Positions 1-63,075 of a stretch of DNA of 63,075 nucleotides are shown here, one piece after another. Made by a program: the position numbers and the translations under genes. Position 1 is the first letter of the stretch. Each line of letters opens with the position of its first letter. The stretch covers positions 1 to 63,075 of the forward strand of contig JAISXF010000032.1 in NCBI GenBank assembly GCA_031270845.1, written 5' to 3'. The notes under the pieces are model-generated. The model did not search any database and was not told the DNA's origin. It worked only from the letters and a program-made list of their open reading frames with translations. This DNA is from Prevotellaceae bacterium. GTDB taxonomy: Bacteria; Bacteroidota; Bacteroidia; Bacteroidales; UBA932.

Positions 1-656
1 GTGCCGAGCGTTTTCATTTTTTCTACCAAAAACGGAATTAACTTTTCCGGCGTCAGCAGGGCTTTTGTTTCCTGATACAGGTAAGTTTTATTTGCCGAGC
101 CGCCGCCTTTGGCAATGCACAGGAACTTGTATTCTGCGCCTTCGACGGCATACAAATCAATTTGCGCCGGCAGATTGCAGCCGGTATTTTTTTCGTCGTA
201 CATCGTCAGTGGAACGTTTTGCGAATAGCGCAAATTTTCTTCGGTGTAAGTTTTGTACACGCCCAGCGACAGCGCTTCTTCATCGCCGCCGCCTGTCCAC
301 ACTTGTTGCCCTTTTTTGCCGACGATGATTGCCGTGCCGGTATCCTGACAGAAAGGCAACAGCCCTTTCGCCGACACTTCGGCATTGCGCAGGAAAATCA
401 GCGCAACATATTTGTCGTTTTCGCTTGCCTCGGGATCGGCGAGGATGGCGGCAACTTGCCGCTGATGTTCGGGGCGCAGCAAAAAAGCCACATCGCGGAA
501 CGCCGCATTTGCCATAGCCGTCAGTCCTTCGGGCGCTACTTTCAAAATTTCTTTTCCTTCAAATTGCCCGGACAACACGTAATCTTTCGTCAGCAAATAA
601 TACTCGGTCGTGTCTTTCCCCAACGGGAACGGGGGTTGGTAAAAAAAAGTTGCCAT
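1..656 (-). CDS. fumB: Fumarate hydratase, class I (Fe-S type), N-terminal 218 codons; the gene runs off the left edge
   Basis: The reverse complement from ATG at 656-654 reads [110 protein letters not shown]. This is near-colinear with E. coli FumA/FumB as I remember it. It is missing from the ORF track because there is no stop codon inside the window. Confidence 0.85.
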
Positions 657-689
657 AAAAAATTATTTAAAAAATATTGATTTCATTGT

Positions 690-1776
690 TTAATTATTTG
701 CCGTACTTAAATACGCTTTCATAAATCCGTTGAGTTCGCCGTCGAGGACAGCCTGCGTGTCCGACGATTCGTAGCCGGTGCGGTGGTCTTTCACCAATTT
801 GTAGGGATGCAGCGTATAGCTGCGGATTTGCGAACCCCATTCGATTTTCTTTTTCTGGCCTTCGATTTCGCTTTCCTTTTCGCGACGGCGGCGCAGTTCC
901 AGCTCGTAGAGATGCGACCGGAGGATGCGCAACGCATTCTGCCGGTTGTCCATCTGCGACCGGCTTTCCGTATTTTCGACCGTGATACCGGTCGGGATAT
1001 GCCGCACGCGCACGCCCGTTTCCACCTTATTGACATTCTGACCCCCAGGCCCGCCCGAGCGGAACGTATCCCATTCCAAATCTCCGGCGCTGATTTCAAT
1101 CTGAATACTGTCGTCCACCGCCGGAATAACGAACACCGACGAGAATGTCGTCTGTCGTTTGCCCTGCGCGTTGAACGGCGAGATACGAACCAGCCGGTGC
1201 ACCCCGTTTTCGGCTTTCAGGAACCCGTATGCGTACTCGCCCTCGTATTCAATCGATGCCGACTTAATGCCGGCCTCGTCGCCGTCGAGGACATCGAAGA
1301 CCGTTACTTTATAGCCGTTGCGTTCGCCCCAGCGCACGTACATGCGCAGCAGCATCGCCGACCAGTCGTTGCTTTCGGTGCCGCCGGCGCCGGAATTAAT
1401 TTTCAGGATGGCGCCCATCCCGTCGGCCTCGTCGCCGAGCATGTTGCGCATCTCTAATTCTTCGACGGCGGCCGAAGCGGTAGCGTACTGGGCATCGACA
1501 TCGGCGTTGGCGCCGGCGTCTTCTTTGGCCAGTTCGACCCACACGGCCAGTTCTTCGACGGCATCGGCTACGGCGTGATAGCCGGCAAGGAGCGATTTAA
1601 GCGCCGCGATTTTTTTTAATTGAATTTCGGCGGCTTTCGGGTCGTTCCAAAAGTCGGGCTGGTGTGTTTTCGCGTCTTCCGCGTGTAGAAGCAGGGTATT
1701 GGCATCGACGTCAAAGGCACCCCCTCAACGCCTGTTCACGTTCTTGAAGGTTTTTTAATTGTTCGGCAGTAATCAT
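690..1776 (-). CDS. prfB: Peptide chain release factor 2, made by a programmed +1 frameshift (21 codons in frame 0, then 340 codons)
   Basis: The 690..1544 ORF has the SPF and GGQ motifs (RISPFNAQGKRQTTFSS, RSGGPGGQNVNKVETG). Its frame stays open upstream to 1712. A short frame-0 ORF, ATG 1776 MITAEQLKNLQEREQALRGCL, ends at TGA 1713-1711. The length is 1087 nt = 63+1+1023. Confidence 0.93.
1710..1725 (-). promoter_or_regulatory. prfB autoregulatory +1 frameshift site AGGGGG-TGC-CTT-TGA-C
   Basis: The minus strand reads AGG GGG TGC CTT TGA C. It has a Shine-Dalgarno-like AGGGGG 3 nt before the slippery CTT, then an in-frame TGA followed by C. This is the same architecture as the E. coli prfB site (AGG GGG TAT CTT TGA C). 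Confidence 0.9.
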
Positions 1777-1801
1777 TATTATATATAGCTAAAATTTTCG
1801 C

Positions 1802-1809
1802 CAAAGGTA
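1802..1809 (-). promoter_or_regulatory. Bacteroides-type -7 promoter box TACCTTTG upstream of prfB
   Basis: The plus strand reads caaaggta, which is TACCTTTG on the minus strand, 26 nt upstream of the prfB ATG. It matches the Bacteroides sigma-A consensus TAnnTTTG. Confidence 0.5.
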
Positions 1810-1817
1810 GGCATTTT

Positions 1818-1852
1818 AATTACGAATTACGAATTATGAATTACGAAAAACG
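1818..1852. repeat. Heptamer array AATTACG x5 (variants AATTATG, AAAAACG)
   Basis: Read directly: aattacg aattacg aattatg aattacg aaaaacg. It sits immediately upstream of the prfB -7 box. Confidence 0.95.
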
Positions 1853-1955
1853 GATTTTTTTTTATATTTTATGAAAAATGAAAGCGATTTTATATTTTAA
1901 AAAAATAAAAATCCGAACTCCGAACCGCTACGTTTCTTTTCAAAATCTCAAAATT

Positions 1956-2396
1956 GGACTTCAAAACCCCGCGCGCCGAGTTCCGAGTTCCCAAATTGGA
2001 GTTAATAACTCCAAACTTGGAGTTAATAACTCCGAAATTGGAGTTAATAACTCCTAAATTGGAGTTCGGAACTCCGAAATTGGAGTTAATAACTCCTAAA
2101 TTGGAGTTAAAAGCCTCGCGCGCCGAGTTCCGAACTCCAAATTCCGAGTTCGGAACTCCAAATTCCGAGTTCGGAACTCCAAATTCCGAGTTCGGAACTC
2201 CAAATTCCGAGTTCGGAACACCAAATTCCGAGTTCGGAACACCAAATTCCGAGTTCCGAACTCCAAATTCCGAGTTCGGAACACCAAATTCCGAGTTCGG
2301 AACTCCAAATTCCGAGTTGAAAGCTCCGTGCTCCGATATAAAAACGCGGCGCGCCGACCTCAAAGGTCAGCGCGCCGATATAAAAGGCTCTCGCCT
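1956..2396. repeat. 441-bp tandem array held in one 21-bp register (21 units) with palindromic cores
   Basis: Sub-array A (1998-2102) is GGAGTTAATAACTCCnAAnTT x5, with 7-bp arms GGAGTTA/TAACTCC. Sub-array B (2124-2312) is CGAGTTCGGAACTCCAAATTC x9, with 6-bp arms GAGTTC/GAACTC. Punctuation units ending in GCGCGC lie at 1956, 2103, 2334 and 2355. The register was checked by hand at each unit start. Confidence 0.95.
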
Positions 2397-2412
2397 GCTT
2401 TTTCTTACCTAT

Positions 2413-2482
2413 CGTTCATCGTTCATACTTCATCGTTCATCGTTCATACTTCATACTTCATACTTCATACTTCATCGTTCGG
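2413..2482. repeat. Heptamer array, 10 units (CGTTCAT / ACTTCAT)
   Basis: cgttcat x2, acttcat, cgttcat x2, acttcat x4, cgttcgg. It ends 16 nt before the ubiX stop codon. ACTTCAT is the reverse complement of the ATGAAGT units at 3105-3139. Confidence 0.95.
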
Positions 2483-2497
2483 TACGTTGAACGACCA

Positions 2498-3058
2498 TTA
2501 ATCATTCCATCGTTTTCCGCTGTGCGGCAGTCCGGCGAGCTGCAGTACGCGATCGACGACCGTGGCGGCGGCCTCTTCGACGGTCGCAGGATGGTGGTAG
2601 AACGACGGAGAGGCGGGGCAGATAATCCCGCCGGCGTCGGTCAGGTGCAGCATGTTTTGGAGGTGGATGCGATTGAGGGGCGCCTCGCGCGGCACGACAA
2701 TCAGCCGCCGGCGTTCTTTGAGCATCACGTCGGCGGCGCGCGCGAGCAGGTCGCTGCCCAGTCCGTTGGCTATCCGCGCCAGCGTGCCCATGCTGCACGG
2801 GATGATGATCATCGTATCCGCCGCGGCGGAGCCGGAGGCAAACGGCGCATGGAAGTCGTCATTCGCGTAGCGGCGGAAAAGACCGGCATACGACCGGAAA
2901 CAGGCGTCGCCCAGCTCGTGCCGGAAGACCTCTTCGCCACAGGCCGAAAACACGACGGCTACCTCGACCTCCGCCGGCATCCGCCGGAGGGCATCCATGA
3001 GCTGGCGGGCATAAATCGCCCCGCTCGCGCCGGTAATAGCGACTGTAATATGATGCAT
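2498..3058 (-). CDS. ubiX: Flavin prenyltransferase UbiX
   Basis: 186 aa. MHHITVAITGASGAIYA..MIIIPCSMGTLARIANG..RRRLIVVPREAPLN..ICPASPSFY is typical of the UbiX/Pad1 family. Confidence 0.88.
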   Translation of the reverse strand: MHHITVAITGASGAIYARQLMDALRRMPAEVEVAVVFSACGEEVFRHELGDACFRSYAGLFRRYANDDFHAPFASGSAAADTMIIIPCSMGTLARIANGLGSDLLARAADVMLKERRRLIVVPREAPLNRIHLQNMLHLTDAGGIICPASPSFYHHPATVEEAAATVVDRVLQLAGLPHSGKRWND

Positions 3059-3084
3059 ACTGTATTATTTAGTATAATTTCCCG

Positions 3085-3092
3085 CAAAGATA
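3085..3092 (-). promoter_or_regulatory. -7 box TATCTTTG upstream of ubiX
   Basis: The plus strand reads caaagata. It is 27 nt upstream of the ubiX ATG (3058). The heptamer array begins 13 bp further upstream. Confidence 0.5.
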
Positions 3093-3104
3093 CTATTTTT
3101 AACG

Positions 3105-3322
3105 ATGAAGTATGAAGTATGAAGTATGAAGTATGAAGTATGAACTATGAACTATGAACTATGAACTATGAACGGCGACAAGCGAGCAACCTTATATATT
3201 GTTTGTATCCGTCGGCAGGCCGTTCATAGTTCATAGTTCATACTTCATACTTCATACTTCATACTTCATACTTCATACTTCATACTTCATAGTTCATAGT
3301 TCATAGTTCATAGTTCATAGTT
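3105..3322. repeat. Head-to-head heptamer arrays forming a ~218-bp potential cruciform: (ATGAAGT)5(ATGAACT)5 - 46-bp spacer - (AGTTCAT)3(ACTTCAT)7(AGTTCAT)4
   Basis: The left arm is 3105-3174 and the right arm is 3221-3322. The unit types of the two arms are exact reverse complements. The structure lies between the divergent ubiX and ruvA promoters. Confidence 0.95.
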
Positions 3323-3367
3323 AAAATCGCAAAGCGTAATTTAATTTATCATCTAAAGAAAAAATGC

Positions 3368-3375
3368 TACCTTTG
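3368..3375 (+). promoter_or_regulatory. -7 box TACCTTTG upstream of ruvA
   Basis: gcTACCTTTGcg, 27 nt upstream of ATG 3402. Confidence 0.5.
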
Positions 3376-3401
3376 CGTGCATCTTTTGAACGATACACAT
3401 T

Positions 3402-3983
3402 ATGTATGAATTTATAAAGGGTTTTGTAGCGGAGCTGACGCCGACGTATGTTGTTATTGATACGGGCAGTATGGGTTATACGGTGAATATTTCGCTGCAG
3501 ACGTATGGAAATATCGGGCAGGCACAGCAGGTACGCTTATGGTTGCATCACATTGTACGTGAAGACGCGGAACAGCTCTACGGGTTCTTCGACAGGGAAG
3601 AGCGCGAGGTGTTTCGGTTGCTGGTGGGGGTTTCGGGCGTAGGCCCGAATACGGCGCGGATGGTGCTTTCGTCGCTCTCGTCGGCCGAAGTGCGCAACGC
3701 TATTCAGCACGACGATGCGCGGCGGCTGCAAAGCATTAAGGGCATCGGACTGAAAACCGCCCAGCGGATAGTGGTCGATTTGAAAGACCGTATGGGGAAG
3801 ACGCTGCTCTCGGGCGATGCGGGAGCCGCGCAGCCGCAAAGTGCGCATCAGGAAGCGCTCTCGGCGCTTATTATGCTGGGCTTCGCCAAAGCGCCAGCCG
3901 AAAAGGTCATCCAGTTACTTATCAGGGAAAATACAGCCCACACGGCGGAACAGCTCATTAAAGCCGCCTTGAAGCGATTATAA
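3402..3983 (+). CDS. ruvA: Holliday junction branch migration complex subunit RuvA
   Basis: 193 aa. MYEFIKGFVAELTPTYVVIDTGSMGYTVNISLQTY.., helix-hairpin-helix region LLVGVSGVGPNTARMVLS..IKGIGLKTAQRIVVDLK. Confidence 0.9.
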   Translation: MYEFIKGFVAELTPTYVVIDTGSMGYTVNISLQTYGNIGQAQQVRLWLHHIVREDAEQLYGFFDREEREVFRLLVGVSGVGPNTARMVLSSLSSAEVRNAIQHDDARRLQSIKGIGLKTAQRIVVDLKDRMGKTLLSGDAGAAQPQSAHQEALSALIMLGFAKAPAEKVIQLLIRENTAHTAEQLIKAALKRL

Positions 3984-3988
3984 AAAAG

Positions 3989-6900
3989 ATGAAGGGTTTG
4001 TATCGGTTTTTTGGGATCTGTTTGCTGTGTTGTTCGCTGGCTCCGGCACGGGCGCAGTCGTCGTTATCACCGGAGACGCCGGTGGTAGAGTACGACCCGG
4101 TAACGCACAATTATCTTTATTATCATGCTTACGATACGCGGCGCGCGATGCCCTACAGGGTGTTGAGTTCCGAAGAATACCGGCGCGAGCAGTTTTCGCA
4201 GACGCTGCGCGACGGCTGGGCGCAGCAGCGCAGCGACGGGCAGGGGCGGCTTGGTACAACGGGCGACAATCTTATTCCGTCGAGTTTCCGCATTGGGGTG
4301 AATAACGATGCGTTTGCCAAGATATTCGGTTCGAGTGAAATTGTCATTAATCCGCAGATGTCGGTCAATCTGACCTTCGGCGGCAAGTGGAATTATGCCA
4401 ATAATCCGATTATTGCCGAGCGCTATCGGACGGCATTCAATTTCGATTTTCTGGCGCAAATGCAATTTAACATTACAGGCAATATCGGCGATCGGCTGAA
4501 ATTAAATTTTAATTACAATACCGAAGCGACCTTTGATTTTGAGACTAACCTGAAAATCGAATACGCCGGCAACGAGGATGATATTATCCAGAAAATCGAA
4601 GCGGGGAACATTGCTTTCCCGCTCGACGGTTCGCTCATTACCGGCAGCCAGAGCCTGTTCGGGGGAAAGGTCGATTTACGCTTCGGGAAATTGGATGTGG
4701 CGCTCGTTGCGTCGGTACAGCGGGCACAGTCGAAGACCGTCGAGCTGGTCGGGGGCGGGCAAACCAGCGTCTTCGAGATCAATGCCGACCAGTACGACGC
4801 TAACCGGCACTTTTTCCTGTCGCACTATTTTAAGGAGAACTATGATAAATGGCTTGGGCGTCTGCCGCTGGTGCTTTCGGGTATTAATATCAAACGGATT
4901 GAGGTGTGGGTTACGAATAAAAGCGGGCGTTTTGAAGAGACGCGCAACTTCGTCGCATTTATCGACGACGGCGAGCGCGACCGGATTTATAATACCACGC
5001 TGTTCAACGGCAGCGGCAACGGTCTGCCGTCGTCGAAGAACAGTAACAACCTTTATACGGTAATTAATAAGGATAATATCCGGCAAACGCAGGACGTAAC
5101 GGCCTACCTCACCGGTATGGGTATGCGCAGCGGCAGCGATTTTGAGAAAGTCGAAAATGCCCGCAAGCTCTCGTCAACCGATTATTCGGTCAATACCCAG
5201 TTAGGTTATATCTCCCTGAACGCGGCGCTCAACGCCGATGAAATATTGGCCGTCGCCTATGAATATGAAGCCTTCGGCGTAACCTACAAAGTCGGGGAAC
5301 TCTCTACCGACGGGATTATGTCGCCGGCCATGCTCACGTTAAAGCTGCTGAAGGGAACCAGCTTTTCGCCGAAATTCCCGACGTGGGACTTGATGATGAA
5401 AAACGTATATGCCATCGATGCGTACCGGATCAACCGCGACGATTTTATACTCGACATCATGTACGAAAACGCGGAAGCCGGTACGGCGCTGCCGTATATT
5501 TCGGAAGGCGCGATTGCCGAAAAGCCGCTGCTGCGCGTGCTTAACCTCGATAACCTGAACATGCAGAACGACGCCTCGCCCGATGGCATGTTCGACTTCG
5601 TGGAAGGTATCACCGTGCTCTCGTCGCGGGGGCGGATTATTTTCCCGGTGCGGGAGCCGTTCGGCCGCTACCTTGAGCAGAAAATCGGCGACCCGGTGCT
5701 GGCCGAAAAGTATGTCTATAAAGAATTGTACGATTCGACCCTCACGAAAGCACAAAGCTATGCGGAGAAAAACAAGTTTCGGTTAGTGGGGAGCTACCAG
5801 TCGGAAGGCGGCGATGAAATCCGGCTCGACGCAATGAATGTGCCGCAGGGCTCGGTGGTAGTAACTGCCGGCGGGGTTAAACTGATTGAGGGCGTCGATT
5901 ACGAAGTGAACTATATCGGCGGGACGGTACGCATCCTGAACCGCTCGTATTTAGAGTCGGGCGTGCCGCTGAAGGTGTCGCTCGAAAACAGGGAGCTGTT
6001 CAACCTGCAAACCAAAACCCTCCTTGGGACACGGCTCAAATATACCTTTAACGACCGGTTTTACATCGGCGGCACCCTGCTGCACCTGAGCGAACGGCCG
6101 CTGACGCAAAAAGTCAATTGGGGCGAAGAACCCATTTCCAATACCATTTGGGGATTGAACACCGCCTTCCGTACCGATGTGCCGTGGCTGACCAAAGCGG
6201 TCGATGCCCTGCCGTTTATCGAAACCAAAGCCAACTCAAGCCTGACATTCGACGCGGAGTTTGCCCACTTCCTGCCCGGCCACGCATCGGCTATCGGCTC
6301 GAACGGCGCCGCATTTCTCGACGACTTTGAAGGCAGTCAGTCAACACTCGACCTGCGCAGCCATGCGGCCTGGTCGCTGGCAAGCGTCCCGCAGGGGCAA
6401 AGCCCGCAGTTCCCCGACGGCGACCTGACTGGACTGACTACCGGCTTCAACCGCGCGCTGCTGTCGTGGTTCTACATTTATCCCGATTTTGTCCGCAATA
6501 CTTCATACACGCCCGGCTACATGCGCGCCGACCCGTTCCGCTTCCAGCGAAACTGGTATGTCTGCGAAATCCAAATTAACGACCTTTTCCCCGACCGCGA
6601 GGAAATTATCGGCTCGCCAACCAACCTGCAGGTGCTGAACATGACATACTACCCCGACGAACGCGGCCCATATAATTACAGCACCAATGCCCGCCCCGAC
6701 GGACGGCTGCTGACGCCCGAAAGCCGCTGGGCCGGCGTGCAGCGGCCACTGCCAATCACCGACTTTGAAACGGCCAATTACGATTATATCGAATGCTGGC
6801 TGATGGATCCTTTTGTCTATAACTCGAACGCTACGGGTGGAAAGCTTTATTTCAACCTCGGCAGCATTTCGGAAGATGTCCTGAAAGACGGGCTGAAATC

Positions 6901-9900
6901 GTTTGAAAACGGCTTCAGTAGCCCCGAAGACTCCACGCGCTTTATTTCGACTGCCTGGGGACGCGTACCCAAAGACCCGCAAATCACCCTCACCTTCGAC
7001 AACGATTACGAAAAACGCCAATACCAGGATATAGGCTACGACGGCCTGAACGACGACTACGAAGGCCGGCACTTTGCCGCGTATGTCAATCAGATGCGAG
7101 GGCTTATTTCCAACACCGAAGCGCGTACCCGTATGGAAAACGACCCGTCGAGCGATAACTACCGCTATTATTTAGACCCCGTTTACGATAACACGCAGGC
7201 CGACATCCTCGAGCGCTACAAGTACTACAACGGTACCGACGGCAACTCCCGGCCATCCGCCGGAGGCGACAATACAATGGGCATGATCAATCCCGACATG
7301 GAAGACATGAACCGCGATTATACAATGAACGAAACGGAAAGCTACTACCAGTACGAGTTGAACCTGACGCCGGACAACATGCGTATCGGGAGCAACTACA
7401 TTACGGACATCCGCGAAGTAACCAAAAATGAATTTGACGGCGTGAAGACCGTCCGGTTTTACCAGATAAAAATACCGATTAGCGAAGGCGCAGCCATTGG
7501 CGGCATCTCCGATTTCAAATCCATCCGGTTTATCCGAATGTTTATGCGCGGGTTTGCTGACACAACGGTTTTCCGCTTTGCCACCCTGCAATTAGTGCGC
7601 GGCGAATGGCGGCGCTACAACCAGTCGATGATCGACGGGCAGGAAATACTGGCGCAACCCGAAATGTCGAACGCCGGCTTTGACATATCGGCCGTGAATA
7701 TCGAAGAAAATTCGCACCGGACGCCGGTCAACTATATCCTCCCGCCGGACGCCACGCGCCAGATCGACCCGGGACAGTACCAGGTGCGGCAACTGAACGA
7801 GCAGGCCATGGAATTGCGCATAAGCGACCTGGCCGACGGCGACGCACGGGCGGCCTACAAAAACGTAACCTTCGATTTCCGCAAATACCGCCGGCTAATT
7901 ATGGACGTACACGCCGAAGGAGTACCCGGAAAACCATTGCGCGATAACGACGTGTCGATATTTATCCGCATCGGGAGCGACTACCGTTATAACTACTACG
8001 AATACGAAGTGCCGCTGGTGCTTACGCCGCCGGGATTTTATACCGACAACCAGCGGGAAGCGGTGTGGCGCCCCGAAAATAAGGTCGATATTAATCTCGA
8101 CATCCTCACCGACGCCAAACTGGAACGCAACGAATATGTCCGCCGCTTCGGAGGCTCAATTGCCACCGTGTATGAAAAGGCGGACGGCCGCAACAAAGTG
8201 CGCATCGCCGGCAATCCCAACCTCGGGCAGGTGCGGACGGTGATGATAGGCGTGCGCAACGCATCGAAACAGCGCTCGCCGAACGACGACGGGCTGGAGA
8301 AATCGGTTATTGTCTGGGTAAACGAATTGCGTCTGACAAATTTCAACGAATCGAGCGGCTTTGCCGCCAATGCCCGCATTGCCGCCAAATTAGCCGACTT
8401 CGGGAATGTGAGCCTGTCGGGTAACATGCAGACCCCGAACTTCGGTGGACTGGAATCGAAAATGAACGAGCGGTCGATGGATTATATATATCAGTACGAC
8501 GTCATCACCAACTTTGAATTGGGAATGTTCTTCCCCAAAAGCATCGGCGTGCGGCTACCGCTGTTCTTCGGCTTTTCCGAAAACTTTACCAACCCGCAGT
8601 ACTATCCGTTCGACCAGGATGTGCTGTACGACCAGGCCATGCGCGGCATGACCTCCTACGAGCGCGACTCCATCAAGCGGCTGACGCAGGACTATACGCG
8701 CCGCCTGTCGTTCAATGCCACCAACGTGCGGGTATTTGCCAATGCCTCAAACCCGGCGGTGTTCAGCCTCTCGAACCTGACCACAAGCTTTGCCTATACC
8801 CAGGTCTTTGCCCGCAACCCGCGTACCGACCACAAATTGGACGAAACCTACCATTTCAATTTGGGCTATGCTTACAACGTCCAGCCGTTTTATGTCGAAC
8901 CCTTTAAAAAAATCCCCTGGCTACGCTCGCCCTGGCTGCAGCTGATTCGCGAGTTCAACTTTAACCCCTTCCCGAACCAGTTTGCATTTAACGCCGATAT
9001 CTCGCGCACCTACCGCGAAATCCAGTACCGGAGTATCATGGCGCCCGAAGTCGTAATCCCGCCTACTGTATCGAAAGATTTCCTGTGGGACAACAACTAT
9101 TCGTTTGTGTGGGACATCACCCGCTCGATAAAAATCGATTTTATTGCCACCAACCGCGCCCGCATCGACGAGCCGGAAGGCATTATCAATAAACGAATCG
9201 ACCCCGAAGGATACCGCCACTGGCACGATTCGACATGGACAAACTTCTGGAACTTCGGACGCAATGTATTCTACAATCAACAAATCAATGCGCAGTGGAT
9301 GGTGCCGATAAATAAAATCCCGCTGCTCTCGTGGCTCTCGTCGAGTGTGCAGTACAACGCCGGCTACACATGGGAAGCCGCACCGGTACTGAACGACACA
9401 ACCTACGACCCGGGCAATACCATCTCCAACTTCCGAAACATGAGCATCAATGGCAGCATGTCTTTTGAAAGCATTTATAATAAGGTGCCATTCCTGCGCA
9501 ATATCAACAACGAATTTTCGACCCGCGGCCCCACACGTCCCCCCGAAATGGTAAACAAAACCTATGAAAGCCCGAAAATGCGCTTCACCGCCAACCGCCG
9601 CCGGACAATCCGGCATAATTTGAAAACTGCCGATATCCGTACGCAGATTTTCGACGCCAACGGGAAAGAAATACAGGGGCAAGTCGATGTTATCAATAAT
9701 AACACCGTTGCCGTAACCCTGGACGATGACGCTAACGCCGTGATGGTAAAAGTAACCGGCCGCGTACCGAAAAAACAGAACCCCGTCAGCGTGGCCGCCA
9801 AAACGCTGCTGCGCGTAGCGATGATGTTGCGTAACATATCGGTCAGCTACAGCAGCAACGACGCCTCAACACTGCCCGGCTTCAAACCCTACGCACAGAT

Positions 9901-11170
9901 CATGGGATGGGGACAGACCAATAACGTCTGGGCGCCCGGATGGCCGTTCGTATTAGGCTATCAGGATGAAAATTTTCTGAACCATGCACGGGAACAACAA
10001 TGGCTCTCGACCGACACGACGATTATCAATCCCTATATCATGACCCACATGTCGATGCTCAATATCCGCGCCACGCTCGAGCCCTGGCCTGCGCTGAAAA
10101 TCGACCTGGGATTTTCCCGCAACTATTCGGAAAATAATTCGTGGTACAATGTGGCTTCCTCCACCAATCAACGCCAAACAACCGGCAATTTCAGCATCTC
10201 GACTATCAGCATTGCTACCGCTTTCGAAAACCCGACCACCGGAAACGATTTTGCCTCCAAAGCCTTTGACAATTTCCTGCAGGCGCGTACCACCATCGCC
10301 GGCCGGCAAGCCAGAGCACGGGCGGCGCTGGGACAGGAAAACTACGACCCTCACCGGATAATCGACGGCTACCCCGACGGCTTCGGTTCGCTCTCGCAAG
10401 AAGTCTTGATCCCGGCCTTCCTGGCAGCCTATACCGGCCGCTCGCCGGAGAAGGTTACCCTGTCGAATTTCCCGATTATCCCCTTGCCATCGTGGCAAAT
10501 TACCTACAACTGGCAGCCGAAAAAGAAATCGCTGCAGGACCTTATTACGTCGCTCACCGTGATGTCCAAATATTCATCCATGTATGCCATTAACTCCTAC
10601 ACTTACAACCAGGCCTACACGCTGTCCGACATCGTGGACGGGCGGAATATGCTGGGCGATTTTATCCCGCTCAACGATATTCTGCTGGCCAGCATCCGCG
10701 AAGAACTGACGCCGATTTATATCGACATCGGCTGGATGAACAACCTTTCGACACGGTTCGAGTGGGCGCGTAACCGGACACTGTCGCTGAGCCTGTCGAA
10801 TAACCAAATTATGGAAAACCGGCGGACAACCTATATAATAGGTGCAGGTTATACATTCCGCGAAATGCCGTTAATTTTCCGCTTTGCAGCAGGCAGTTCG
10901 CGCAATGTAAAAACAACGTTGCGCGTCCGTGCCGACCTCTCCATTCAGGACGAAATGACGATTCTGCGGAAAATCGTCCTCGAAGACGACGCCATCCCGC
11001 AGGTATCAAGCGGGCAGCGCAATATAAGTATCAAACTGTCGGCCGACTATACCGTGAGCAGCAACCTCACCCTGCGGCTCTTCTTCGACCGGATGGTCAA
11101 CAATCCCTACGTGTCGTCGATTGCGACGGCCAATACCAATGCTGGTTTAAGTATCAATTTATCACTATAA
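3989..11170 (+). CDS. sprA: Type IX secretion system translocon / gliding-motility protein SprA
   Basis: 2393 aa with an N-terminal signal peptide (LLCCSLAPARAQ). The giant beta-barrel-like composition and the position directly downstream of ruvA match the conserved ruvA-sprA synteny in Bacteroidota. Confidence 0.85.
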   Translation: MKGLYRFFGICLLCCSLAPARAQSSLSPETPVVEYDPVTHNYLYYHAYDTRRAMPYRVLSSEEYRREQFSQTLRDGWAQQRSDGQGRLGTTGDNLIPSSFRIGVNNDAFAKIFGSSEIVINPQMSVNLTFGGKWNYANNPIIAERYRTAFNFDFLAQMQFNITGNIGDRLKLNFNYNTEATFDFETNLKIEYAGNEDDIIQKIEAGNIAFPLDGSLITGSQSLFGGKVDLRFGKLDVALVASVQRAQSKTVELVGGGQTSVFEINADQYDANRHFFLSHYFKENYDKWLGRLPLVLSGINIKRIEVWVTNKSGRFEETRNFVAFIDDGERDRIYNTTLFNGSGNGLPSSKNSNNLYTVINKDNIRQTQDVTAYLTGMGMRSGSDFEKVENARKLSSTDYSVNTQLGYISLNAALNADEILAVAYEYEAFGVTYKVGELSTDGIMSPAMLTLKLLKGTSFSPKFPTWDLMMKNVYAIDAYRINRDDFILDIMYENAEAGTALPYISEGAIAEKPLLRVLNLDNLNMQNDASPDGMFDFVEGITVLSSRGRIIFPVREPFGRYLEQKIGDPVLAEKYVYKELYDSTLTKAQSYAEKNKFRLVGSYQSEGGDEIRLDAMNVPQGSVVVTAGGVKLIEGVDYEVNYIGGTVRILNRSYLESGVPLKVSLENRELFNLQTKTLLGTRLKYTFNDRFYIGGTLLHLSERPLTQKVNWGEEPISNTIWGLNTAFRTDVPWLTKAVDALPFIETKANSSLTFDAEFAHFLPGHASAIGSNGAAFLDDFEGSQSTLDLRSHAAWSLASVPQGQSPQFPDGDLTGLTTGFNRALLSWFYIYPDFVRNTSYTPGYMRADPFRFQRNWYVCEIQINDLFPDREEIIGSPTNLQVLNMTYYPDERGPYNYSTNARPDGRLLTPESRWAGVQRPLPITDFETANYDYIECWLMDPFVYNSNATGGKLYFNLGSISEDVLKDGLKSFENGFSSPEDSTRFISTAWGRVPKDPQITLTFDNDYEKRQYQDIGYDGLNDDYEGRHFAAYVNQMRGLISNTEARTRMENDPSSDNYRYYLDPVYDNTQADILERYKYYNGTDGNSRPSAGGDNTMGMINPDMEDMNRDYTMNETESYYQYELNLTPDNMRIGSNYITDIREVTKNEFDGVKTVRFYQIKIPISEGAAIGGISDFKSIRFIRMFMRGFADTTVFRFATLQLVRGEWRRYNQSMIDGQEILAQPEMSNAGFDISAVNIEENSHRTPVNYILPPDATRQIDPGQYQVRQLNEQAMELRISDLADGDARAAYKNVTFDFRKYRRLIMDVHAEGVPGKPLRDNDVSIFIRIGSDYRYNYYEYEVPLVLTPPGFYTDNQREAVWRPENKVDINLDILTDAKLERNEYVRRFGGSIATVYEKADGRNKVRIAGNPNLGQVRTVMIGVRNASKQRSPNDDGLEKSVIVWVNELRLTNFNESSGFAANARIAAKLADFGNVSLSGNMQTPNFGGLESKMNERSMDYIYQYDVITNFELGMFFPKSIGVRLPLFFGFSENFTNPQYYPFDQDVLYDQAMRGMTSYERDSIKRLTQDYTRRLSFNATNVRVFANASNPAVFSLSNLTTSFAYTQVFARNPRTDHKLDETYHFNLGYAYNVQPFYVEPFKKIPWLRSPWLQLIREFNFNPFPNQFAFNADISRTYREIQYRSIMAPEVVIPPTVSKDFLWDNNYSFVWDITRSIKIDFIATNRARIDEPEGIINKRIDPEGYRHWHDSTWTNFWNFGRNVFYNQQINAQWMVPINKIPLLSWLSSSVQYNAGYTWEAAPVLNDTTYDPGNTISNFRNMSINGSMSFESIYNKVPFLRNINNEFSTRGPTRPPEMVNKTYESPKMRFTANRRRTIRHNLKTADIRTQIFDANGKEIQGQVDVINNNTVAVTLDDDANAVMVKVTGRVPKKQNPVSVAAKTLLRVAMMLRNISVSYSSNDASTLPGFKPYAQIMGWGQTNNVWAPGWPFVLGYQDENFLNHAREQQWLSTDTTIINPYIMTHMSMLNIRATLEPWPALKIDLGFSRNYSENNSWYNVASSTNQRQTTGNFSISTISIATAFENPTTGNDFASKAFDNFLQARTTIAGRQARARAALGQENYDPHRIIDGYPDGFGSLSQEVLIPAFLAAYTGRSPEKVTLSNFPIIPLPSWQITYNWQPKKKSLQDLITSLTVMSKYSSMYAINSYTYNQAYTLSDIVDGRNMLGDFIPLNDILLASIREELTPIYIDIGWMNNLSTRFEWARNRTLSLSLSNNQIMENRRTTYIIGAGYTFREMPLIFRFAAGSSRNVKTTLRVRADLSIQDEMTILRKIVLEDDAIPQVSSGQRNISIKLSADYTVSSNLTLRLFFDRMVNNPYVSSIATANTNAGLSINLSL

Positions 11171-11208
11171 TTAACATTAAAAATAAACAATTAAAAAACG
11201 GAAAAATT

Positions 11209-11583
11209 ATGAACGTTCCTAAAAAATTAAAGTACACAAAAGAGCACGAATGGGTGCAGATTGAAAACAACATAGCCACCGTCGGGATTACCGACTACGC
11301 CCAAAGCCAACTGGGCGACGTGGTCTATGTAGATGTAACCACCGTAGGGGATTTCCTGGAAGCAGGCGACACGTTTGGTGCCATCGAGGCGGTGAAAACC
11401 GTCGCCGACGCCTACATGCCGCTGTCCGGCGAAGTGGTGGAGATGAACGAAGAGCTGGAAGCAGCGCCTCAATTAGTCAACCAGGACCCTTACGGACAAG
11501 GCTGGATTATCCGAATCGAAATCAGCGACCCGGAAGAAATCAGCGGACTGCTCAGTGCAGAAGCGTATGAGAAACTGATCTAA
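11209..11583 (+). CDS. gcvH: Glycine cleavage system protein H
   Basis: 124 aa. YTKEHEWV..GITDYAQSQLGDVVYVD..lipoyl-lysine context AIEAVKTVADAYMPLSGEVVEMN. Confidence 0.92.
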   Translation: MNVPKKLKYTKEHEWVQIENNIATVGITDYAQSQLGDVVYVDVTTVGDFLEAGDTFGAIEAVKTVADAYMPLSGEVVEMNEELEAAPQLVNQDPYGQGWIIRIEISDPEEISGLLSAEAYEKLI

Positions 11584-11671
11584 AAAAAATTTACGACCTC
11601 ATTAAACCTTTTCATATAACTATAGTCATAGAATACGAAATAGGTTTTCATAGGTTTAGATTAGGTGAGGC

Positions 11672-11700
11672 GGGCAGCGAAAGCTGCCCGTTTCGTTTTT
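11672..11700 (+). terminator. Intrinsic terminator after gcvH
   Basis: GGGCAGC-GAAA-GCTGCCC hairpin followed by GTTTCGTTTTT. Confidence 0.7.
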
Positions 11701-11794
11701 ATACATTTCCCTCCCCGTTTTAAGGGATGCCACCCCAAAAAATCCCCATAAATGGGGATTGTACCATCCAACAGGAACCCCTACCTTTGCCGCC

Positions 11795-11929
11795 GATTTA
11801 GCATCCGCAGGCAAATACGTTTTGTTGATTTTTGAGATTGTTTTACAAACCATGCACGGCACGCTGAATTAGACATAGGGTTAAATGTTCTCGCAAAACG
11901 CAAACAGTCTGTTTGCGTTTTTGTTTTTT
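11795..11929 (+). ncRNA. Candidate orphan small RNA (~130 nt) bounded by its own -7 box and terminator
   Basis: A -7 box TACCTTTG lies at 11782-11789. There is no credible ORF downstream. A terminator hairpin CGCAAACAG-TC-TGTTTGCG at 11899-11917 is followed by a T-tract. The 5' region carries GCATCCGCAGGCAA, a motif shared with 19799-19815 and 47518-47534. Confidence 0.35.
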
Positions 11930-12103
11930 GTGTGTGGAGGATTGGATTTTAACCGTTCCGAAAAAAGAATGATCCGTATAAAATAAAAACCATTGCCGCG
12001 GCAATTTTTAATGATTTGTATCGAAATTATACAGCTTCCGGTCAATCATCAATCATCGGGCACAAGGCAGCAATATCAATCTTCAATATTCAATAAAAAG
12101 CCG

Positions 12104-12111
12104 TATCTTTG
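12104..12111 (+). promoter_or_regulatory. -7 box TATCTTTG upstream of the deacetylase gene
   Basis: ccgTATCTTTGtg, 23 nt before ATG 12134. It is preceded by loosely heptameric CAATCAT/CAATATC/AATATTC units (12043-12098). Confidence 0.5.
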
Positions 12112-12133
12112 TGCACCTTTTTTAAAAACGACT

Positions 12134-12745
12134 ATGCGTATTCGTCCGCCAAAATTTATTCGACGCCTCTTCCCGTCCTATATCTGGAACTTTCCAAACG
12201 AGAAAGAAGCGGTCTTTTTGACTTTCGACGACGGCCCAAGCCCCGACATCACGCCATGGGTGCTCGACCAGTTAGATAAATACAACGCCCAAGCCACGTT
12301 TTTTTGTTTGGGGAAAAATGTCGAAATGTACCCGCAGGTATTTGACGAAATCCGCCGCCGCGGCCATGCCACAGGCAACCATTCCTACAGCCATCTTAAA
12401 GGCTGGGGGATGGATACGGGCGCCTACCTGCGCGATGTGGACTTTGCCGGAAGTTTTATCGGCGGTAACCTCTTTCGCCCGCCGTATGCGCGTATCGGGC
12501 CGAACCAGGCGCGTATGCTGAGCGAACGCTATAAGATTATCATGTGGAATGTACTTAGCCGCGACTACAGCCGCAACCTCTCGGAGAAAGCCTGCGTGCG
12601 CGGGGTGATCAAACACCTGCAGCCGGGCGACATCGTCGTATTTCACGATTCATGGAAAACAGCCCGGAATTTAGGATACGCCCTGCCTGTGGTATTGAAA
12701 TTTATTCACTCAAAAGGCTGGAAATGCAAAGCAATCAAATTATAA
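12134..12745 (+). CDS. Polysaccharide deacetylase (NodB homology / CE4 family)
   Basis: FLTFDDGPSPDITPWVLDQL..ATFFCLG..GHATGNHSYSH are the NodB motifs. I prefer ATG 12134 (MRIRPPKF) over the TTG-initiated track start at 11993, because the -7 box lies at 12104. Confidence 0.8.
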   Translation: MRIRPPKFIRRLFPSYIWNFPNEKEAVFLTFDDGPSPDITPWVLDQLDKYNAQATFFCLGKNVEMYPQVFDEIRRRGHATGNHSYSHLKGWGMDTGAYLRDVDFAGSFIGGNLFRPPYARIGPNQARMLSERYKIIMWNVLSRDYSRNLSEKACVRGVIKHLQPGDIVVFHDSWKTARNLGYALPVVLKFIHSKGWKCKAIKL

Positions 12746-12762
12746 ATTACAGGAACCAGTAA

Positions 12763-14058
12763 ATGAATTATCGTGTATTATTAACAGGCAGCGGGGGGCG
12801 TGAACATGCGCTGGCATGGAAGCTGGCGCAAAGCCGGCAATTAGAAAAACTGTGGATTGCCCCCGGCAACCCCGGCACGGCGGCCGTCGGCGAAAATGTC
12901 CCGATAGCCGCTACTGATTTTGACGGATTGAAAGCCCTCGCGCTGACACAGCAAATCAACCTGCTGGTCGTCGGCCCCGAAGACCCGCTGGTGATGGGCA
13001 TTGCCGACTGGTTTGCCGCCGACCCGGCGCTGTCGCATATACCGGTTATCGGCCCCCCACGGCGGGGTGCGCAGCTGGAAGGCAGTAAGGATTTTGCCAA
13101 ACAGTTTATGCAGCGACATCATATCCCCACCGCACGCCATACAACCGTTCGGTGGGATACCGTAGCCGCCGGCGACGCATTTCTCGACTCCCTGCCCTCA
13201 CCTTACGTGCTGAAGGCCGACGGACTGGCCGCCGGCAAGGGAGTGCTCATTATCGAGTCGCGCGACGAGGCAAAACGGCAGTTACGCCGCATCTTGCAGG
13301 GGCTTTTTGGCGCCGCCGGCGATACGGTGGTTATCGAAGAATTTTTACAGGGAACCGAAGTATCCTTCTTTGTGCTTACCGACGGCGAGCACTATAAACT
13401 GTTGCCCGAAGCGAAGGATTACAAGCGTATCGGCAACAACGACACGGGGCTCAACACCGGCGGGATGGGCGCCGTATCGCCCGTGCCGTTTGTAACGCCC
13501 GACTTCCGGCAGAAGGTCGAGCAGCAAATCATCCGACCCACGATCGACGGCCTGCGGCAGGAAGGCATCGACTACCGGGGGTTTTTGTTTTTGGGATTGA
13601 TGAATGTCGCCGGCAATCCATACGTTATCGAATACAACGTGCGCATGGGCGACCCCGAGACCGAGGCCGTCATGCCCCGCTTATCGTCCGACTTGCTTGA
13701 TTTGTTCGATGGCGTAGCCCGCCGCACACTGCACAAAAAACCGTGCGACATTATCGCCGATACCGCCCTCACCGTTGTCTGCGTATCGGGCGGCTACCCT
13801 GAGGCCTACGGCAAAGGCTATCCGATAGCCCCCCTGCCCGCGATGCCCGGCAGCCTGTTATTCCACGCCGGCACCGCCATCGCCGACGGCGCGCTGGTAA
13901 CCCGCGGCGGGCGCGTACTGGCGGTTACTTCGCTCGCGCCGGGCATCGCCGAAGCCCGTGAAAAAGCGTATGCCGCCGTTGCCGGCATACGCTATACGAA
14001 CAGCTACTGCCGTACCGACATCGGGCTTGATATAATGATGAAAAAAGAAAATGATTGA
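12763..14058 (+). CDS. purD: Phosphoribosylamine--glycine ligase
   Basis: 431 aa. VLLTGSGGREHALAWKL..APGNPGTA..ATP-grasp core, ..GGMGAVSPVP..EYNVRMGDPE. Confidence 0.93.
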   Translation: MNYRVLLTGSGGREHALAWKLAQSRQLEKLWIAPGNPGTAAVGENVPIAATDFDGLKALALTQQINLLVVGPEDPLVMGIADWFAADPALSHIPVIGPPRRGAQLEGSKDFAKQFMQRHHIPTARHTTVRWDTVAAGDAFLDSLPSPYVLKADGLAAGKGVLIIESRDEAKRQLRRILQGLFGAAGDTVVIEEFLQGTEVSFFVLTDGEHYKLLPEAKDYKRIGNNDTGLNTGGMGAVSPVPFVTPDFRQKVEQQIIRPTIDGLRQEGIDYRGFLFLGLMNVAGNPYVIEYNVRMGDPETEAVMPRLSSDLLDLFDGVARRTLHKKPCDIIADTALTVVCVSGGYPEAYGKGYPIAPLPAMPGSLLFHAGTAIADGALVTRGGRVLAVTSLAPGIAEAREKAYAAVAGIRYTNSYCRTDIGLDIMMKKEND

Positions 14059-15037
14059 ATTAATAAAACGAAATTCTTTTGTCGCCTCAAGTTTTTACCT
14101 GGTGGTGTTGCTGGCCTTATGGCTTCTGGGGAGGCTGTTTTTGCCCGATGCGGCAGCGGACGGGTTCGCCGGTGGCGCCATAGCCCCGTCGTCGGTGTGG
14201 ATTGGCCGTCTTTTTGAACCGGCGGTGTCGGCGTGGCTGGCTTGTGCCTTAACCTTTGTCGCGGCGTTGCTGCTGACGACGCTCAACTATCGACATGTAT
14301 TTTACCCGACGGGCGGCTATCTGCTGCCGCTGCTCTATATCTTAACAGCCGCCGCCATTCCTTCGACGCAGTGGTTTTCGGGGGCGCAGGTGGCGGCCAC
14401 AGGCGCGCTTATCGGCCTGCACAGGCTGTTTGCTTCATATAAAAAATCGTCCGGGCTGGAAGACCTGTTTATTGCGGCGTTTTGCTTTTCCCTGTCGGCC
14501 ATTTGCTTTCCTCCCGCATTATTATTGCTGTTACTGCTGCCGGCCGCTATTTTTCTCCTGCGTCCGGCCACCTGGCGCGACTGGGTGGCGGTTTTCGTTG
14601 GCGGCGCGTTGCCGTTTGCCTTTCTTCTTTTATTTTATTGGCTTTCGTTGCACGACATCGCTACCGCCGCCGGCAACCTGTACGCCCTCCTGCCGTCTCT
14701 GCCGGTGGCGCGACCGGTATTCGACCTGCCCGTTTTAATTTTCTGGGGCGTGTTGGTCGTAACGCTCTTTTTGTCGTTGGCGAGCAAGGCTCCGTCGTCC
14801 GCCGGCGCCCGGACAAAAACCGTTTATATCCGTATTATTTTTTGCCTGATGCTGTTGCTGCTCTCGGTCGGAGTTATTCTCTATCCGGCTTACGGCTGCG
14901 CTCCGATGTCGTTGTGTGCGATACCGGTAGCGGCCATCACCGCCGGCTATTTTGCTTCGGCGCGCAACAGGCACATCAAGCGATTATGCGGGCTGCTGTG
15001 GCTGGCGGCGATTGTATATTTAATGATTAATAATTAA
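14051..15037 (+). CDS. Polytopic membrane protein of unknown function
   Basis: 328 aa, almost entirely hydrophobic segments (about 8-9 predicted TM stretches). The start ATGA overlaps the purD stop (ATGATTGA), which suggests translational coupling. I recognise no family. Confidence 0.6.
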   Translation: MIELIKRNSFVASSFYLVVLLALWLLGRLFLPDAAADGFAGGAIAPSSVWIGRLFEPAVSAWLACALTFVAALLLTTLNYRHVFYPTGGYLLPLLYILTAAAIPSTQWFSGAQVAATGALIGLHRLFASYKKSSGLEDLFIAAFCFSLSAICFPPALLLLLLLPAAIFLLRPATWRDWVAVFVGGALPFAFLLLFYWLSLHDIATAAGNLYALLPSLPVARPVFDLPVLIFWGVLVVTLFLSLASKAPSSAGARTKTVYIRIIFCLMLLLLSVGVILYPAYGCAPMSLCAIPVAAITAGYFASARNRHIKRLCGLLWLAAIVYLMINN

Positions 15038-15054
15038 TTTTACTATCTTTCAAT

Positions 15055-15252
15055 ATGTTAATTACCGAAAATGAAAGCCGCCGTGATGCCGTCCGCGCTG
15101 CCGCGCAACAGATGCTGGCTGCGGCGCGTACCGCTCCCAAAGGCAAAGGCCTTGATACGCTTGCGCTGGGGCTGCTGGGCGCCGACGTGCCGGTAGCGTT
15201 CGGTATTCCGTTAAGCTGCAGCAGCAAAAGCCCGTTTTTCGACCGGAAATAA
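15055..15252 (+). pseudogene. Probable 5' remnant of a DUF2148-type ferredoxin-domain protein gene
   Basis: The 65-aa ORF MLITENESRRDAVRAAAQQMLAAARTAPKGKGLDTL.. resembles the N-terminus of ~180-aa DUF2148 proteins as I recall them. The reading frame stops early and is followed by the 21-bp palindromic array. Confidence 0.35.
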
Positions 15253-15336
15253 GCGGGACGCGAACCGCCGTATCGTATTTTTTTAGAATAATGGAATGAT
15301 GTTCTGTATGCGGGTCATGTACCCGCGTCCGCGTCG

Positions 15337-15504
15337 CTCGGACTCGAGTCCGCGCGGCTCGGACCCGAGTCCGCAAGGCTCGGACTCGAGTCCGCGTGGC
15401 CCGGACTCGAGTCCGCGTGGCTCGGACTCGAGTCCGCGTCGCTCGGACTCGAGTCCGCGAGGCTCGGACTCGAGTCCGCGTGGCTCGGACACGTGTCCGC
15501 GGGT
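15337..15504. repeat. 21-bp tandem array x8, each unit containing the perfect 14-bp palindrome CGGACTCGAGTCCG
   Basis: CTCGG unit starts fall at 15337, 15358, 15379, 15400, 15421, 15442, 15463 and 15484. The 7-nt spacers are variable (CGnnGCT). The last unit is the variant palindrome CGGACACGTGTCCG. A degenerate hairpin GCGGGTCATGTACCCGC lies just upstream. Confidence 0.95.
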
Positions 15505-15621
15505 GGTGGATCTATATAATTTTTGCTGATTCTGCCGGCTATGCATTCCATTTTTTAAAAAAAGGAAACGGTTTTTTGTCCGCACGCTGATGGGGATGAT
15601 TGCCGGCAGACGCTTTGTGCT

Positions 15622-17274
15622 TCATGCTTTTATGCCCTGTACATTGACATCGAAGGCGGGCGCTTTGGCGGTGGCGGGCTTGACAAAGTCTTTGGGAATG
15701 GCCACGCCCCCCGTGCCGCGATGCGCGTAAATGTGAGGCGCCAGCAGTTCAATCCCTTCGCGATTGAAAATATCCTGAATATTTTGGTTCAAATCGGCGT
15801 AAATGGCGGTCATCGCATCGGCATTTTGCGTGTAAATATTAATTTCATACTGCACGTAAAAATCGTCGAGGGCTATCTGGTTCACAAACGGTTTGGGGTC
15901 GTTCAGGACGTGTATTGTTTTCTGTCCGGCCTCAATAAGCAGCTCGTGCATTCGGCGCCACGCGATCTCGTAGCCCATCGTTACGACGGCATGAAGGATT
16001 AATCCGTAGGCTTCCGCCGAATGCGTATAGTTAATCGTTTGCGAAGCCATGATGGTGGCGTTTGGAATGGTGATGACCTCGTTTTTTACCGTCCGGATGC
16101 GTGTAACGAGGGAGTTTTTTTCTATTACATTGCCTAAATTATCGCCCATTTTAATCCGGTCGCCCACCTTAAAGGGGCGCATGTAGGTGATGACTAACCC
16201 CGCAATCAGGTTGCCTATCAACGACGTCGAGCCAAGCGAGAGCAACAGTCCGATAAATACCGACACGCCCTGAAAAACCTTCGAGTTGTAGTTGGGCAGG
16301 TGCGGAAAAATCATCACAAACATAAATACCAGCAGAATAATCCGGACGATATTGAAGGTCGAAGAGGCCCAGTCGGGGTAGAAGCCTTTGATGGTGATTG
16401 CGCCGCTGCCAATCCGCCCCGCCACATAACGGACAGCCCGGATCAGGCCGAGAAAAATGGCCACAATGACGATGATGGCAAACAGGTTCGGGATATAATC
16501 GCGTGTTGCGATTGCCGCGCTTTTCAGCGGCAGCCAGAGGTAGCCTGTGAGCGTGTCGGAGAGCCAGCGGGTGCTGGGGAAGAGCCGGAAAAACAGCAGC
16601 AGGCAGATGTACAGAATCACGGCCACCAGGATAAAACGAATGATATTCAACAGCGCCGTTGCGATTTTAATTTGCTTGTCGGCGCCGAAGAGGTAATACA
16701 GTTTTTTGACGGTTTTGTTTTTCTTGTTGAGAATCCGCCGCCGGATGTAGCGGAACAGGGAGTTGAGGTATTTGATACTGCACCATGTGGCGGCGAGCAG
16801 CAGCATCCCCAGTCCGATGCGTTTGAGCAGCCGTCCCCAAAAATGGTCGGCCCGCTGCGCGCCGATAGCCGTTACGATGCGGTGGCGGTACTCGTCGGCC
16901 AGATGCGCAATGTCATAGCCCAGCAGGGTCGCCTGCGCGTCGAAGACCGACATTATGACCTTGCCGGCATATACAATATCGCAACTTCCGGCGGCGGCGA
17001 CAACCTTCAGCGAATCGGCCTCGTAGAACGGGTCGCCTTCGAGCGCACGGATGTTTTCGATGATAAATCCGGCGCGCGTTTCGACCGGAATAGCCCCGAT
17101 GCCGCCGTAAATCCAAAAAAGCGTATCGCCGAACGGCACTACGGGCGCGCCCGCCACCTCGCGTGCCGGACGGCCGGCGCCGGCCCCGTCGGCCTGACCG
17201 TAAGAAGCCGCCGGCAACAGCGCAAGCAGGCCGGCGAAGCCTATACAAAGGATTGTTTTCATAACCTGTATCAT
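15622..17274 (-). CDS. Mechanosensitive ion channel family protein (MscS-like) with a large N-terminal extension
   Basis: 550 aa. Signal-like N-terminus, several TM helices, and an MscS beta-domain signature LIGNLIAGLVITYMRPFKVGDRIKMGDNLGNVIEKNSLVTRIRTVKNEVITIPN. An alternative start exists at 17262 (MKTIL). Confidence 0.85.
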   Translation of the reverse strand: MIQVMKTILCIGFAGLLALLPAASYGQADGAGAGRPAREVAGAPVVPFGDTLFWIYGGIGAIPVETRAGFIIENIRALEGDPFYEADSLKVVAAAGSCDIVYAGKVIMSVFDAQATLLGYDIAHLADEYRHRIVTAIGAQRADHFWGRLLKRIGLGMLLLAATWCSIKYLNSLFRYIRRRILNKKNKTVKKLYYLFGADKQIKIATALLNIIRFILVAVILYICLLLFFRLFPSTRWLSDTLTGYLWLPLKSAAIATRDYIPNLFAIIVIVAIFLGLIRAVRYVAGRIGSGAITIKGFYPDWASSTFNIVRIILLVFMFVMIFPHLPNYNSKVFQGVSVFIGLLLSLGSTSLIGNLIAGLVITYMRPFKVGDRIKMGDNLGNVIEKNSLVTRIRTVKNEVITIPNATIMASQTINYTHSAEAYGLILHAVVTMGYEIAWRRMHELLIEAGQKTIHVLNDPKPFVNQIALDDFYVQYEINIYTQNADAMTAIYADLNQNIQDIFNREGIELLAPHIYAHRGTGGVAIPKDFVKPATAKAPAFDVNVQGIKA

Positions 17275-17361
17275 TATTTATTTTATGACCGCGAAGGTAG
17301 AGAAAAAAAAGTACATCGGGGGAATATGGGGGGAGGGTTTGGCGTGTCGCCCTTTTTATTG

Positions 17362-17369
17362 TACTTTTG
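17362..17369 (+). promoter_or_regulatory. -7 box TACTTTTG
   Basis: ttgTACTTTTGca, 27 nt upstream of ATG 17396. Confidence 0.5.
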
Positions 17370-17395
17370 CAAAAAAATAGACAAAATTATTCGTT

Positions 17396-17716
17396 ATGGA
17401 ATTTATTCAAAACTGGAATTTGACGGGGCTTTTAATCGGCCTGAGTACGTTTTTTATTATAGGCATTTGTCATCCCATTGTTATTAAATGTGAATATCAC
17501 TTTGGCGTTCGCTGCTGGTGGGCGTTTTTGCTAACCGGCGCCGGCGGCATTGCGGGTACGTTATTGGTGCACGACATTTTCTGGTCGTCGCTGTTAAGTA
17601 TTTGTGCCTTTTCGTCGTTTTGGAGCATTCTCGAGCTTTTCCAGCAGCGCGAACGGGTTCGGAAGGGCTGGTTTCCGAAAAAAAGCATAAAACAGCCGGC
17701 GGGCGGAAGAAAATAA
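17396..17716 (+). CDS. Small 3-TM membrane protein (DUF4491-like, from memory)
   Basis: 106 aa with three hydrophobic helices and a basic C-terminal tail. It has its own promoter box. Confidence 0.6.
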   Translation: MEFIQNWNLTGLLIGLSTFFIIGICHPIVIKCEYHFGVRCWWAFLLTGAGGIAGTLLVHDIFWSSLLSICAFSSFWSILELFQQRERVRKGWFPKKSIKQPAGGRK

Positions 17717-17758
17717 GGCATTATGTAAAATAAATTTTGCAGTATTCAAAAAATGATG

Positions 17759-17766
17759 TATCTTTG
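17759..17766 (+). promoter_or_regulatory. -7 box TATCTTTG for tRNA-Asp
   Basis: The box ends 15 nt before the mature tRNA 5' end. Confidence 0.55.
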
Positions 17767-17781
17767 CGCTCTCAAAAACAG

Positions 17782-17856
17782 GGTGCGGTAGTTCAGCTTG
17801 GTTAGAATACGTGCCTGTCACGCACGGGGTCGCGGGTTCGAGTCCCGTCCGCACCG
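17782..17856 (+). tRNA. tRNA-Asp (anticodon GTC)
   Basis: Hand-folded cloverleaf: acceptor GGTGCGG/CCGCACC, anticodon stem CGTGC/GCACG with loop CTGTCAC, T-arm GCGGG-TTCGAGT-CCCGT, discriminator G. 75 nt, CCA not encoded. Confidence 0.93.
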
Positions 17857-17861
17857 CAGAA

Positions 17862-17893
17862 GGGTAACAATGTTTAACGTTGTTACCCTTTTT
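17862..17893 (+). terminator. Intrinsic terminator after tRNA-Asp
   Basis: GGGTAACAA / TTGTTACCC 9-bp stem followed by TTTTT. Confidence 0.75.
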
Positions 17894-17925
17894 GCATCGG
17901 ACAGGAGATGAAAAAAGAATTTGTT

Positions 17926-17933
17926 TACCTTTG
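17926..17933 (+). promoter_or_regulatory. -7 box TACCTTTG upstream of the GH32 gene
   Basis: gttTACCTTTGtg, 35 nt before ATG 17968. Confidence 0.5.
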
Positions 17934-17967
17934 TGCCAAACAATTCAACAACTAAACAATTCAACCA

Positions 17968-19602
17968 ATGAAAAAAGTATTCCTTTCCATGATTGCCCTG
18001 TGCGGCATCTGTGCGGCGTATGCCGGCGACAGTACACTGACCGTTACCAAACGCTATATAAATCTGCCCGTCGCGCAGGAGGCGGAACGAAACAGGATGA
18101 CGTTCCATATCGACGGCGAGGTGGAGCGGACGTTTGTTATCCGCCTCTCCGACACGCCCGACTATTGGGTGTTCTGCGACATGAGCGCCTACCGGGGCGC
18201 CACGCTCCGTATCGCGTTCGACGGCAAGGCGGCGGGGCTGGCCAAAATCTATCAGGACGACCGGATTGCCGGCGCCGACAGCCTCTACCGCGAGGCCGCT
18301 CGCCCGCAGTTCCATTTCACCTCGCGGCGGGGGTGGAACAACGACCCCAACGGACTGCTGTTCCACGACGGCGAGTACCACCTCTTCTACCAGCATAATC
18401 CCTACGAGCGCGAATGGGAAAACATGCACTGGGGACATGCCGTAAGCCGCGACCTTGTCCGCTGGCAGGAGTTGCCGCCGGCGTTATACCCCGATGCCAT
18501 CGGCACGATGTTCTCCGGCTCGGCTGTTGTAGATGATGAAAATACGGCGGGGTTCAACCGCGGCGATACGCCGGCCATTGTCGCCGTATATACGGCCGCC
18601 AGCCCCGAGCGACAGGTGCAGTGCATCGCCTACAGTACCGACAGGGGGCGCACGTGGACAAAATACGCCGGCAACCCGGTCGTCGATTCCAAAGCGGCGT
18701 GGAACAGCCAGGATACGCGCGACCCCAAAGTGTTCCGCCACGCGCCCACCCGACGATGGGTGATGGTGCTTAACGAACGCGACGGGCATTCGATTTATAC
18801 CTCCGCCAACCTTCGGGAATGGCGCTTCGAGAGCCATGTTACGGGCTTCTGGGAATGCCCCGACCTCTTTGAGCTGCCTGTCGATGGCGACACGGCGAAC
18901 ACGCGGTGGGTGATGTACGGCGCGTCGGGGGCATATATGATTGGCCGCTTCGACGGGCGGCAGTTCATCCCTGAAGGGGGAAAATACTATTACACCACCG
19001 GCGCCCTGTATGCCGCGCAAACATTCGCCGGTATCCCCGCAGCCGACGGGCGGCGGATACAGATAGGCTGGGGGCGAATCGCGCACGGCCCGATGCCGTT
19101 TAACGGAATGATGCTGCTCCCTACCGAACTGACACTGCGTACGACGAAAGACGGCATCCGGCTGTTCAGTAATCCCGTCAAGGAAATCGACCGGCTGCAG
19201 GGCGACAGCCGGACGTGGACGAAACTCACCGCCGCGCAGGCCAACAGGGCGATGGAAGCCTACCGGCAATCGGACTGTCTGCGTATCAAAGCCCGCATCA
19301 AACTCTCGCACGCCACCGACGCCGGGCTGCGCCTGCACGGGCAGTCGATACTGACCTACGATATGAACTTTAATACCGTCAACGGCGTCTTCTACTCGCC
19401 CGAAGAGCCGACGTCGATGGAGCTGTCGGTCGATATTTTGATTGATAAAACGTCGGTAGAGGTGTTTGTCGATGGCGGCGCCTATTCGTACGCGCTGCAG
19501 CGGGAGCTTAACAGCCCGAACCGCGAGGGATTCCGGTTTTGGGGGAACAACCCGGAAATCGTGTCTCTGGAGGTCTATGAAATGCGGACGATTTGGAATT
19601 AG
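17968..19602 (+). CDS. Glycoside hydrolase family 32 (beta-fructofuranosidase / levanase-type), secreted
   Basis: 544 aa with a signal peptide. GH32 catalytic motifs are present: GWNNDPNGL (WMNDPNG block), TRDPKVF (RDP) and FWECPDLF (EC). Confidence 0.9.
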   Translation: MKKVFLSMIALCGICAAYAGDSTLTVTKRYINLPVAQEAERNRMTFHIDGEVERTFVIRLSDTPDYWVFCDMSAYRGATLRIAFDGKAAGLAKIYQDDRIAGADSLYREAARPQFHFTSRRGWNNDPNGLLFHDGEYHLFYQHNPYEREWENMHWGHAVSRDLVRWQELPPALYPDAIGTMFSGSAVVDDENTAGFNRGDTPAIVAVYTAASPERQVQCIAYSTDRGRTWTKYAGNPVVDSKAAWNSQDTRDPKVFRHAPTRRWVMVLNERDGHSIYTSANLREWRFESHVTGFWECPDLFELPVDGDTANTRWVMYGASGAYMIGRFDGRQFIPEGGKYYYTTGALYAAQTFAGIPAADGRRIQIGWGRIAHGPMPFNGMMLLPTELTLRTTKDGIRLFSNPVKEIDRLQGDSRTWTKLTAAQANRAMEAYRQSDCLRIKARIKLSHATDAGLRLHGQSILTYDMNFNTVNGVFYSPEEPTSMELSVDILIDKTSVEVFVDGGAYSYALQRELNSPNREGFRFWGNNPEIVSLEVYEMRTIWN

Positions 19603-19824
19603 GAATTGCCTGCGGGGGATGAAGCGCTACACGCGATGAAAGGGTGAAGGGGTGTGTGCGCCGTGCCTGAAAGGCAGGGCAGGGGAGTTGAGGGTTGAAG
19701 GCCTGCCTTTGGCAGGCGGTGGGAGAAGGTGTTGCCGTCCGCAGATTACGGCTATTGCCCTCCCTGCGGTTATGAAAATTCCGCCTTTCAGGCGCCCTGC
19801 ATCCGCCGCAGGCAATTCCTAATT
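19597..19824. repeat. 228-bp MITE-like element with 25-bp terminal inverted repeats (24/25 match) between two convergent genes
   Basis: The left TIR is aattaggaattgcctgcgggggatg (19597-19621). The right TIR is catccgccgcaggcaattcctaatt (19800-19824). The interior holds three short GC hairpins (TGCCT-GAA-AGGCA, CTGCC-TTT-GGCAG, GCCT-TTC-AGGC). Mobility is an inference only. Confidence 0.7.
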
Positions 19825-20292
19825 TCTAATTTCTAATTTTTCTATTCTCCGCTGGTGCCGTCCGCCGTCGAAAGAAGTGGCGAGGAAGGTGGCGACAATG
19901 GCTTGTGCCGTGTCGGGCGAGAGGAAGCGAGCAGGTAGCGAACAGACATTGGCGTTGTTGTGCGCCCGTGCCAGACGGGCTATCTCCGGCTGCCAGCAGA
20001 GGGCGGCGCGGATGCCGGGGTAACGGTTGAGGGTCATGCTTATTCCGTTGCCGGTGCCGCAGAGGGAGATGCCGGCGGTTACCTCCCCGCTCAGGAGGGC
20101 ATCGGCCAGCGGGCGGGCGACGTCGGGATAATCGACGCTCTCGGTGGTGTAGGCGCCGAAATCGCGGACGGCATATCCCTGCGCTTCGAGCCATGTTATT
20201 AAAAAGGCTTTCAGCGGCACGCCGGCATGGTCGGCCGCAATGCCGATCGGTAGCCATTGACTGTTGGCTATTGACGATTGACGATTGTCCAT
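19819..20292 (-). CDS. rpiB: Ribose-5-phosphate isomerase B
   Basis: 157 aa. IGIAADHAGVPLK..CGTGNGISMTLNRYPGIRAAL..AHNNANV..GGRHQRRIEKL are RpiB/LacAB family hallmarks. Confidence 0.9.
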   Translation of the reverse strand: MDNRQSSIANSQWLPIGIAADHAGVPLKAFLITWLEAQGYAVRDFGAYTTESVDYPDVARPLADALLSGEVTAGISLCGTGNGISMTLNRYPGIRAALCWQPEIARLARAHNNANVCSLPARFLSPDTAQAIVATFLATSFDGGRHQRRIEKLEIRN

Positions 20293-20306
20293 TACGATTG
20301 AATATT

Positions 20307-20327
20307 CGTAATTCCTAATTCCTAATT
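20307..20327. repeat. Heptamer array CGTAATT CCTAATT CCTAATT
   Basis: Read directly. It overlaps the TAA stop (20326-20328) of the porV-like gene. An adjacent 7-bp-arm palindrome ATTACGA..TCGTAAT lies at 20291-20312. Confidence 0.9.
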
Positions 20328-21393
20328 AAAAAGTGTATTGCAGCGAGGCGCGGACGATGTTGGAGGTGGAGGTCATTCCGCTTGTGTTAAGCTGGTAGGA
20401 GAGTGCGAGCGCCAGTCGCCACCACTGAATACCCGCGCCGGCCGATACATACGACCCGGCAGCGTACATCTCGGCGCTGCCGAAGTGATACCCCGCGCGC
20501 AGGAAGGCGTGGTCGGTGTATGAATATTCGGCGCCCAGCGAGGCACCCCATTCTTTGATATTATTTCCAAACGAGTTAAACAGCCCGTTGAAGAGGCTTT
20601 TCGTCTGGTCTTCGGGTACCAGAGGCTTGCTTATTTCGACGGCAAAGGCCAGCCCGTGATGACCGGCAAAGCGTGCCGTATAGCGGGAGCCAAGATACAT
20701 CATCATCGGCAGGAATTGTTTCGTGCCGGGGCTAAATTCGATTTTGCCGCCCATGTTTTTTACGGACAGCGCGAGGGCAAATTCGTTGCCGGCTACGGAC
20801 GGGTAACGGAAATACAACCCCACGTCGGCGGCCACAGTGCCGGTGCGGCCGTCGTTATAGCGCTCATCGCCGATACCCACAAATTGCGGGAGCGACAGGT
20901 AGCGGAACGCAGCCCCCACCGAAAAATATTTACCGAAGGCGTGCGAATAACCGGCATCTATCGAAAATTGTGCGGGCGACGACGTGCCATATACGGTTGC
21001 ATCCGCGTTTCGGAAATCGAGCTCGCCGTCGGTCATATACCGGATGCTTGCGCTGACGGCATGGGCGCCGAACCGGTAATAGCCGGCCACGTAGGCCAGG
21101 TGAGAGGCGTAGCTGTTCGTAGCGCCTATCCACGGGGTGTACGAGAGGCCGACGGCGCCGGTATCGACAGCGAAGGCATACTTGGCCACGTTCCAGTGCT
21201 GGGCGAAGACATCGGGAGCGGTAGCCGAGCCGATGTCGGCCATGCCGGCCGCGCGGGCGTCGGGTACGATGGTTTCCATCACCGCCTGGTTGGTCATGCT
21301 GGCGAGCTGCGCCCGTGCGGGTCCGGTGACCCCGAAGCTGCACGCGGCGAAAAGGAGTATAAGGATATTTTTATTCATAACGGTATTATTCAA
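20326..21393 (-). CDS. PorV/PorQ-family T9SS outer-membrane beta-barrel protein
   Basis: 355 aa with a signal peptide. The N-terminal block PDARAAGMADIGSATAPDVFAQHWNVAKYAF resembles the conserved PorV block (..GGMGD.G.ATSPD....HWNPAK.AF) as I recall it. The sequence has alternating beta-strand character and ends in an aromatic residue (..LQYTF). Confidence 0.6.
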   Translation of the reverse strand: MNNTVMNKNILILLFAACSFGVTGPARAQLASMTNQAVMETIVPDARAAGMADIGSATAPDVFAQHWNVAKYAFAVDTGAVGLSYTPWIGATNSYASHLAYVAGYYRFGAHAVSASIRYMTDGELDFRNADATVYGTSSPAQFSIDAGYSHAFGKYFSVGAAFRYLSLPQFVGIGDERYNDGRTGTVAADVGLYFRYPSVAGNEFALALSVKNMGGKIEFSPGTKQFLPMMMYLGSRYTARFAGHHGLAFAVEISKPLVPEDQTKSLFNGLFNSFGNNIKEWGASLGAEYSYTDHAFLRAGYHFGSAEMYAAGSYVSAGAGIQWWRLALALSYQLNTSGMTSTSNIVRASLQYTF

Positions 21394-21401
21394 TAAACGG
21401 T

Positions 21402-22079
21402 TTATAATTTTATCAGGCGCCCAGACGCGCTGCCGACGCCTTTTACGTCGAGGTGATAGATGTAGATGCCGGCCGGGTAGCTTGCCATGTTCACCTTTCG
21501 GAAATAGCGCTTCGCGGCCATCGAGACATCGACGACGGTCAGCACTTCGCGTCCCGACTGGGTATATATTTTCAATGTCGCATGGCCGGCTGCGGGGACA
21601 ACAAACTCCAGCGTCGTCGTACCCGTTACGGGGTTCGGGTAGTTGATGACGGTTACGTCCTTATCGTCGGGCGTGAGGGCGTTGCGGTCGATGATTTGCA
21701 TCGCGATGCTGGCCGTTGCCGGGGCGAGCGAGAGGTCGCTGTCGAACGCGGCGAACGAGAAGACGTAGTCGCCCTGCGCGTCGTCGTCGGGTGCAAGCAG
21801 CAGGGTGGCGGAGCCGGCAGCGGGGTCGCTCATAAAATACGCCCATGTTTCCGGCAGGCCGGTAGCCATAATGCAGGCTGCGTCGCCGTCGGGGTCGTGC
21901 GCAAAGAGCTGGATGGTATCCATGGCGCCTTCTTTCAGGGAGAGGTTCAGGTCGGTTATTTCTACGCCGCCGCGCAGGATTTTCAGGAATGCCGGCGGCC
22001 GGTTTTGTCCGTGTGCCGACAGCCCGAACGCCATCCATGCAGCGCTCAGCAGGGCAATTTTCAGTAATGTGTATTTCAT
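21402..22079 (-). CDS. Secreted protein with a T9SS C-terminal sorting domain (cargo) and an Ig/cadherin-like module
   Basis: 225 aa with a signal peptide. The C-terminal ~80 aa, INYPNPVTGTTTLEFVVPAAGHATLKIYTQSGREV..YPAGIYIYHLDVKG..GRLIKL, fit the type A Por secretion tail pattern. Confidence 0.8.
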   Translation of the reverse strand: MKYTLLKIALLSAAWMAFGLSAHGQNRPPAFLKILRGGVEITDLNLSLKEGAMDTIQLFAHDPDGDAACIMATGLPETWAYFMSDPAAGSATLLLAPDDDAQGDYVFSFAAFDSDLSLAPATASIAMQIIDRNALTPDDKDVTVINYPNPVTGTTTLEFVVPAAGHATLKIYTQSGREVLTVVDVSMAAKRYFRKVNMASYPAGIYIYHLDVKGVGSASGRLIKL

Positions 22080-22217
22080 TGTAACGATATTTATTTTTTA
22101 TTTAATATTATTATTTACTATCCTTCCCAGCCGACTCCCATTTTCCAGTGGCTGTCCACGTTCATGCTAATGGTGTTATCCATCTGTTGCCATTCATAAT
22201 TCATAATTTCTTTATTC

Positions 22218-23597
22218 TTAAAACTCCGCATTATTTGGCGTACGCGGGAAGGGGATGACGTCGCGGATATTGACCATACCGGTTACGAACAGCAGCAGGC
22301 GCTCGAAGCCCATACCGAAGCCGCTGTGTTCGGCGGTTCCGAAGCGGCGCGTATCAAGGTACCACCACAGGTTTTCGTCGCTCATGCCCAGCTCGGCGAT
22401 GCGTGCCCGCAGTTTTTCGAGGTTCTCTTCGCGCTGCGACCCGCCGATGATTTCCCCGATTTTCGGGAACAGCACATCCATCGCCCGGACGGTTCGCCCG
22501 TCGGCATTCTGTTTCATATAAAAAGCTTTTATTTCCTTCGGGTAGTCGGTCAGGATGACCGGTTTTTGGAAATGCCGTTCGACCAAATAGCGTTCATGCT
22601 CGCTTTGCAGGTCGATACCCCAGGCGACCGGGAACTCGAACGGCTGCCCCGACTGCCGCAGGATGTCGATGCCTTCGGTGTAGGTGAGGCGCACGAAATC
22701 GGTTTGCGCGACACTCTCCAGCCGGTCGATAAGTTCTTTGTCGTAATGTTGGCTCAGGAAGCGCAGGTCGTCGGTGCAGTGTTCGAGGGCGTAGCCGATA
22801 AGGTATTTGATAAAGTCTTCGGCGAGGTTCATGTTATCGGTAATATCGTAGAACGCCATTTCGGGTTCGATCATCCAGAACTCGGCCAGATGCCGGGGGG
22901 TGTTGCTGTTTTCGGCGCGGAATGTCGGGCCGAAGGTATAGATGTCGCCCAGCGCCATGGCTCCCAGTTCGCCTTCGAGCTGCCCGCTCACGGTGAGGCA
23001 GGTGGCGCGCCCGAAGAAGTCCTTCGTAAAATCGATTTCTTGCCGGTCGTTACGCGGCGGGTTTTGCATATCAAGGGTTGTAACGCGGAACATGGCCCCG
23101 GCGCCTTCGGCATCCGACGCGGTGATGAGCGGCGTATGCAGGTATATAAACCCGCGTTCGTTAAAGTAATGATGGATGGCGTAGGCCATCGCATGGCGGA
23201 TACGCAGCACGGCGCCGAAGGTATTCGTCCGCGGGCGGAGGTGTGCGATTTCGCGCAGGAACTCGAGCGTATGGCCTTTCTTCTGCAGCGGAAAGTCGTC
23301 GGCAGCGCCGTAGATTTCGATTTCCCGCGCCTGCATTTCCACCGCCTGTCCGCCGCCCTGCGAGGCGACCAGCAGGCCGGTAGCGCGCAGGCAGGCGCCG
23401 GTGGCAATGCGCTTGAGCTGCTCTTCGGCAAATGCCGCCACATCGACCACAAGCTGGAGGCTGTGTATCGTCGAGCCGTCGTTGAGGGCAATAAAGGCTA
23501 TGTTTTTGTTGCCGCGCTTCGTCCGCACCCATCCTTTGACGGTTACTTCCGTACCCGTAGCCGTGTTCTTTAAGATGTCCGCAATTTTTGTTCTCAT
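22218..23597 (-). CDS. asnS: Asparagine--tRNA ligase
   Basis: 459 aa. N-terminal OB fold ([25 protein letters not shown]), class II core, and a C-terminus ..[32 protein letters not shown] typical of AsnRS. Confidence 0.92.
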
Positions 23598-23615
23598 TGA
23601 ATATTGATATTAGTA

Positions 23616-25100
23616 TTAACCATTGTTTCGAATAAAGTCCACGGCCTTCTGCATGTCGAGGTACATGACACGGTCTTCCGAAAGGAAAGGCACTTCGCGG
23701 CGGAAGTCGCTGACTGTTTTTTCGAGCGCCGGCGACGTCTTTGCCGGACGGCGGAACTCGATAGCCTGTGCCGCATTCATCAGTTCGATAGCCAATATCC
23801 GTTCTACATTATCCGTTACTTTCATCAGTTTGGTCGCTGCATTGCCGCCCATGCTCACGTGGTCTTCCTGCCCGTTCGATGACACAATGGAATCGACCGA
23901 CGAGGGGTGGCTGTACGTTTTATTGAGGTTTACCAGCGCCGCCGCCACATATTGCGGGATCATAAAGCCGGAGTTTACGCCCGACTGTGCGATAAGGTAT
24001 TCGGGCAGGCCGCGCAGCCCCCAAATCAGCTGCGCCGTGCGGCGTTCCGAGATATTGCCCAGCTGCGTGAGGGCAATGGCCATAAAATCGTAGGCCAGCG
24101 CCAGCGGTTGCCCGTGAAAATTGCCGCCCGAAATCACCTCGTCGCTGTCGGCAAAAACGGTCGGGTTGTCGGTTACGGAATTGATTTCGGTCAGCACCAC
24201 GTTCGACACGTAGTCTGTGCAGTCTTTCACCGCTCCGTGCACCTGCGGCATACAGCGGAACGAGTATGGATCCTGCACATGCTTTTTCGGTCGCGCAATC
24301 AGTTCGCTGCCTTCCAGCAGTTGCCGGATGGCCTGCGCCGTCTGTGCCTGTCCGCGATGCGGGCGTATTTCGTGCAGTCGCGGGTCGAATGGTTCGATAC
24401 GCCCGTCGAAGGCATCGAGCGAGAGCGCTCCGACGGTATCGGCCAGCCGCAGCAGGCGGGCGATACGGAACAGCGCGCTCACCCCGCAGGCGCTCATAAA
24501 CTGTGTACCGTTGAGCAGCGCCAGGCCTTCTTTGGACTGCAGCTGCAGCGGCTGCCAGCCGAACTGCGCCAGCACCCCGGCTGCCGGCTGTTTGCGCCCG
24601 CCGTATATTACTTCGCCCTGCCCGATGAGGGGTAAAAACAGGTTGGCAAGCGGCGCCAAATCGCCGCTCGCGCCCAGCGACCCGCAGTCGTACACCACCG
24701 GGGTGATGTTATGATTGTAAAAATCGAGGATACGTTCTACCGTGCTTACCTGCACGCCGCTGTAGCCCAGCGCCAGCGCCTGCGCTTTGAGCAGCAGCAT
24801 CAGTCGCACGATGTCGGGCGCTACGGCGTCGCCGATACTGCAGGCGTGCGACATCACGAGGTTTTCCTGTAATTTTCCCAGTTCGTCGGCATGGATGGTT
24901 TTATTGTGCAACGATCCGAAGCCGGTAGTAACGCCGTAGATAGGCGCTTCGGCGGTCTGCGACTTGCGGTCGAGGTATGTCCGGCACGCTTCGATACGCG
25001 CCCGCGCCTCGTCCGAAAGCTGTAGCCGGTGCGGCTTATGCTGCAAGGACGCCAATTGTCCGAACGTTAATTTTCCGGCTCCTATATAGAAAATATCCAT
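23616..25100 (-). CDS. hutH: Histidine ammonia-lyase (MIO-dependent aromatic amino acid lyase family)
   Basis: 494 aa. The MIO-forming triad is in GSLGASGDLAPLA. YGVTTGFG and NLVMSHA are also present (the S-H at this position is what I recall for histidine-specific enzymes). Substrate specificity is not proven. Confidence 0.75.
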   Translation of the reverse strand: MDIFYIGAGKLTFGQLASLQHKPHRLQLSDEARARIEACRTYLDRKSQTAEAPIYGVTTGFGSLHNKTIHADELGKLQENLVMSHACSIGDAVAPDIVRLMLLLKAQALALGYSGVQVSTVERILDFYNHNITPVVYDCGSLGASGDLAPLANLFLPLIGQGEVIYGGRKQPAAGVLAQFGWQPLQLQSKEGLALLNGTQFMSACGVSALFRIARLLRLADTVGALSLDAFDGRIEPFDPRLHEIRPHRGQAQTAQAIRQLLEGSELIARPKKHVQDPYSFRCMPQVHGAVKDCTDYVSNVVLTEINSVTDNPTVFADSDEVISGGNFHGQPLALAYDFMAIALTQLGNISERRTAQLIWGLRGLPEYLIAQSGVNSGFMIPQYVAAALVNLNKTYSHPSSVDSIVSSNGQEDHVSMGGNAATKLMKVTDNVERILAIELMNAAQAIEFRRPAKTSPALEKTVSDFRREVPFLSEDRVMYLDMQKAVDFIRNNG

Positions 25101-25123
25101 AGTGTGTACAACTAAATAATGGG

Positions 25124-25131
25124 CAAAAGTA
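25124..25131 (-). promoter_or_regulatory. -7 box TACTTTTG upstream of hutH
   Basis: The plus strand reads caaaagta, 24 nt upstream of ATG 25100. The heptamer array starts 7 bp further upstream. Confidence 0.5.
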
Positions 25132-25137
25132 CGAAAA

Positions 25138-25165
25138 AATTAAAAATTACGAATTAAAAATTACG
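25138..25165. repeat. Heptamer array AATTAAA AATTACG AATTAAA AATTACG
   Basis: Read directly. It occupies the -15 to -45 region of the hutH promoter. Confidence 0.9.
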
Positions 25166-25218
25166 AAATCACATCAATCAAAAGCGCCGGATGAATCAAA
25201 ATTCAGAAAAAACGACTT

Positions 25219-25470
25219 CCGTGGCAAATGAGATAACTTCCGTAACACATGAGACGAACTCCGTAACACATGAGATGAACTTCATAACACATGAGACGAA
25301 CCCCGTAACACATGAGATGACTTCCGTCTCAAGTGTGATGAACCCCATCACACTTGCCACGGAAGTCATCTCATGTGCCACGGAAGTCATCTCATGTGGT
25401 ACGGGGTTCATCTCACTTGCTACGGAAGTTATCTCATTTGCTGCGGAAGTTATCATCTGTGTGGCGCTGC
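25219..25470. repeat. 252-bp array of 12 x 21-bp units: 6 forward units then 6 reverse-complement units (giant palindrome with ~126-bp arms)
   Basis: Forward units read CCGTAACACATGAGAyGAACT, with starts at 25219, 25240, 25261, 25282, 25303 and 25324. Inverse units read TCATCTCATGTGCCACGGAAG, with starts at 25345, 25366, 25387, 25408, 25429 and 25450. The symmetry centre is at 25344/25345. Confidence 0.95.
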
Positions 25471-25541
25471 CCTGCGCTATTGCCACGAAAGCCTTCCGAC
25501 GATGAAGGTAAGTATCCCGTAGATGTACGGGAACCTTTCCT

Positions 25542-25581
25542 AAAAAAAAGGCCTCCCGGGGAAGGGAGGCCTTTCTTTTTT
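25542..25581. terminator. Bidirectional intrinsic terminator (end of the PUL operon)
   Basis: A8-AGGCCTCCC-GGGGAA-GGGAGGCCT-TTCTTTTTT: a 9-bp GC-rich stem flanked by an A-tract and a T-tract, 24 nt beyond the stop of the 25605..26762 gene. Confidence 0.8.
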
Positions 25582-25604
25582 GAGTGTAGCCGCAGCTTGC
25601 GCTA

Positions 25605-26762
25605 TCAGTCGAACACGACTTCGGGAAGCCATTCCAGCGTGGCGTTGATGATAGTCATGTGCCGCTCGTTGCCGGTAACATCGTGAATCAGGTCACCGGA
25701 GCCTTCATTGGCCTTCCAGTACACAACCAGGTTAGGATCGGTCGGGTCAACTTCGCGCCGCATGTTCGTTTGGATTTCCGCTTGCGTACGGGCGGTTTTC
25801 CAGATGCGGTACTGGCAGAAATACGCATTTTTTAGCGTGCCCCACATGCCGCCGGGCTTTGCCAATACTTTCGGTCCTCCGAACGGGCCTATGACGTCGC
25901 AATACTGACCGTCGAGATATACGATTACATTTGCGCCGTCGTTGACAATCGCATAATGATACCAGCGCTGTGTTTCCAATATGCCGGCCGTGTATAATTC
26001 GTTATTTCCTATCTTAACACGGAAAATATTCTTGGGCGTTCTTGCATCGCCCCAGACGATATATACATAGTCGGCGTTTATCGCTCCATTATAAAATTCC
26101 AGGATACACTGGTTGCCGGTTGTCAAATCATCCATCCGCGCCCAAAATTCCATTGTCCAGGCCGCACAGGATATACCCCAATCGCCGGCTATGCTGCACG
26201 AGTGGCTGCCTGTAATATGCGGCGCTGCCGTGATGAGCGGCTGGTCGATGAGATAAAGAAAATAATCCAGCGAGGATGATTGCGGCACGTCGGCATTTTT
26301 CACCCCGTTGAGGGCTACCGGCAGGCAATACGGCTGGTTGTTGGTGGTAAAATTGTCGATGTGTACGGTCAGGATGCCGGCAATTTCGTTTGCTTTAATC
26401 GTAACCGAGGCATTGTCGGGCAGCTGGATGTACTGCGAGGGAACGGAGATATACTCCGTGTTGTGCTGCGCATTGTAGGCCGTGAGGATCGAGGGGTCAA
26501 TCTTAATGCCTACTTCTACGTCGTAATCCACCGCTTTGGCCAGCCGGACAGCAACGGTTATATCGACGCCGGCCGTTTTCATAACAACGGTTTTTTCGCG
26601 CATCTGCGACTGCGCGGCATCAACAATATAGACACTGTTGTCGAGTACATCATATTCGGCATTATTGCAGCCGGAAAACAGCAGTCCGCATACGGCGATA
26701 GCTGTTGTTAGTAGAGTCGTTATCTTTTTCATAAAACGTCTGTTTTTACTGTTTTTATTCAT
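25605..26762 (-). CDS. PUL-associated surface lipoprotein: DUF1735-like N-terminal domain plus LamG/concanavalin-like C-terminal domain
   Basis: 385 aa. Lipoprotein signal MKKITTLLTTAIAVCGLLFSGC (likely start 26732). The architecture and position after a GH18 gene resemble the accessory glycan-binding proteins of Bacteroides N-glycan PULs. The family assignment is from memory. Confidence 0.6.
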   Translation of the reverse strand: MNKNSKNRRFMKKITTLLTTAIAVCGLLFSGCNNAEYDVLDNSVYIVDAAQSQMREKTVVMKTAGVDITVAVRLAKAVDYDVEVGIKIDPSILTAYNAQHNTEYISVPSQYIQLPDNASVTIKANEIAGILTVHIDNFTTNNQPYCLPVALNGVKNADVPQSSSLDYFLYLIDQPLITAAPHITGSHSCSIAGDWGISCAAWTMEFWARMDDLTTGNQCILEFYNGAINADYVYIVWGDARTPKNIFRVKIGNNELYTAGILETQRWYHYAIVNDGANVIVYLDGQYCDVIGPFGGPKVLAKPGGMWGTLKNAYFCQYRIWKTARTQAEIQTNMRREVDPTDPNLVVYWKANEGSGDLIHDVTGNERHMTIINATLEWLPEVVFD

Positions 26763-26765
26763 ATC

Positions 26766-27935
26766 TTATTGTCGCGATCGGTAAATACTGTAGATATTGT
26801 ATATCCCTTCCCGCAGGAAGCCGTATTCGGACGAACCCTGGAATGTGCGGGCGCTCCGGTAGTCGAACCCTACGCGGTAGATGCCGAAACCGCCTATTTG
26901 CTGGTCAACGCCTACATGCGTTCCGGAGGTGGGCTTATGAATGTATTTTGATTGCACTAGCACGCCGCCGCCGTTACCGGAATAAGATTCAAAATTTTCG
27001 GTCAGGATAGTCCGGCGCACCACTTCTGCTTTGGTGATGGTGCCGGCGCTGATCCAGTCGCTCATGTCGTCGAGTACACCGTTGACGCGCGTGTTAATCG
27101 AAGCGGTCGAAGCCGATCCGTAGGCTTGCAGTACAAAATAATCGACATTATAGGATTCCCAATTCTTGTCCATACGGCCTCTGGTGCCTATTTCGCCGTC
27201 GATAAGGAACAGCAGTTCCTGTTCAACCGGTTTGCGGTCGCCGCGGTCGGTTCTCGTAGAAGCGCTTTTACCGAACCAGTAACCCAGTTCGGAGACAAAG
27301 AGCCTGCGCTGCGCCTGCACCGTCCACAGGTAATTTGCGCTACTGCCGCCGCCTTGCGGCTCGTAGTCCCAGTCATAGCCGTCGTAGCCTTCGGCGACGA
27401 CCTTGTCGTAGATCGCTTCGGCATATTTCTTAATGGCTGGGCCTATGACGGCCACGTCGGTACTGTTGCCTACATTGTAAATCGGATCCGCGTCCACATC
27501 GTCGCCGACTTTCGCCGAGAACAGCGTAACGACGACCTTGGTTCCTTTCACCTTTTGGACATATTCCATATCGGTTTTTTGCAGTTCGGTCAATCCCCAT
27601 TTTGGTTGCCCCCAGTTGGAGGCAATGGTAACGGAGTCGGGCAGTCCCGAAAGGCTATACTGGCCTGCTGTTCCGCCGGCCCAGTTGTCGAACCATACGA
27701 ATGTCTGCGGCAGTCCCGGGGTCGCTTTCCATTCGCGAAGGGCGATGTTGGCGGGGTCGGTAATGGGGTCGTAAGGCGGCGGTGGCGGTGGCGGTTCGGG
27801 GTCGGGTTCTCCGGGAATCCCTACGGCGGCCGTTTCGATAAATTCAGCCGGTTCTATTTCGGTACATCCCGCTATAAAAGCGGTAGAGATGATGGCTATC
27901 ATAGCCATGTTCAGCATTCTTTTTTTCATATTCAA
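26766..27935 (-). CDS. Glycoside hydrolase family 18 lipoprotein (endo-beta-N-acetylglucosaminidase-like)
   Basis: 389 aa. Lipoprotein signal ..ISTAFIAGC followed by a Pro-rich linker. The GH18 catalytic motif DxxDxDxE is present as YDGYDWDYEP. Confidence 0.8.
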   Translation of the reverse strand: MNMKKRMLNMAMIAIISTAFIAGCTEIEPAEFIETAAVGIPGEPDPEPPPPPPPYDPITDPANIALREWKATPGLPQTFVWFDNWAGGTAGQYSLSGLPDSVTIASNWGQPKWGLTELQKTDMEYVQKVKGTKVVVTLFSAKVGDDVDADPIYNVGNSTDVAVIGPAIKKYAEAIYDKVVAEGYDGYDWDYEPQGGGSSANYLWTVQAQRRLFVSELGYWFGKSASTRTDRGDRKPVEQELLFLIDGEIGTRGRMDKNWESYNVDYFVLQAYGSASTASINTRVNGVLDDMSDWISAGTITKAEVVRRTILTENFESYSGNGGGVLVQSKYIHKPTSGTHVGVDQQIGGFGIYRVGFDYRSARTFQGSSEYGFLREGIYNIYSIYRSRQ

Positions 27936-27952
27936 AATGATTTAAACGTTTG

Positions 27953-29515
27953 TTAATTCTTTTTTGCCCACCATAAGTCAACCGACGGCAAATCCTGCCC
28001 GCCGATCATCTGGACGGCAGCCTGGACATTGGTTGAGTTCCGGGTATATTCCGAGATGGGGAAGCGTAGCCGGCGTGCGCCGCGGTCGATATTTACGGCT
28101 CCGCCGCTCAAGTCGGTAACCGTCGGGAAGAGTTTCGGGTATCCCGTACGGCGGTATTCGCTCCATGCTTCAAAGCCGAGCGTATAATTAGCCAGCCATT
28201 TTTGGGTGATAATCCGTTCGAGTTTTTGTTCGGTCGAAGCGGCGTCGTCCCATTTGACGGTAATCGTACTCATGGCGGCATGGTTGGTTTCGGCGGTCAG
28301 TCCGGTATAGGCTGCCGGCGGCGTGGAGCCGTTGAGGTACGCCGTAATGGATGCGGCAGGGATACCATACTGTGTCATCGACAGGGTAACGCCCTGTTCG
28401 TAGAGCGCCTGCGCCGTACCGCCCATATTCCATCCTTTGAGAGCGCCTTCGGCTTTGAGGAAGGCCACTTCGGCGGCATTCATCACCAGCATCGGCGAGG
28501 TATGGGTAAAGTTAGGCCGCGAAAAGCCGTCGTAGTCGGCTTTGCTGTTGTCCGTCGTATTGACGCCCATACGAACGCCGCGGTACCCGCCGCCGGAAGC
28601 GGGAGTCGCATAATACGTCAAGCGCGGGTCGGAATAGCCGGTCATGTAGGACGCGATGTCGGCGCCGAAGCGCAGGTCGTTCCAGTCGGCGGCCGCTTTG
28701 CGGTACGGGTTATCCGTTGACGGCAGCGTGGCATTGTCGCTATTGCTTGTGAACACCCCTGATGCGACGGCTTCTTCGGCCACCGTTTTGGCATAGTCGG
28801 CCGCAACGTTGCTTATCCTCATCGCCAGGCGTAATTTCAGGGAATTGGCAAATTTCACCCACTGGCCGAAGTTACCGTGATAGACAATGTCGTACTGGGC
28901 AATGGGCAGGGCTGCGCCGCTATTGCTTGCCCAAAACGTTTCGAGCACGTTCGTACTGTTTGTCAGGTCGGCTATCATGTTTTTGTACACTTCCTCTTCG
29001 GAATCGTACGCCACACTAAGTTTCCCTCCGCCTACTTTGGAGTAGGGCATCGGGCCGTAGGTATCGGTAACGCGCAACATGGCGGCTACGCGGATGATAT
29101 TCGCCCATGCGTAGATATAGCCCCTTCCTTCGCTGATTTCGGCAATGGTAAGCCAGTTCGAGTACAGGTTTGGAAAGGGGGTGGTAAACGGGATTTCGTT
29201 CCAGTTGTCGGCCTGATTGTAGGTCGAGAAATTGGTTCCGTGCCACATCGTCGGCGTAACCAGGTAGCCGCCGTACTGGTCGCCTACCATCTGGTCGATC
29301 ATCTGACTGTCGTTTTCCTGGTGGTGGTGCATCTGGTACATCATTTTCTCAAACAGCCCGCCTACCGTAGCCGAGGGGGTCAAATCCTTCGGTCGCGGAT
29401 TGTAGGGGTGACTGTTGTAATCTTCAAAATTTCCCGTACAGGCCACCAGCAACAGCAGGACGATGGCTATGCATGCCCGCTGTAAAGACCTAAAATTATA
29501 TTGTTTCTTATTCAT
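27953..29515 (-). CDS. susD: SusD/RagB-family nutrient-binding outer-membrane lipoprotein
   Basis: 520 aa with a lipoprotein Cys (LLLLVAC). TPR-like helical composition. It lies immediately downstream of a SusC-type gene. susD is used as a family label. Confidence 0.88.
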   Translation of the reverse strand: MNKKQYNFRSLQRACIAIVLLLLVACTGNFEDYNSHPYNPRPKDLTPSATVGGLFEKMMYQMHHHQENDSQMIDQMVGDQYGGYLVTPTMWHGTNFSTYNQADNWNEIPFTTPFPNLYSNWLTIAEISEGRGYIYAWANIIRVAAMLRVTDTYGPMPYSKVGGGKLSVAYDSEEEVYKNMIADLTNSTNVLETFWASNSGAALPIAQYDIVYHGNFGQWVKFANSLKLRLAMRISNVAADYAKTVAEEAVASGVFTSNSDNATLPSTDNPYRKAAADWNDLRFGADIASYMTGYSDPRLTYYATPASGGGYRGVRMGVNTTDNSKADYDGFSRPNFTHTSPMLVMNAAEVAFLKAEGALKGWNMGGTAQALYEQGVTLSMTQYGIPAASITAYLNGSTPPAAYTGLTAETNHAAMSTITVKWDDAASTEQKLERIITQKWLANYTLGFEAWSEYRRTGYPKLFPTVTDLSGGAVNIDRGARRLRFPISEYTRNSTNVQAAVQMIGGQDLPSVDLWWAKKN

Positions 29516-29530
29516 AATCGATTCCTCCTT

Positions 29531-32500
29531 TTAGAATTGTAGTTTAACATTAAATCCGATATTGCGCAAGCTCGGCAGCATGAAATAATCGACGCCGGCG
29601 TAGTAGGTTTCGGTTGTCGAAGCGGACAGTTCGGGGTCGAACGGCGCCTTGCTGTAAAGCATCAACAGGTTGCGCCCGACAAGGCTCACCGTAACGTTGG
29701 CTACATCGCCCAGCCATTTTTTCGGAACAGTATAGCCAAGACTGATTTCCTGGATACGGATATTCGTGGCGTCATATACATAATGGGCGCCCATGCCCGT
29801 TCCCTGCGCCACGACACTGAACCAGCCTTTGGGGTCGATGGCGACACCGTTACTGCTGATGCCCTCTTCGCGCACTTTTACGCTATTGGCCGATACGCCG
29901 TAGCGGTCGAGGATTGCCTGCGTACCCGACACAACATAGCCGCCGAACCTCGCGCTTACCAATACGCTCAGGTCAATCCCGTTCCACGAGAAGGTGTTTT
30001 GCCATCCCATGGTAGAATGTGCCAGCGTGGTGCCGAGTTTCTTCGGCTCGATGGCCTCCATCTGAGGCAGCCCGTTGATAGGATTGAGCCATACATTCCC
30101 GTTCACATCGCGTTTGAGCGCGCGGTCGATATAGAGGTCGCCCATTGTGCCGCCTTCGGAGAGAAGGATTAGCGGGCCGCCGCTATCGCCGAGCCGCGCC
30201 TTTTCCATCGTCTCCGGCATTTCGATAGGCGTCCCGTCTATCGGGCTGAGGATATTATTGGCGAGCCGCATCACGCGGTTGTCATTCCATGTCCAGGTTA
30301 CGTTGGAAGCCCAGCCGAAGGCGCCCCACGTGTTATTGAAGCCCAGCGCGAGCTCAATACCCTGATTGCGCACATCGCCCGACTGTACATACACGGACTC
30401 GTAGCCCGAACCCGCCGAGAGCGACGCCTTGAACGTTTGATTTAAGGTATTGGAATGATACCAGGTGGCATCGAGGTTCACCATGCCTTTAAAGAGGCGC
30501 AGGTTCAGCCCAAGCTCCCACGAATTGGTCAATTCGGGCTTCAGGTCATACGACGGATAGACTTTGGGGGCATCGTACGAGTTGGTCTGTTCGTTGTAGG
30601 TATAGAAGAACTGCGTCATATACCGTCCGAACGAAGTACCGACGGAACTGTACGACGCGCGCAGTTTGAGGAACGAGATCGACTCGGGCAGCTTCACCAT
30701 TTCGCTGATAACGCCCGACAGCCCGACCGACGGATAAAAGAACGACGTGCTTTTGGAAAAAGCCAGCGCCGAATCCCAGTCGTTACGGCCGGTAACGGTG
30801 AGGTACAACATGTTTCTCCAGCCTACTTCGACGTTGGCAAAAATCGACTGGACCTGCTCGATATACCCATCGGCATCGTCCTTATAGCCGGAGGGACGTA
30901 TCAGATTTTCAGTAGAAAACAGGTTGATCTTGTTTAGATTTCCCACCTGCTTTTCGCTGTCCATCCGCAGGTCTTTTATTGACGCGCCGATGTTGGCGTG
31001 TACGTTAAAGTCGCCGAAATCCTTATTGATATTGGCGATAAGGTCAGCATACGTTTGGGTTTCCAGCCGGTTGTTTTTAGAGAAAAATCCGTTTGCCCCG
31101 GCCAGGGTAGCCAGCGTACCGGCGTGCCGCTTGTCGGTTATTACATAGCTGGCATTGTCAACCTTCGCGCGGCCAATGACGTTCAGCCATTCGGTTACGT
31201 TATATTGCAGGCTGGCCGAAAGCATGTACCGTTTTTTATTGGTTTCATGCGTCATCTTGTACTGCGTCCAGTATGGATTTTGCAGTTCAAGTCCGCCGGC
31301 GCCGTAAGGCCAGTACTGGGTATTGGCTTCCAGTAACTCGTCGTAGCGTTCGTAGGTACGGATTTCGTCGAAGTTTTCGCCGCGCGGGAAGAGATACACT
31401 GCCGGCAGCGGATTATGATACAACCCGTCGGCAACCATGTTCTTGTCCGATTGCAATACGTAGCCGGCGCTCACGTCCATCACCAATTTATCGTTCAGGA
31501 AAGAAGTGGTATTCCGGTACGAAAAATTATACCGGTTGTATTCATTCTCCGGCAAAATACCGTTGGCATTCGTGCCGGCAAACGACAGGTAAGACTGGCT
31601 TTTTTCCGTTCCGGTCGCTAACGTAACCGCATTTACAACGGTGCTTCCGGTGTTGAAGAACTTCGCCGGGTCGTAGCTGTACAGGTTCTGCGGGGCGCCC
31701 CAGCTGGCGGTTTCCCCGTAATTATTGCCATACGTGTTTTGAAATTCGGGCATCACAAACGGCGAGGCGAAGGTCGTACTGTTGGAGACCGTAACGACGG
31801 TTTTGCCGGCGATCCCCTTTTTGGTAGTAATCAGCACCACGCCTGATGCCGCTTCGCTGCCGTACAGCGCTGCTGCCGAAGGGCCGGTAAGTACCGTAAT
31901 ACTTTCGATATCTTCGGCATTGAGGTCGGCTGCCGCATCGCTGCCCACGTAGTCGGTATAGGGATGATTGTCGCCTCCGGAGCCGAAACTGGTATTGAAC
32001 ATCGGAATACCGTCGATAACATACATCGCATTATTATTTTTCTGGATAGATTTCAGCCCGCGCATCACGATTTTCACCGATGACCCCGGCCCAGCCGAGC
32101 TGCTGCTGATATTCACGCCCGCGACCTTGCCGGCCAGGGCATTCATAAAACTGGCATCCTTTACGGTAGTCAGCGCCTCGTTATTGAGCCGCTGCACATT
32201 ATAGCTCAATGCTTTTTCCGCACGTTTAATACCGAGCGCCGTAACGACCACCTCGTCGAGCGTCGCCGTAACCTCATCGAGGACTATCCGGTACGCCGTT
32301 TCAGCGCCGATTGTTATTTCCTTAGAAATATATCCTACATAGGATACTGCCACCACCTGACCGGGTTCCATACCCGAGAGGCTGAATTGACCGTCGATGT
32401 CTGCCATGGTTACTTTATTTGTCCCCTGGACGACAACACTCGCACCCGCGAGCGGAGAACCGCTTTTATCCGTAACGGTTCCGGTGATTGTCGTTTGAGC

Positions 32501-32572
32501 GGAGGAAAGTATCGGCAGAACTAATAAACACAAAAGAACAAGTAAATTTACTTTGATTTTAAATTGATTCAT
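29531..32572 (-). CDS. susC: SusC/RagA-family TonB-dependent outer-membrane transporter
   Basis: 1013 aa. Signal peptide, carboxypeptidase-regulatory-like N-terminal domain (ITGTVTDKSGSPLAGASVVVQGT), plug region (..VVVTALGIKRAEKALSY..), and a large barrel ending ..GFNVKLQF. Confidence 0.92.
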   Translation of the reverse strand: MNQFKIKVNLLVLLCLLVLPILSSAQTTITGTVTDKSGSPLAGASVVVQGTNKVTMADIDGQFSLSGMEPGQVVAVSYVGYISKEITIGAETAYRIVLDEVTATLDEVVVTALGIKRAEKALSYNVQRLNNEALTTVKDASFMNALAGKVAGVNISSSSAGPGSSVKIVMRGLKSIQKNNNAMYVIDGIPMFNTSFGSGGDNHPYTDYVGSDAAADLNAEDIESITVLTGPSAAALYGSEAASGVVLITTKKGIAGKTVVTVSNSTTFASPFVMPEFQNTYGNNYGETASWGAPQNLYSYDPAKFFNTGSTVVNAVTLATGTEKSQSYLSFAGTNANGILPENEYNRYNFSYRNTTSFLNDKLVMDVSAGYVLQSDKNMVADGLYHNPLPAVYLFPRGENFDEIRTYERYDELLEANTQYWPYGAGGLELQNPYWTQYKMTHETNKKRYMLSASLQYNVTEWLNVIGRAKVDNASYVITDKRHAGTLATLAGANGFFSKNNRLETQTYADLIANINKDFGDFNVHANIGASIKDLRMDSEKQVGNLNKINLFSTENLIRPSGYKDDADGYIEQVQSIFANVEVGWRNMLYLTVTGRNDWDSALAFSKSTSFFYPSVGLSGVISEMVKLPESISFLKLRASYSSVGTSFGRYMTQFFYTYNEQTNSYDAPKVYPSYDLKPELTNSWELGLNLRLFKGMVNLDATWYHSNTLNQTFKASLSAGSGYESVYVQSGDVRNQGIELALGFNNTWGAFGWASNVTWTWNDNRVMRLANNILSPIDGTPIEMPETMEKARLGDSGGPLILLSEGGTMGDLYIDRALKRDVNGNVWLNPINGLPQMEAIEPKKLGTTLAHSTMGWQNTFSWNGIDLSVLVSARFGGYVVSGTQAILDRYGVSANSVKVREEGISSNGVAIDPKGWFSVVAQGTGMGAHYVYDATNIRIQEISLGYTVPKKWLGDVANVTVSLVGRNLLMLYSKAPFDPELSASTTETYYAGVDYFMLPSLRNIGFNVKLQF

Positions 32573-32782
32573 AAATACATTAATTAAATTTTAAATTGAT
32601 TTTGATAGCTCTTTTTACAAGAGCAGGTTTTGATTTGGGAGATAATTTTTTTTATGTCATACTGTAAAAATAATGTTGGTGAATAATAATAAAAAACAGG
32701 GCCAAAGCCCTAATCGGATGTTTGCAGTAAAAAAGGTATTTTGTATCGTGCATATTCGTTATTCGTTTTTTCAAATGTTATG

Positions 32783-32790
32783 CAAAGGTA
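32783..32790 (-). promoter_or_regulatory. -7 box TACCTTTG; candidate PUL promoter with a ~200-nt leader
   Basis: The plus strand reads caaaggta. It is the only consensus box between susC (ATG 32572) and the repeat block. Confidence 0.4.
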
Positions 32791-32825
32791 AAACAATTTT
32801 TCTAATTGTAAAATATTTCTTAAAT

Positions 32826-33024
32826 AGACAGAGAAGACTCCCGGAACATAGACTTTCAGACAGAACAGAGACGGAGAGACCTTCAGAGCATAGACGTTCA
32901 GACAGAACAGAGACGGAGAGACTTTCAGAGCATAGACGTTCAGACAGAGCATAGACTTAAAGACACGTGCCCGACAGCGCAGAGACGTAAAGACACGTGC
33001 CCGACAGCACAGGATGTGCCTGTG
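32826..33024. repeat. Composite AGAC-rich tandem repeats: 42-bp unit x2 (+partial), then 30-bp unit x2, ending in a hairpin
   Basis: CAGACAGAACAGAGACGGAGAGAC..CATAGACGTT starts at 32857 and 32899, with a partial copy at 32941. AAAGACACGTGCCCGACAGC repeats at 32961 and 32991. The hairpin CACAGG-ATGTG-CCTGTG lies at 33008-33024. Confidence 0.9.
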
Positions 33025-33054
33025 TTTTAAAAAAAAACAGGGGAGCGTTTGAAT

Positions 33055-33117
33055 TATTTCCTTGAGGATTTTTTTTATTTCCTCAAGGAATAATTTTATT
33101 TCCTTGAGAATTTGAAT
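33055..33117. repeat. 21-bp unit x3 (TATTTCCTTGAGGA / TATTTCCTCAAGGA / TATTTCCTTGAGAA)
   Basis: Unit starts are at 33055, 33076 and 33097. The middle unit carries the inverted core, so neighbouring units can pair (TCCTTGAGGA / TCCTCAAGGA). Confidence 0.9.
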
Positions 33118-33265
33118 GTATCTTTTGAAAAATAAATTCAAAATCTCCCCCATTTTTTTTAAAATTACACACGTCGGGTTCTGTCCGGCGCCGGTCTTTA
33201 AGTCTGTGCTCTGTACCGTAACCAATTTGTAACAAACTTTTTGCTGTTTCGTAATAAGGTTGCGC

Positions 33266-33273
33266 TACCTTTG
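33266..33273 (+). promoter_or_regulatory. -7 box TACCTTTG upstream of the response regulator
   Basis: gcgcTACCTTTGtc, 58 nt before ATG 33331. Confidence 0.5.
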
Positions 33274-33330
33274 TCGTAACTGTCGAAAGGACGGTTGCGA
33301 AAACGATGGCTAATTATGTATCTTTGCAAT

Positions 33331-34023
33331 ATGAAACTGAAAACAAAACAAAAAATTTTAGTCGCCGACGATGAGCCGGTGATTTGTGAAATTCTGGCGT
33401 TTAACCTCGCCAACGAAGGCTACGAGGTTACCTGCGTTCATTCGGCCGAAGCGGCGCTGCAAAAGCTCTCGCCCGAGCCGGCGCTGATTTTGCTCGATGT
33501 GATGATGGGCGGCATGTCGGGCTATCAGTTAGCCGAAAAACTGCGGCAACGCAAAAGCCGGATACCCATCATTTTTCTTACGGCTAAAGATACGGAAAAT
33601 GATATGCTTACAGGCTTTTCGGTCGGGGGCGACGACTATATCTCGAAGCCCTTCTCGGTGAAGGAAGTCCTCGCCCGCGTGAAGGCGGTGCTAAAGCGGG
33701 CGGCGCCGGCGGAAGCCAAACTCGAAAAACGGGTGTTCGACGATATTGTCCTCGATTTTGAACTGAAGGAAGTAACTGTCGCCGGAAGGCACATCCCGCT
33801 TACGAAAACGGAATTTGAAATCCTCGCGATGCTCTCCGAAAACCCCGACCGGCTTTATTCGCGGGAAGAAATCATCGACCGGATTTGGGAAAACCGGCAA
33901 TATACCACCGAGCGCACGGTGGATGTACATATCGTGCGCCTGCGCAAAAAATTAGGCGACCGTGCCTTTGTTATTTCTAATCGTCCCGGCTTCGGCTACC
34001 GGTTTAGTATTTCTGATGATTAA
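33331..34023 (+). CDS. OmpR/PhoB-family response regulator
   Basis: 230 aa from ATG 33331 (MKLKTKQKILVADDEP; the track start at 33295 is TTG). Receiver domain with LLDVMMGGMSG, and a C-terminal winged helix ..RTVDVHIVRLRKKL..GFGYRF. Confidence 0.9.
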   Translation: MKLKTKQKILVADDEPVICEILAFNLANEGYEVTCVHSAEAALQKLSPEPALILLDVMMGGMSGYQLAEKLRQRKSRIPIIFLTAKDTENDMLTGFSVGGDDYISKPFSVKEVLARVKAVLKRAAPAEAKLEKRVFDDIVLDFELKEVTVAGRHIPLTKTEFEILAMLSENPDRLYSREEIIDRIWENRQYTTERTVDVHIVRLRKKLGDRAFVISNRPGFGYRFSISDD

Positions 34024-35767
34024 AACCAATTACAAACAGCGGCTGTTCCTTTACTTCGTGGTCATATTCACGGTGTTTGCCGCAGGCATATTCTTCTTTG
34101 AGCAGTCGCGCGAGCGGAAACATAAAACCATAGCCCTCGAAGAGAAATTGGATGCGTATGCCGGTCTGATTGACGCCGCGATACGCCGCGACAGCGGACG
34201 ATTGACTGCGTCGGCGCTGCCCCTGGGGCTGCTTCCCGACAATATCCGGCTGACGATTATCGACCGGCAGGGAACCGTTGTCTTCGATAATGCCATCACC
34301 GACGCCGCCCGGATGGAAAACCACGCCCACCGCCCCGAAATCGCCGCCGCCCGCGAAACCGGCAAAGGCAGCCACATCCGTATCTCGGCATCCAACGAAA
34401 AGGAATATCTCTACTATGCCCGTCAGTTCGACCGGTACTATATCCGCGTGGCCTTGCCCTACGATATTGAGGTTCGCCGGTTCCTGAAAGCCGACCGGCT
34501 GTTCCTGTACTACCTCGCGGCGCTGTTTGTGATTATTCTTTTTATAATAAATATTGTCGCCAGCCGCTTTGGCAAGTCTATCCGGCAACTGCGCGACTTT
34601 ACGCGGGCGATGGAACATCCCGCCGCCGGCGCTCCGGGTACTCTGCCGGAGCTGCCCCGCCCCCTCTTCCCGCCCGACGAGCTGGGCGAAATAGGCGCCC
34701 AGATTGTAGAAAACTACCGGAAATTGGAGGAAAGCCGGAAGGTCATTGTCCTCGAACGGGAGAAGCTCCTCCAGCATGTCCACAGTTCCGACGAGGGCAT
34801 CTGTTTCTTCTCGGCCGCGCGCACCGTCGAGTTCTACAACGGGCTGTTCATTCAATATCTCAATACGATTACCGACGCCGCCGGCATCGACCCTGCCGTG
34901 GCGCTCACCGACGCGGCCTTTGCCCCCGTGGCTGCCTTCCTCCGGAATCGCGAACCGCAGGAAGCGTATTTTGAAACGCAAATCGACCGGCAGGGCAAGA
35001 TTTTTGCCGTCCGCATAAATGTATTCGATGATACCGGTTTTGAAATTATTATTAATGACATCACCACGCCCGAAAAAACACGCCGGCTGAAGCAGGAAAT
35101 GACCGGCAACATCACCCACGAACTCCGCACGCCGGTTACCGGTATTCGCGGATGCCTCGAAACAATACTTGGGCATAAGCTCGAACCCGAAAAGCGCGAT
35201 TACTTTATCCGCAGCGCCTACAACCAGGTGCTTACCCTGTCGGAACTGATCCGCGACATGAGCCTGATCACCAAAATGGAGGGCGCCCCGCAGTCGTTCC
35301 GTCAGGAAGCCGTCAATATTCCCGCCCTGCTCAACGCCCTGCGCAACGACCTCGAAATCCCCCTGCGGGAGAGGAACATCCGCCTCACATGGTCGATGGC
35401 CGAGAGCGTAGTCGTCAAAGGCAACCGCAACCTGCTGTACGCGATTTTCCGCAACCTCACCGATAATGTCATCCGCTATGCCGGTGCAGGCGTTACGGCG
35501 ACTATTTTGGTGTATAACGAAGACCGCGAGTTCTATTATTTTTCGTATGCCGACAACGGTCCCGGCATCCCCGACGAGCAGCATCTGAACCGTCTCTTCG
35601 AGCGCTTTTACCGGGTCGGCGAAGGGCGCACGCGCGATACCGGCGGCTCTGGGCTGGGGCTGTCGATTGTCAAAAACGCCGTCGCCTTCCACAAAGGCGC
35701 CATCGTCGCCAAAAACAGAGCCGGCGGCGGACTCGAATTTCTGTTTAAATTGAAAATTGAAAATTGA
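34016..35767 (+). CDS. Sensor histidine kinase (two TM segments, PAS-like linker, HisKA + HATPase_c)
   Basis: The start ATG 34016 overlaps the RR stop (ATGATTAA). H-box HELRTPVTGIRGCLE; N/G boxes NLTDNVIRYA, DNGPGIP, GGSGLGLSIVKNA. Confidence 0.9.
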   Translation: MIKTNYKQRLFLYFVVIFTVFAAGIFFFEQSRERKHKTIALEEKLDAYAGLIDAAIRRDSGRLTASALPLGLLPDNIRLTIIDRQGTVVFDNAITDAARMENHAHRPEIAAARETGKGSHIRISASNEKEYLYYARQFDRYYIRVALPYDIEVRRFLKADRLFLYYLAALFVIILFIINIVASRFGKSIRQLRDFTRAMEHPAAGAPGTLPELPRPLFPPDELGEIGAQIVENYRKLEESRKVIVLEREKLLQHVHSSDEGICFFSAARTVEFYNGLFIQYLNTITDAAGIDPAVALTDAAFAPVAAFLRNREPQEAYFETQIDRQGKIFAVRINVFDDTGFEIIINDITTPEKTRRLKQEMTGNITHELRTPVTGIRGCLETILGHKLEPEKRDYFIRSAYNQVLTLSELIRDMSLITKMEGAPQSFRQEAVNIPALLNALRNDLEIPLRERNIRLTWSMAESVVVKGNRNLLYAIFRNLTDNVIRYAGAGVTATILVYNEDREFYYFSYADNGPGIPDEQHLNRLFERFYRVGEGRTRDTGGSGLGLSIVKNAVAFHKGAIVAKNRAGGGLEFLFKLKIEN

Positions 35768-35799
35768 AAATTACGACAAGCGGAGAATTTTCAATTTTT
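35748..35799. repeat. Heptamer array AATTGAA x3 + AATTACG, forming a 13-bp AT-rich hairpin with AATTTTCAATTTT; candidate bidirectional terminator
   Basis: Stem 35760-35772 pairs with 35786-35798. The loop is ACGACAAGCGGAG, which contains the AATTACGACAAGCG junction also found at 47.55 kb. The HK stop TGA (35765-35767) and the deaminase stop (35799-35801) both fall within or adjacent to the structure. Confidence 0.8.
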
Positions 35800-36272
35800 C
35801 AGTAGTTCGTTTTGTCCGCCGTCTCCTGCCATCGGCGGAGGGGTTCTGCGCCCTCGTCGGCTAAGCGCCGGACGATTGGAATCGCCCGGTCGGCCAATGG
35901 CTTTGCCAGTTCGTCGTAGATAAACGAGTCGTCGAACCCGGCGTCCCCGGCGTCGGTGCGCGTGCCGGCGTAGTAGATTTCTCCGATGCGCGCCCAGTAG
36001 ATCGCCGCCAGGCACATCGGGCAGGGTTCGCAGCTGCAATAAATCGTACAGCCGCTCAGGTCGAAGGTATGCAATGTCCGGCAGGCGGCGCGGATGGCGT
36101 TCACTTCGGCATGTGCCGTAGGGTCGTTACCGGTGGTTACGGTATTGACGGCGCGGGCAACCACCCGCCCGTCTTTCACAACCACCGCCCCGAACGGCCC
36201 GCCGCCCTGCTGCGTAATATTCTCGTCGGCCAGTCGGATAGCCTCTCTTAAAAAGGATGTCGATAAATTCAT
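35799..36272 (-). CDS. Guanine deaminase-type nucleoside deaminase (CDA fold, GuaD-like)
   Basis: 157 aa. GGGPFGAVVVKDGRVV..NDPTAHAEVNAIR..CSCEPCPMCLAAIYWARI..GFDDSFIYDE is colinear with B. subtilis GuaD as I recall it. A TadA-type function is not excluded. Confidence 0.75.
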   Translation of the reverse strand: MNLSTSFLREAIRLADENITQQGGGPFGAVVVKDGRVVARAVNTVTTGNDPTAHAEVNAIRAACRTLHTFDLSGCTIYCSCEPCPMCLAAIYWARIGEIYYAGTRTDAGDAGFDDSFIYDELAKPLADRAIPIVRRLADEGAEPLRRWQETADKTNY

Positions 36273-36366
36273 CGTATGTTATTTTAAATGTAAATTAAAA
36301 TGAATGATAATGCGAACTTGCGCAGGCCCGCGCAACCGCCCTGCATTTTGCATCCTGCATCCCGTA

Positions 36367-36387
36367 CCCAATTCATAATTCATAATT
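36367..36387. repeat. Heptamer array (CCCAATT) CATAATT CATAATT, i.e. AATTATG x2 on the minus strand
   Basis: Read directly. The pdxJ stop TGA (36373-36375) and its last codons (..NYEL) are encoded by the array. Confidence 0.85.
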
Positions 36388-37101
36388 GAGAAGCTGTCGC
36401 AGGTATAGCTGTATGGTATTCTCCAGACCGAAGTACAGGGCATCGCAAATGAGGGCGTGGCCGATGGATACTTCGTCGAGCGACGGGATGCAGCGCCGGA
36501 AATACGACAGGTTGGCGAGGTTCAAATCGTGGCCGGCATTGAGGCCGATGTGTGCGGCCTGTGCGGCCTGCGCCGCGCGGACAAACGGCGCAATGGCCTG
36601 TTCGCGGTCGTACCGGTAGCGTGCGGCGTAGGGTTCGGTATAGAGTTCGACGCGGTCGGCGCCCGTGTCGGCGGCGCGGCCGACGGTATCGGCATCGGCC
36701 TTGACAAACAGGGACGTGCGGATGCCCTGCGCCCGGAACACGGCCACCGTGTCGCGCAAAAACCGGGCGTGCCGGCGGACATCCCAGCCGGCCGACGAGG
36801 TAATGGCGTCATGGGCATCGGGAACCAGCGTAACCTGGTCGGGACAGACCTCAAGGACAAGCGCCACAAACGAGTCCACAGGATTGCCTTCGATATTGAA
36901 TTCGGTACCGACAACGGACTTAAGCGCCCGCACATCATCGTAGCGGATATGCCGCCCGTCGGGGCGCGGGTGGACGGTGATGCCCTGCGCACCGAAGCGC
37001 TCACAGTCGGCGGCCACCTGCACGACGTCGGGCACCGCACCCCCGCGCGCATTCCGCAGCGTGGCCACCTTATTAATATTTACACTCAGACGGGTCGGCA
37101 T
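36373..37101 (-). CDS. pdxJ: Pyridoxine 5'-phosphate synthase
   Basis: 242 aa. [60 protein letters not shown]. Confidence 0.92.
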
Positions 37102-37112
37102 GGAGAGACTGG

Positions 37113-38153
37113 TTATGGCGTCGGTACGGCCAGTTTATAACCGACGCCCTTGATGGTGATGATTTGCACCGACGGGTCGTCGCTCAGCAGTTTCCGCAGC
37201 CGGCCGATGTAGGTATCGAGACTGCGCGAATAGACAAACCCCGTGCCTTCCCAGTATTTTTCGAGCAACAGGTCGCGCCCTACTACATTGCCGGCATTTG
37301 CGCACAGCTCGTACAGCAGGGCGTTCTCTTTCCGCGCTAAAGTAACGGTTTGCCCGAAGCCCTGCAGTTCATTTTTTGTATAATCAAATATAAAATGCCC
37401 TAACGGGAATGCTGCCGACGGTTCTGCCGCTGCCGACAATACCGCCTTCTCCGACCGGGCGCGGCGGCCGACAGCATGCATCGACAAGCCGGCACATGCG
37501 CCGGTAAGCACCAGCAGAACCGACGAGATGAGCACCCCCGTGCGCATCCGGTGCAGCACCGACGTCGGCGAAAACTGCAGGTTGGCGCGCAGGCTTTCGG
37601 CTTCCGAGAGCGGGACGGTCAGCGTATCTGTAACGGCCGTTACCGGATGTGCCGCACCGGGCATCTCCGACGACTCGAGCACCGCGCCCGTCGCCCGGTG
37701 GTAGCGTTCGATGACAAACGAAATCGCCATATCGCGTGCGAACAGCTCGCCCGCGAAAAGGTCGGCAAGGCAGTACAGGTTGAGCGGCACCAGGCTCTCG
37801 CGCAGTTCGCGGAAGGCCTGGTTAAGCACTGTCTCCATCGACTGCCCCGACACATTGTCGTAGATTACCGTATCGGGGTCGGGGCAATGCCGGATGATAC
37901 GTATTTCCTCCTTCCCGCAGCTTTCGATGGTCAGGTTGCCCGGCGGCACAATGCTGTTGACGGGTATCCGGTATGTCTGTTCTTTTTGGCAGGCCTGCTC
38001 GAAGGCCACCGCGATGTCGGCCATAAACTGTTGCCGCGTTAAGCGGTATGACTGATGCAACCAGAACACCTGCAAGGCCAGCAGCGCTGCGATACCCGCC
38101 CCGCAGAGCGCAGCGGGCGCCTGTATTCGAAACCATTTTTGTAGTGAAATCAT
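37113..38153 (-). CDS. Membrane-anchored transcriptional regulator with a C-terminal OmpR/PhoB-type winged-helix DNA-binding domain and no receiver domain
   Basis: N-terminal TM ([21 protein letters not shown]), a ~170-aa middle domain, a second TM ([20 protein letters not shown]), then wHTH ..[54 protein letters not shown] prefer ATG 38153; the track start at 38159 is TTG. Confidence 0.7.
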
Positions 38154-38202
38154 GCACAAAGATAGCGTTTTTTGAATTAGGAATAATACCGTTTTTTTTA
38201 CC

Positions 38203-38210
38203 TACATTTG
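38203..38210 (+). promoter_or_regulatory. -7 box TACATTTG upstream of the orphan TolC gene
   Basis: ccTACATTTGtc, 53 nt before ATG 38263. Confidence 0.45.
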
Positions 38211-38262
38211 TCCCTTGATATTTCATCCCGCTACCGGCGGAAAATATAAATGATAAATTAAT

Positions 38263-39660
38263 ATGATGCGTCTCTTCCTCCTCCTCGTTCTGTGCAGCAT
38301 AGCGCCCGTAGCCCGGGCGCAGACCTTCCTTTCGCTGGACAGTTGCCGGACGCTGGCGCTGGCGCACAATACCCGCGCAAAAGCAGCGCAGGCACAGGTC
38401 GAAAAAATGCAGTATGAAACAAATGCCTACCACGCTAACTTTTTTCCGCGCATCTCCCTGCAGGGGATGTACCTGCTCTCGAGCGGGGAGTTCGACTACC
38501 GCAACCATTATGATTTATATAATACCCCTATCCCGGCGCTTGTCGGCATGCTGCCGCCTGTTTCCGGATTGGACAACGCCTTCCTCGACCGCCTGTACCG
38601 AAGCATCGCGCTCGATTTGGACATCACCGTGAAGCCCCATAATACCTACATGGCCGGCATTCGCTTTGAACAGCCGGTGTTCATGGGCGGCAAAATCACA
38701 ACCGCCTACCGGATGGCGCAAATAGGGAAGCAGATGGCACAACTGAACCTGATGCGCTCACGCGAGGAGCTTGTTCTCCAAACCGACCGTGCCTATTGGG
38801 AATACGTTAAGACGCTCGAACTGTACCGCACGGCGCTGGCTTACCGCGATGCCGTCGGGCAGGTGTGCAACGACGCCCAAAACGGCGTGGAGACAGGCCT
38901 GCTGCCGGAAAACGACCGGCTAAAGGCACAGGTACGGCTCGGCGAAGCCGGACTGCTGCTGCGGCAGGCGGAAAACGGGCGACGGCTGGCGCAGATAAAC
39001 CTCTGTATGACCGTCGGGCTGCCGCTCTTAACCCCCGTCGCCCCCCTGGATTCCCTGCCCGACACCGCCGCTGCCCGACGGCTGGAAACAACGCCCGATG
39101 TAACCGCCCGCACGGAATATGCCTTACTGAATAAACAAATAGAATTACAACGGCAGCAGATTAACCTGGCGCGAAGTGCGTTTTTGCCGCAGATAGGCAT
39201 TACGGGCGGCTATATGTACCTCAACGGGATGACGTTCAACGGCGGCAAATTGCTCGACGAGGCGTCGTTCTCGGCGCTGGTATCGTTCTCGGTTCCGATT
39301 ACGCAATGGAGCGAAGGCGTTCACCGTATCCGCGCAGCGCGCGCCGACCTGCGCATCGCCGAATACCGGATGCAGGAAACCCTCGAGAGGCTCTTCCTGG
39401 AGATAGTGAAAACAGAAAATACGCTCGACGAAGCAGCGCTGCAAACCGCCATCGCCCGCGACGAGTACGCACAGGCTGCCGAAAACCTTCGCATCCGGCA
39501 CGACCGCTACGAGGTAGGATTGGAAAGCCTCGCCTCGCTGCTCGAAGCGCAAGCCCTGTGGCAACAGGCCTCAAGCCGGTACATCGAAGCCAAAGCCGCC
39601 CTGCGTATCGCCGAAACCGACTACCTCCGCGTAACGGGACAATTAGAAATTAAAAATTAG
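38263..39660 (+). CDS. TolC-family outer-membrane efflux protein (no adjacent pump genes)
   Basis: 465 aa with a signal peptide. Two OEP-type coiled-coil/beta repeats (..LSLDSCRTLALAHN.., ..AKAALRIAETDYLRVTG..). Confidence 0.85.
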   Translation: MMRLFLLLVLCSIAPVARAQTFLSLDSCRTLALAHNTRAKAAQAQVEKMQYETNAYHANFFPRISLQGMYLLSSGEFDYRNHYDLYNTPIPALVGMLPPVSGLDNAFLDRLYRSIALDLDITVKPHNTYMAGIRFEQPVFMGGKITTAYRMAQIGKQMAQLNLMRSREELVLQTDRAYWEYVKTLELYRTALAYRDAVGQVCNDAQNGVETGLLPENDRLKAQVRLGEAGLLLRQAENGRRLAQINLCMTVGLPLLTPVAPLDSLPDTAAARRLETTPDVTARTEYALLNKQIELQRQQINLARSAFLPQIGITGGYMYLNGMTFNGGKLLDEASFSALVSFSVPITQWSEGVHRIRAARADLRIAEYRMQETLERLFLEIVKTENTLDEAALQTAIARDEYAQAAENLRIRHDRYEVGLESLASLLEAQALWQQASSRYIEAKAALRIAETDYLRVTGQLEIKN

Positions 39661-39661
39661 A
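39641..39661. repeat. Heptamer array AATTAGA AATTAAA AATTAGA
   Basis: It encodes the last residues (LEIKN) and the TAG stop (39658-39660) of the TolC gene. A solitary CGTAATT follows at 39675-39681. Confidence 0.85.
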
Positions 39662-39687
39662 AAGGATTTCGGTTCGTAATTAAAAAG

Positions 39688-40413
39688 ATGCTCGAGAAAC
39701 TCACAGCCATCGTTCTGCACACGAAGAAATACAGGGAAAGCAGCCTGCTGGTATATGCCTATACCAATGTTTTCGGGCGGCAAACCTATGTGGTCAATGG
39801 CGTGCGTTCCGAAAAAAACAAAACAGGCATGGCGCTCTTCCAGCCGCTGACACTGCTCGATGCCGTGGCGTACCACAATCCGAAGAGCGATATGCAGCGG
39901 CTCTACGAGTATCGCCTCCGGTGGCCGCTGCACAGTATCCCGTTTAATATTACGAAAAATGCGCAGGCGCTGTTCATCGGCGAGGTGCTTTACAAGACCA
40001 TCCGCGAGCAGGAGCCTAACGCCGAGCTGTTCGATTTCCTTTTCCGCGCCATTATGGATTTGGATGCGTTGGAGCAGGGCATCGCCAATTTTCATTTATA
40101 TTTCCTCGTGCACCTCCTCCGCTATCTGGGCTATGCGCCGGGCAACAGGTATTTCTTTGAGACGCCTTATTTCGATGTGCCGTCCGGCGAGTTTATCCCT
40201 TTCCGCCCGTCCCACGACCTGTTTTTTGATGCGCCGCAAACACAGCTATTCGCTGCGCTGCTGCAGGCGTCGCCCGGACAGTTGTCGCAAATTGCGCTGC
40301 GCCGCGAACAGCGAAATCGCTTTATCGACAACATGCTCTCTTTCCTCAATCACCACTTCGACATGCCGGTGCCTATACACTCGGCGGCTGTTTTGCAAGC
40401 TGTTTTCGGGTAG
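39688..40413 (+). CDS. recO: DNA repair protein RecO
   Basis: 241 aa. N-terminal OB-fold pattern LTAIVLHTKKYRESSLLVYAYTNVFGRQTYVVNGVRS, with size and helical C-terminal half typical of RecO. Confidence 0.8.
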   Translation: MLEKLTAIVLHTKKYRESSLLVYAYTNVFGRQTYVVNGVRSEKNKTGMALFQPLTLLDAVAYHNPKSDMQRLYEYRLRWPLHSIPFNITKNAQALFIGEVLYKTIREQEPNAELFDFLFRAIMDLDALEQGIANFHLYFLVHLLRYLGYAPGNRYFFETPYFDVPSGEFIPFRPSHDLFFDAPQTQLFAALLQASPGQLSQIALRREQRNRFIDNMLSFLNHHFDMPVPIHSAAVLQAVFG

Positions 40414-40419
40414 GTTTGC

Positions 40420-41970
40420 TTAACCCTCATTCCGCAGCCGGTCTTCAAACGCCGCTAAGGCGGCCTTGGCGCCATCGCCCATGGCGATAATGATTTGCTT
40501 GTAGGGAGCCGTTGTTACATCGCCTGCCGCGTAGATACCCGGCCGGTTAGTGCGCCCGTGCACATCGACCTCTATTTCGCCCGTGCGGGTGGTGGTTACG
40601 AGGTCTTTGAACGCGGCGCTGTTGGCCGACAGGCCGATTTGTACAAAAATACCGTCGAGTTCCACAACCCGCTCGCTGCCTGTCCGGCGGTCTTTAACGC
40701 GGATGCCGGTTACTTTCGCCCCGTTTCCAATCACTTCGGTGGTTTGCGACGAAAGAAAGATTTCGACATTGGGCAGACTCTTGGCTTTTTCCTGCAATAC
40801 GCGGTCGGCTTTCAGCTCGTCTAAAAACTCAAAAACCGTAACGTTGGAGCAAATCCCCGCCAGGTCGATGGCCGCTTCGATGCCGGAGTTGCCCCCGCCA
40901 ATCACCGCCACGCGCTTGCCTTTGTAGAACGGCCCGTCGCAATGCGGGCAGAAAGCTACTCCGTGGCCGATATACTGCTGTTCGCCGGGCACATTGAGCC
41001 TGCGCCAGCTTGCGCCGGTGGCAATAATCACGGCCGGCGCGACAAACCGTTCGCCGCCGGCGACAGATACGATTTTGTCATGGCCGTCGATGGTTATCGT
41101 TTCCACCCGCCGGTACTCCAGCAAATCGACAGGGTAGGCGAGGAGGTGCGTTTTCAGGTTGCCGGCCAGCGCTTCGCCGGTGGTATAGGGCACGGAGATA
41201 AGGTTCTCGATGCCGACGGTTTCCTTCACCTGTCCGCCAATGCGTTCGGCCAGCACCGCCACTTTTAAGCCTTTCCGGGCGGAATAAATCGCCGCCGCAC
41301 TGCCTGCCGGCCCGCTGCCGACAACTACTACATCGTACCGCTTAACGGCTGTCGATGCCGGCGCGGTATCCGTTCCGTAACGGGCTTCTAATTTGCTCAG
41401 CAGTTCCCCGAAATCGGCTTTGCCTGCGTGAATCATTTGCCCGCCGGCAAATACGGCCGGAACACCCTGCAGGTTGAGCGCCTCGACCTCGGCCTGATAG
41501 ATGGCGCCATCGACCATTTCGTGATGAATGCCGTCGTTGAGCAGCGCCATGAGGTTGAGCGACTGCACGACGTCGGGGCAATTCGTACACGAGAGCGACA
41601 CGTAAGTCGTCAGGCGAATATCGCCCTTTAACGCCCTCACGCGGGCGCAGGTGGCGGCGTCGGGAATATTTTTCCCTTTGCCGTCGCTGTTGAGGATGGC
41701 CAGCAGCAGCGAGGAAAATTCATGGCCTGTGGGGATGCCGCGAAACGCGATGCGCGTATCAAGCCCGTTTTTCCACAGCGAAAATGCCAGCGACGCACCG
41801 TCCTGTATCCGGCAGGTGATTTTGCCGGAGCATCCGGCAACGTCGTTTAGCAGCGCAAGCAATTCGCTGCGGTTTTCGTGTTGGGGCGGCGCGGTTGCCG
41901 CAAGCACATAGTCGGCCTCCAAGCCGGCCAAAATGCCTTGTACCTGTTCTTTTAACGTTGAATCTAACAT
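40420..41970 (-). CDS. ahpF: Alkyl hydroperoxide reductase subunit F
   Basis: 516 aa from ATG 41970 (MLDSTLKEQV). Colinear with E. coli AhpF: N-terminal redox CxxC (SLSCTNCPDV), FAD site VVVGSGPAGSAAAIYSARKG, active site CPHCDGPFYKGKRVAVIGGGNSG, and ..AAGDVTTAPYKQIIIAMGDGAKAAL. Confidence 0.92.
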   Translation of the reverse strand: MLDSTLKEQVQGILAGLEADYVLAATAPPQHENRSELLALLNDVAGCSGKITCRIQDGASLAFSLWKNGLDTRIAFRGIPTGHEFSSLLLAILNSDGKGKNIPDAATCARVRALKGDIRLTTYVSLSCTNCPDVVQSLNLMALLNDGIHHEMVDGAIYQAEVEALNLQGVPAVFAGGQMIHAGKADFGELLSKLEARYGTDTAPASTAVKRYDVVVVGSGPAGSAAAIYSARKGLKVAVLAERIGGQVKETVGIENLISVPYTTGEALAGNLKTHLLAYPVDLLEYRRVETITIDGHDKIVSVAGGERFVAPAVIIATGASWRRLNVPGEQQYIGHGVAFCPHCDGPFYKGKRVAVIGGGNSGIEAAIDLAGICSNVTVFEFLDELKADRVLQEKAKSLPNVEIFLSSQTTEVIGNGAKVTGIRVKDRRTGSERVVELDGIFVQIGLSANSAAFKDLVTTTRTGEIEVDVHGRTNRPGIYAAGDVTTAPYKQIIIAMGDGAKAALAAFEDRLRNEG

Positions 41971-41984
41971 ACTCTTTTTTCCTG

Positions 41985-41992
41985 CAAAAGTA
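41985..41992 (-). promoter_or_regulatory. -7 box TACTTTTG upstream of ahpF
   Basis: The plus strand reads caaaagta, 15 nt upstream of ATG 41970. Confidence 0.45.
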
Positions 41993-42063
41993 CGACGACT
42001 TGCCGAGAGCATCAAACTGATTTTTTTTATTGCAGGATAGATGCACTTTATCTATCCCGGTTC

Positions 42064-44046
42064 TCAATAATCGTCCGCCGCATCGACGGTCATGTCATTA
42101 TCTATTAAGCGCCGGTTATATTGCTGGTGGAATGCGCGGAAGTATTGCAACAACGGTTGCAGAGGCGCCTGCGGCGCCTCTGCAACCGCCTGCAGGCGGT
42201 TGCGCCGCAGCATAATATCATGTTCGTAGTTATACAGCGCTACCGGTTCGTCGTCGCCGGTTTGGAGCACCCAGTCGCCGGCATAGATATTATAAAACCC
42301 ACCGAAGTTGATGGCGAAATTTCGGGTCGTGTCGGCCGAAAACAGATCGAAGCCAAAGGCAAAATACGGGCGGTCGTAGTGCAGGTACCCCAGCAGCGAA
42401 GGCATAATATCAATCTGCTGTGTAACGCGCACCGGCTCCACCTTCGCCGCCAGCCCGCCCGAAGGATCATAATATATAACCGGTATCAGGAACGCGCCGA
42501 TGGCGGTCTTGCTTTTCGCGTACGACACCTGGTTGGTATGGTCGGCGGTAATCACAAAGACGGTGTTCGCAAACCACGGCATTTGCGATGCGGTTGCGAA
42601 AAAGCGGCGCAGCGCCAGGTCGGTATAGCCCACGCAGGGGTGAATTTCTTCCGTCCCTTTCGGAAATACGCCTTCGTAAGCCTTTGGCACCCGAAAGGGA
42701 TGATGCGACGTAGCCGTAAACACCGTGGCGAAAAACGGCTCCGTTTTCCGGTCGAGCGTTTGCGCCATGAATTGCAGAAAAGGCTCGTCCCAGATAGCCC
42801 ACAGGCCGTCGAAATCGGCATCGTTATGGTACTCGTTTTTCCCGTAATAATGCTGGAAGCCGGCCATGCGCGCAAAAGCGTCGAAGCCCATCGAACCGTT
42901 GGGCGCGCCGTGAAAGAACGAGCAGTCGTATCCCTTTTCGGCCAGCAGCGTCGCGAGGCCTCGAATGGTATTATTCGAATAAACCGATAACACATACGGC
43001 TCCGGGAACGACGGGATACTTGCCAGCACCGACGGCATGGCGTCGATCGATTTCAGGCCGTTGCCGAACGAGTGCGCAAAGGTATAGCTGTGCGTTATCA
43101 ACGAGTCGAGGAAGGGCGTGTAGCCGGTGTACGTGCTGTCGTCAAGCTCGCGGTTGAACGCCCCGATGTACTCCTTGCTCAGGCTTTCGACAATAATAAT
43201 GACCACATTCTTGGGCGTAAAAGCGGTCGCGGTGTCTGCCGGCCGGTGCACCGGCGAATAGACGGCTTCGAGCGCTTCCGGCGAATCGAACCACGAGAGC
43301 CGCTTATAAGCTGTCCGGCTTAACGTTTTATACACCGAAAACGGCGTCGAGAGGACAATCCCTATTTCCGCCGGCCGATTCACGCAGGCTGCGGCATTGC
43401 TGATCGTTATCGGTCGGGTACTGTACGCAAACCCGCCGCGCACGCCGCCGACAAACAGGGTCATGCTGACGGCCATCGCGATCGTGCCGACCGGATAATA
43501 AATCCATCGGTTCCGGATTAGCGGTACGGCGCACACCGGCACGCGCCGGTACAGCCAAACCATACCCGCGACCAGCGCCGCAAGGAGGATAAACAGGTAC
43601 CAGTATTCGGCGGCGAACCGGCCCATGAGCGCAACATTCCCCCGGTCGTTTGAAAATTCTTCGAGCGCCGACCAGGTCGTTCGCCGCATTGTGAAGCGGA
43701 AATACGCCATATCCACGCAATTCATCGCCAGGGCGATGCTATTGGTGAGGTAGAATATCCATGCCAGCGCCCGCTGGTATATGGCCTGATGCCGGAAGCG
43801 GAAAGGAATAATATAGCCGACAATAAAAACAATATTCGTATAGAGCACCGCCACGAGGTCGAAGCGCAGCCCGTGCCGGAGCAGGTGGAGCAAATGCCCG
43901 GCGGTCATGTCGGGGTACAGGTCGGCATTGAAGGCATAGAAGAGGATGCGGGCAAGGCTGAACAGCCCCATCGCTATGCCCAGCCGCACCACGAGGGCGG
44001 TATAGAGATGCCCCCTGAAGAAAGAGAGTAAGGGATATTTTTTCAT
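42064..44046 (-). CDS. LTA synthase-family sulfatase-fold membrane protein (phosphoglycerol/phosphoethanolamine transferase-like)
   Basis: 660 aa. Five N-terminal TM helices, then an alkaline-phosphatase-superfamily domain (NVVIIIVESLS..; ..TADHTNQ..). Confidence 0.8.
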   Translation of the reverse strand: MKKYPLLSFFRGHLYTALVVRLGIAMGLFSLARILFYAFNADLYPDMTAGHLLHLLRHGLRFDLVAVLYTNIVFIVGYIIPFRFRHQAIYQRALAWIFYLTNSIALAMNCVDMAYFRFTMRRTTWSALEEFSNDRGNVALMGRFAAEYWYLFILLAALVAGMVWLYRRVPVCAVPLIRNRWIYYPVGTIAMAVSMTLFVGGVRGGFAYSTRPITISNAAACVNRPAEIGIVLSTPFSVYKTLSRTAYKRLSWFDSPEALEAVYSPVHRPADTATAFTPKNVVIIIVESLSKEYIGAFNRELDDSTYTGYTPFLDSLITHSYTFAHSFGNGLKSIDAMPSVLASIPSFPEPYVLSVYSNNTIRGLATLLAEKGYDCSFFHGAPNGSMGFDAFARMAGFQHYYGKNEYHNDADFDGLWAIWDEPFLQFMAQTLDRKTEPFFATVFTATSHHPFRVPKAYEGVFPKGTEEIHPCVGYTDLALRRFFATASQMPWFANTVFVITADHTNQVSYAKSKTAIGAFLIPVIYYDPSGGLAAKVEPVRVTQQIDIMPSLLGYLHYDRPYFAFGFDLFSADTTRNFAINFGGFYNIYAGDWVLQTGDDEPVALYNYEHDIMLRRNRLQAVAEAPQAPLQPLLQYFRAFHQQYNRRLIDNDMTVDAADDY

Positions 44047-44050
44047 GCCT

Positions 44051-44058
44051 CAAAAGTA
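44051..44058 (-). promoter_or_regulatory. -7 box TACTTTTG only 4 nt from the ATG of the LTA synthase-family gene
   Basis: The plus strand reads caaaagta at 44051-44058, and the start-codon complement cat is at 44044-44046. The spacing predicts a leaderless or near-leaderless mRNA. Confidence 0.4.
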
Positions 44059-44120
44059 CGCAATTTTCCGTAAGGAGAAAATTTCTGCGCTTCTTTTTTG
44101 GAACTAATTGAAATTTCCTA

Positions 44121-44128
44121 TAATTTTG
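44121..44128 (+). promoter_or_regulatory. -7 box TAATTTTG upstream of the lytic transglycosylase gene
   Basis: cTAATTTTGcg, 24 nt before ATG 44152. Confidence 0.5.
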
Positions 44129-44151
44129 CGCCCTCAATTAAAAATATAATT

Positions 44152-45093
44152 ATGATAAGAACCCCTCTGATGCCAACGCTATTATTCCTGTGCGCATTCC
44201 TTTTCCTGTCGATCACGGCAGGCATTTCGCACCACGCGGATGCCGGCCCTTTACCGCAGGACGACGCCGGTACGCCTTTCCGGCAAACGATTGCCAATCC
44301 CCCCCTGCCCGAAGCCCTCGATTTTGCCGGCGAACCGGTGCCGCTGCATCTTTTCGATGTGCGCGAAGCCTTGCAGCGCGAGCTAACCGTGCTCTGCTAC
44401 TGGCATTCGAGTATGATTTATACCATGCAGCTCGCCGGCCGGTTTTTCCCGATTATCGAGCCGGTGCTGCGCGACGAGGGCGTGCCCGACGATTTCAAAT
44501 ACCTCTGCATCGCCGAAAGCAACCTGCAGCAGGCCGTATCGCCGATGAAAGCCGTCGGGTTCTGGCAGTTTCTGGAACAGACGGCCAAAGAATACGGCTT
44601 AGAAATTAACGCCGAAATCGACGAGCGTTACCATATCGAAAAAGCGACGCGCGCCGCCTGCGCATACCTCAAAAAAGCCCGCGAGAAATACGGCTCCTGG
44701 GCGATGGCCGCCGCCTCGTATAACGTGGGCCACAAGAACCTCGAGCGCTATATTGCGCGCCAGCAGCAGCACTCCTACTATAACCTGCTGCTGCCCGAAG
44801 AGACCGGCCGCTATCTGTACCGTGCCGCCGTTTTCAAATTAATTCACACCGCGCCTGCCCTGTATGGATTCCACATCCACGCCGGCGACCGCTTTAAGCC
44901 TCTCCAGTGGACAGAGGTTAAAATCGACGGCGCCATCGACGACTGGGCGGCCTTTGCCGCCGACCATGGCACGAATTATAAAATCTTCAAATATTTTAAC
45001 CCCTGGCTGCGCGATGCCGGCCTGGTTAATGCCGGCAAAAAAACCTATACCGTAAAAATCCCAAAGCCCGGCTTCCGGGAAGCGGCGCCCTGA
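44152..45093 (+). CDS. Lytic transglycosylase (SLT domain) protein
   Basis: 313 aa from ATG 44152 (MIRTPLMPTLLFLCAF; the track start at 44098 is TTG). SLT motif block YLCIAESNLQQAVSPMKAVGFWQFLEQTAKEYGL..AAASYNVG. Confidence 0.8.
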   Translation: MIRTPLMPTLLFLCAFLFLSITAGISHHADAGPLPQDDAGTPFRQTIANPPLPEALDFAGEPVPLHLFDVREALQRELTVLCYWHSSMIYTMQLAGRFFPIIEPVLRDEGVPDDFKYLCIAESNLQQAVSPMKAVGFWQFLEQTAKEYGLEINAEIDERYHIEKATRAACAYLKKAREKYGSWAMAAASYNVGHKNLERYIARQQQHSYYNLLLPEETGRYLYRAAVFKLIHTAPALYGFHIHAGDRFKPLQWTEVKIDGAIDDWAAFAADHGTNYKIFKYFNPWLRDAGLVNAGKKTYTVKIPKPGFREAAP

Positions 45094-45116
45094 AGCAACC
45101 CGTTGCGTCCCCTAAC

Positions 45117-45150
45117 AAAAAAGCCCCCGCCGGAAAGCAGGGGCTTTTTT
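45117..45150. terminator. Bidirectional terminator between two convergent genes
   Basis: AAAAAA-GCCCCcGC-CGGAAA-GCaGGGGC-TTTTTT. Confidence 0.65.
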
Positions 45151-45171
45151 GATGGGGGGAGGGGCCTGTTA

Positions 45172-47487
45172 TCAGCAGGGTTGTATAGGCGTTGTGGGAT
45201 GATTATAACAAGAATTAGTCCAGCCTTTACCGGTATAGATACTTGGAGTGCAGGTGGAAGATCCAGGGTTGTTCTCGTATTCTATGCAATTACTATTATT
45301 GCTGGGCAGCGAATTGAATAAAGCATCCAGCGCCGTAGCGGAAAGGTTATTATCACGACAATACAGATAATATAACAAGACACAGTTCGACACGTCTAAT
45401 TCCGTCAATGAATTATTGTCACATATCAAACCATGTAGCGCGGTACAGTTCGACACATCTAATGTTATCAATTCACTGTTAACACATTCCAAAAGAACTA
45501 GCGCGGTACAGCTCGACACGTCTAATTCCGTCAATGAAGTGTTTTGACACACTAAACTAATTAGCGCGGTACAGCCCGTCACGTCCAATGTCGTCAGGAC
45601 ATAACTATTGGTAAAAAGCAAAGAAACAAGCTTGGTACAGTTCGATACATCTAAAGTTACCAAGCCTGCGCAACACCTGAGAAGCAAATACTCCAGTGCG
45701 GGGTGGTTCGACAGATCCAAAGACGTCAAGTAAGGACAATCGTAGATATACAAACGAGTTAGTGTAGGACAGTCATTCAAATTCAGGGCAGTAAAGTTGT
45801 TTCCATAAAAAATATTGAATTCAGTCAAAGAGGATGCCGTCGCGGTAGCAGTGTACGTCCCGTTGCCGACAGGATATGTATGCGGATAGTTAATCCTAGA
45901 ACCGGCAGCGGGCGTAAAGATTTCTACCGGGCTTCCATCGCCCCAGTCTATCGCCATATACCCGCCGTCAATTATAGCGTCGAAGGAAAAAGACGTTCCA
46001 TTGCTCTCCACCGTAAAGCTAAACGTTTTTGAAACGCTCAGCACGCCCTGCGCTACGTCGAAGGCGCAGCCGGTGGCATCGGTAGCGATAACGGTGTAGG
46101 TATAGGCCGAGGCGGCGGCAAGAGCTTCGGTGGTAGCCGTGCCGCTAATTGTAAGGGTCGGGCTGGCCCAGGAGCCGGTTATGCCATTGGGCAGGCCGGT
46201 TACGCTAACGCTAACCGCGCCGGGAATACTGTAAACAATGGGAGACAGGAGTGTATCGACAGCTATCGTCTGGGTTTCGCTGCCGGAAATCAGCTCCGCT
46301 ACCGGCGCTTCAGATGCCACCCCTACCGTCCAGCTCACGCTATCCGCGCAGCCGTGCTCGGTAAGCACCCGCGCCCATACGGTAACGCTTCCCGAGTCGG
46401 GTATCGGAAGGGAATAGGTATTCGAGGTACTGTAAACACACGTGTCATTATTCAAATCACAGTAAAACTCCGTCGCTATATTATTCCCCGACGTGTACGG
46501 ATTATGCCCGCAGGCGGTACAGCTGTGCGTGAAGCAGTACGAGCTGCCGGAATTGTTTTCAACCGTCAGCGTAACCGTGCTGCCCGCGCAGGCCGAGTCG
46601 GGCGGATTAACAAACGCCGCCACCGCCGCCGGATAAACCGTTACCGACGCCGGCGTACCCGCCACCACACAGCCCCCGCCATTGCTCACCTGTATGGTAC
46701 AAACCGTATCCTGCGAAGGGGTTATTTTAGCCGTAACGCCCGAAATGGCGCTCACAATCCCCGTCGCCCCGCCATCAAAACTGTACACCGAAGCATTAAC
46801 CGCCACGGCGATGAGCGTAACGGTATCGCCGGCGCAGATGGTATCAGGCTGCGCAATAAAAGACGTAATCGCCGGCGTGGGAGGCGCCAACCCCGGACAG
46901 CCGGTGGCATCGGTAAGGGCATCGATACAGCCGGAAAACTGCGTCCCGGCAACTGTCGTCGAACCATTAATAATAAAGGGAGGCGTGCCGTGCAAATCAT
47001 ACGTGCCGTTATTCTCCGTAGCATTTGGCGGATAGTCCGACGCATACGTACACCAGTTAAAACGGTCGCCGGCCGATAGCCCGTCGAGCGCGACGGTTAC
47101 CGTCGAACTGAAGGGCGCCGTCGTCCCGCGCAGGTAGAAGCCGCGCGTGTTGCCGGCCACATGTATCACCGTGCCGGAGGTAGCCACCGCCGGCGATACG
47201 AGCGTCGCAGGCGTCCACGCCCCCGTAAGCCCGTTCGGCTGCACGGTCTGGTAATCGACAAAGAGCCACACCGAGTCAAGGTGCGTGATGCCGTCGGGGT
47301 CGGTATCCCAGAAGACACGGAAGGAAACCGTCGGCGGCGTGGCGGCATAGTCGGCGCTAATCTGCGCCACCCGCACCACGCTCTGCCCCTGTGCCGTGGC
47401 GAAGGACAGACATAAGAAGGACAGACACAAGACGGATAGACGTAAGACGGATAGACGTGAGACGGTGGTTAAAAATAGCGGCTTCAT
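45172..47487 (-). CDS. Secreted Cys-rich Ig-like repeat protein with a C-terminal leucine-rich-repeat (BspA-like) domain
   Basis: 771 aa from ATG 47487 (MKPLFLTTVSRLSVLRLSVLCLSFLCLSFATAQG). The C-terminal third is a ~23-aa LRR series (LTELDVSNCTALVLLECVNSELITLDVSNCTALHGLICDNNSL..). The longer track ORF (to 47679) reads through the heptamer array and overlaps the neighbouring gene. Confidence 0.75.
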   Translation of the reverse strand: MKPLFLTTVSRLSVLRLSVLCLSFLCLSFATAQGQSVVRVAQISADYAATPPTVSFRVFWDTDPDGITHLDSVWLFVDYQTVQPNGLTGAWTPATLVSPAVATSGTVIHVAGNTRGFYLRGTTAPFSSTVTVALDGLSAGDRFNWCTYASDYPPNATENNGTYDLHGTPPFIINGSTTVAGTQFSGCIDALTDATGCPGLAPPTPAITSFIAQPDTICAGDTVTLIAVAVNASVYSFDGGATGIVSAISGVTAKITPSQDTVCTIQVSNGGGCVVAGTPASVTVYPAAVAAFVNPPDSACAGSTVTLTVENNSGSSYCFTHSCTACGHNPYTSGNNIATEFYCDLNNDTCVYSTSNTYSLPIPDSGSVTVWARVLTEHGCADSVSWTVGVASEAPVAELISGSETQTIAVDTLLSPIVYSIPGAVSVSVTGLPNGITGSWASPTLTISGTATTEALAAASAYTYTVIATDATGCAFDVAQGVLSVSKTFSFTVESNGTSFSFDAIIDGGYMAIDWGDGSPVEIFTPAAGSRINYPHTYPVGNGTYTATATASSLTEFNIFYGNNFTALNLNDCPTLTRLYIYDCPYLTSLDLSNHPALEYLLLRCCAGLVTLDVSNCTKLVSLLFTNSYVLTTLDVTGCTALISLVCQNTSLTELDVSSCTALVLLECVNSELITLDVSNCTALHGLICDNNSLTELDVSNCVLLYYLYCRDNNLSATALDALFNSLPSNNSNCIEYENNPGSSTCTPSIYTGKGWTNSCYNHPTTPIQPC
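47401..47465. repeat. 15-bp tandem repeat x4 inside the signal-peptide codons of the LRR gene
   Basis: gaaggacagacataa / gaaggacagacacaa / gacggatagacgtaa / gacggatagacgtga. On the coding strand this gives RLSVL RLSVL CLSFL CLSF. Confidence 0.9.
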
Positions 47488-47490
47488 AAT

Positions 47491-47520
47491 AGTTGAAAGT
47501 TGTTTTTTAGTTGAAAGTTG
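47491..47520 (-). promoter_or_regulatory. Duplicated CAACTTTCAACT leader motif abutting the LRR gene ATG
   Basis: The minus strand reads CAACTTTCAACTAAAAAACAACTTTCAACTATT-ATG. Related duplicated motifs abut the ATGs at 17968 and 58163. Confidence 0.4.
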
Positions 47521-47564
47521 CCTGCGGCGGATGCAATATATGCGTTTACTCGCTTGTCGTAATT
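47518..47564 (-). repeat. Conserved ~47-bp array-junction module AATTACGACAAGCGAGTAAACGCATATATTGCATCCGCCGCAGGCAA
   Basis: Hand alignment to 3168-3222: the blocks CGACAAGCGAG (11/11), ATATATTG (8/8), ATCCG (5/5) and CAGGC are shared. AATTACGACAAGCG (14/14) is also at 35769-35782. GCATCCGCCGCAGGCAA (17/17) is also at 19799-19815. Confidence 0.85.
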
Positions 47565-47599
47565 CGTAATTCGTAATTCGTAATTCGTAATTCGTAATT
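47558..47599. repeat. Heptamer array CGTAATT x6 (= AATTACG on the minus strand)
   Basis: Six perfect units fill the gap between the stop of 47601..48257 and the conserved module. Confidence 0.95.
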
Positions 47600-47600
47600 G

Positions 47601-48257
47601 TTACGGGATAATGACGCTTCCCATGTCTCCCCAGGGGCCTTTTTTTCCGGAGGTATTGAGCCATCGGGCGGCAAACCACAGCGTTTTTCCGCGTTCCGTT
47701 TCTCTAAAGGTGAGCACGAGCGGTGTACTTGTGTCGAGTTCCGAATGGGTGAGGTCTTCGATTTCCTCTGGTTTTGCGGCAGCAATAACCCATACAAACT
47801 CCGCTCCGAGCTGCCCTTCCGGCTTGGCTTTTTTCTCCTCGTCGGTAAAAAAATCAAAACGCACGCGGCGCGGGCCGTCGCCTTTCGCCATGATTAACGG
47901 CGCCTTGTCGGCCACCGGAGCCGCCGTGTGCGTCGTTTTGTGAATAGGCAGCATCATGTCTTCGCGGTCGGTTGTTTTGGTTTTCGGGTTGTACGTCACA
48001 TACGACTTTAAGAACACGCGCAGCGACGATTCGTAATCTTCCCGCGCCTCGTCCTTTTCCTTTACGGCAACCGGCGTATGGGTTGACGGATTTTCGGAAG
48101 TGTCGAAGGCGGTTTCCCATCGTGTCTGCTTGACTTCGAGGGCGGTGATTACGTCGGCCGGAATACCCAGACGGGTGGCTGCGGCTTTAACTTTAGTTAC
48201 AAGGTTCCCCTGCCATGCATTGAAGGCCATATCGGAACCGGGAATAAAATCAGGCAT
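47601..48257 (-). CDS. Hypothetical cytoplasmic protein, 218 aa, no recognised family
   Basis: Long ORF with normal, non-repetitive amino-acid composition (MPDFIPGSDMAFNAWQGNLVTKV..FAARWLNTSGKKGPWGDMGSVIIP). No signal peptide. Same strand as, and upstream of, the LRR gene. Confidence 0.6.
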   Translation of the reverse strand: MPDFIPGSDMAFNAWQGNLVTKVKAAATRLGIPADVITALEVKQTRWETAFDTSENPSTHTPVAVKEKDEAREDYESSLRVFLKSYVTYNPKTKTTDREDMMLPIHKTTHTAAPVADKAPLIMAKGDGPRRVRFDFFTDEEKKAKPEGQLGAEFVWVIAAAKPEEIEDLTHSELDTSTPLVLTFRETERGKTLWFAARWLNTSGKKGPWGDMGSVIIP

Positions 48258-48327
48258 AGTATAAAAATTTTAAATGAAACATAATGAATGAATTAATTTA
48301 TAATTGTAAAAATAATTTCGGACAGGA

Positions 48328-48474
48328 CGGAACTTTCTCTCCAAGGAGCGGAACTTTCTCTCCAAGGAGCGGAACTTTCTCTCCAAGGAGCGGAACTTTC
48401 TCTCCAAGGAGCGGAAGTTTCTCTCCAAGGAGCGGAAGTTTCTCTCCAAGGAGCGGAAGCAGGAAATATGATAT
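48328..48474. repeat. 21-bp tandem array x7 (CGGAACTTTCTCTCCAAGGAG; the last three units have CGGAAGT)
   Basis: Unit starts are at 48328, 48349, 48370, 48391, 48412, 48433 and 48454, with a partial copy at 48475. The core CTCC-AA-GGAG is a small palindrome. Confidence 0.95.
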
Positions 48475-48518
48475 ATTATTTTTTAAAATCATGCGCGCAA
48501 AGATACGACTTTTTTTTG

Positions 48519-48526
48519 AAAAAATT
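48519..48526 (-). promoter_or_regulatory. -7 box TATCTTTG pointing left, through the 21-bp array toward the 218-aa gene
   Basis: It is part of a perfect 19-bp inverted repeat, CAAAGATACGACTTTTTTT (48519-48537) / AAAAAAAGTCGTATCTTTG (48601-48619). Confidence 0.45.
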
Positions 48527-48611
48527 TTTTTTACGCAATTTTTTTTTTATCCGGAACGTTTTTTTAAAAAAATAGTGAGAAAAAAAGTCGTATCTTTGTG
48601 GCGAAAAAAAT

Positions 48612-48619
48612 TTAATGGG
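48612..48619 (+). promoter_or_regulatory. -7 box TATCTTTG pointing right, toward the R-M genes
   Basis: This is the right arm of the same 19-bp inverted repeat, 93 nt before ATG 48712. Confidence 0.45.
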
Positions 48620-48711
48620 GATAAATAGTAAAAACAAAAGGATAACGACAACTAAAGCCCTGAAAAACGAACAAAATTGGAATTGATAAGGCAAAGTTAA
48701 AAATAGCTATT

Positions 48712-49383
48712 ATGCACAAAAGACCGCTCACAATAAAATCTCTAATCTCACTTGCAAAAACATTTTGCGAACAAGAATCAAAAATGCCAAATACAGAACT
48801 ATTTGGCGTAACTGATGGCAAAGCCGTAGGCACATATATTGAACATAAATTCAAAGATTTTTTGCTCGCAACGTGCGATTTGCAAGTGGGTAGTTCGGCA
48901 AGCGGCATTGATTTGCCTTCCTCAAAAATCAACACAGATATTAAGGTTACTTCTATTAAGCAACCGCAGTCGTCCTGTCCATTCAAAAATGCACAGCAAA
49001 AAATTTTCGGCTTGGGTTACAATTTGTTGGTTTTTGTGTACGACAAACGCGATAATGCAAAAGATAAAACGGCGTTATTGGATTTTGTCAGTTGTTCGTT
49101 TATAGAAAAAGAGCGGACTGCCGATTATCAAACTACGACAACAATTTTACAAATGCTCGCAAACAAGGCAAATGCAGACGATATTTTTGCTTTTCTGAAT
49201 GACCGCAACATTCCTGCCGATGAAATTACATTAATGAATATGGCGGAACAAATTTTAAAAAAACCGCCAAAAGCTGGTTATCTTACTATTTCCAACGCTT
49301 TGCAATGGAGATTACAATACAGCAGGATTGTAACATTAAAAGATAAAATTTCAGGAATTACCAAAATCGTAGATAAGTATTGA
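48712..49383 (+). CDS. Candidate type II restriction endonuclease
   Basis: 223 aa, AT-rich codon usage. It ends 1 nt before the methyltransferase ATG. A possible PD-(D/E)xK arrangement is ..SGIDLP-x9-DIKVTS.. I recognise no specific family, so the call rests mainly on context. Confidence 0.5.
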   Translation: MHKRPLTIKSLISLAKTFCEQESKMPNTELFGVTDGKAVGTYIEHKFKDFLLATCDLQVGSSASGIDLPSSKINTDIKVTSIKQPQSSCPFKNAQQKIFGLGYNLLVFVYDKRDNAKDKTALLDFVSCSFIEKERTADYQTTTTILQMLANKANADDIFAFLNDRNIPADEITLMNMAEQILKKPPKAGYLTISNALQWRLQYSRIVTLKDKISGITKIVDKY

Positions 49384-49384
49384 T

Positions 49385-51031
49385 ATGGATTTTAGTGGTA
49401 TAGATATTAGCATCCCGTCGGTTTGTTTTTTTCAGGATAACGATAAATTGTCTTTCAAAGAAATAAACAATATTTTGAAAGGCAAAAGCGGTATTGTTGA
49501 TTTTTTTGAAAAAGAAGACGATTTTAAACAAATAAGAGAAACACTGATGAATAGCCAATCCATTGTTGCCGAAAGTCAAGTAGAATACGGCGATTATCAA
49601 ACCAATCAACAACTTACGCAATTGGTTTGCAACTATTTGTCAAACAAAAATATAAATCCTCAAATACTTATTGAGCCAACTTGCGGGAAGGGAAATTTTA
49701 TTTTGTCGGCAATTCAGACATTCAAAAATTTAGAACAGGTTTGGGGAATTGAAATACAAGAAAAATATTTGTGGCAATTAAAATTTTCATTACTTGAATA
49801 TTACCTAAAAAATCCACAGGCAAATAAACCTGAAATCCATTTATATCATTACGATGTATTTAATTTTGATTTTCAGAAGATTAAAGAACAAATAAGCGGG
49901 AAGGAGCTGTTGGTTATCGGCAATCCTCCGTGGGTAACTAACACAACACTTTCCTCTTTGAACTCAAAAAATTTACCTGAAAAGTCCAATTTCAAACAGG
50001 CAAAAGGTATAGACGCAATCACAGGCAAAGGCAATTTTGATATTGGCGAGTTTATTGCGTTGAAAATGTTGGATTTGTTTTCGAAAGAGAATGGTCATTT
50101 CGCATTTTTAATCAAAAATTCGGTCATCAAAAACATTGTTTTCGAGCAGAAACGCAACAATTACCCGATTGCCGACTTTGAAAAACATACGATTAACGCA
50201 CAAAAAGAATTTGGGGCGGCGGTTGACGCAAGTTTATTTGTCTGCAAATTCAATTCTACGCCTGAATTTACCGCAAAAGAATACAATTTTTATACTTCAC
50301 AAAAACGCACTGTGTTAGGTTGGGTGAATAACAAATTTGCTTCCGATATCGAAAAATACAAGAAATATCAGCACTTAGACGGTGTTTGCCCTTTCGAGTG
50401 GCGACAGGGCATTAAGCATGACTGCGCCAAAGTGATGGAGTTGGAACGTATCGACGGCGGTTTTCGCAATCAACTCGGAGAAGAATTTGAATTAGAGGAG
50501 GATCTAATATATGGTATTTTAAAAAGTTCCGATTTGAAAGCCGAAAGCATTGACACACCACGAAAATACACCATTGTAACACAGAAAAAAATCGGTGAAA
50601 ATACGGAAAAAGTTTTATCGAAATTACCAAAAACAAAAGAATATTTGCAAAAACACAAAGAATATTTTTCGCAAAGAAAATCAAGTATTTACAACGGGAA
50701 ACCTATGTTTTCGATATTTGGGATTGGCGATTATTCATTCAAACCTTACAAAGTTGCTATTTCAGGACTTTATAAACAAACGAAATTCACATTGGTAAAG
50801 CCAAGTGATACGGTTTTATTACTTGATGATACTTGCTATTTTATCGGCTTTGACAATCTCGAAGACGCCCAAACAGTACAAAATGAATTAAACAATTCCG
50901 AAATGCAGGAATTTATACAATCGTTTATGTTTACTGATGCCAAACGAGCGATTACAAAAGATTTGTTGATGCGAATTTATCTGAAAACGGCAATCGTGCC
51001 GGAAAGATATTCATGGAATTTATTTGGCTAA
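49385..51031 (+). CDS. N6-adenine DNA methyltransferase (gamma-type motif order, Eco57I/TaqI-like)
   Basis: 548 aa. The AdoMet motif I LIEPTCGKGNFIL precedes the catalytic motif IV LLVIGNPPWV (NPPW). The long C-terminal region is consistent with a target-recognition domain. Confidence 0.8.
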   Translation: MDFSGIDISIPSVCFFQDNDKLSFKEINNILKGKSGIVDFFEKEDDFKQIRETLMNSQSIVAESQVEYGDYQTNQQLTQLVCNYLSNKNINPQILIEPTCGKGNFILSAIQTFKNLEQVWGIEIQEKYLWQLKFSLLEYYLKNPQANKPEIHLYHYDVFNFDFQKIKEQISGKELLVIGNPPWVTNTTLSSLNSKNLPEKSNFKQAKGIDAITGKGNFDIGEFIALKMLDLFSKENGHFAFLIKNSVIKNIVFEQKRNNYPIADFEKHTINAQKEFGAAVDASLFVCKFNSTPEFTAKEYNFYTSQKRTVLGWVNNKFASDIEKYKKYQHLDGVCPFEWRQGIKHDCAKVMELERIDGGFRNQLGEEFELEEDLIYGILKSSDLKAESIDTPRKYTIVTQKKIGENTEKVLSKLPKTKEYLQKHKEYFSQRKSSIYNGKPMFSIFGIGDYSFKPYKVAISGLYKQTKFTLVKPSDTVLLLDDTCYFIGFDNLEDAQTVQNELNNSEMQEFIQSFMFTDAKRAITKDLLMRIYLKTAIVPERYSWNLFG

Positions 51032-51232
51032 ACGGCGAGTAGTTATTGGAGCGCAGGATTGCCCCCGATTGTATATCGGCTTAACAACAATGGACAGATA
51101 AAAGACGACTACCGCCTTGACTTCATTAAACAGAAGAACGGCGTTGAAAGCAGGAACGGCGTTTTGCCGGGATTGAATTTGTTTAGCGAAGAAATAAGCA
51201 TCGCCTGCAACATCTGAACGCTGTTTTCCCCT

Positions 51233-53389
51233 TTAATCTTCCTTCTCCTGCGCCTCGTATTCTTTGAGCAGCTTATCCTGCACTTCGGCGGGAACCTGCT
51301 GATATTCGGCAAAATTCATCGTGAAAGTCGCACGCCCCGACGTGAGCGAGCTTAAGGCCGTCGAGTACTTGTTGAGCTCGGCGAGGGGAACGCGGGCATT
51401 CAATATCTCAAAGCCCTTTTCGCTGCTCATGTTGCCGATAATGGCGCGGCGGTTCTGCAAGTCGCTCATTACGTCGCCCATCGCATCGCCAGGAACCATC
51501 ACCTCAACCGTATAGATGGGTTCCATGATTTTCGGGCCGGCCTTCTTAAAAGCTTCCTTAAAGGCATTGCGGCCGGCGAGCTTAAAGGATATTTCATTGC
51601 TGTCCACCGTATGCATTTTGCCATCATACACATATACTTTAATGTCGCGCGCGTAGGAGCCGGTGAGGGGGCCTTCTTCCATTTTTTCCATAATCCCCTT
51701 AAGAATGGCCGGCATGAAGCGCGCGTCGATGGCTCCGCCGACGATACAGTTATAATAAATGAGCTTGCCGCCCCATTCGAGCGGGTACTCTTCCCGCCCT
51801 TTGAGGTTGAAAACCAGCTCGCGGCCATCGACCTTAAAGCGATTGTTTTCGGGCGCGCCTTCGAGGAAGGGTTCTATCAGCATGTGCACCTCGCCGAACT
51901 GCCCGGCGCCGCCGGACTGCTTTTTGTGCCGGTAGTCGGCCGCGGCGATTTTGGTGATGGTCTCCCTGTAGGGAATGCGCGGCGGAACGAGGTCGATGTC
52001 TATCTTATGCGCGTTGGTGAGGTACCATTTGAGGATGTTGATGTGGTGCTCGCCCTGTCCGCTGAGGATGATTTGTTTCAATTCCTTTGAATATTCTACG
52101 ACGATGGTCGGGTCTTCGGCGTGGGCGCGGTTCAGGATTTCGCTCAGTTTCTCATCGTCTTTTTCGGTTTTGGCTTTGATGGCCGTGCGGAATTTCGACG
52201 GGGGGAACTGTATCGACAGGAACTGCCAGTCCTTGCCGTTGCCGTTGAGGGTCTGGTTCGTTTTGGTGTTTTTCAGCTTCACGGTGCACCCGATGTCGCC
52301 GGCGACCATCTCGGGGAGTTTCTCCCGTTTCTTGCCGGCTACGGCGTAGAGGATGGTCAGGCGCTCTTTGTTGCCGTTGGCGGCGTTGGTCATGTCAAGC
52401 CCTTCGGTGATTTTCCCGGACATGACGCGGAAATAGGAAACTTCTCCCAGATGCTGCTCCATCATGGTTTTGAAGACAAAGAGCGATGGCGCTCCGTTGA
52501 CGTCGCAGGGCACAATTTCGCCTTTCACGGTTTTGAAGTCGCGGGACTTGTCCGGCGACGGGGCGACGTTAATAATAAATTCCATCAGGCGCTTTGTGCC
52601 GATGTCCTTTTTTGCCGACAGGCAGAATACCGGTATCACCTGGCGGTTGGCAAGCCCGATACGCAGCCCCTGCCGGATTTCGTCTTCGCTGAGGATGCCT
52701 TTGTCGAAGAAGAGCTCCATCAACGCTTCGTCGTGCTCGGCGGCGATTTCTACCAGGTTTTTTTGCAATTCGGCGGCGCGTTCCATTTCCCCTTCGGGGA
52801 TGGGCAATTCTTCACGGGCGCCGTTATCATCCTTAAAGCGATACATTTTCATCTTCAGGACGTCAATAAAGGCGTTGAACGAGGCTCCCTGCCCGACGGG
52901 GTACTGGATAAGCAGCACCTTGTTTCCGTAGGCGTTCCGCAGGCTGTCGATGGTGTCTTCCCAGCTGGCCTTGTCGTGGTCAAGCTGATTGACGGCCATG
53001 ATTAACGGCTTGTGATGCTGCTCGGCGTAGCGCGCCATGATTTCGGTGCCTACTTCGATACCCTGCTGGGCGTTGATAACCATCACGCCGACGTCGGCGA
53101 CTTTGAATGCGGAGATCACGCCGCCGATAAAGTCGTCGGCGCCCGGCGTGTCGATAATGTTCAGCTTGTGGTCCATGAACTCGGTGTAGAGGAGCGACGA
53201 GTAAATCGACCGCTGGTAGAGCTGTTCGACTTCGGTGGCGTCGCTCACGGTGTTCTTGGCCTCAATGGTTCCGCGGCGTTCAATGACTTTTCCTTCAAAA
53301 AGGAGGGCTTCGGCTAATGTTGTTTTCCCTGAATGTGTGCCGCCGAGGAGCACCACATTGCGGATTTGTTCGGTTGTGTACGTTTTCAT
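51233..53389 (-). CDS. Elongation factor G paralogue (EF-G2-like) lacking the catalytic histidine
   Basis: 718 aa with five-domain EF-G length and colinearity. G1 is GGTHSGKTT (canonical AHIDAGKTT), G3 is DTPGADDF (canonical DTPGHVDF) and G4 is NQLD (canonical NKMD). Confidence 0.85.
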   Translation of the reverse strand: MKTYTTEQIRNVVLLGGTHSGKTTLAEALLFEGKVIERRGTIEAKNTVSDATEVEQLYQRSIYSSLLYTEFMDHKLNIIDTPGADDFIGGVISAFKVADVGVMVINAQQGIEVGTEIMARYAEQHHKPLIMAVNQLDHDKASWEDTIDSLRNAYGNKVLLIQYPVGQGASFNAFIDVLKMKMYRFKDDNGAREELPIPEGEMERAAELQKNLVEIAAEHDEALMELFFDKGILSEDEIRQGLRIGLANRQVIPVFCLSAKKDIGTKRLMEFIINVAPSPDKSRDFKTVKGEIVPCDVNGAPSLFVFKTMMEQHLGEVSYFRVMSGKITEGLDMTNAANGNKERLTILYAVAGKKREKLPEMVAGDIGCTVKLKNTKTNQTLNGNGKDWQFLSIQFPPSKFRTAIKAKTEKDDEKLSEILNRAHAEDPTIVVEYSKELKQIILSGQGEHHINILKWYLTNAHKIDIDLVPPRIPYRETITKIAAADYRHKKQSGGAGQFGEVHMLIEPFLEGAPENNRFKVDGRELVFNLKGREEYPLEWGGKLIYYNCIVGGAIDARFMPAILKGIMEKMEEGPLTGSYARDIKVYVYDGKMHTVDSNEISFKLAGRNAFKEAFKKAGPKIMEPIYTVEVMVPGDAMGDVMSDLQNRRAIIGNMSSEKGFEILNARVPLAELNKYSTALSSLTSGRATFTMNFAEYQQVPAEVQDKLLKEYEAQEKED

Positions 53390-53444
53390 CTAATCGTATT
53401 AAATTTTAAGACAATATTAAAATAATGTTCCCCTTTTGGGACGC

Positions 53445-53452
53445 CAAAATTA
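53445..53452 (-). promoter_or_regulatory. -7 box TAATTTTG upstream of the EF-G paralogue
   Basis: The plus strand reads caaaatta, 56 nt upstream of ATG 53389. Confidence 0.45.
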
Positions 53453-53515
53453 CAAAAGGTTTTTGAAAGTGCAAAAAATATTGCACAATTATTTTGCCTG
53501 CAACGGAAATTTTCG

Positions 53516-53523
53516 TATTTTTG
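53516..53523 (+). promoter_or_regulatory. -7 box TATTTTTG upstream of the TPR gene
   Basis: cgTATTTTTGcg, 20 nt before ATG 53543. Confidence 0.5.
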
Positions 53524-53542
53524 CGCCCTAAAATTAAAAAAC

Positions 53543-54211
53543 ATGTCAAAACAAATTAAATCTCAAGACCCCGAACAAGCCGTCGGGCGTACGTTAAGCA
53601 AGGCCGAACAGTTTTTGGAAAAGCATAAGAACACGTTGCTCTACGCGCTGATTGCGGTGGTCGCCGTGATCTCCGTTTATTTCGGATACCAACGATTGTA
53701 CAAAGTCCCCCTGCAGGATGAAGCGCGAGGACAAATGTTTATGGCCGAGCAATATTTTCGCGTCGATTCGTTTGCATTGGCGCTCAATGGCGACGGCAAT
53801 GCGTACGGGTTCCTGCAAATCCGGGACGAGTATGGCAGTCATGCCGGAAAAATCCTGCCGTTTTATATTGGCTGCTGTCAGCTGCATCTCGGGCAATACG
53901 AAGAAGCGATTGCCTCCCTGCAAAGCTATAAAGGCACGGATGAAATTGTGGCCGCCCGCGCGCTGGCCTGCATTGGCGATGCTTATGCCGAACTCGGCAA
54001 CCTCGACGAGGCCTGCTCGTGGTTTCTCAAAGCGGCCAATTTTCGCGATAACCAGTACGCTGCACGCTATCTTAAAAAGGCGGCTACCATTCGCGAAGCC
54101 CAGGGTAACACCGCCGCCGCCCTCAAGCTGTATGAGCAGATTAAGCTCAATTACAGTCAAACCGCCGAAGGCCGCGAGGTCGATAAGTTTATTGCACGGC
54201 TGACGAATTAA
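53543..54211 (+). CDS. Membrane-anchored tetratricopeptide-repeat protein (YfgM-like)
   Basis: 222 aa. A single N-terminal TM (LLYALIAVVAVISVYFGY) followed by TPR-like helices (..YEEAIASLQSY..ALACIGDAYAELGNLDEA..). Confidence 0.6.
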   Translation: MSKQIKSQDPEQAVGRTLSKAEQFLEKHKNTLLYALIAVVAVISVYFGYQRLYKVPLQDEARGQMFMAEQYFRVDSFALALNGDGNAYGFLQIRDEYGSHAGKILPFYIGCCQLHLGQYEEAIASLQSYKGTDEIVAARALACIGDAYAELGNLDEACSWFLKAANFRDNQYAARYLKKAATIREAQGNTAAALKLYEQIKLNYSQTAEGREVDKFIARLTN

Positions 54212-54265
54212 GTATCGAGGCTTACGACAGGCGGGCATTTTAAAATTTTCATTTTTCGACTGACC

Positions 54266-54979
54266 ATGGGAAGAGCATTTGAATATCGCAAGGAACGCAA
54301 GATGAAACGCTGGGGCAATATGTCGCGCGTGTTCACCCGTCTGGGCAAGGAACTGACGATTGCGGCCCGGTCGGGCGGCGGCGATCCGGAAAATAATCCG
54401 CGGCTGCGCGCGATTATACAGACGGCACGTGCTGAAAACATGCCGAAAGATAATATCGAACGCGCAATCAAACGCGCGGTGGAAAAAGACCAGAACGATT
54501 ATAAGGAAGTTGTCTATGAAGGCTACGGCCCGCACGGGATAGCCTTTTTGATAGAAACCGCTACCGACAACCCTACGCGGACGGTGGCCAATGTCCGCAG
54601 CTACTTCAATAAGCACAACGGCTCGCTGGGGACGTCGGGAAGCGTCGAGTTTATGTTTGAGCGGAAGTGTGTCTTCAAAATCAAAAATGCCGGCGGGCTG
54701 GATGTCGAAAACCTCGAACTGGAGCTTATTGACGCCGGTGGCGACGACGTGTTTGCCGACGGCGACGAGGTGATGATCTACGGTGCGTTTGAAGCCTACG
54801 GCGCCATCCAGAAGTACATCGAAGAGCACGGGCTGGAGCTTATCAGCGGCGGCTTTGAGCGTATTCCTGTGGGCGAACTTAAGGACGTCTCGTCGGGGCA
54901 AAAGGCCGAGCTGGAAAAGCTTATCGACAAGTTTGAAGAGGACGACGATGTGCAGAACGTCTATCACACGATGAAATAA
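54266..54979 (+). CDS. yebC: YebC/PmpR-family DNA-binding transcriptional regulator
   Basis: 237 aa. MGRAFEYRKERKMKRWGNMSRVFTRLGKELTIAARSGGGDPENNPRLRAIIQTARAENMPKDNIERAIKRA. Confidence 0.9.
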   Translation: MGRAFEYRKERKMKRWGNMSRVFTRLGKELTIAARSGGGDPENNPRLRAIIQTARAENMPKDNIERAIKRAVEKDQNDYKEVVYEGYGPHGIAFLIETATDNPTRTVANVRSYFNKHNGSLGTSGSVEFMFERKCVFKIKNAGGLDVENLELELIDAGGDDVFADGDEVMIYGAFEAYGAIQKYIEEHGLELISGGFERIPVGELKDVSSGQKAELEKLIDKFEEDDDVQNVYHTMK

Positions 54980-55145
54980 TTGCGGATTGTTCCGTCCTGG
55001 CAGAACTTTACTGTTTTCACTGGTTGCTTTTTTGTAGAGCTGTTTCAGGACAGGATCGGGCGCCTTATATTCTACTCCCGCCGGAGGCCGGCAAAAAAAT
55101 TACGCGAAAAAGTGAAAAAGATTTGCACAGTTCCAATATTTAACC

Positions 55146-55153
55146 TACTTTTG
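55146..55153 (+). promoter_or_regulatory. -7 box TACTTTTG for tRNA-Asn
   Basis: The box ends 14 nt before the tRNA 5' end, the same geometry as at tRNA-Asp. Confidence 0.55.
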
Positions 55154-55167
55154 CAGTCCGAAAATCT

Positions 55168-55241
55168 TCCTCAGTAGCTCAGTTGGTTAGAGCATCTGAC
55201 TGTTAATCAGAGGGTCCCAGGTTCAAGTCCTGGCTGAGGAG
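55168..55241 (+). tRNA. tRNA-Asn (anticodon GTT)
   Basis: Hand-folded: acceptor TCCTCAG/CTGAGGA, D-arm GCTC-AGTTGGTTA-GAGC, anticodon stem TCTGA/TCAGA with loop CTGTTAA, T-arm CCAGG-TTCAAGT-CCTGG, discriminator G. 74 nt. Confidence 0.93.
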
Positions 55242-55320
55242 CTGTATCAAAAGAGTGTTGTTCTACTTTGTATGATATATATTTTTTTTGTAATGAAGCT
55301 TTTATGCTGAACATGTATTA

Positions 55321-55350
55321 AAGACCGCTTGACCATAAGCGGTCTTTTTT
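55321..55350 (+). terminator. Intrinsic terminator ~80 nt downstream of tRNA-Asn
   Basis: AAGACCGCTT-GACCAT-AAGCGGTCTT followed by TTTT. Confidence 0.7.
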
Positions 55351-55600
55351 ACTTTCTGTCGGCTGCATACCAATTCCGCCTCCTTGCATACAATATTTTC
55401 CCTTCCTGTTTGTCATCATAAGCAGCATGTCGGACGAACCCGGCGACTGTTCACCGCGTTATTCGGACTTTCGTCGGGTAAAATTGTCCGTTTCGTCGAT
55501 TTGAGCTTGCAAAGAACCTGTGATTACAGCGACCTTTGCAGAAAAATTAAAAAAAGATTAAAACCGGGAAATACTTTTTGATTTATGCCGTTTTCATTTG

Positions 55601-55608
55601 TACCTTTG
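55601..55608 (+). promoter_or_regulatory. -7 box TACCTTTG, with TTTG 21 bp upstream (-33-like), for the efflux operon
   Basis: tgTACCTTTGtc. A TTTG lies at 55577-55580. The ATG is at 55700, giving a leader of about 90 nt. Confidence 0.55.
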
Positions 55609-55624
55609 TCGTGTTTTTAAAAAT

Positions 55625-55684
55625 GATAAAAATGGATGAAAATGGATGAGGGCAGATGAAAATGGATGAATATAGATAAACCAG
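55625..55684. repeat. 10-bp phased repeat GATGAAAATG x~6 in the efflux operon leader
   Basis: GAT(G/A)A starts fall at 55625, 55635, 55645, 55655, 55665 and 55675. Confidence 0.85.
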
Positions 55685-55699
55685 TAATACAATTATATT

Positions 55700-57043
55700 A
55701 TGAGAAAAAGGACAAAAATGAACGCTTGCCTGCTTTTGATGTGCCTGCCGGTTATCGGCTGGGGTCAAAGCAACGACACGCTGAAAGTAAACCTGCAACA
55801 GGCGCTCGATATTGCGCTTAGCGACAACCCTGCGATTGTCGTTGCCGACCTTGAACTGAAGCGCGTCGATTATTCCAGGCAAAATGCCTGGCTCGGGCTA
55901 CTGCCTTCGGTGAACGGTTCGGCACAGTACTCCAAATTCGTAGTCCCGGCGTCAATGAGTATGATGGGGCAGTTGATGGATTCCCCGACGGACTTCAACG
56001 CCTCGTTGGGCGTATCGCTGTCGCTGCCGCTGTTTGCGCCTGCGCTGTGGCGGTCGATCCAAATGACCGGCGTGGACATGCAATTAGCGGCCGAAAAAGC
56101 GCGTGCCTCGAAAATCACCCTGCGCAACGACGTAACGAAAGCCTACTATAGTATCCTGCTCGCGCAGGATTCGTACAAGTCCCTGCAGGATGGCTACGCG
56201 GTGGCGCGGCAGAACTACGAAGAAGCCCGGCAGCGCTTCGACCTGGGGCTGGCGGCGGAGTACGACTACATCTCCGCCGAAGTGCAAATGACCAATCTGC
56301 AGCCAACGCTGCTGCAGGTAGAAACCGGTATCGCACAAGCCAAAATGTATTTGAAAGTGCTGATGGGCGTCGATGGAGCTGTGCCGCTGGCCGTAACCGG
56401 CAGCCTTACCGAATTGGAAGCCGCCGTCGCCACCACCGGCGCACGCGACATTGCGCTCTCCGGCAATGCCGACCTGCGACAGTTGGACATACAGCAGCAA
56501 CTGTTGCGTAAATCGGTGCAGCTGCAGCAAACGCAGTGGATGCCCACGCTCGCCGCATTCGGCAACTATACTTACGCCGGCACGGGCAACCGTCAAACCA
56601 CCATCAACTTTGGCGGGATGCCGATAGCGGTTCCTGCAAGTACCGAATGGTTCGGGCAGGGGCTGATTGTCGGGCTGCAGTTGAACGTGCCGATATTTAA
56701 CGGCTCGTCGAACCTTATAAAGGTAAAGCAAATTAACCTGCAACAGCGGGAACTCGCCCTGCAGCGCGACTATTTAGAAAGTTCGCTGAGTGTGCAGGCG
56801 CGCACGGCGCTCGACAATATGGACAAGGCAGTGAAGCAAATGGAATCGGCAAAGAAGGGCGTCGCGCTGTCGGAGAAGGGGTACAGTATCTCTGCCAAAC
56901 GCTACGAAACCGGCGCAGGAACGATGCTCGAACTGCAAAGCGCCGCGCTGGCATTGACGCAGTCGCGCCTCTCCTACCATCAGGCTATTGCCGATTACCT
57001 GAACGCAAAGGCCGATTATGAGAAAATAGTGGGCAATGATTAA
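55700..57043 (+). CDS. TolC-family outer-membrane efflux protein
   Basis: 447 aa with a signal peptide and two OEP repeats. It is the first gene of a TolC-MFP-RND operon. Confidence 0.88.
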   Translation: MRKRTKMNACLLLMCLPVIGWGQSNDTLKVNLQQALDIALSDNPAIVVADLELKRVDYSRQNAWLGLLPSVNGSAQYSKFVVPASMSMMGQLMDSPTDFNASLGVSLSLPLFAPALWRSIQMTGVDMQLAAEKARASKITLRNDVTKAYYSILLAQDSYKSLQDGYAVARQNYEEARQRFDLGLAAEYDYISAEVQMTNLQPTLLQVETGIAQAKMYLKVLMGVDGAVPLAVTGSLTELEAAVATTGARDIALSGNADLRQLDIQQQLLRKSVQLQQTQWMPTLAAFGNYTYAGTGNRQTTINFGGMPIAVPASTEWFGQGLIVGLQLNVPIFNGSSNLIKVKQINLQQRELALQRDYLESSLSVQARTALDNMDKAVKQMESAKKGVALSEKGYSISAKRYETGAGTMLELQSAALALTQSRLSYHQAIADYLNAKADYEKIVGND

Positions 57044-57091
57044 TGGTTAATAATGGTTAGTAATATGTGTTTAAAAAAATAATAAGAAGAA

Positions 57092-58129
57092 ATGAAAACA
57101 ACAATTAAGAAAATGGTATCTGCATTCCCGCTTTTGGGAATAGGGAGTTTATTACTGCTGGCCGGATGCGGCGGCAGAACGGCGCCCGAACAAACCGCCA
57201 CCACAAAACAGGCAGTAGAAGTAAGGGTCGAAACAGTGCGCGAACAGTCCGTGGAGCAAATACAGGAGTACACCGGCGACATCATCGCGTACTCAAAAAA
57301 CATGATTGCCAGCCAAACCGCCATGCGTATTGAAAAAATACACGTGGAAGTGGGCGACTACGTGAAAGCCGGCCAGCTGTTAGTGCAGATGGAAGAAACC
57401 GCCTACCTGCAAGCAAAACTGCAACTCGAAAACCTGAAAACCGACTACAGCCGTTCGTCTGCGCTGCACGAAGCCGGAGGCCTGTCGAAGCAGGTCATCG
57501 ACCAGCTGAAAACGCAGTTGGACGTTACGGAAGAGTCGATAGCGAACCTGCATAAGAACACCTACCTGCTGTCGCCTATCGCGGGCATCGTTACTTCCCG
57601 CATGTTCGATAACGGCGACATGACCGGCGGGCAGCCCATCCTGCAAGTGCAGCAGCTGAAGCCGGTGAAAATAAAACTGAACATACAGGAGCAGTATTTC
57701 TCCGCCATCAAACCGAACATGCGGGCGACAATTAAGCTGGATGTGCTGCCCGGCGAGGAGTTCGCGGGCAAGGTGCATCTTGTGTACCCGACGGTGGACG
57801 CCGTGTCGCACACCGTTACTACGGAAATCGTGTGGGATAACAGCCGGCTGGAACTGCGCCCCGGCATGTTCGCCCGCGTGGTGCTGAACTTCGGCGATAA
57901 AACCCGCGTGGTTGTGCCCGACAGGGCAATCGTTAAACAACCCGGCACCGATGACCGTTACGTATATGTGCTGAAGGACAACCACACCGTCGCTTACACG
58001 AAGGTTGTGCTGGGGCAGCGTCTGGGCGACCGCTACGAAGTTCTGTCGGGATTGAACGACGGCGACCGCGTGGCAGTAGCCGGCATCAGTAAACTGATCA
58101 ACGGCACGGAAGTTTCCGTAGTGAAATAA
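57092..58129 (+). CDS. Efflux RND transporter periplasmic adaptor (membrane fusion protein) lipoprotein
   Basis: 345 aa. Lipobox LLLLAGC, then coiled-coil hairpin and beta-barrel segments typical of the HlyD/AcrA family. Confidence 0.88.
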   Translation: MKTTIKKMVSAFPLLGIGSLLLLAGCGGRTAPEQTATTKQAVEVRVETVREQSVEQIQEYTGDIIAYSKNMIASQTAMRIEKIHVEVGDYVKAGQLLVQMEETAYLQAKLQLENLKTDYSRSSALHEAGGLSKQVIDQLKTQLDVTEESIANLHKNTYLLSPIAGIVTSRMFDNGDMTGGQPILQVQQLKPVKIKLNIQEQYFSAIKPNMRATIKLDVLPGEEFAGKVHLVYPTVDAVSHTVTTEIVWDNSRLELRPGMFARVVLNFGDKTRVVVPDRAIVKQPGTDDRYVYVLKDNHTVAYTKVVLGQRLGDRYEVLSGLNDGDRVAVAGISKLINGTEVSVVK

Positions 58130-58134
58130 TAACG

Positions 58135-58162
58135 TTCAACTTTCAATTTTCAACTTTCAATT
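58135..58162 (+). repeat. 14-bp (2x7) repeat TCAACTTTCAATTT / TCAACTTTCAATTA abutting the RND pump ATG
   Basis: Read directly. It is the reverse-complement relative of the AGTTGAAAGTTG repeats at 47491-47520. Confidence 0.9.
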
Positions 58163-61100
58163 ATGAAGATATACGAAACATCCGTACGGAAACCGATCTC
58201 CACGATCCTCATCTTTATCGGGGCGATTGTGCTGGGGCTGTTTTCGCTGAACCGGCTGTCTATCGACCTGTATCCCGAAATAGAAGTGCCGATGCTTACC
58301 GTCGTCACGACCTATCCGGGCACCAGCGCCGCCGACATCGAACAAAACATCACCCGCATCCTGGAAGATAATCTCAATACCGTGTCGGACTTGAAGAAAA
58401 TCACCTCACGGTCGCAGGAGAACATCTCCATCGTAACCCTCGAATTTGAGTGGGGCGCCAACCTCGACGAGGCCGCCAACGACGTGCGCGACGCCCTCGG
58501 GCGCATGGAAACCTACCTCCCCGATGACGCCGAAAAGCCATTCATCGTGAAGTTCAGCACCGACATGATGCCTATCATGTTTCTATCGGCTACTGCCGAC
58601 GAAAGCTATGAGGGGCTCTATAAGCTGCTCGACGAAAAGGTCGCTAACCCGCTCAACCGCATCAACGGCGTGGGCGCGGTGAACATCAGCGGCGCGCCTA
58701 CCCGCGAAGTGCAGGTGCATGTCGATCCGCAAAAGATAGAAGCCTATCATTTGACCATTGAGCAAATCGGGCAAATTATCGCCGCCGAGAATGCCAATAT
58801 TCCCGCCGGCGCGATGGACATCGGCTCGGAGCGCTTCTCGGTGCGCATCGAGGGCGAGTTTGCCGAAAGCGCACTGCTCAAGGAAGTGGTAGTTGCCAAC
58901 GTCGGCGGACGCGAAATCCGTATCAAAGACATCGCCACGGTGACGGACACGATTAAGAAAATGACCGTTGAGGAAACCATCAACGGGCAGCGGGGCGTGA
59001 ACATGTTTATTCAAAAACAGTCGGGTGCGAACTCGGTGCAGATTGCCAAAGCCATCCGCAACGCTCTGCCCAAATTAGCCGCAGACCTCCCCGCCGACGT
59101 GAAAATCGACATCTTCTTCGACTCGTCGGAATACATCACCAACAGTATCAACAGCCTTACGGAGACGGTGCTCTTCGCTTTTATCTTTGTGGTGCTGGTG
59201 GTGCTGTTCTTCCTCGGACGCTGGCGCGCCACGATCATCATTGCGCTCACCATCCCCGTGTCGCTCATCGCCAGCTTCATCTACCTGATGTTTACCGGCG
59301 GCACCATTAATGTCATCTCGCTCAGCTCGCTCTCCATTGCTATCGGGATGGTGGTCGATGACGCCATTGTGGTGCTCGAAAACATCGTGAAGCACCTCGA
59401 ACGCAAAGCCCGACCGCGCGACGCCGCCATCTACGGCACCAACGAAGTGTGGCTCGCCGTGATTGCCACCACCCTTACCGTCGTCGCGGTGTTCCTGCCG
59501 CTCACGATGGTCGGCGGACTGGCCGGCATTATGTTTACGCAGCTGGGGTGGATTGTTTCCATCGTCATCGTGGTTTCGACGATAGCAGCTATCACGCTTA
59601 CGCCGATGCTCTCGTCGCGGATGCTCATGTTCCGTCCGGCGCATACCTACCGCGGGCTGGGAATTATCTTCAAACCGGTGGACCGCTTCCTCGACCGGCT
59701 CGACAGCGGCTACGCACGCCTGCTGACGTGGGCAGTACACCATCGTGCATTCACCATCCTCGGTGCATTCGTCATATTCCTCGCAAGTTTGCTGCTGCTG
59801 ACACAGGTACCTACCGACTTTATGCCGGAGAACGACCAGGGACGCATCGAAGTTACCGTCGAACTGCCCGTGAATGCCAATCTCGAACAGACCACCGACG
59901 TGGCGCACCGTATCGAACAGGCGCTGCTGGCACGCTGTCCCGAGGCGCGGCTTATTTCGGTAAGCTCCGGCGCCGACGACCAGGGCGGATTTGCGGCGCT
60001 GTTCGGTAACTCCGGCGTTAATATCATCACATACGGCGTGATACTGGTAAAGAAACACGAACGCACACGCTCGCAGGCCGAAATCAGCGACGTGATACGG
60101 GAAGAAATAGCTAAATTCCCGGAGGTGGTGAAATACACCGTCGGGGGCGGTGGCGGCATGGGCATGGGAGGCGGAAGTACCGTAGATGTTAAAGTGTTTG
60201 GCTATGATTTTGACGAAACAACGCCCATCGCCGAGGAGCTTGCCGAACGTATGCGCGGCATCGAGGGCGCCCGCGACGTGAAAATAAGCCGCGAGGCGAT
60301 GAAAGTCGAACTGCAGGTCGATTTCGACCGCGTGAAACTGGCGAAGTTCGGCATCAACACCGTTACCGCCGCCAACTACGTACGCAACCGTATCAACGGC
60401 CTCACCGCCTCGCTCTACCGCGAAGACGGCGAGGAGTATGACATCGTAGTGCGCTACGGCGAGCCATTCCGCACGGCCATCAGAGACATCGAAAACATCA
60501 TCCTCTATAACGCCTCCGGCGGAAGCATCCGCTTAAGCGAGGTCGCCACGGTCGTCGAGCGCTTCACCCCGCCCATCATCGAGCGCGAAGACCGGCAGCG
60601 TGTTGTAACCGTGTCGGCGGCGCTCGGTGCGGGCGCTGCGCTCGGCGACGTGGCCGCCGCCACCAAAGCCGAAATAGCGCAGATGGAGCTCCCCGCTACG
60701 GTGAGCATCGCGATCGCCGGTTCGGTCGAAGACCAGGAAGAGATGATGATGGATATGATGACCCTGCTGGCGCTCATCATCGTCCTCGTCTATATTGTGA
60801 TGGCGACGCAGTTCGAGTCGTTCTCCAAGCCCTTTATCATTATGCTGTCCATCCCGTTCGCTTTCACCGGCGTTTTCCTCGCCTTATGGATAACGGGCAC
60901 CTCGCTCGGCATGGTCGCTCTTATTGGAGCTATCCTGCTGGTCGGGATTGTGGTCAAGAACGGCATCGTGATTGTCGATTTCACCAACCTTCAGCGCGAA
61001 CGCGGCCTCTCGCTCAACGAGGCGGTCATCACCGCCGGCAAATCGCGCCTGCGCCCCGTGTTGATGACATCCCTGACCACCATCCTCGGCATGATACCGT

Positions 61101-61285
61101 TAGCGGTAGGCTCCGGCGAAGGCGCCGAGATTTGGAAACCGATGGGCATAGCCGTCGTCGGCGGCCTCACGTTTTCGACCATACTTACCCTGCTCGTTAT
61201 ACCTGCCATCTACTCCGCCTTTAACATAGGCAAGATAAAGAAAGAGCGCGCGGCAAACACGGTTGGCAGTGGCAGTTGGCAGTAA
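58163..61285 (+). CDS. Efflux RND transporter permease (AcrB/HAE-1 type)
   Basis: 1040 aa with 12-TM topology and two large periplasmic loops. N-terminus MKIYETSVRKPISTILIFIGAIVLGLFSLNRLSIDLYPEIEVPMLTV. Confidence 0.92.
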   Translation: MKIYETSVRKPISTILIFIGAIVLGLFSLNRLSIDLYPEIEVPMLTVVTTYPGTSAADIEQNITRILEDNLNTVSDLKKITSRSQENISIVTLEFEWGANLDEAANDVRDALGRMETYLPDDAEKPFIVKFSTDMMPIMFLSATADESYEGLYKLLDEKVANPLNRINGVGAVNISGAPTREVQVHVDPQKIEAYHLTIEQIGQIIAAENANIPAGAMDIGSERFSVRIEGEFAESALLKEVVVANVGGREIRIKDIATVTDTIKKMTVEETINGQRGVNMFIQKQSGANSVQIAKAIRNALPKLAADLPADVKIDIFFDSSEYITNSINSLTETVLFAFIFVVLVVLFFLGRWRATIIIALTIPVSLIASFIYLMFTGGTINVISLSSLSIAIGMVVDDAIVVLENIVKHLERKARPRDAAIYGTNEVWLAVIATTLTVVAVFLPLTMVGGLAGIMFTQLGWIVSIVIVVSTIAAITLTPMLSSRMLMFRPAHTYRGLGIIFKPVDRFLDRLDSGYARLLTWAVHHRAFTILGAFVIFLASLLLLTQVPTDFMPENDQGRIEVTVELPVNANLEQTTDVAHRIEQALLARCPEARLISVSSGADDQGGFAALFGNSGVNIITYGVILVKKHERTRSQAEISDVIREEIAKFPEVVKYTVGGGGGMGMGGGSTVDVKVFGYDFDETTPIAEELAERMRGIEGARDVKISREAMKVELQVDFDRVKLAKFGINTVTAANYVRNRINGLTASLYREDGEEYDIVVRYGEPFRTAIRDIENIILYNASGGSIRLSEVATVVERFTPPIIEREDRQRVVTVSAALGAGAALGDVAAATKAEIAQMELPATVSIAIAGSVEDQEEMMMDMMTLLALIIVLVYIVMATQFESFSKPFIIMLSIPFAFTGVFLALWITGTSLGMVALIGAILLVGIVVKNGIVIVDFTNLQRERGLSLNEAVITAGKSRLRPVLMTSLTTILGMIPLAVGSGEGAEIWKPMGIAVVGGLTFSTILTLLVIPAIYSAFNIGKIKKERAANTVGSGSWQ

Positions 61286-61313
61286 TATTAATAATTAATA
61301 AGCAACAATAAAG

Positions 61314-61607
61314 ATGAAGGCAATTTTAATTACTTACGGACAATCGCTGGGACGCCCCATCGAGGATTTATTAGACAAATTAGGCATTCGCGGCTTTACC
61401 CGCTGGGCGGAAACGTTCGGCCGCGGCAGCGAAAGCGGCGAACCGCACTACGGCACACACGCCTGGCCGTCGAAAAACGGCACCCTGCTCGCCGTCGTGC
61501 CCGACGACACCGTGCCGGAGCTCCTCGACGCCCTCCGCGAGCTAAACGACCTGGCGCAGCAACAGGGGCTTTCGGCCTTTGTGTGGACAATCGAGGAACG
61601 GCTGTAG
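61314..61607 (+). CDS. Small cytoplasmic transporter-associated protein (PG0541-family, P-II-like fold suspected; from memory)
   Basis: 97 aa, MKAILITYGQSLGRPIEDLLDKLGIRGFTRW..HAWPSKNGTLLAVV... It is the last gene of the efflux operon and is followed by the terminator. Confidence 0.6.
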   Translation: MKAILITYGQSLGRPIEDLLDKLGIRGFTRWAETFGRGSESGEPHYGTHAWPSKNGTLLAVVPDDTVPELLDALRELNDLAQQQGLSAFVWTIEERL

Positions 61608-61626
61608 AAAGGGAACAGTGAAGCAG

Positions 61627-61664
61627 GAACGGGTTGTTTTGTACACAACCCGTTCTTTGTTTTT
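61627..61664 (+). terminator. Intrinsic terminator ending the efflux operon
   Basis: GAACGGGTTGT / ACAACCCGTTC 11-bp stem followed by TTTGTTTTT. Confidence 0.8.
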
Positions 61665-61709
61665 AAGGAATTTACAGCGGTGCATCGTTCATTATTCAAA
61701 ATAGCTTGC

Positions 61710-63075
61710 ATGAAGCGGTTTATACTGGGACTTATCGGGTTCTTTGCGGTGGGGGCAACCGCGGCAGCGCAGGTGGCCGACACGGCAAAACCCGCGCCCG
61801 CATCCCACGCCCTGCGGACGATAGCGCCTTTCGAGCTGCCGACATCGGTGCGGCGTCCGTGGCGGGCAGCGGCGCAGGCAACAAGTATTAATATCGGCAT
61901 TAACCTGTTCGACCGCTGGGCGCTGGACGCGTACTATGCGCGGGTTACGGGTGCAAGCATCCGAAAAAATCTGAAACATCAATTCCTGTGGGATAACGAT
62001 AATTTCTCCACCAATTTGTTCTGGCACCCCTATACCGGCGGACTGTACTTCAACGCGGCGCGTGCCAACGGCCATAGCTTTTGGCAGGCCGTGCCCTTTG
62101 CCGTCGGCGGGAGCTATATGTGGGAGGTATTCTGCGAGACGCAGCCGCCGTCGATAAACGATATTATTGCTACCCCCGTGGGCGGCATTGCCTTCGGCGA
62201 GATAACGCACCGCGTGTCGCATCTTTTTCTTGATGACAGCCATCGGGGGTGGAGCCGCTTCGGGCGCGAGATGCTCGCCGGCATTATCTCACCGATGGAC
62301 TTCTTCAACCGCTTACTCAACGGCGACGTCGGGCGCTACCGCCCGCGCCCCGGCGACGCCACGCCCACTATCCCTTTTTCCCAAATCAACCTTTCGGTCG
62401 CGACCCGCTTTATCGTTGATGTGGACAAAAACCGCAGCGGCCTCAACATGGCCTTCAGCGCCGGCATCGTGTACGGCGAGGTGTTTGCAGACAAGGACAC
62501 GCATATCCCCTACGATTTTTTCACGGCCAAAGTCGATGCCACCATCATCGGCAACCAGCCCTTCCTGTCGAACGCGAGCATTGTCGGGATGCTCTGGGGA
62601 CGCGAGTGGGAAACGCCCAGCGAGCAGACGTGGCTCGCCGGCATCTTCCAACATTATGATTATTACCATGCACGGCCTGTGGTAAGCGGCGGCGCCATAC
62701 CCTACGAGTTTGCCGAAACCGCATCGTTCGGCGGCGGGATGCTCTTCAGGATACCGATAAAAAACCGGCGCGCCACCCTTTTCGGCCATGTATTTATGAA
62801 CGGCATCCTGCTTGGCGCAAGCGAGTCGGACTACTATTTTGTGGACCGCCGCAATTATAACATGGGCAACGGCTACAGCATGAAATTCGCCGTGGCTGTT
62901 GCCAAAAAGCGCTGGAGCGTCGAATGGAACGCTAAACTGTATCAGATTTTCACCAGTCGGGGCTATGGCTCTGCCGACATCGAGATAAACGGCCTGCCCG
63001 ACAACGCCGATGCCGACTACGTAAACGCGCAGGGGAATAAGGGGCACACGCTGCTCGGAATAGTCGGCATAGAGA
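61710..63075 (+). CDS. Secreted DUF3943-like protein; the 3' end runs off the window
   Basis: Hand translation from ATG 61710: MKRFILGLIGFFAVGATAAAQ..FLWDNDNFSTNLFWHPYTGGLYFNAARANGHSFW..IATPVGGIAFGEITHR... The frame is open to the window end, so it is absent from the ORF track. The family name is from memory. Confidence 0.7.
   Translation, partial: MKRFILGLIGFFAVGATAAAQVADTAKPAPASHALRTIAPFELPTSVRRPWRAAAQATSINIGINLFDRWALDAYYARVTGASIRKNLKHQFLWDNDNFSTNLFWHPYTGGLYFNAARANGHSFWQAVPFAVGGSYMWEVFCETQPPSINDIIATPVGGIAFGEITHRVSHLFLDDSHRGWSRFGREMLAGIISPMDFFNRLLNGDVGRYRPRPGDATPTIPFSQINLSVATRFIVDVDKNRSGLNMAFSAGIVYGEVFADKDTHIPYDFFTAKVDATIIGNQPFLSNASIVGMLWGREWETPSEQTWLAGIFQHYDYYHARPVVSGGAIPYEFAETASFGGGMLFRIPIKNRRATLFGHVFMNGILLGASESDYYFVDRRNYNMGNGYSMKFAVAVAKKRWSVEWNAKLYQIFTSRGYGSADIEINGLPDNADADYVNAQGNKGHTLLGIVGIE

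Follow-up and report, generated by a model that had tools for sequence, protein, structure and literature searches.

Gene boundaries throughout one contig of an uncultured Bacteroidales organism (Prevotellaceae bacterium; JAISXF010000032.1, GCA_031270845.1) carry tandem repeats that share a 7- or 21-bp period and differ in sequence from locus to locus. We asked what produces these arrays and what keeps them in place, and analysed the whole stretch of 63,075 nt, referred to here as the window. We favour, at a probability of roughly 0.6, an explanation in which the arrays, as non-coding repeats of the simple-sequence and minisatellite type, are a lineage-specific extreme of the 'long SSR' heptamer phenomenon, generated by slippage and strand switching and retained where a change in copy number is neutral.

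Heptad period and non-coding placement

We located arrays by TRF and by our own lag-match scan, whose strict form counts merged arrays. The strict scan yields 17 arrays in 63 kb, 16 with a period of 7, 14, 21 or 42 bp and one with a period of 15 bp, and none in 20 composition-preserving local shuffles (Table 1). Both methods recover in place what a sequence-only reading of this DNA had described, including its five 21-bp arrays and all of its 7-bp units (AATTACG, AAATTGA, AATTAGA, AATTAAA, AATTTCT = CTAATTT, AATTAGG = CCTAATT, AATTCAT = CATAATT and ACTTCAT/AGTTCAT/CGTTCAT); its figure of at least 18 array-bearing gaps comes down to 15–16 in our count. The TRF histogram comprises 11 arrays of period 7, seven of period 21 and one of period 42, against single arrays at 10, 12 and 15. 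The few arrays outside the 7n series include a 15-mer (47404–47465), a 30-mer (32943–33012) and a 10-mer (55620–55677). A 63-bp repeat at 45382–45596, which falls within the range of that reading, was considered and rejected as an unrelated coding sequence for a 21-aa leucine-rich repeat.

Table 1. Tandem arrays of the window and features built from them
Position (nt)	Repeat (copies)	Location and remarks
1818–1847	(AATTACG) x4.3	8 bp upstream of prfB (−) TAnnTTTG box
1955–2410	continuous 21-bp register, ~455 bp	19 in-register copies
1997–2110	TGGAGTTAATAACTCCAAAT x5.8	sub-block of the 1955–2410 register
2123–2318	CCGAGTTCGGAACTCCAAATT x9.3	sub-block of the 1955–2410 register
2333–2395 (2377→2347)	in-register 21-bp units	ubiX terminator hairpin, minus strand
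2411–2480	(ATCGTTC/ATACTTC) x10	directly downstream of ubiX
3105–3173	(ATGAAGT/ATGAACT) x9.7	12 bp upstream of ubiX −7 box; left arm of mirror pair
3222–3322	(AGTTCAT/ACTTCAT) x14.4	right arm of mirror pair; 45 bp upstream of ruvA −7 box
15016–15038	(ATAATTA) x3.3	across stop codon of DUF6427 gene
15327–15501	(GTCCGCGTGGCTCGGACTCGA) x8.3	between convergent genes; unit with 7-bp inverted repeat
19814–19839	(AATTTCT) x3.7	across rpiB stop; replaces C-terminal sequence of relative L169
20256–20327	(ATTGACG) x4.7 + (ATTCCTA/ATTCGTA) x3.4	fill porV–rpiB gap
22192–22208	(ATTCATA) x2.4	9 nt past asnS stop
25135–25167	(AATTAAAAATTACG) x2.1	3 bp upstream of hutH −7 box
25212–25466	two mirror-image arrays of 21-mer ACTTCCGTAACACATGAGATG	hairpin, ~125 bp per arm
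32847–33012	42-bp unit x2.6, then 30-bp unit x2.3 (AGAC-rich)	between divergent susC and response-regulator gene
33054–33113	(TTATTTCCTTGAGGATTTATT) x2.9	21-bp array
35747–35772	(AAATTGA) x3.7	across histidine-kinase stop codon
36340–36387	(CCTGCAT) x3.3 + (AATTCAT) x2.6	at pdxJ stop
39641–39663	(AATTAGA) x3.3	across tolC-like stop, upstream of recO
47404–47465	15-bp unit x4.1, non-7n	same gap as 47557–47599
47557–47599	(TCGTAAT) x6.1	one base past stop of 218-aa gene
48324–48458	(AGGAGCGGAACTTTCTCTCCA) x6.5	between divergent genes; edge of low-GC island
58131–58162	(AACTTTC) x4.3	fills 33-bp hlyD–acrB gap
61283–61301	(TAATAAT) x2.9	at acrB stop; beyond the range of the sequence-only reading

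With about one array per 3–4 kb, the 7n arrays occupy ~1.9 kb of ~7.4 kb of non-coding DNA, about a quarter. TRF finds 17 heptamer arrays per 100 kb in the window, 7.7 in 220 kb of clade relatives and 3.2 in 1.15 Mb of other Bacteroidota, and for 21-mers the corresponding densities are 11, 1.8 and 0.17, which shows a density gradient at the level of the clade. Because 7 is the commonest period in the unrelated 1.15 Mb too, the window exaggerates a general heptamer bias. Intergenic DNA outside the arrays retains an excess of matches at lags 7 and 21 (~2.7 sd), which suggests decayed arrays.

All 16 of the 7n arrays from the strict scan lie outside ORFs, in agreement with the placement at gene boundaries and stop codons that had been claimed, and divergent, convergent and tandem gaps carry them alike. 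Arrays directly upstream of a TAnnTTTG box occur at prfB, ubiX and hutH as described; as a general rule this arrangement does not hold, being found at three of the 15 genes with such a box.

That assembly error or coding sequence accounts for the arrays is extremely improbable. Such a reading draws on the difficulty of assembling long perfect arrays, on the start of relative L083 inside a 21-bp array and on the stop-free ORFs that run through several arrays of the window. Against this, ~20 arrays with different units stand in a single 63-kb contig, their mirror-image arms are imperfect (80–96% complementary), unlike amplification chimeras, a relative's 21-mer array is identical in the NCBI MAG and a separate Logan assembly, and long-read MAG contigs, L058 among them, contain comparable arrays. 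The ORFs across arrays matched no Pfam family, and the variation between copies is not at third codon positions.

Unit sequences, palindromes and folding

The 21-bp units differ at every locus and have no dispersed copies within the window, so that neither a sequence-specific binder nor an iteron, REP or MITE family is supported. The proposal of iteron-like platforms for a DNA-binding or nucleoid-associated protein, put forward in the sequence-only reading, consequently loses ground, and we consider it improbable. Its attractions are the 21-bp spacing of two helical turns, the palindromic cores of some units, the three arrays abutting a −7 box, and an AATT core in 11 of 23 heptamer arrays (6.5% expected), a sequence preference that a purely neutral model does not predict. 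A single sequence-specific protein, however, could not read 21-mers that are unrelated between loci, heptamers spaced by 7 bp are not helically phased, positions relative to genes are heterogeneous with no fixed relation to promoters, and no rep, initiator or partition gene lies near the arrays.

The relation of 21 to 7 bp is visible in the unit CCGAGTT/CGGAACT/CCAAATT, which matches itself at 13 of 21 positions at lag 7 and in which the second heptamer equals the reverse complement of the first after rotation. Internal 7-nt similarity is absent from four of the six main 21-mer units (15327, 25233, 33061 and 48331), so that a derivation from three diverged heptamers is established for only some of the 21-mers. 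Recurrence of the 21-bp period with unrelated sequences in five genomes is beyond what plain slippage explains.

Inversion is found at larger scales as well. Two array pairs are mirror images with hairpins of 70–125 bp; in the pair 3105–3173/3222–3322, 76 nt are 96% complementary. The units at 2411–2480 belong to the same family as 3222–3322 and are inverted relative to 3105–3173 (91% complementary), and the unit at 47557–47599 is that of 1818–1847 on the other strand. A palindromic core had been ascribed to most 21-bp units; compared with shuffles, it is significant in three of seven units of the window and marginal in one, and a wider set of 21–23-mers gives P<0.05 for 5 of 13 (~40%). Predicted folding is very strong at 25195–25480 (−174 kcal/mol, z −19) and 3095–3330 (−118 kcal/mol, z −19), in both cases equally so on the two strands, and reaches z −9 at 15295–15520.

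These structures raise the possibility that selection acts on structure and period, not on sequence, and that the arrays are cis-elements serving as supercoil sinks or insulators that separate transcription units, terminator boosters or REP-like stabilisers of mRNA 3′ ends. The folding energies and the enrichment of palindromic cores are in keeping with this idea, as are the ubiX hairpin, which consists of in-register 21-bp units and is stronger than any other terminator-like hairpin in the first 20 kb, the array at 15327, in which the stem is invariant and all variation falls in the loop, and the gap upstream of hutH, which keeps an array in three genomes despite differing sequences. We nevertheless regard it as unlikely. 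Equal folding of both strands leaves no RNA-level G–U asymmetry, three to four long arrays separate divergent promoters, a position in which transcripts do not end, and the arrays have no T-tracts. Palindrome arms carry uncompensated changes (AACTCC to AACACC in three of nine copies at 2123–2318; ACCGC to ACCAC in L169), roughly half of the units lack a notable palindrome, and no stable hairpin can form in the short, AT-rich heptamer arrays. Hairpin or cruciform potential is a consequence of the sequence and may have local side effects.

Origin, turnover and persistence

Comparison with orthologous gaps in relatives shows that arrays are born in place from local sequence. At the rpiB C-terminus, GAAAAAATAGAACAGGGATGA of L169 corresponds to (AAATTAG)x3 in the window; the porV–rpiB gap measures 11–12 nt in L176 and L177 against ~75 nt of heptamers in the window; and the 14-mer array upstream of hutH resembles the single-copy TTCGTTAAAAATTCG of L173. 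The same kind of comparison shows turnover relative to relatives: in the gap upstream of hutH, the mirrored 21-mer array of the window has as its counterparts a 21-mer (x15) of unrelated sequence in L169 and 7-mers (x12.7 and x10) in L173. Short arrays are not always fast-evolving, since L171 and L173 have the same conserved (AATTAGA) x2 doublet after the asnS stop, at the site of (ATTCATA) x2.4 in the window. Inside arrays, variants are grouped in blocks. Other Bacteroidales are polymorphic in heptamer copy number: at one orthologous locus of human-gut contigs with identical flanks it is 3, 6, 6.6 or 7.3, and at a second, again with identical flanks, 4 or 3.

In L173 the two copies of a 45-bp GC-rich inverted repeat (176–222/621–665) stand on either side of the heptamer arrays; this repeat recurs beside the 21/42-bp array of L167 and is absent from the window.

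We propose that replication slippage, strongly favouring steps of 7 nt, would expand short local proto-repeats, and that periods of 14, 21 and 42 bp partly reflect diverged heptamers combined into higher-order units. Strand switching (template switching) would add inverted copies at every scale, from a heptamer beside its own reverse complement within a 21-mer, through palindromic 21-mers, to whole mirror-image arrays. Slippage and template switching presumably both operate in this genome, together with some factor that sets the 7/21-bp step. Slipped-strand variation was among the roles suggested in the sequence-only reading and is supported here as a possible role. Persistence is probably neutral: arrays would survive only where a change in copy number costs nothing, namely in the space from a terminator to the following promoter, between promoters that diverge or genes that converge, or across stop codons if the unit carries a stop triplet, which would then appear in all three frames within three units. 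The stop-spanning units do carry stop triplets in all three frames.

A source in a non-autonomous mobile element bearing minisatellites, modelled on the BrickBuilt MITE of Porphyromonas gingivalis, has a Bacteroidales precedent (PMC4596501), and the inverted repeat of L173 and L167 fits it. We judge it decidedly improbable, as that repeat is not in the window, the window arrays have neither leader and tail nor terminal inverted repeats in common, no two of the long units are alike, and the orthologous comparisons show expansion of resident sequence, not insertion. Contingency loci, at which copy-number change would switch the expression of a neighbouring gene, are very improbable. Polymorphic heptamers in related Bacteroidales and the three promoter-abutting arrays are compatible with such phase variation, and SSR-dependent switching of this kind is established in other bacteria (PMC12721329). 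The arrays lie upstream of the −7 box, though, and not between promoter elements, so an added unit leaves the promoter-proximal sequence unchanged; stops in three frames leave the protein end unchanged; and the neighbours are housekeeping genes (prfB, ubiX, ruvA, rpiB and asnS).

Comparison with known repeat systems

The likeness to cyanobacterial STRR heptamers that the sequence-only reading had drawn is justified, in contrast to its view that these are the only comparable system and that nothing of the kind is described in Bacteroidota. Heptamer arrays, inverted pairs included, occur in Xanthomonas and Nostoc (PMC4692102), and five Bacteroidetes genomes carry them at sites where close relatives have shorter orthologous gaps without arrays (PMC4679880). 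A bacteria-wide excess of heptanucleotide SSRs, with polymerase slippage as the suggested cause, goes back to Mrazek et al. 2007, as cited in PMC4679880 and PMC4692102.

REP/BIME elements and plasmid iterons resemble the window in their intergenic palindromic units or ~20-bp direct repeats, and differ in having one conserved sequence and a dedicated protein (RAYT/IHF/gyrase, or Rep). BrickBuilt (PMC4596501) is likewise a spacer-less intergenic minisatellite of Bacteroidales with a ~21–23-nt unit and predicted secondary structure; it repeats a single 23-nt unit at 19 loci, complete with leader and tail subunits and with inverted repeats at its ends, whereas each locus of the window has its own unit and no shared flanks.

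STRR of Cyanobacteria and the G-rich heptamers of Nostoc and Xanthomonas (PMC4692102) are, like the window arrays, intergenic heptamers at many loci per genome that vary in length and sequence between close relatives and occasionally form inverted pairs. They use a few fixed units at many loci (GGGAATC, GGGGAYT and STRR1–3, none of them repeated in the window), whereas the window has diverse units, an AATT-core bias and an uncultured Bacteroidales host. The TAACTGA and other heptamer arrays of Beggiatoaceae, Cyanobacteria and the five Bacteroidetes (MacGregor 2015, PMC4679880) also lie in intergenic DNA beside start or stop codons, are missing from relatives' shorter orthologous gaps and break contigs. 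TAACTGA is not repeated in the window, whose arrays are inconsistent in their orientation and in their distance to start codons and include 21-bp arrays, which that study does not describe.

The counterpart of which we take the arrays to be an extreme case is the LSSR class (5–11-nt units, heptanucleotides dominant; Mrazek, Guo & Shah 2007), as represented in PMC4679880 and PMC4692102: head-to-tail arrays far beyond chance length, mostly intergenic, favouring 7 nt with many unit sequences, with a proposed origin in polymerase slippage, and phylogenetically patchy, being pronounced in certain genomes but weak in their near relatives. By these accounts the survey was limited to 1–11-nt units, whereas in the window 21-bp (14/42-bp) arrays are as prominent as 7-mers, the 21/14/42-bp units often show no internal heptamer similarity, and palindromic units and mirror-image arrays are frequent; the overall density is about one array per 3–4 kb. 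The arrays of the window are most likely a variant of the long-SSR/STRR-type heptamer phenomenon already reported in some Bacteroidetes.

Tandem arrays in a seven-nucleotide register

We located tandem repeats with TRF and with an independent lag-match scan (score ≥14, periods 2-69) and placed them on a gene map of the window built from ORFs and Pfam. TRF finds an array at every coordinate claimed by the sequence-only reading and reports 11 period-7 arrays (score ≥40, ≥2.5 copies) with a maximum of 14.4 copies. The lag-match scan yields runs at periods 7, 14, 21, 28, 42 and 63 only, plus one at 15; after merging, these make up 17 arrays, 16 of which have a period of 7, 14, 21 or 42, and the same scan returns no array in 20 shuffles of preserved local composition. 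The 16 strict 7n arrays (unit of 7 bp or a multiple of it) all lie outside ORFs or touch last codons only, which bears out the proposed placement at gene boundaries; the number of intergenic gaps with arrays, put earlier at at least 18, is 15-16 on recount. Arrays occur about once per 3-4 kb and fill ~1.9 kb of the ~7.4 kb of non-coding sequence (12% of the window), or ~25% of intergenic DNA. Intragenic repeats have periods of 6 or 9, as coding DNA predicts, and we exclude the 63-bp repeat at 45382-45596 from the phenomenon as a coding repeat (Table). In intergenic DNA outside the arrays, a residual match excess at lags 7 and 21 (~2.7 sd) is consistent with decayed arrays.

Short AT-rich heptamer arrays of 2.4-6 copies lie directly at gene ends, and heptamers fill whole short gaps (porV-rpiB; hlyD-acrB, 33 bp). 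Seven heptamer arrays span a stop codon, each with a stop triplet in its unit, so that three units put a stop in every frame. The TAnnTTTG promoter element (-7 box) has an array 8 bp further upstream at prfB, 12 bp at ubiX and 3 bp at hutH; the adjacency proposed earlier holds for these genes, which are 3 of the 15 with such a box. The window contains 18 different canonical heptamers; AATT is found in 11 of 23 heptamer arrays versus 6.5% expected from composition, and AATTACG-type units occur at 3-4 loci only (1818, 20304, 25138 and 47557).

In the longest 21-mer array (1955-2410), the unit CCGAGTT-CGGAACT-CCAAATT matches itself at 13 of 21 positions at lag 7. Reverse-complementing its first heptamer and rotating the result gives the second, so that the unit is visibly composed of a heptamer, the inverted copy of this heptamer and a spacer. 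Heptamer substructure was also sought in the 21-mer units at 15327, 25233, 33061 and 48331, and none was found there. Variants inside arrays are clustered in blocks. Inverted heptamer arrays (2411-2480 versus 3105-3173; 69 nt, 91% complementary, 621 nt apart) bracket ubiX and its promoter and are a potential substrate for inversion via homologous recombination.

A structural explanation, in which the arrays would act as cruciform or hairpin insulators or as REP-like stabilisers, keeps some weight on three counts. Palindromic cores are enriched among 21-23-bp units: in the window and its relatives, 5 of 13 such units have an inverted repeat longer than in 95% of shuffles and 2 more are marginal, where less than one is expected by chance. 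The last units of 1955-2410 form the ubiX terminator (2377->2347, minus strand), the strongest terminator-like hairpin of the first 20 kb and built in 21-bp register, and the stem of the 15327 array is invariant. Against this explanation, arrays are also present at sites without transcript ends, arm changes are uncompensated at 2123-2318 and in L169 (one of the comparison contigs, numbered L), and about half of the units have no palindrome; the earlier statement that most 21-bp units contain a palindromic core goes too far. As a sign of selection, stem conservation thus points both ways. Also against a structural role, both strands of the mirror arrays (pairs of arrays that are reverse complements, at 3105-3322 and 25212-25466) fold equally, which makes mirror symmetry a DNA-level property; no strand asymmetry of folding was found there as a sign of RNA-level selection.

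Table. Arrays and accompanying features of the window and of comparison contigs
Sequence	Coordinates	Feature	Details
Window	690-1776 (-)	prfB	Two frames; canonical RF2 programmed +1 frameshift motif CTTTGAC at 1715-1709; Pfam PCRF match of downstream ORF begins at profile position 60
Window	1955-2410	Long array	Unbroken 21-bp register, two main sub-families, 19 in-register copies
Window	2411-2480	21-mer array	Unit of three heptamers; 17/21 at lag 7
Window	3105-3173 / 3222-3322	Mirror arrays	Reverse complements, up to 100% across 55 nt; predicted fold -118 kcal/mol, z = -19
Window	15055-15252 (+)	65-aa ORF	Match to C-terminal 30 residues of DUF2148 only; just 5' of 15327 array; looks like a gene remnant
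Window	17782-17857	tRNA-Asp(GTC)	
Window	25212-25466	Mirror arrays	Two inverted 21-mer arrays; predicted fold -174 kcal/mol, z = -19
Window	45172-47400 (-)	Leucine-rich-repeat gene	63-bp period, a coincidental multiple of 21
Window	45382-45596	63-bp repeat	Codes for 21-aa repeat matching Pfam leucine-rich-repeat hits; 835-aa ORF
Window	48260-51050	Low-GC island	36% versus ~54%; 21-bp array on left edge; two genes without Pfam families, one with weak MmeI-type methyltransferase match
Window	55168-55242	tRNA-Asn(GTT)	
Window	55615-55677	10/20-bp repeat	(AAAATGGATG) x5, upstream of second tolC-like gene; among few exceptions to 7n
L032	9728-9788 / 9888-9925	Inverted heptamer pair	GATTGCG x8.7 / AATCCGC x5.4; unrelated Bacteroidetes MAG
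L083		21-bp array	x9.6, at contig end
L120	438-488	Heptamer array	CCACCGC/CTGTCCA type
L127	3651-3692	Heptamer array	CCACCGC/CTGTCCA type
L129	3890-3910	Heptamer array	CCACCGC/CTGTCCA type
L130	3892-3937	Heptamer array	CCACCGC/CTGTCCA type
L132, L133, L139		Heptamer arrays	CCACCGC/CTGTCCA type
L167		21-bp array	x7.7
L167	9906-9926	GC-rich inverted repeat	As in L173 (same sample); beside 21/42-bp array
L169		21-bp array	x15.2
L171		21-bp array	x9.4
L173	176-222 / 621-665	GC-rich inverted repeat	45 bp (…CCCCGCCAGCGGGGGACAGCC…), around heptamer arrays 5' of hutH
L176	9066-9380	RND efflux operon, pump/outer-membrane gene gap	(GAATGAT) x6.6, 23-bp array x8.8, (AAACAAT) x2.7

Unit sequences and candidate repeat classes

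With up to 4 mismatches allowed, no 21-mer unit has a dispersed copy elsewhere in the 63-kb window, and no dispersed repeat family flanks the arrays in the window. The loci have in common their period and not their sequence, as had been noticed from the sequence, and the heptamers also an AATT bias. This argues against (i) a single sequence-specific binding protein, (ii) iterons, (iii) REP/BIME and (iv) a BrickBuilt-like MITE. Iterons are identical 17-22-bp direct repeats by a rep or initiator gene or an origin; units here are locus-specific, and the Pfam map of the window has no Rep, DnaA or partition gene adjoining the arrays. REP/BIME elements place one imperfect palindrome at many loci, and no unit is dispersed within the 63 kb; BrickBuilt-type MITEs have a common unit, a leader and tail and terminal inverted repeats, and neither flanks nor units are common to the arrays of the window. 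A GC-rich inverted repeat, possibly a MITE-like element, was found in L173 and L167 and is absent from the window.

Fixed-unit heptamer families (STRR1-3, GGGAATC, TAACTGA) are excluded, with no doublet of any such unit in the window. The arrays are not CRISPRs, as copies follow head-to-tail without spacers, nor known structured RNAs, as the only Rfam matches at gathering threshold in the window are two tRNAs, which are also the sole ARAGORN matches. Positions speak against a phase-variation locus, in which the SSR sits inside a reading frame or between promoter elements and gain or loss of a unit switches expression: the arrays lie 5' of the -7 box, or behind or over stop codons where every frame is closed. 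Array-spanning ORFs have no Pfam family, and the position of variants within units also speaks against coding sequence. An assembly artefact is very unlikely: the mirror arms are imperfect (80-96% complementary), unlike amplification chimeras, an NCBI MAG and a separate Logan assembly agree exactly on the L171 array, and long-read MAG contigs such as L058 carry similar arrays. Specific tests contradict each of five readings (protein array, MITE, phase variation, artefact, coding sequence); from the interpretation offered by the sequence-only reading, slippage is retained and the iteron or protein array is dropped. The low-GC island at 48260-51050 is possibly a horizontally acquired defence/restriction module.

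Distribution, turnover and origin

The window is a complete contig of 63,075 bp from an uncultured Bacteroidales, with SprA, PorV, a T9SS sorting domain and a SusC/SusD locus among its genes; its nearest relatives (RuvA 62-86%, RpiB 66-80% identity) are metagenomic contigs and MAGs labelled 'Prevotellaceae bacterium' by NCBI. A RuvA metagenome scan added six clade members (L086-L091), the remaining matches being human-gut Bacteroidales, and relatives with UbiX identity ≤61% among the matches listed served as phylum-wide control. TRF densities per 100 kb (score ≥40, ≥2.5 copies) are 17.4 7-mer and 11.1 21-mer arrays in the window (63 kb), 7.7 and 1.8 in 17 non-redundant loci of clade relatives (220 kb), and 3.2 and 0.17 in 80 loci of diverse Bacteroidota (1.15 Mb). 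Period 7 is the commonest in the control too (37 arrays versus 17 of period 8), so that the window exaggerates a general bias. The 21-bp units of L083, L167, L169 and L171 have unrelated sequences, and the 7n rule is not absolute in the clade, with one 23-mer (L176) and one 41-mer (L169). The efflux-gap arrays of L176 have window counterparts in heptamers at the hlyD-acrB and acrB-end junctions. The inverted pair of L032 has the mirror architecture seen at 3105/3222 in the window.

We compared orthologous gaps in the hutH-asnS-T9SS protein-porV-rpiB block, which is syntenic in L169, L171, L173, L176 and L177. The C-terminal sequence of rpiB is GAAAAAATAGAACAGGGATGA in L169 and GAAAAATTAGAAATTAGAAATTAG in the window, from which it follows that the rpiB-end array grew from resident sequence. 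The porV-rpiB gap measures 11-12 nt in L176 and L177, where the window has heptamers over ~75 nt, and comparison with homologues shows the first ~15 residues of the window rpiB ORF to be an array-derived extension. Behind the asnS stop, (AATTAGA)x2 in L171 and L173 corresponds to (AATTATG)x2.4 in the window. The hutH promoter is conserved, but the gap 5' of the gene carries a different array in each of three genomes: a mirrored 21-mer array in the window, an unrelated 21-mer x15 in L169, and heptamers x12.7 and x10, partly inverted, in L173. The RuvA cluster of the window's genome consists of one contig, and no second copy of the species turned up; copy-number polymorphism is seen in other Bacteroidales, turnover between relatives. 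In human-gut Bacteroidales contigs whose flanks are identical, the copy number of one heptamer array is 3, 6, 6.6 or 7.3 and that of a second is 4 or 3, which is direct evidence for copy-number change of such arrays within Bacteroidales, from genomes other than that of the window. The CCACCGC/CTGTCCA-type arrays of these contigs (3 to 7.3 copies, identical flanks) lie downstream of a terminator-like hairpin.

The best-supported explanation is a mutational origin. Slippage with a preference for 7 nt would generate arrays, template switching would generate inverted copies, and selection would purge arrays wherever copy-number change matters. The arrays left, on this view, lie in the interval from a terminator to a promoter (1955-2410), in gaps of divergent promoters (3105-3322, 32847-33113, 48324-48458), in a convergent gap (15327-15501) or over stop codons where the unit gives a stop in all frames. 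In E. coli, 3' exonucleases restrict template-switch mutations at quasi-palindromes and SbcCD restricts long palindromes. Two regularities stay outside this mutational account: 21-bp units that lack heptamer substructure, and the AATT cores. We consider it unlikely that, beyond this, the clade has a sequence-independent 'ruler' that sets the phase of intergenic expansion to 7 and above all to 21 bp, with palindromic and mirror arrays serving as cruciform insulators that absorb supercoils between transcription units. Such a ruler could be a peculiarity of replisome or repair, for example if exonucleases or SbcCD-type activities, which normally hold slippage, template switching and long palindromes in check, were lost or altered. 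Another candidate for the ruler is a DNA-binding protein specific for structure or for AATT. If real, the ruler would offer a tractable handle on the 7-nt preference of bacterial SSRs.

Relation to known heptanucleotide repeats

The arrays are to be grouped with prokaryotic long heptanucleotide SSRs and the cyanobacterial STRR-type repeats. Like long simple sequence repeats (LSSR), which consist of head-to-tail units of 5-11 nt beyond chance and are mainly intergenic when the unit is not a multiple of three, the window has 11 TRF arrays of period 7 (no arrays in shuffles), and its strict 7n arrays lie outside ORFs (16/16). A slippage origin, with 7 nt as the DNA segment gripped by the polymerase, is an idea of Mrazek et al. 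2007, as outlined in PMC4679880 and PMC4692102. The claim that no such arrays had been described in Bacteroidota does not stand, as MacGregor 2015 (PMC4679880) reports heptamer arrays in five Bacteroidetes (Flexibacter, Paludibacter, Gramella, Aequorivita and Elizabethkingia); there, the heptamer-bearing intergenic regions have shorter counterparts free of repeats in close relatives, and contigs break off within arrays. Further literature search on heptamers or 21-bp arrays in Bacteroidales brought no additional description. Inverted heptamer pairs are known from Xanthomonas (PMC4692102). In the literature searched we did not find 21-bp units of unrelated sequence as dominant class, palindromic units and mirror arrays at such frequency, the AATT-core bias of heptamer arrays, or, for a clade of uncultured Bacteroidales, a density near one array per 3-4 kb.

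Short-read assemblies break at such arrays, and annotation can be misled by the spurious ORFs and N-terminal extensions that they create, as in rpiB; the start of the 835-aa leucine-rich-repeat ORF is probably also set too far upstream, crossing two non-coding arrays. Mechanistic options are narrowed by (i) the reach of the 7n rule to 21-bp units of unrelated sequence, (ii) inverted copies at all scales and (iii) the density gradient from window to clade to phylum. The 23-nt intergenic minisatellite of P. gingivalis is a single-sequence MITE (PMC4596501), whereas the units of the window are locus-specific. The contig, and its relatives to a lesser degree, are an unusually dense case of the heptanucleotide over-representation in some bacterial genomes, a puzzle ever since STRR and LSSR were described. 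They do not represent a new system; they are an unusually clean, extreme example, which could make the question 'why seven?' testable.

What the first reader, a model, noticed from the sequence alone, without database searches (positions are those of the whole stretch)
3168..3222. Conserved ~45-bp module at the inner edge of heptamer arrays, shared between loci 44 kb apart
3168-3222 reads atgaacgg-CGACAAGCGAG-caacctt-ATATATTG-tttgt-ATCCG-tcgg-CAGGC-cg. It aligns by hand with the minus strand of 47518-47564, which reads aattacg-ACAAGCGAG-taaacgc-ATATATTG-c-ATCCG-ccg-CAGGC-aa. In both places the module follows directly after a heptamer array, although the array units differ (ATGAACT versus AATTACG). 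Partial copies exist elsewhere: AATTACGACAAGCG at 35769-35782; GCATCCGCCGCAGGCAA at 19799-19815, with its inverted near-copy at 19606-19621; and GCATCCG-CAGGCAA at 11801-11815. A conserved unique sequence attached to variable arrays suggests a functional anchor. Candidates include a protein-binding or recombination site, a promoter (ATATATTG is one base from TAnnTTTG), or the 5' end of a transcript family.
Basis: seen in the sequence. Interest (0 to 1): 0.7.

Follow-up and report, generated by a model that had tools for sequence, protein, structure and literature searches.

The report
Conserved cap between heptamer repeat arrays
The 45-bp module is real: it is this genome's version of a short GC-rich "cap" that punctuates the 7-bp repeat arrays filling the intergenic DNA of a group of uncultured gut Bacteroidales, it behaves like a dispersed mosaic repeat (REP/BOX/MITE-like) and not like a promoter, and what it does is still unproven.

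Summary
The module at 3174-3221(+) and the one at 47518-47560(-) share CGACAAGCGAG-N7-ATATATTG...ATCCG...CAGGC. Locus B is the best non-self match of locus A in the window (18.5 against 12.5; simulated P about 1e-4). The left block sits at array edges in 3 of its 5 occurrences (P about 3e-4).

Related uncultured Bacteroidales contigs carry a compact relative, GCGACAAGCG-N6-GGCGTCAGCC. I found 16 exact copies in one metagenome, plus variants. Every copy is embedded in heptamer arrays, usually at the apex of an array palindrome whose arms covary. A closer relative (L002) has GCGACAGCGG-TACGA-CCGCCGCAGGCC, which links the two forms. The window copies have an AT-rich centre of about 21-25 nt instead of about 6 nt.

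A promoter reading is not supported:
- There is no TAnnTTTG or sigma-70-type match.
- ubiX and ruvA each have a canonical box 34 nt from their start codon.
- Family members occur in both orientations and between convergent, divergent and tandem genes.

Best reading: the conserved cap of a dispersed mosaic intergenic repeat, closest to REP/BIME, BOX and BrickBuilt elements built on STRR-like heptamers. It probably acts at the DNA level as a hairpin apex or protein recognition site. The strict window pattern was absent from all three public collections, and no recognising protein was found. This is a new variant of a known kind, of moderate interest.

The parts
3105..3173 (+). Left arm of the locus A palindrome: (ATGAAGT)5 then (ATGAACT)5
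   Evidence: TRF period 7, 9.7 copies. It pairs with 3222-3322 in the predicted hairpin.
3174..3221 (+). Module A, the apex of the palindrome. Left block GCGACAAGCG 3175-3184; AT-rich centre with ATATATTG 3194-3201; right block CGTCGGCAGGCC 3210-3221.
   Evidence: The left block is identical to the left block of the compact module in relatives.
3222..3322 (+). Right arm: inverted array of AGTTCAT and ACTTCAT units, 14.4 copies
47557..47599 (-). (AATTACG)6 array. It begins 2 nt after the stop codon of the 218-aa gene and runs into module B.
47518..47560 (-). Module B. Left block ACGACAAGCG 47560-47551; ATATATTG 47541-47534; right block CGCCGCAGGCAA 47529-47518.
   Evidence: No significant fold of its own (z = 0.2).
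47490..47517 (-). AACTTTCAACT-aaaaaac-AACTTTCAACT leader. It lies between module B and the ATG (47487) of an LRR surface protein gene.
   Evidence: The same heptamer lies just before the ATG at 58131-58162 and before ATGs in L004 and L081.
35747..35798 (+). Hairpin of AAATTGA heptamers whose 13-nt loop, ACGACAAGCGGAG (35773-35785), is the left block alone. It is squeezed between the convergent stop codons of a histidine kinase gene and a deaminase gene.
   Evidence: z = -3.3.
19592..19621 (-). Right block in inverted copy: reading the minus strand, CATCCCCCGCAGGCAA followed by TTCCTAATTCC
   Evidence: 15/16 match to module B.
19798..19826 (+). Right block TGCATCCGCCGCAGGCAA followed by the array-like TTCCTAATTTCTAAT. 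Together with 19592-19621 it brackets a GC-rich element of about 215 bp between convergent genes.
   Evidence: (18/18 match, E = 3e-5).
2411..2480 (+). Array of TTCATAC and TTCATCG units. It is inverted relative to 3105-3172, so ubiX (2498-3058) is bracketed by perfect inverted repeats of about 40 bp.

Best explanation
The module is the local, diverged form of a bipartite GC-rich 'cap' element. It belongs to a family of dispersed mosaic intergenic repeats in a clade of uncultured, termite-gut-type Bacteroidales.

In this family, tandem heptamer arrays are bounded by two conserved blocks. The left block is GCGACAAGCG. The right block is GGCGTCAGCC in more distant relatives, and CCGCCGCAGGC(C/A) in the window and its closer relative L002. 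In relatives the two blocks are about 6 nt apart. In the window the centre has grown to about 21-25 nt, is AT-rich, and is shared by both copies.

Most often the cap is the apex of a long palindrome whose arms are inverted heptamer arrays, as at locus A. Sometimes it joins two unrelated arrays, as at locus B. Sometimes only half of it survives (35773; 19606 and 19798).

Most likely mechanism (inferred): the element acts on DNA. The cap nucleates or terminates a hairpin or cruciform. Its invariant blocks, including bases that cannot pair, are a sequence-specific recognition site for an unidentified protein that spreads or maintains the element, in the way RAYT does for REP sequences or a transposase does for a MITE. 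The AT-rich heptamer arms expand, contract and are kept complementary by slippage and intra-palindrome copying.

It is not a promoter.

Shown: the copies are real, they sit at array edges, the family exists in relatives, the arms covary, orientation and gene context are mixed, and promoter motifs are absent. Inferred: homology of the window form with the compact form, DNA-level action, a recognising protein, and the growth mechanism of the arrays.
For: - The A-B similarity is significant, and the left block is enriched at array edges.
- The compact module GCGACAAGCG-N6-GGCGTCAGCC has 16 exact copies in QMCD01/QMCE01 contigs of GC 0.41-0.53. All directly abut heptamer arrays. Variants such as GCGCGAAGCG-N6-GGCGTCAGCC and half modules also occur.
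- L085 has (AATTATG)n-module-(AATTCAT)n built from TATGAA-type heptamers like locus A. L109 has the same 'tgaacgGCGACAAGCG' junction as locus A.
- L002, a relative with 81% RuvA identity, has GGCGACAGCGGTACGACCGCCGCAGGCC next to (ATTGTTC)n. Its right block equals that of module B.
- One QMCD contig (L110) encodes an RF2 that is 84% identical to the window's, so that organism is a relative.
- The six array-derived pairs flanking the module covary. Five of the six show changes on both sides, 16 cells have double changes against 7.9 in shuffles, and pairing is 87.8% against 16-42% when the partner is slid.
- The long hairpins are strongly stable: z = -18.7, -10.6, -9.0 and -5.4.
- The blocks are invariant while the 6-nt centre varies.
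- In tandem-gene contexts the module reads with transcription in 4 regions and against it in 7. It also lies in 3 convergent and 3 divergent regions. All are intergenic (crude ORF calls).
- A composite of about 150 bp that includes the module is shared by two loci with unrelated flanks, differing by an indel of about three heptamers.
- Many copies lie at contig ends, as expected for a multi-copy repeat.
Against: - A covariance model built from the compact module finds nothing in the window (best E = 0.84, and modules A and B are not among the hits). Homology of the window form therefore rests on the 10-nt left block, its position at array edges, and the L002 intermediate.
- Only two full copies are known in this genome. 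The strict patterns gave 0 hits in the genome, metagenome and viral collections.
- The module is not conserved at the orthologous ruvA or ubiX loci of relatives. The L081 locus orthologous to B has a related cap in the opposite orientation.
- The pairs inside the module never vary, so they carry no structural evidence. RNAalifold prefers two 3-bp mini-hairpins. The variant left block GCGCGAAGCG would break the GAC/GTC pairing with no compensating change.
- The spacing between the two blocks differs by 5 nt between A and B, which argues against one rigid bipartite binding site.
- No transposase, recombinase or RAYT-like gene was found in the window or the fetched loci.
- Locus B forms no hairpin.
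Confidence: 0.55

Rival explanations
1. The element acts in RNA. When transcribed, the array-cap-array palindrome forms a long stem-loop that terminates transcription, blocks 3' exonucleases or is cut by RNase III. This would insulate neighbouring genes, as is reported for REP, ERIC and Correia elements.
For: - The predicted hairpins are very stable.
- Several copies lie just after stop codons: window 35747-35798 between convergent stops, L110 and L109 between convergent genes, and locus B 2 nt after a stop.
- A symmetric hairpin would explain why orientation does not matter.
Against: - Locus A lies between two divergent promoters, upstream of both TAnnTTTG boxes, where no transcript is expected.
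- Locus B and several relatives join non-complementary arrays and form no hairpin.
- The arm mismatches at locus A are C·C and G·G, not G·U.
- The scan found no terminator-like T tract at these sites.
- The block sequences are conserved even where they cannot pair.
- No Rfam family matches above threshold.
Confidence: 0.2
2. The caps have no function of their own. Polymerase slippage generates heptamer arrays from any AT-rich intergenic DNA, and GC-rich blocks are simply where slippage stops. The shared sequence reflects recent duplication or gene conversion from a few master copies.
For: - Heptamer repeats are over-represented in many bacteria, which has been ascribed to slippage (PMC4692102).
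- Arrays in the window use many unrelated units.
- Cap sequences differ between related genomes.
- The modules are not conserved at orthologous loci.
Against: - Conservation is patchy. Perfect 11- and 8-nt blocks flank a 7-nt stretch with almost no identity between A and B. Uniform decay after a duplication would not produce this.
- The same 10-nt left block persists across genomes whose proteins are only 50-84% identical.
- The 6-nt centre keeps its length while its sequence varies.
Confidence: 0.15
3. The module is a promoter or the start of a transcript family. ATATATTG would act as a degenerate -7 box driving ruvA at locus A and the LRR gene at locus B.
For: - Both window copies point toward a downstream gene.
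- The LRR gene has no canonical TAnnTTTG within 200 nt.
- BrickBuilt, an array-bearing repeat in Porphyromonas gingivalis, contains promoter elements (PMC4596501).
Against: - ATATATTG needs an indel or at least 2 mismatches to fit TAnnTTTG, and there is no -33 TTTG (direct reading).
- There is no sigma-70-type site.
- ruvA and ubiX have their own canonical boxes 34 nt from their starts.
- At locus A about 180 nt, including a 100-nt array arm, separate the module from the ruvA start.
- Compact relatives lack the AT-rich centre altogether, and they occur against transcription and between convergent genes.
Confidence: 0.08
4. The two loci are similar by chance.
For: - BLAST alone gives only an 11-mer with E = 0.49.
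- The 10-mer with up to one mismatch is not over-represented in the window.
Against: - Simulated P is about 1e-4 for the chained alignment.
- Array-edge placement has P about 3e-4.
- The same left block recurs at array edges in other genomes.
Confidence: 0.02

Closest known systems
REP / BIME elements of Enterobacteria and Pseudomonas (mobilised by RAYT, a Y1 HUH transposase)
   Same: Both are short, GC-rich, imperfectly palindromic units. Both are strictly intergenic, multi-copy, found in either orientation, and combined with other motifs into mosaics. In both, conserved unpaired bases suggest protein recognition.
   Different: REPs are not embedded in tandem heptamer arrays. The REP palindrome is the unit itself, whereas here the long stem is made of minisatellite arms and the conserved part is the apex. 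No RAYT gene was found or could be searched for genome-wide. The typical GTAG-type 5' tetranucleotide is not seen.
BOX elements of Streptococcus pneumoniae (boxA-(boxB)n-boxC)
   Same: Both are modular dispersed intergenic repeats in which conserved unique modules flank a tandemly repeated unit of variable copy number. Both fold into stable stem-loops.
   Different: The boxB unit is 45 nt and has the same sequence at all loci. Here the repeated unit is 7 nt (or 14, 21 and so on) and differs from locus to locus, while only the cap is shared.
BrickBuilt MITE of Porphyromonas gingivalis (PMC4596501)
   Same: Both occur in the order Bacteroidales. Both have a minisatellite flanked by conserved 'leader' and 'tail' subunits with small inverted-repeat ends. 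Both are always intergenic and present in many copies.
   Different: BrickBuilt has 23-nt bricks of one sequence, 19 copies per genome, and promoter activity shown experimentally. Here the units are variable heptamers, the conserved part usually lies between two arrays rather than outside one, no target-site duplication is seen, and promoter motifs are absent.
Heptamer tandem repeats: cyanobacterial STRR, TAACTGA repeats of Beggiatoaceae, Cyanobacteria and some Bacteroidetes (PMC4679880), GGGAATC repeats of Xanthomonas (PMC4692102)
   Same: Both consist of intergenic tandem heptamers, sometimes in inverted pairs, with indels in steps of 7 nt. Both often lie just 5' of start codons, as (AACTTTC)n does here. 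Function is unknown in all cases.
   Different: Those reports describe one or a few heptamer sequences per genome and no conserved non-repeat cap. Here there are dozens of different heptamers and a shared bipartite GC-rich boundary element.
Bacteroidota sigma-A promoter (-33 TTTG / -7 TAnnTTTG)
   Same: The module contains an AT-rich octamer ending in TTG, and both window copies point toward a gene.
   Different: The octamer does not fit the -7 consensus without an indel. There is no -33 element. The distance to the start codon is not fixed. Canonical boxes are present elsewhere in the same intergenic region.

Membership tests
Bacteroidota sigma-A promoter | -7 box TAnnTTTG | tested here: not met
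   No TAnnTTTG lies in either module. Ungapped fits of (T)ATATATTG need 2-3 mismatches (reading). Canonical boxes are found 34 nt before ubiX and ruvA, outside the module.
Bacteroidota sigma-A promoter | -33 TTTG about 19-21 nt upstream of the -7 box | tested here: not met
   The sequences upstream of ATATATTG are GAACGGCGACAAGCGAGCAACCTT (A) and ATTACGACAAGCGAGTAAACGC (B). Neither contains TTTG.
Bacteroidota sigma-A promoter | Fixed orientation and short distance to a downstream gene | tested here: not met
   In tandem-gene contexts, family members read with transcription in 4 regions and against it in 7. They also lie in 3 convergent regions. The distance to the start codon is about 180 nt at A and 31 nt at B.
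Bacteroidota sigma-A promoter | Mapped transcription start site | not testable with these tools
   No transcript data are available for this uncultured organism.
REP/BIME (RAYT-associated) | Imperfect palindrome of 20-40 nt | tested here: inconclusive
   The compact 26-mer can form 7 pairs with 3 bulges, but all of them are invariant. RNAalifold prefers two 3-bp hairpins. The variant left block breaks the pairing. The window copies do not share a fold.
REP/BIME (RAYT-associated) | Many dispersed, strictly intergenic copies | tested here: inconclusive
   This is met in relatives: 16 exact copies and about 10 variant copies in one metagenome, all intergenic. In the window there are only 2 full and 3-4 partial copies in 63 kb.
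REP/BIME (RAYT-associated) | Cognate RAYT (Y1 transposase) gene flanked by the repeats | not testable with these tools
   No Pfam transposase hit in the window ORFs. A tblastn with an approximate IS200 TnpA sequence was negative on about 320 kb of related loci. The whole genome is unavailable.
REP/BIME (RAYT-associated) | Mosaic combination with other conserved motifs | tested here: met
   Intergenic regions of L093, L112, L119 and L121 string together arrays, full caps, half caps and other shared motifs. A composite of about 150 bp is shared by two loci.
MITE (BrickBuilt-like: minisatellite within inverted-repeat ends) | Terminal inverted repeats bounding the element | tested here: inconclusive
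   Some arrays are bounded by perfect inverted blocks, for example CGCTTCGCGC...GCGCGAAGCG in L112 and the 27-bp inverted ends at window 19592-19826. In most copies the two blocks lie adjacent to each other between two arrays.
MITE (BrickBuilt-like: minisatellite within inverted-repeat ends) | Target-site duplication and empty sites at orthologous loci | tested here: not met
   No direct duplication is visible at the outer ends of the array palindromes. No clean filled/empty pair was obtained. L081, L082 and L083 are identical in this region.
Heptamer simple-sequence-repeat arrays (STRR / TAACTGA type) | Tandem 7-nt units, intergenic, with copy-number change in steps of 7 | tested here: met
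   There are 29 array regions with period 7, 14, 21, 42 or 63 in 63 kb. L094 and L121 differ by an indel of about three heptamers (22 nt). This describes the arrays, not the module.
Invertible promoter (inverton) | Inverted repeats flanking a promoter-bearing segment, with a site-specific recombinase | tested here: not met
   Inverted arrays do flank the 48-bp core at A, and also flank ubiX. But the core has no promoter motif, 48 bp is very short for an invertible segment, and no recombinase is encoded in the window. Read-level evidence for inversion is not available.

The most novel reading that the evidence does not exclude
The caps and arrays together form a lineage-wide DNA system that has not been described. 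The bipartite cap would be the loading or nucleation site (parS-like or attC-like) for a dedicated protein. That protein would either polymerise along 7-bp-periodic DNA, as the omega repressor of plasmid pSM19035 does on heptads, or cut and extend hairpins. It would thereby generate and homogenise heptamer arms on both sides of the cap. On this reading, the intergenic space of these Bacteroidales is actively written by an unknown enzyme, not passively filled by slippage.
Probability: 0.12. Interest if true: 0.85.

Novelty: new variant of a known kind. Interest (0 to 1): 0.5.

Why it matters
Intergenic heptamer arrays have been known for decades in Cyanobacteria, Xanthomonas, Beggiatoaceae and some Bacteroidetes, with no accepted function or origin. 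A conserved non-repeat sequence that marks where arrays begin, end or fold back offers a concrete way to study them. It is a candidate protein-recognition site that could be used as bait. It is a marker for cataloguing the elements across genomes. It is also a reference point for measuring array growth.

The elements also break assemblies: many copies lie at contig ends. Recognising them could therefore help in assembling and binning these uncultured gut Bacteroidales.

If the caps turn out to be only slippage barriers, that would still explain the architecture of these unusually repeat-rich intergenic regions.

Tried and rejected
1. Strict window-type patterns gave no hits. ACAAGCGAG-N7-ATATATTG-N1-5-ATCCG found 0 in genome contigs. 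CGACAAGCGAG-N7-ATATATTG found 0 in metagenome contigs and 0 in viral contigs. No genome-wide count is possible. The window is a whole 63,075-bp contig and its proteins occur on no other record.

2. The orthologous ruvA loci in the nine closest of the 80 fetched genomes (L001-L009) show no module upstream of ruvA. Synteny with ubiX is not kept. The ubiX orthologues are flanked by other cap variants and arrays, not by module A.

3. Rfam found only two tRNAs at gathering threshold. At relaxed threshold it found only sub-threshold eukaryotic miRNA-precursor hits on the long hairpin. I rejected these as generic hairpin matches.

4. A covariance model of the compact module, run with filters off, found no significant hit in the window. 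The window form therefore cannot be called a member of the compact family by this formal test.

5. A shared RNA fold for A and B was rejected. A has an 8-bp inner helix with three G·U pairs. B can form only 6 of those 8 pairs and folds no better than shuffles.

6. A tyrosine-recombinase core site (two inverted arms around a 6-nt spacer) was considered and rejected. The two blocks are not gapless inverted repeats of each other (4 of 10 positions match).

7. A sigma-70, sigma-54 or ECF-type promoter reading found no fit (and direct reading).

8. A phage or plasmid origin is not supported: 0 viral hits and a housekeeping gene context.

9. A literature search for the QMCD01/QMCE01 metagenome found nothing.

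10. Of the 36 hits of the compact pattern, 16 are embedded in heptamer arrays. The other 20 lie in array-free contigs, 19 of them GC-rich (GC 0.56-0.73), and were discarded as chance matches.

Full report
**What is in the window**

The window is a complete 63,075-bp contig of an uncultured Bacteroidales. Its genes are chromosomal and housekeeping: prfB, ubiX, ruvA, sprA, gcvH, purD, asnS, hutH, SusC/D, an EF-G-family GTPase gene, and acrB-type efflux. Canonical Bacteroidota TAnnTTTG boxes precede many genes. The closest RuvA proteins, at 84% and 81% identity, come from MAGs labelled 'Prevotellaceae bacterium Cc175_bin23' and 'Cd354_bin121'. From my own knowledge these isolate names are those of termite-gut MAG sets. 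I did not verify that here.

The intergenic DNA is unusual. Tandem Repeats Finder reports 29 array regions with period 7, 14, 21, 42 or 63, built from many different units.

**The observation**

Locus A lies between the divergent genes ubiX (2498-3058, minus strand) and ruvA (3402-3983, plus strand). In fact, the layout is:
- (ATGAAGT)5(ATGAACT)5 at 3105-3173
- a 48-nt core at 3174-3221
- an inverted array at 3222-3322

This predicts a hairpin of -117.9 kcal/mol as RNA (z = -18.7) and -72.2 kcal/mol as DNA (z = -19.2), with the module as its apex.

Locus B is on the minus strand and reads as follows:
- the stop codon of a 218-aa gene
- (AATTACG)6
- the module
- an AACTTTC-type leader
- the ATG of an LRR protein gene

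Locus B has no significant fold (z = 0.2).

**Is it more than chance?**

Yes.
- BLAST alone reports only the 11-mer (E = 0.49).
- The chained alignment makes locus B the best non-self match of module A in the window, 18.5 against 12.5 for the next best.
- In 60 simulated windows the maximum score averaged 12.1 and never exceeded 14.5, giving a Gumbel P of about 1.3e-4.
- Three of the five CGACAAGCG words in the window lie at array edges (P about 3e-4). The word is not over-represented overall.

The third array-edge copy, at 35773-35785, is the left block alone. It forms the loop of a small hairpin of AAATTGA heptamers, squeezed between two convergent stop codons. The right block alone occurs twice, in inverted orientation, at 19606-19621 and 19798-19815. 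There it is followed outward by array-like TTCCTAATT sequence, and the two copies bracket a GC-rich element of about 215 bp.

**Related sequences**

The exact window form is absent from the three collections I could scan and from every locus fetched. A compact relative is common, however.

I first saw it in contigs carrying homologues of the 218-aa gene:
- L081 has GCGACAGGCG-TACAGT-GGCGTCAGCC and two variants, all between heptamer arrays.
- L085 has (AATTATG/AAGTATG)n-GCGACAAGCG-CACAGT-GGCGTCAGCC-(AATTCAT/ACTTCAT)n. This is the architecture of locus A, with the same left block and the same TATGAA-type heptamers.

A metagenome scan for GCGACARGCG-N6-GGCGTCAGCC returned 36 loci.
- Sixteen of them are QMCD01/QMCE01 contigs with GC 0.41-0.53. 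All carry GCGACAAGCG, and all directly abut heptamer arrays, mostly as inverted pairs.
- The other 20 lie in array-free contigs, 19 of them GC-rich (GC 0.56-0.73), and are chance matches.

An HMM search added variants such as GCGCGAAGCG-N6-GGCGTCAGCC and half modules.

One of these contigs (L110) encodes an RF2 that is 84% identical to the window's, so the organism is a relative. A still closer relative, L002 (81% RuvA identity), has GGCGACAGCGGTACGACCGCCGCAGGCC next to (ATTGTTC)n. It also has CCGCAGGCC followed by arrays at two further places. Its right block is the one found in module B and at 19798.

I therefore read the window module as the same bipartite cap with its centre expanded from about 6 nt to about 21-25 nt. 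This step is an inference. A covariance model built from the compact copies does not detect modules A or B.

**Properties of the family**

- The two blocks are invariant across 17 distinct copies. The 6-nt centre keeps its length but varies in sequence.
- The six pairs formed by the flanking arrays covary strongly. Five of the six pairs show changes on both sides, and pairing is 87.8% against 16-42% when the partner is slid. The palindromic symmetry around the cap is therefore maintained even though the heptamer differs from locus to locus.
- Pairs inside the cap never vary, so they carry no evidence. RNAalifold prefers two 3-bp mini-hairpins.
- All copies are intergenic. In tandem-gene contexts the cap reads with transcription in 4 regions and against it in 7. 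It also lies in 3 convergent and 3 divergent regions (using crude ORF calls of my own).
- Intergenic regions of the relatives are mosaics of arrays, caps, half caps and other shared motifs.
- A composite of about 150 bp is present at two loci with unrelated flanks, differing by an indel of about three heptamers.
- Many copies sit at contig ends.

**Function**

The promoter reading fails on every feature I could test.
- The module has no TAnnTTTG and no -33 TTTG.
- It has no sigma-70-type site.
- ubiX and ruvA each have a canonical box 34 nt from their start, between the gene and the palindrome.
- Orientation and gene context across the family are mixed.

No known RNA family matches. An RNA-level stem-loop role fits the copies that lie after stop codons. 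It does not fit locus A, which lies upstream of both divergent promoters, and it does not fit the non-palindromic copies.

Patchy conservation, a fixed-length variable centre, and blocks that persist even where pairing is lost all point to sequence-specific recognition on DNA. This is the pattern seen in REP/BIME, BOX and MITE-type repeats. The nearest precedent within Bacteroidales is BrickBuilt of Porphyromonas gingivalis, a minisatellite with a conserved leader and tail (PMC4596501).

The arrays themselves belong to the known but unexplained class of intergenic heptamer repeats (PMC4679880; PMC4692102). Cyanobacterial STRR sequences are cited from my own knowledge.

No recognising protein was found. 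The window ORFs have no transposase or recombinase Pfam hit, and a rough IS200 query was negative.

**Verdict**

The finding is real. The module is best filed as a new variant of dispersed mosaic intergenic repeat: a bipartite cap of heptamer-array palindromes. The mechanism remains inferred.

The main uncertainties are:
- whether the long-centre window form is homologous to the compact form
- the copy number in this genome
- whether the element acts on DNA or RNA, or not at all

Noticed in passing
whole window (e.g. 1976-2318, 15327-15501, 25215-25454, 32847-33012, 48324-48458): Nearly all long tandem arrays have periods that are multiples of 7 (7, 14, 21, 42, 63). The 21-bp arrays have 5-9 copies. 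25215-25327 and 25355-25454 are inverted 21-bp arrays that form a large palindrome. The arrays in 1976-2318 begin after CGCGCGCC-type GC blocks.
   Followed up: partly
2411-2480 and 3105-3172: ubiX (2498-3058) is bracketed by perfect inverted heptamer arrays of about 40 bp (…CTTCATACTTCATCGTT / AACGATGAAGTATGAAG…). Recombination between them could invert the whole gene.
   Followed up: partly
47490-47517 (-) and 58131-58162 (+); L004 316-347; L081 5369-5391, 5440-5462, 6704-6732: (AACTTTC)/(TTTCAAC) heptamers lie in forward orientation immediately 5' of start codons in the window, and the same heptamer arrays recur in related genomes (directly before an ATG at L081 6704-6732). This recalls the TAACTGA repeats proposed to be translational leaders (PMC4679880).
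   Followed up: partly
19603-19818: A GC-rich element of about 215 bp lies between the convergent GH32 and rpiB genes. It has roughly 27-bp inverted ends (GGAATTAGGAATTGCCTGCGGGGGATG / CATCCGCCGCAGGCAATTCCTAATTTC) and three internal GCCTG...CAGGC hairpins. Rfam finds no match.
   Followed up: partly
48324-48458; L081 5700-5900; L084 4770-4930; L085 2440-2770; L086 200-420: A 21-bp tandem array lies upstream of the 218-aa hypothetical gene in the window and in four homologous loci. Its position is conserved but its sequence is completely different in each. In three relatives it follows a short ORF that starts M..LNI.APR.
   Followed up: partly
48284-51031: This segment has low GC3 (0.31-0.35, against about 0.7 elsewhere). 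It encodes a protein with a weak MmeI-type methyltransferase match, so it is probably horizontally acquired restriction-modification or defence DNA.
   Followed up: no
690-1775 (-): prfB (RF2) is split over two frames, with the canonical CTT TGA C programmed +1 frameshift site. This is a known feature of prfB.
   Followed up: yes
45382-45596: A 63-bp (21-codon) repeat, 3.4 copies, lies inside the LRR surface protein gene that follows module B. It corresponds to the protein's leucine-rich repeats.
   Followed up: no
L093 4494-4507, L119 18-32 and 6211-6225: In the related metagenome the left block also continues into a different shared sequence (GCGACAAGCGCACTGATGAATCTATCTGTGCTAATCTG...). The blocks therefore recombine with other modules.
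   Followed up: no
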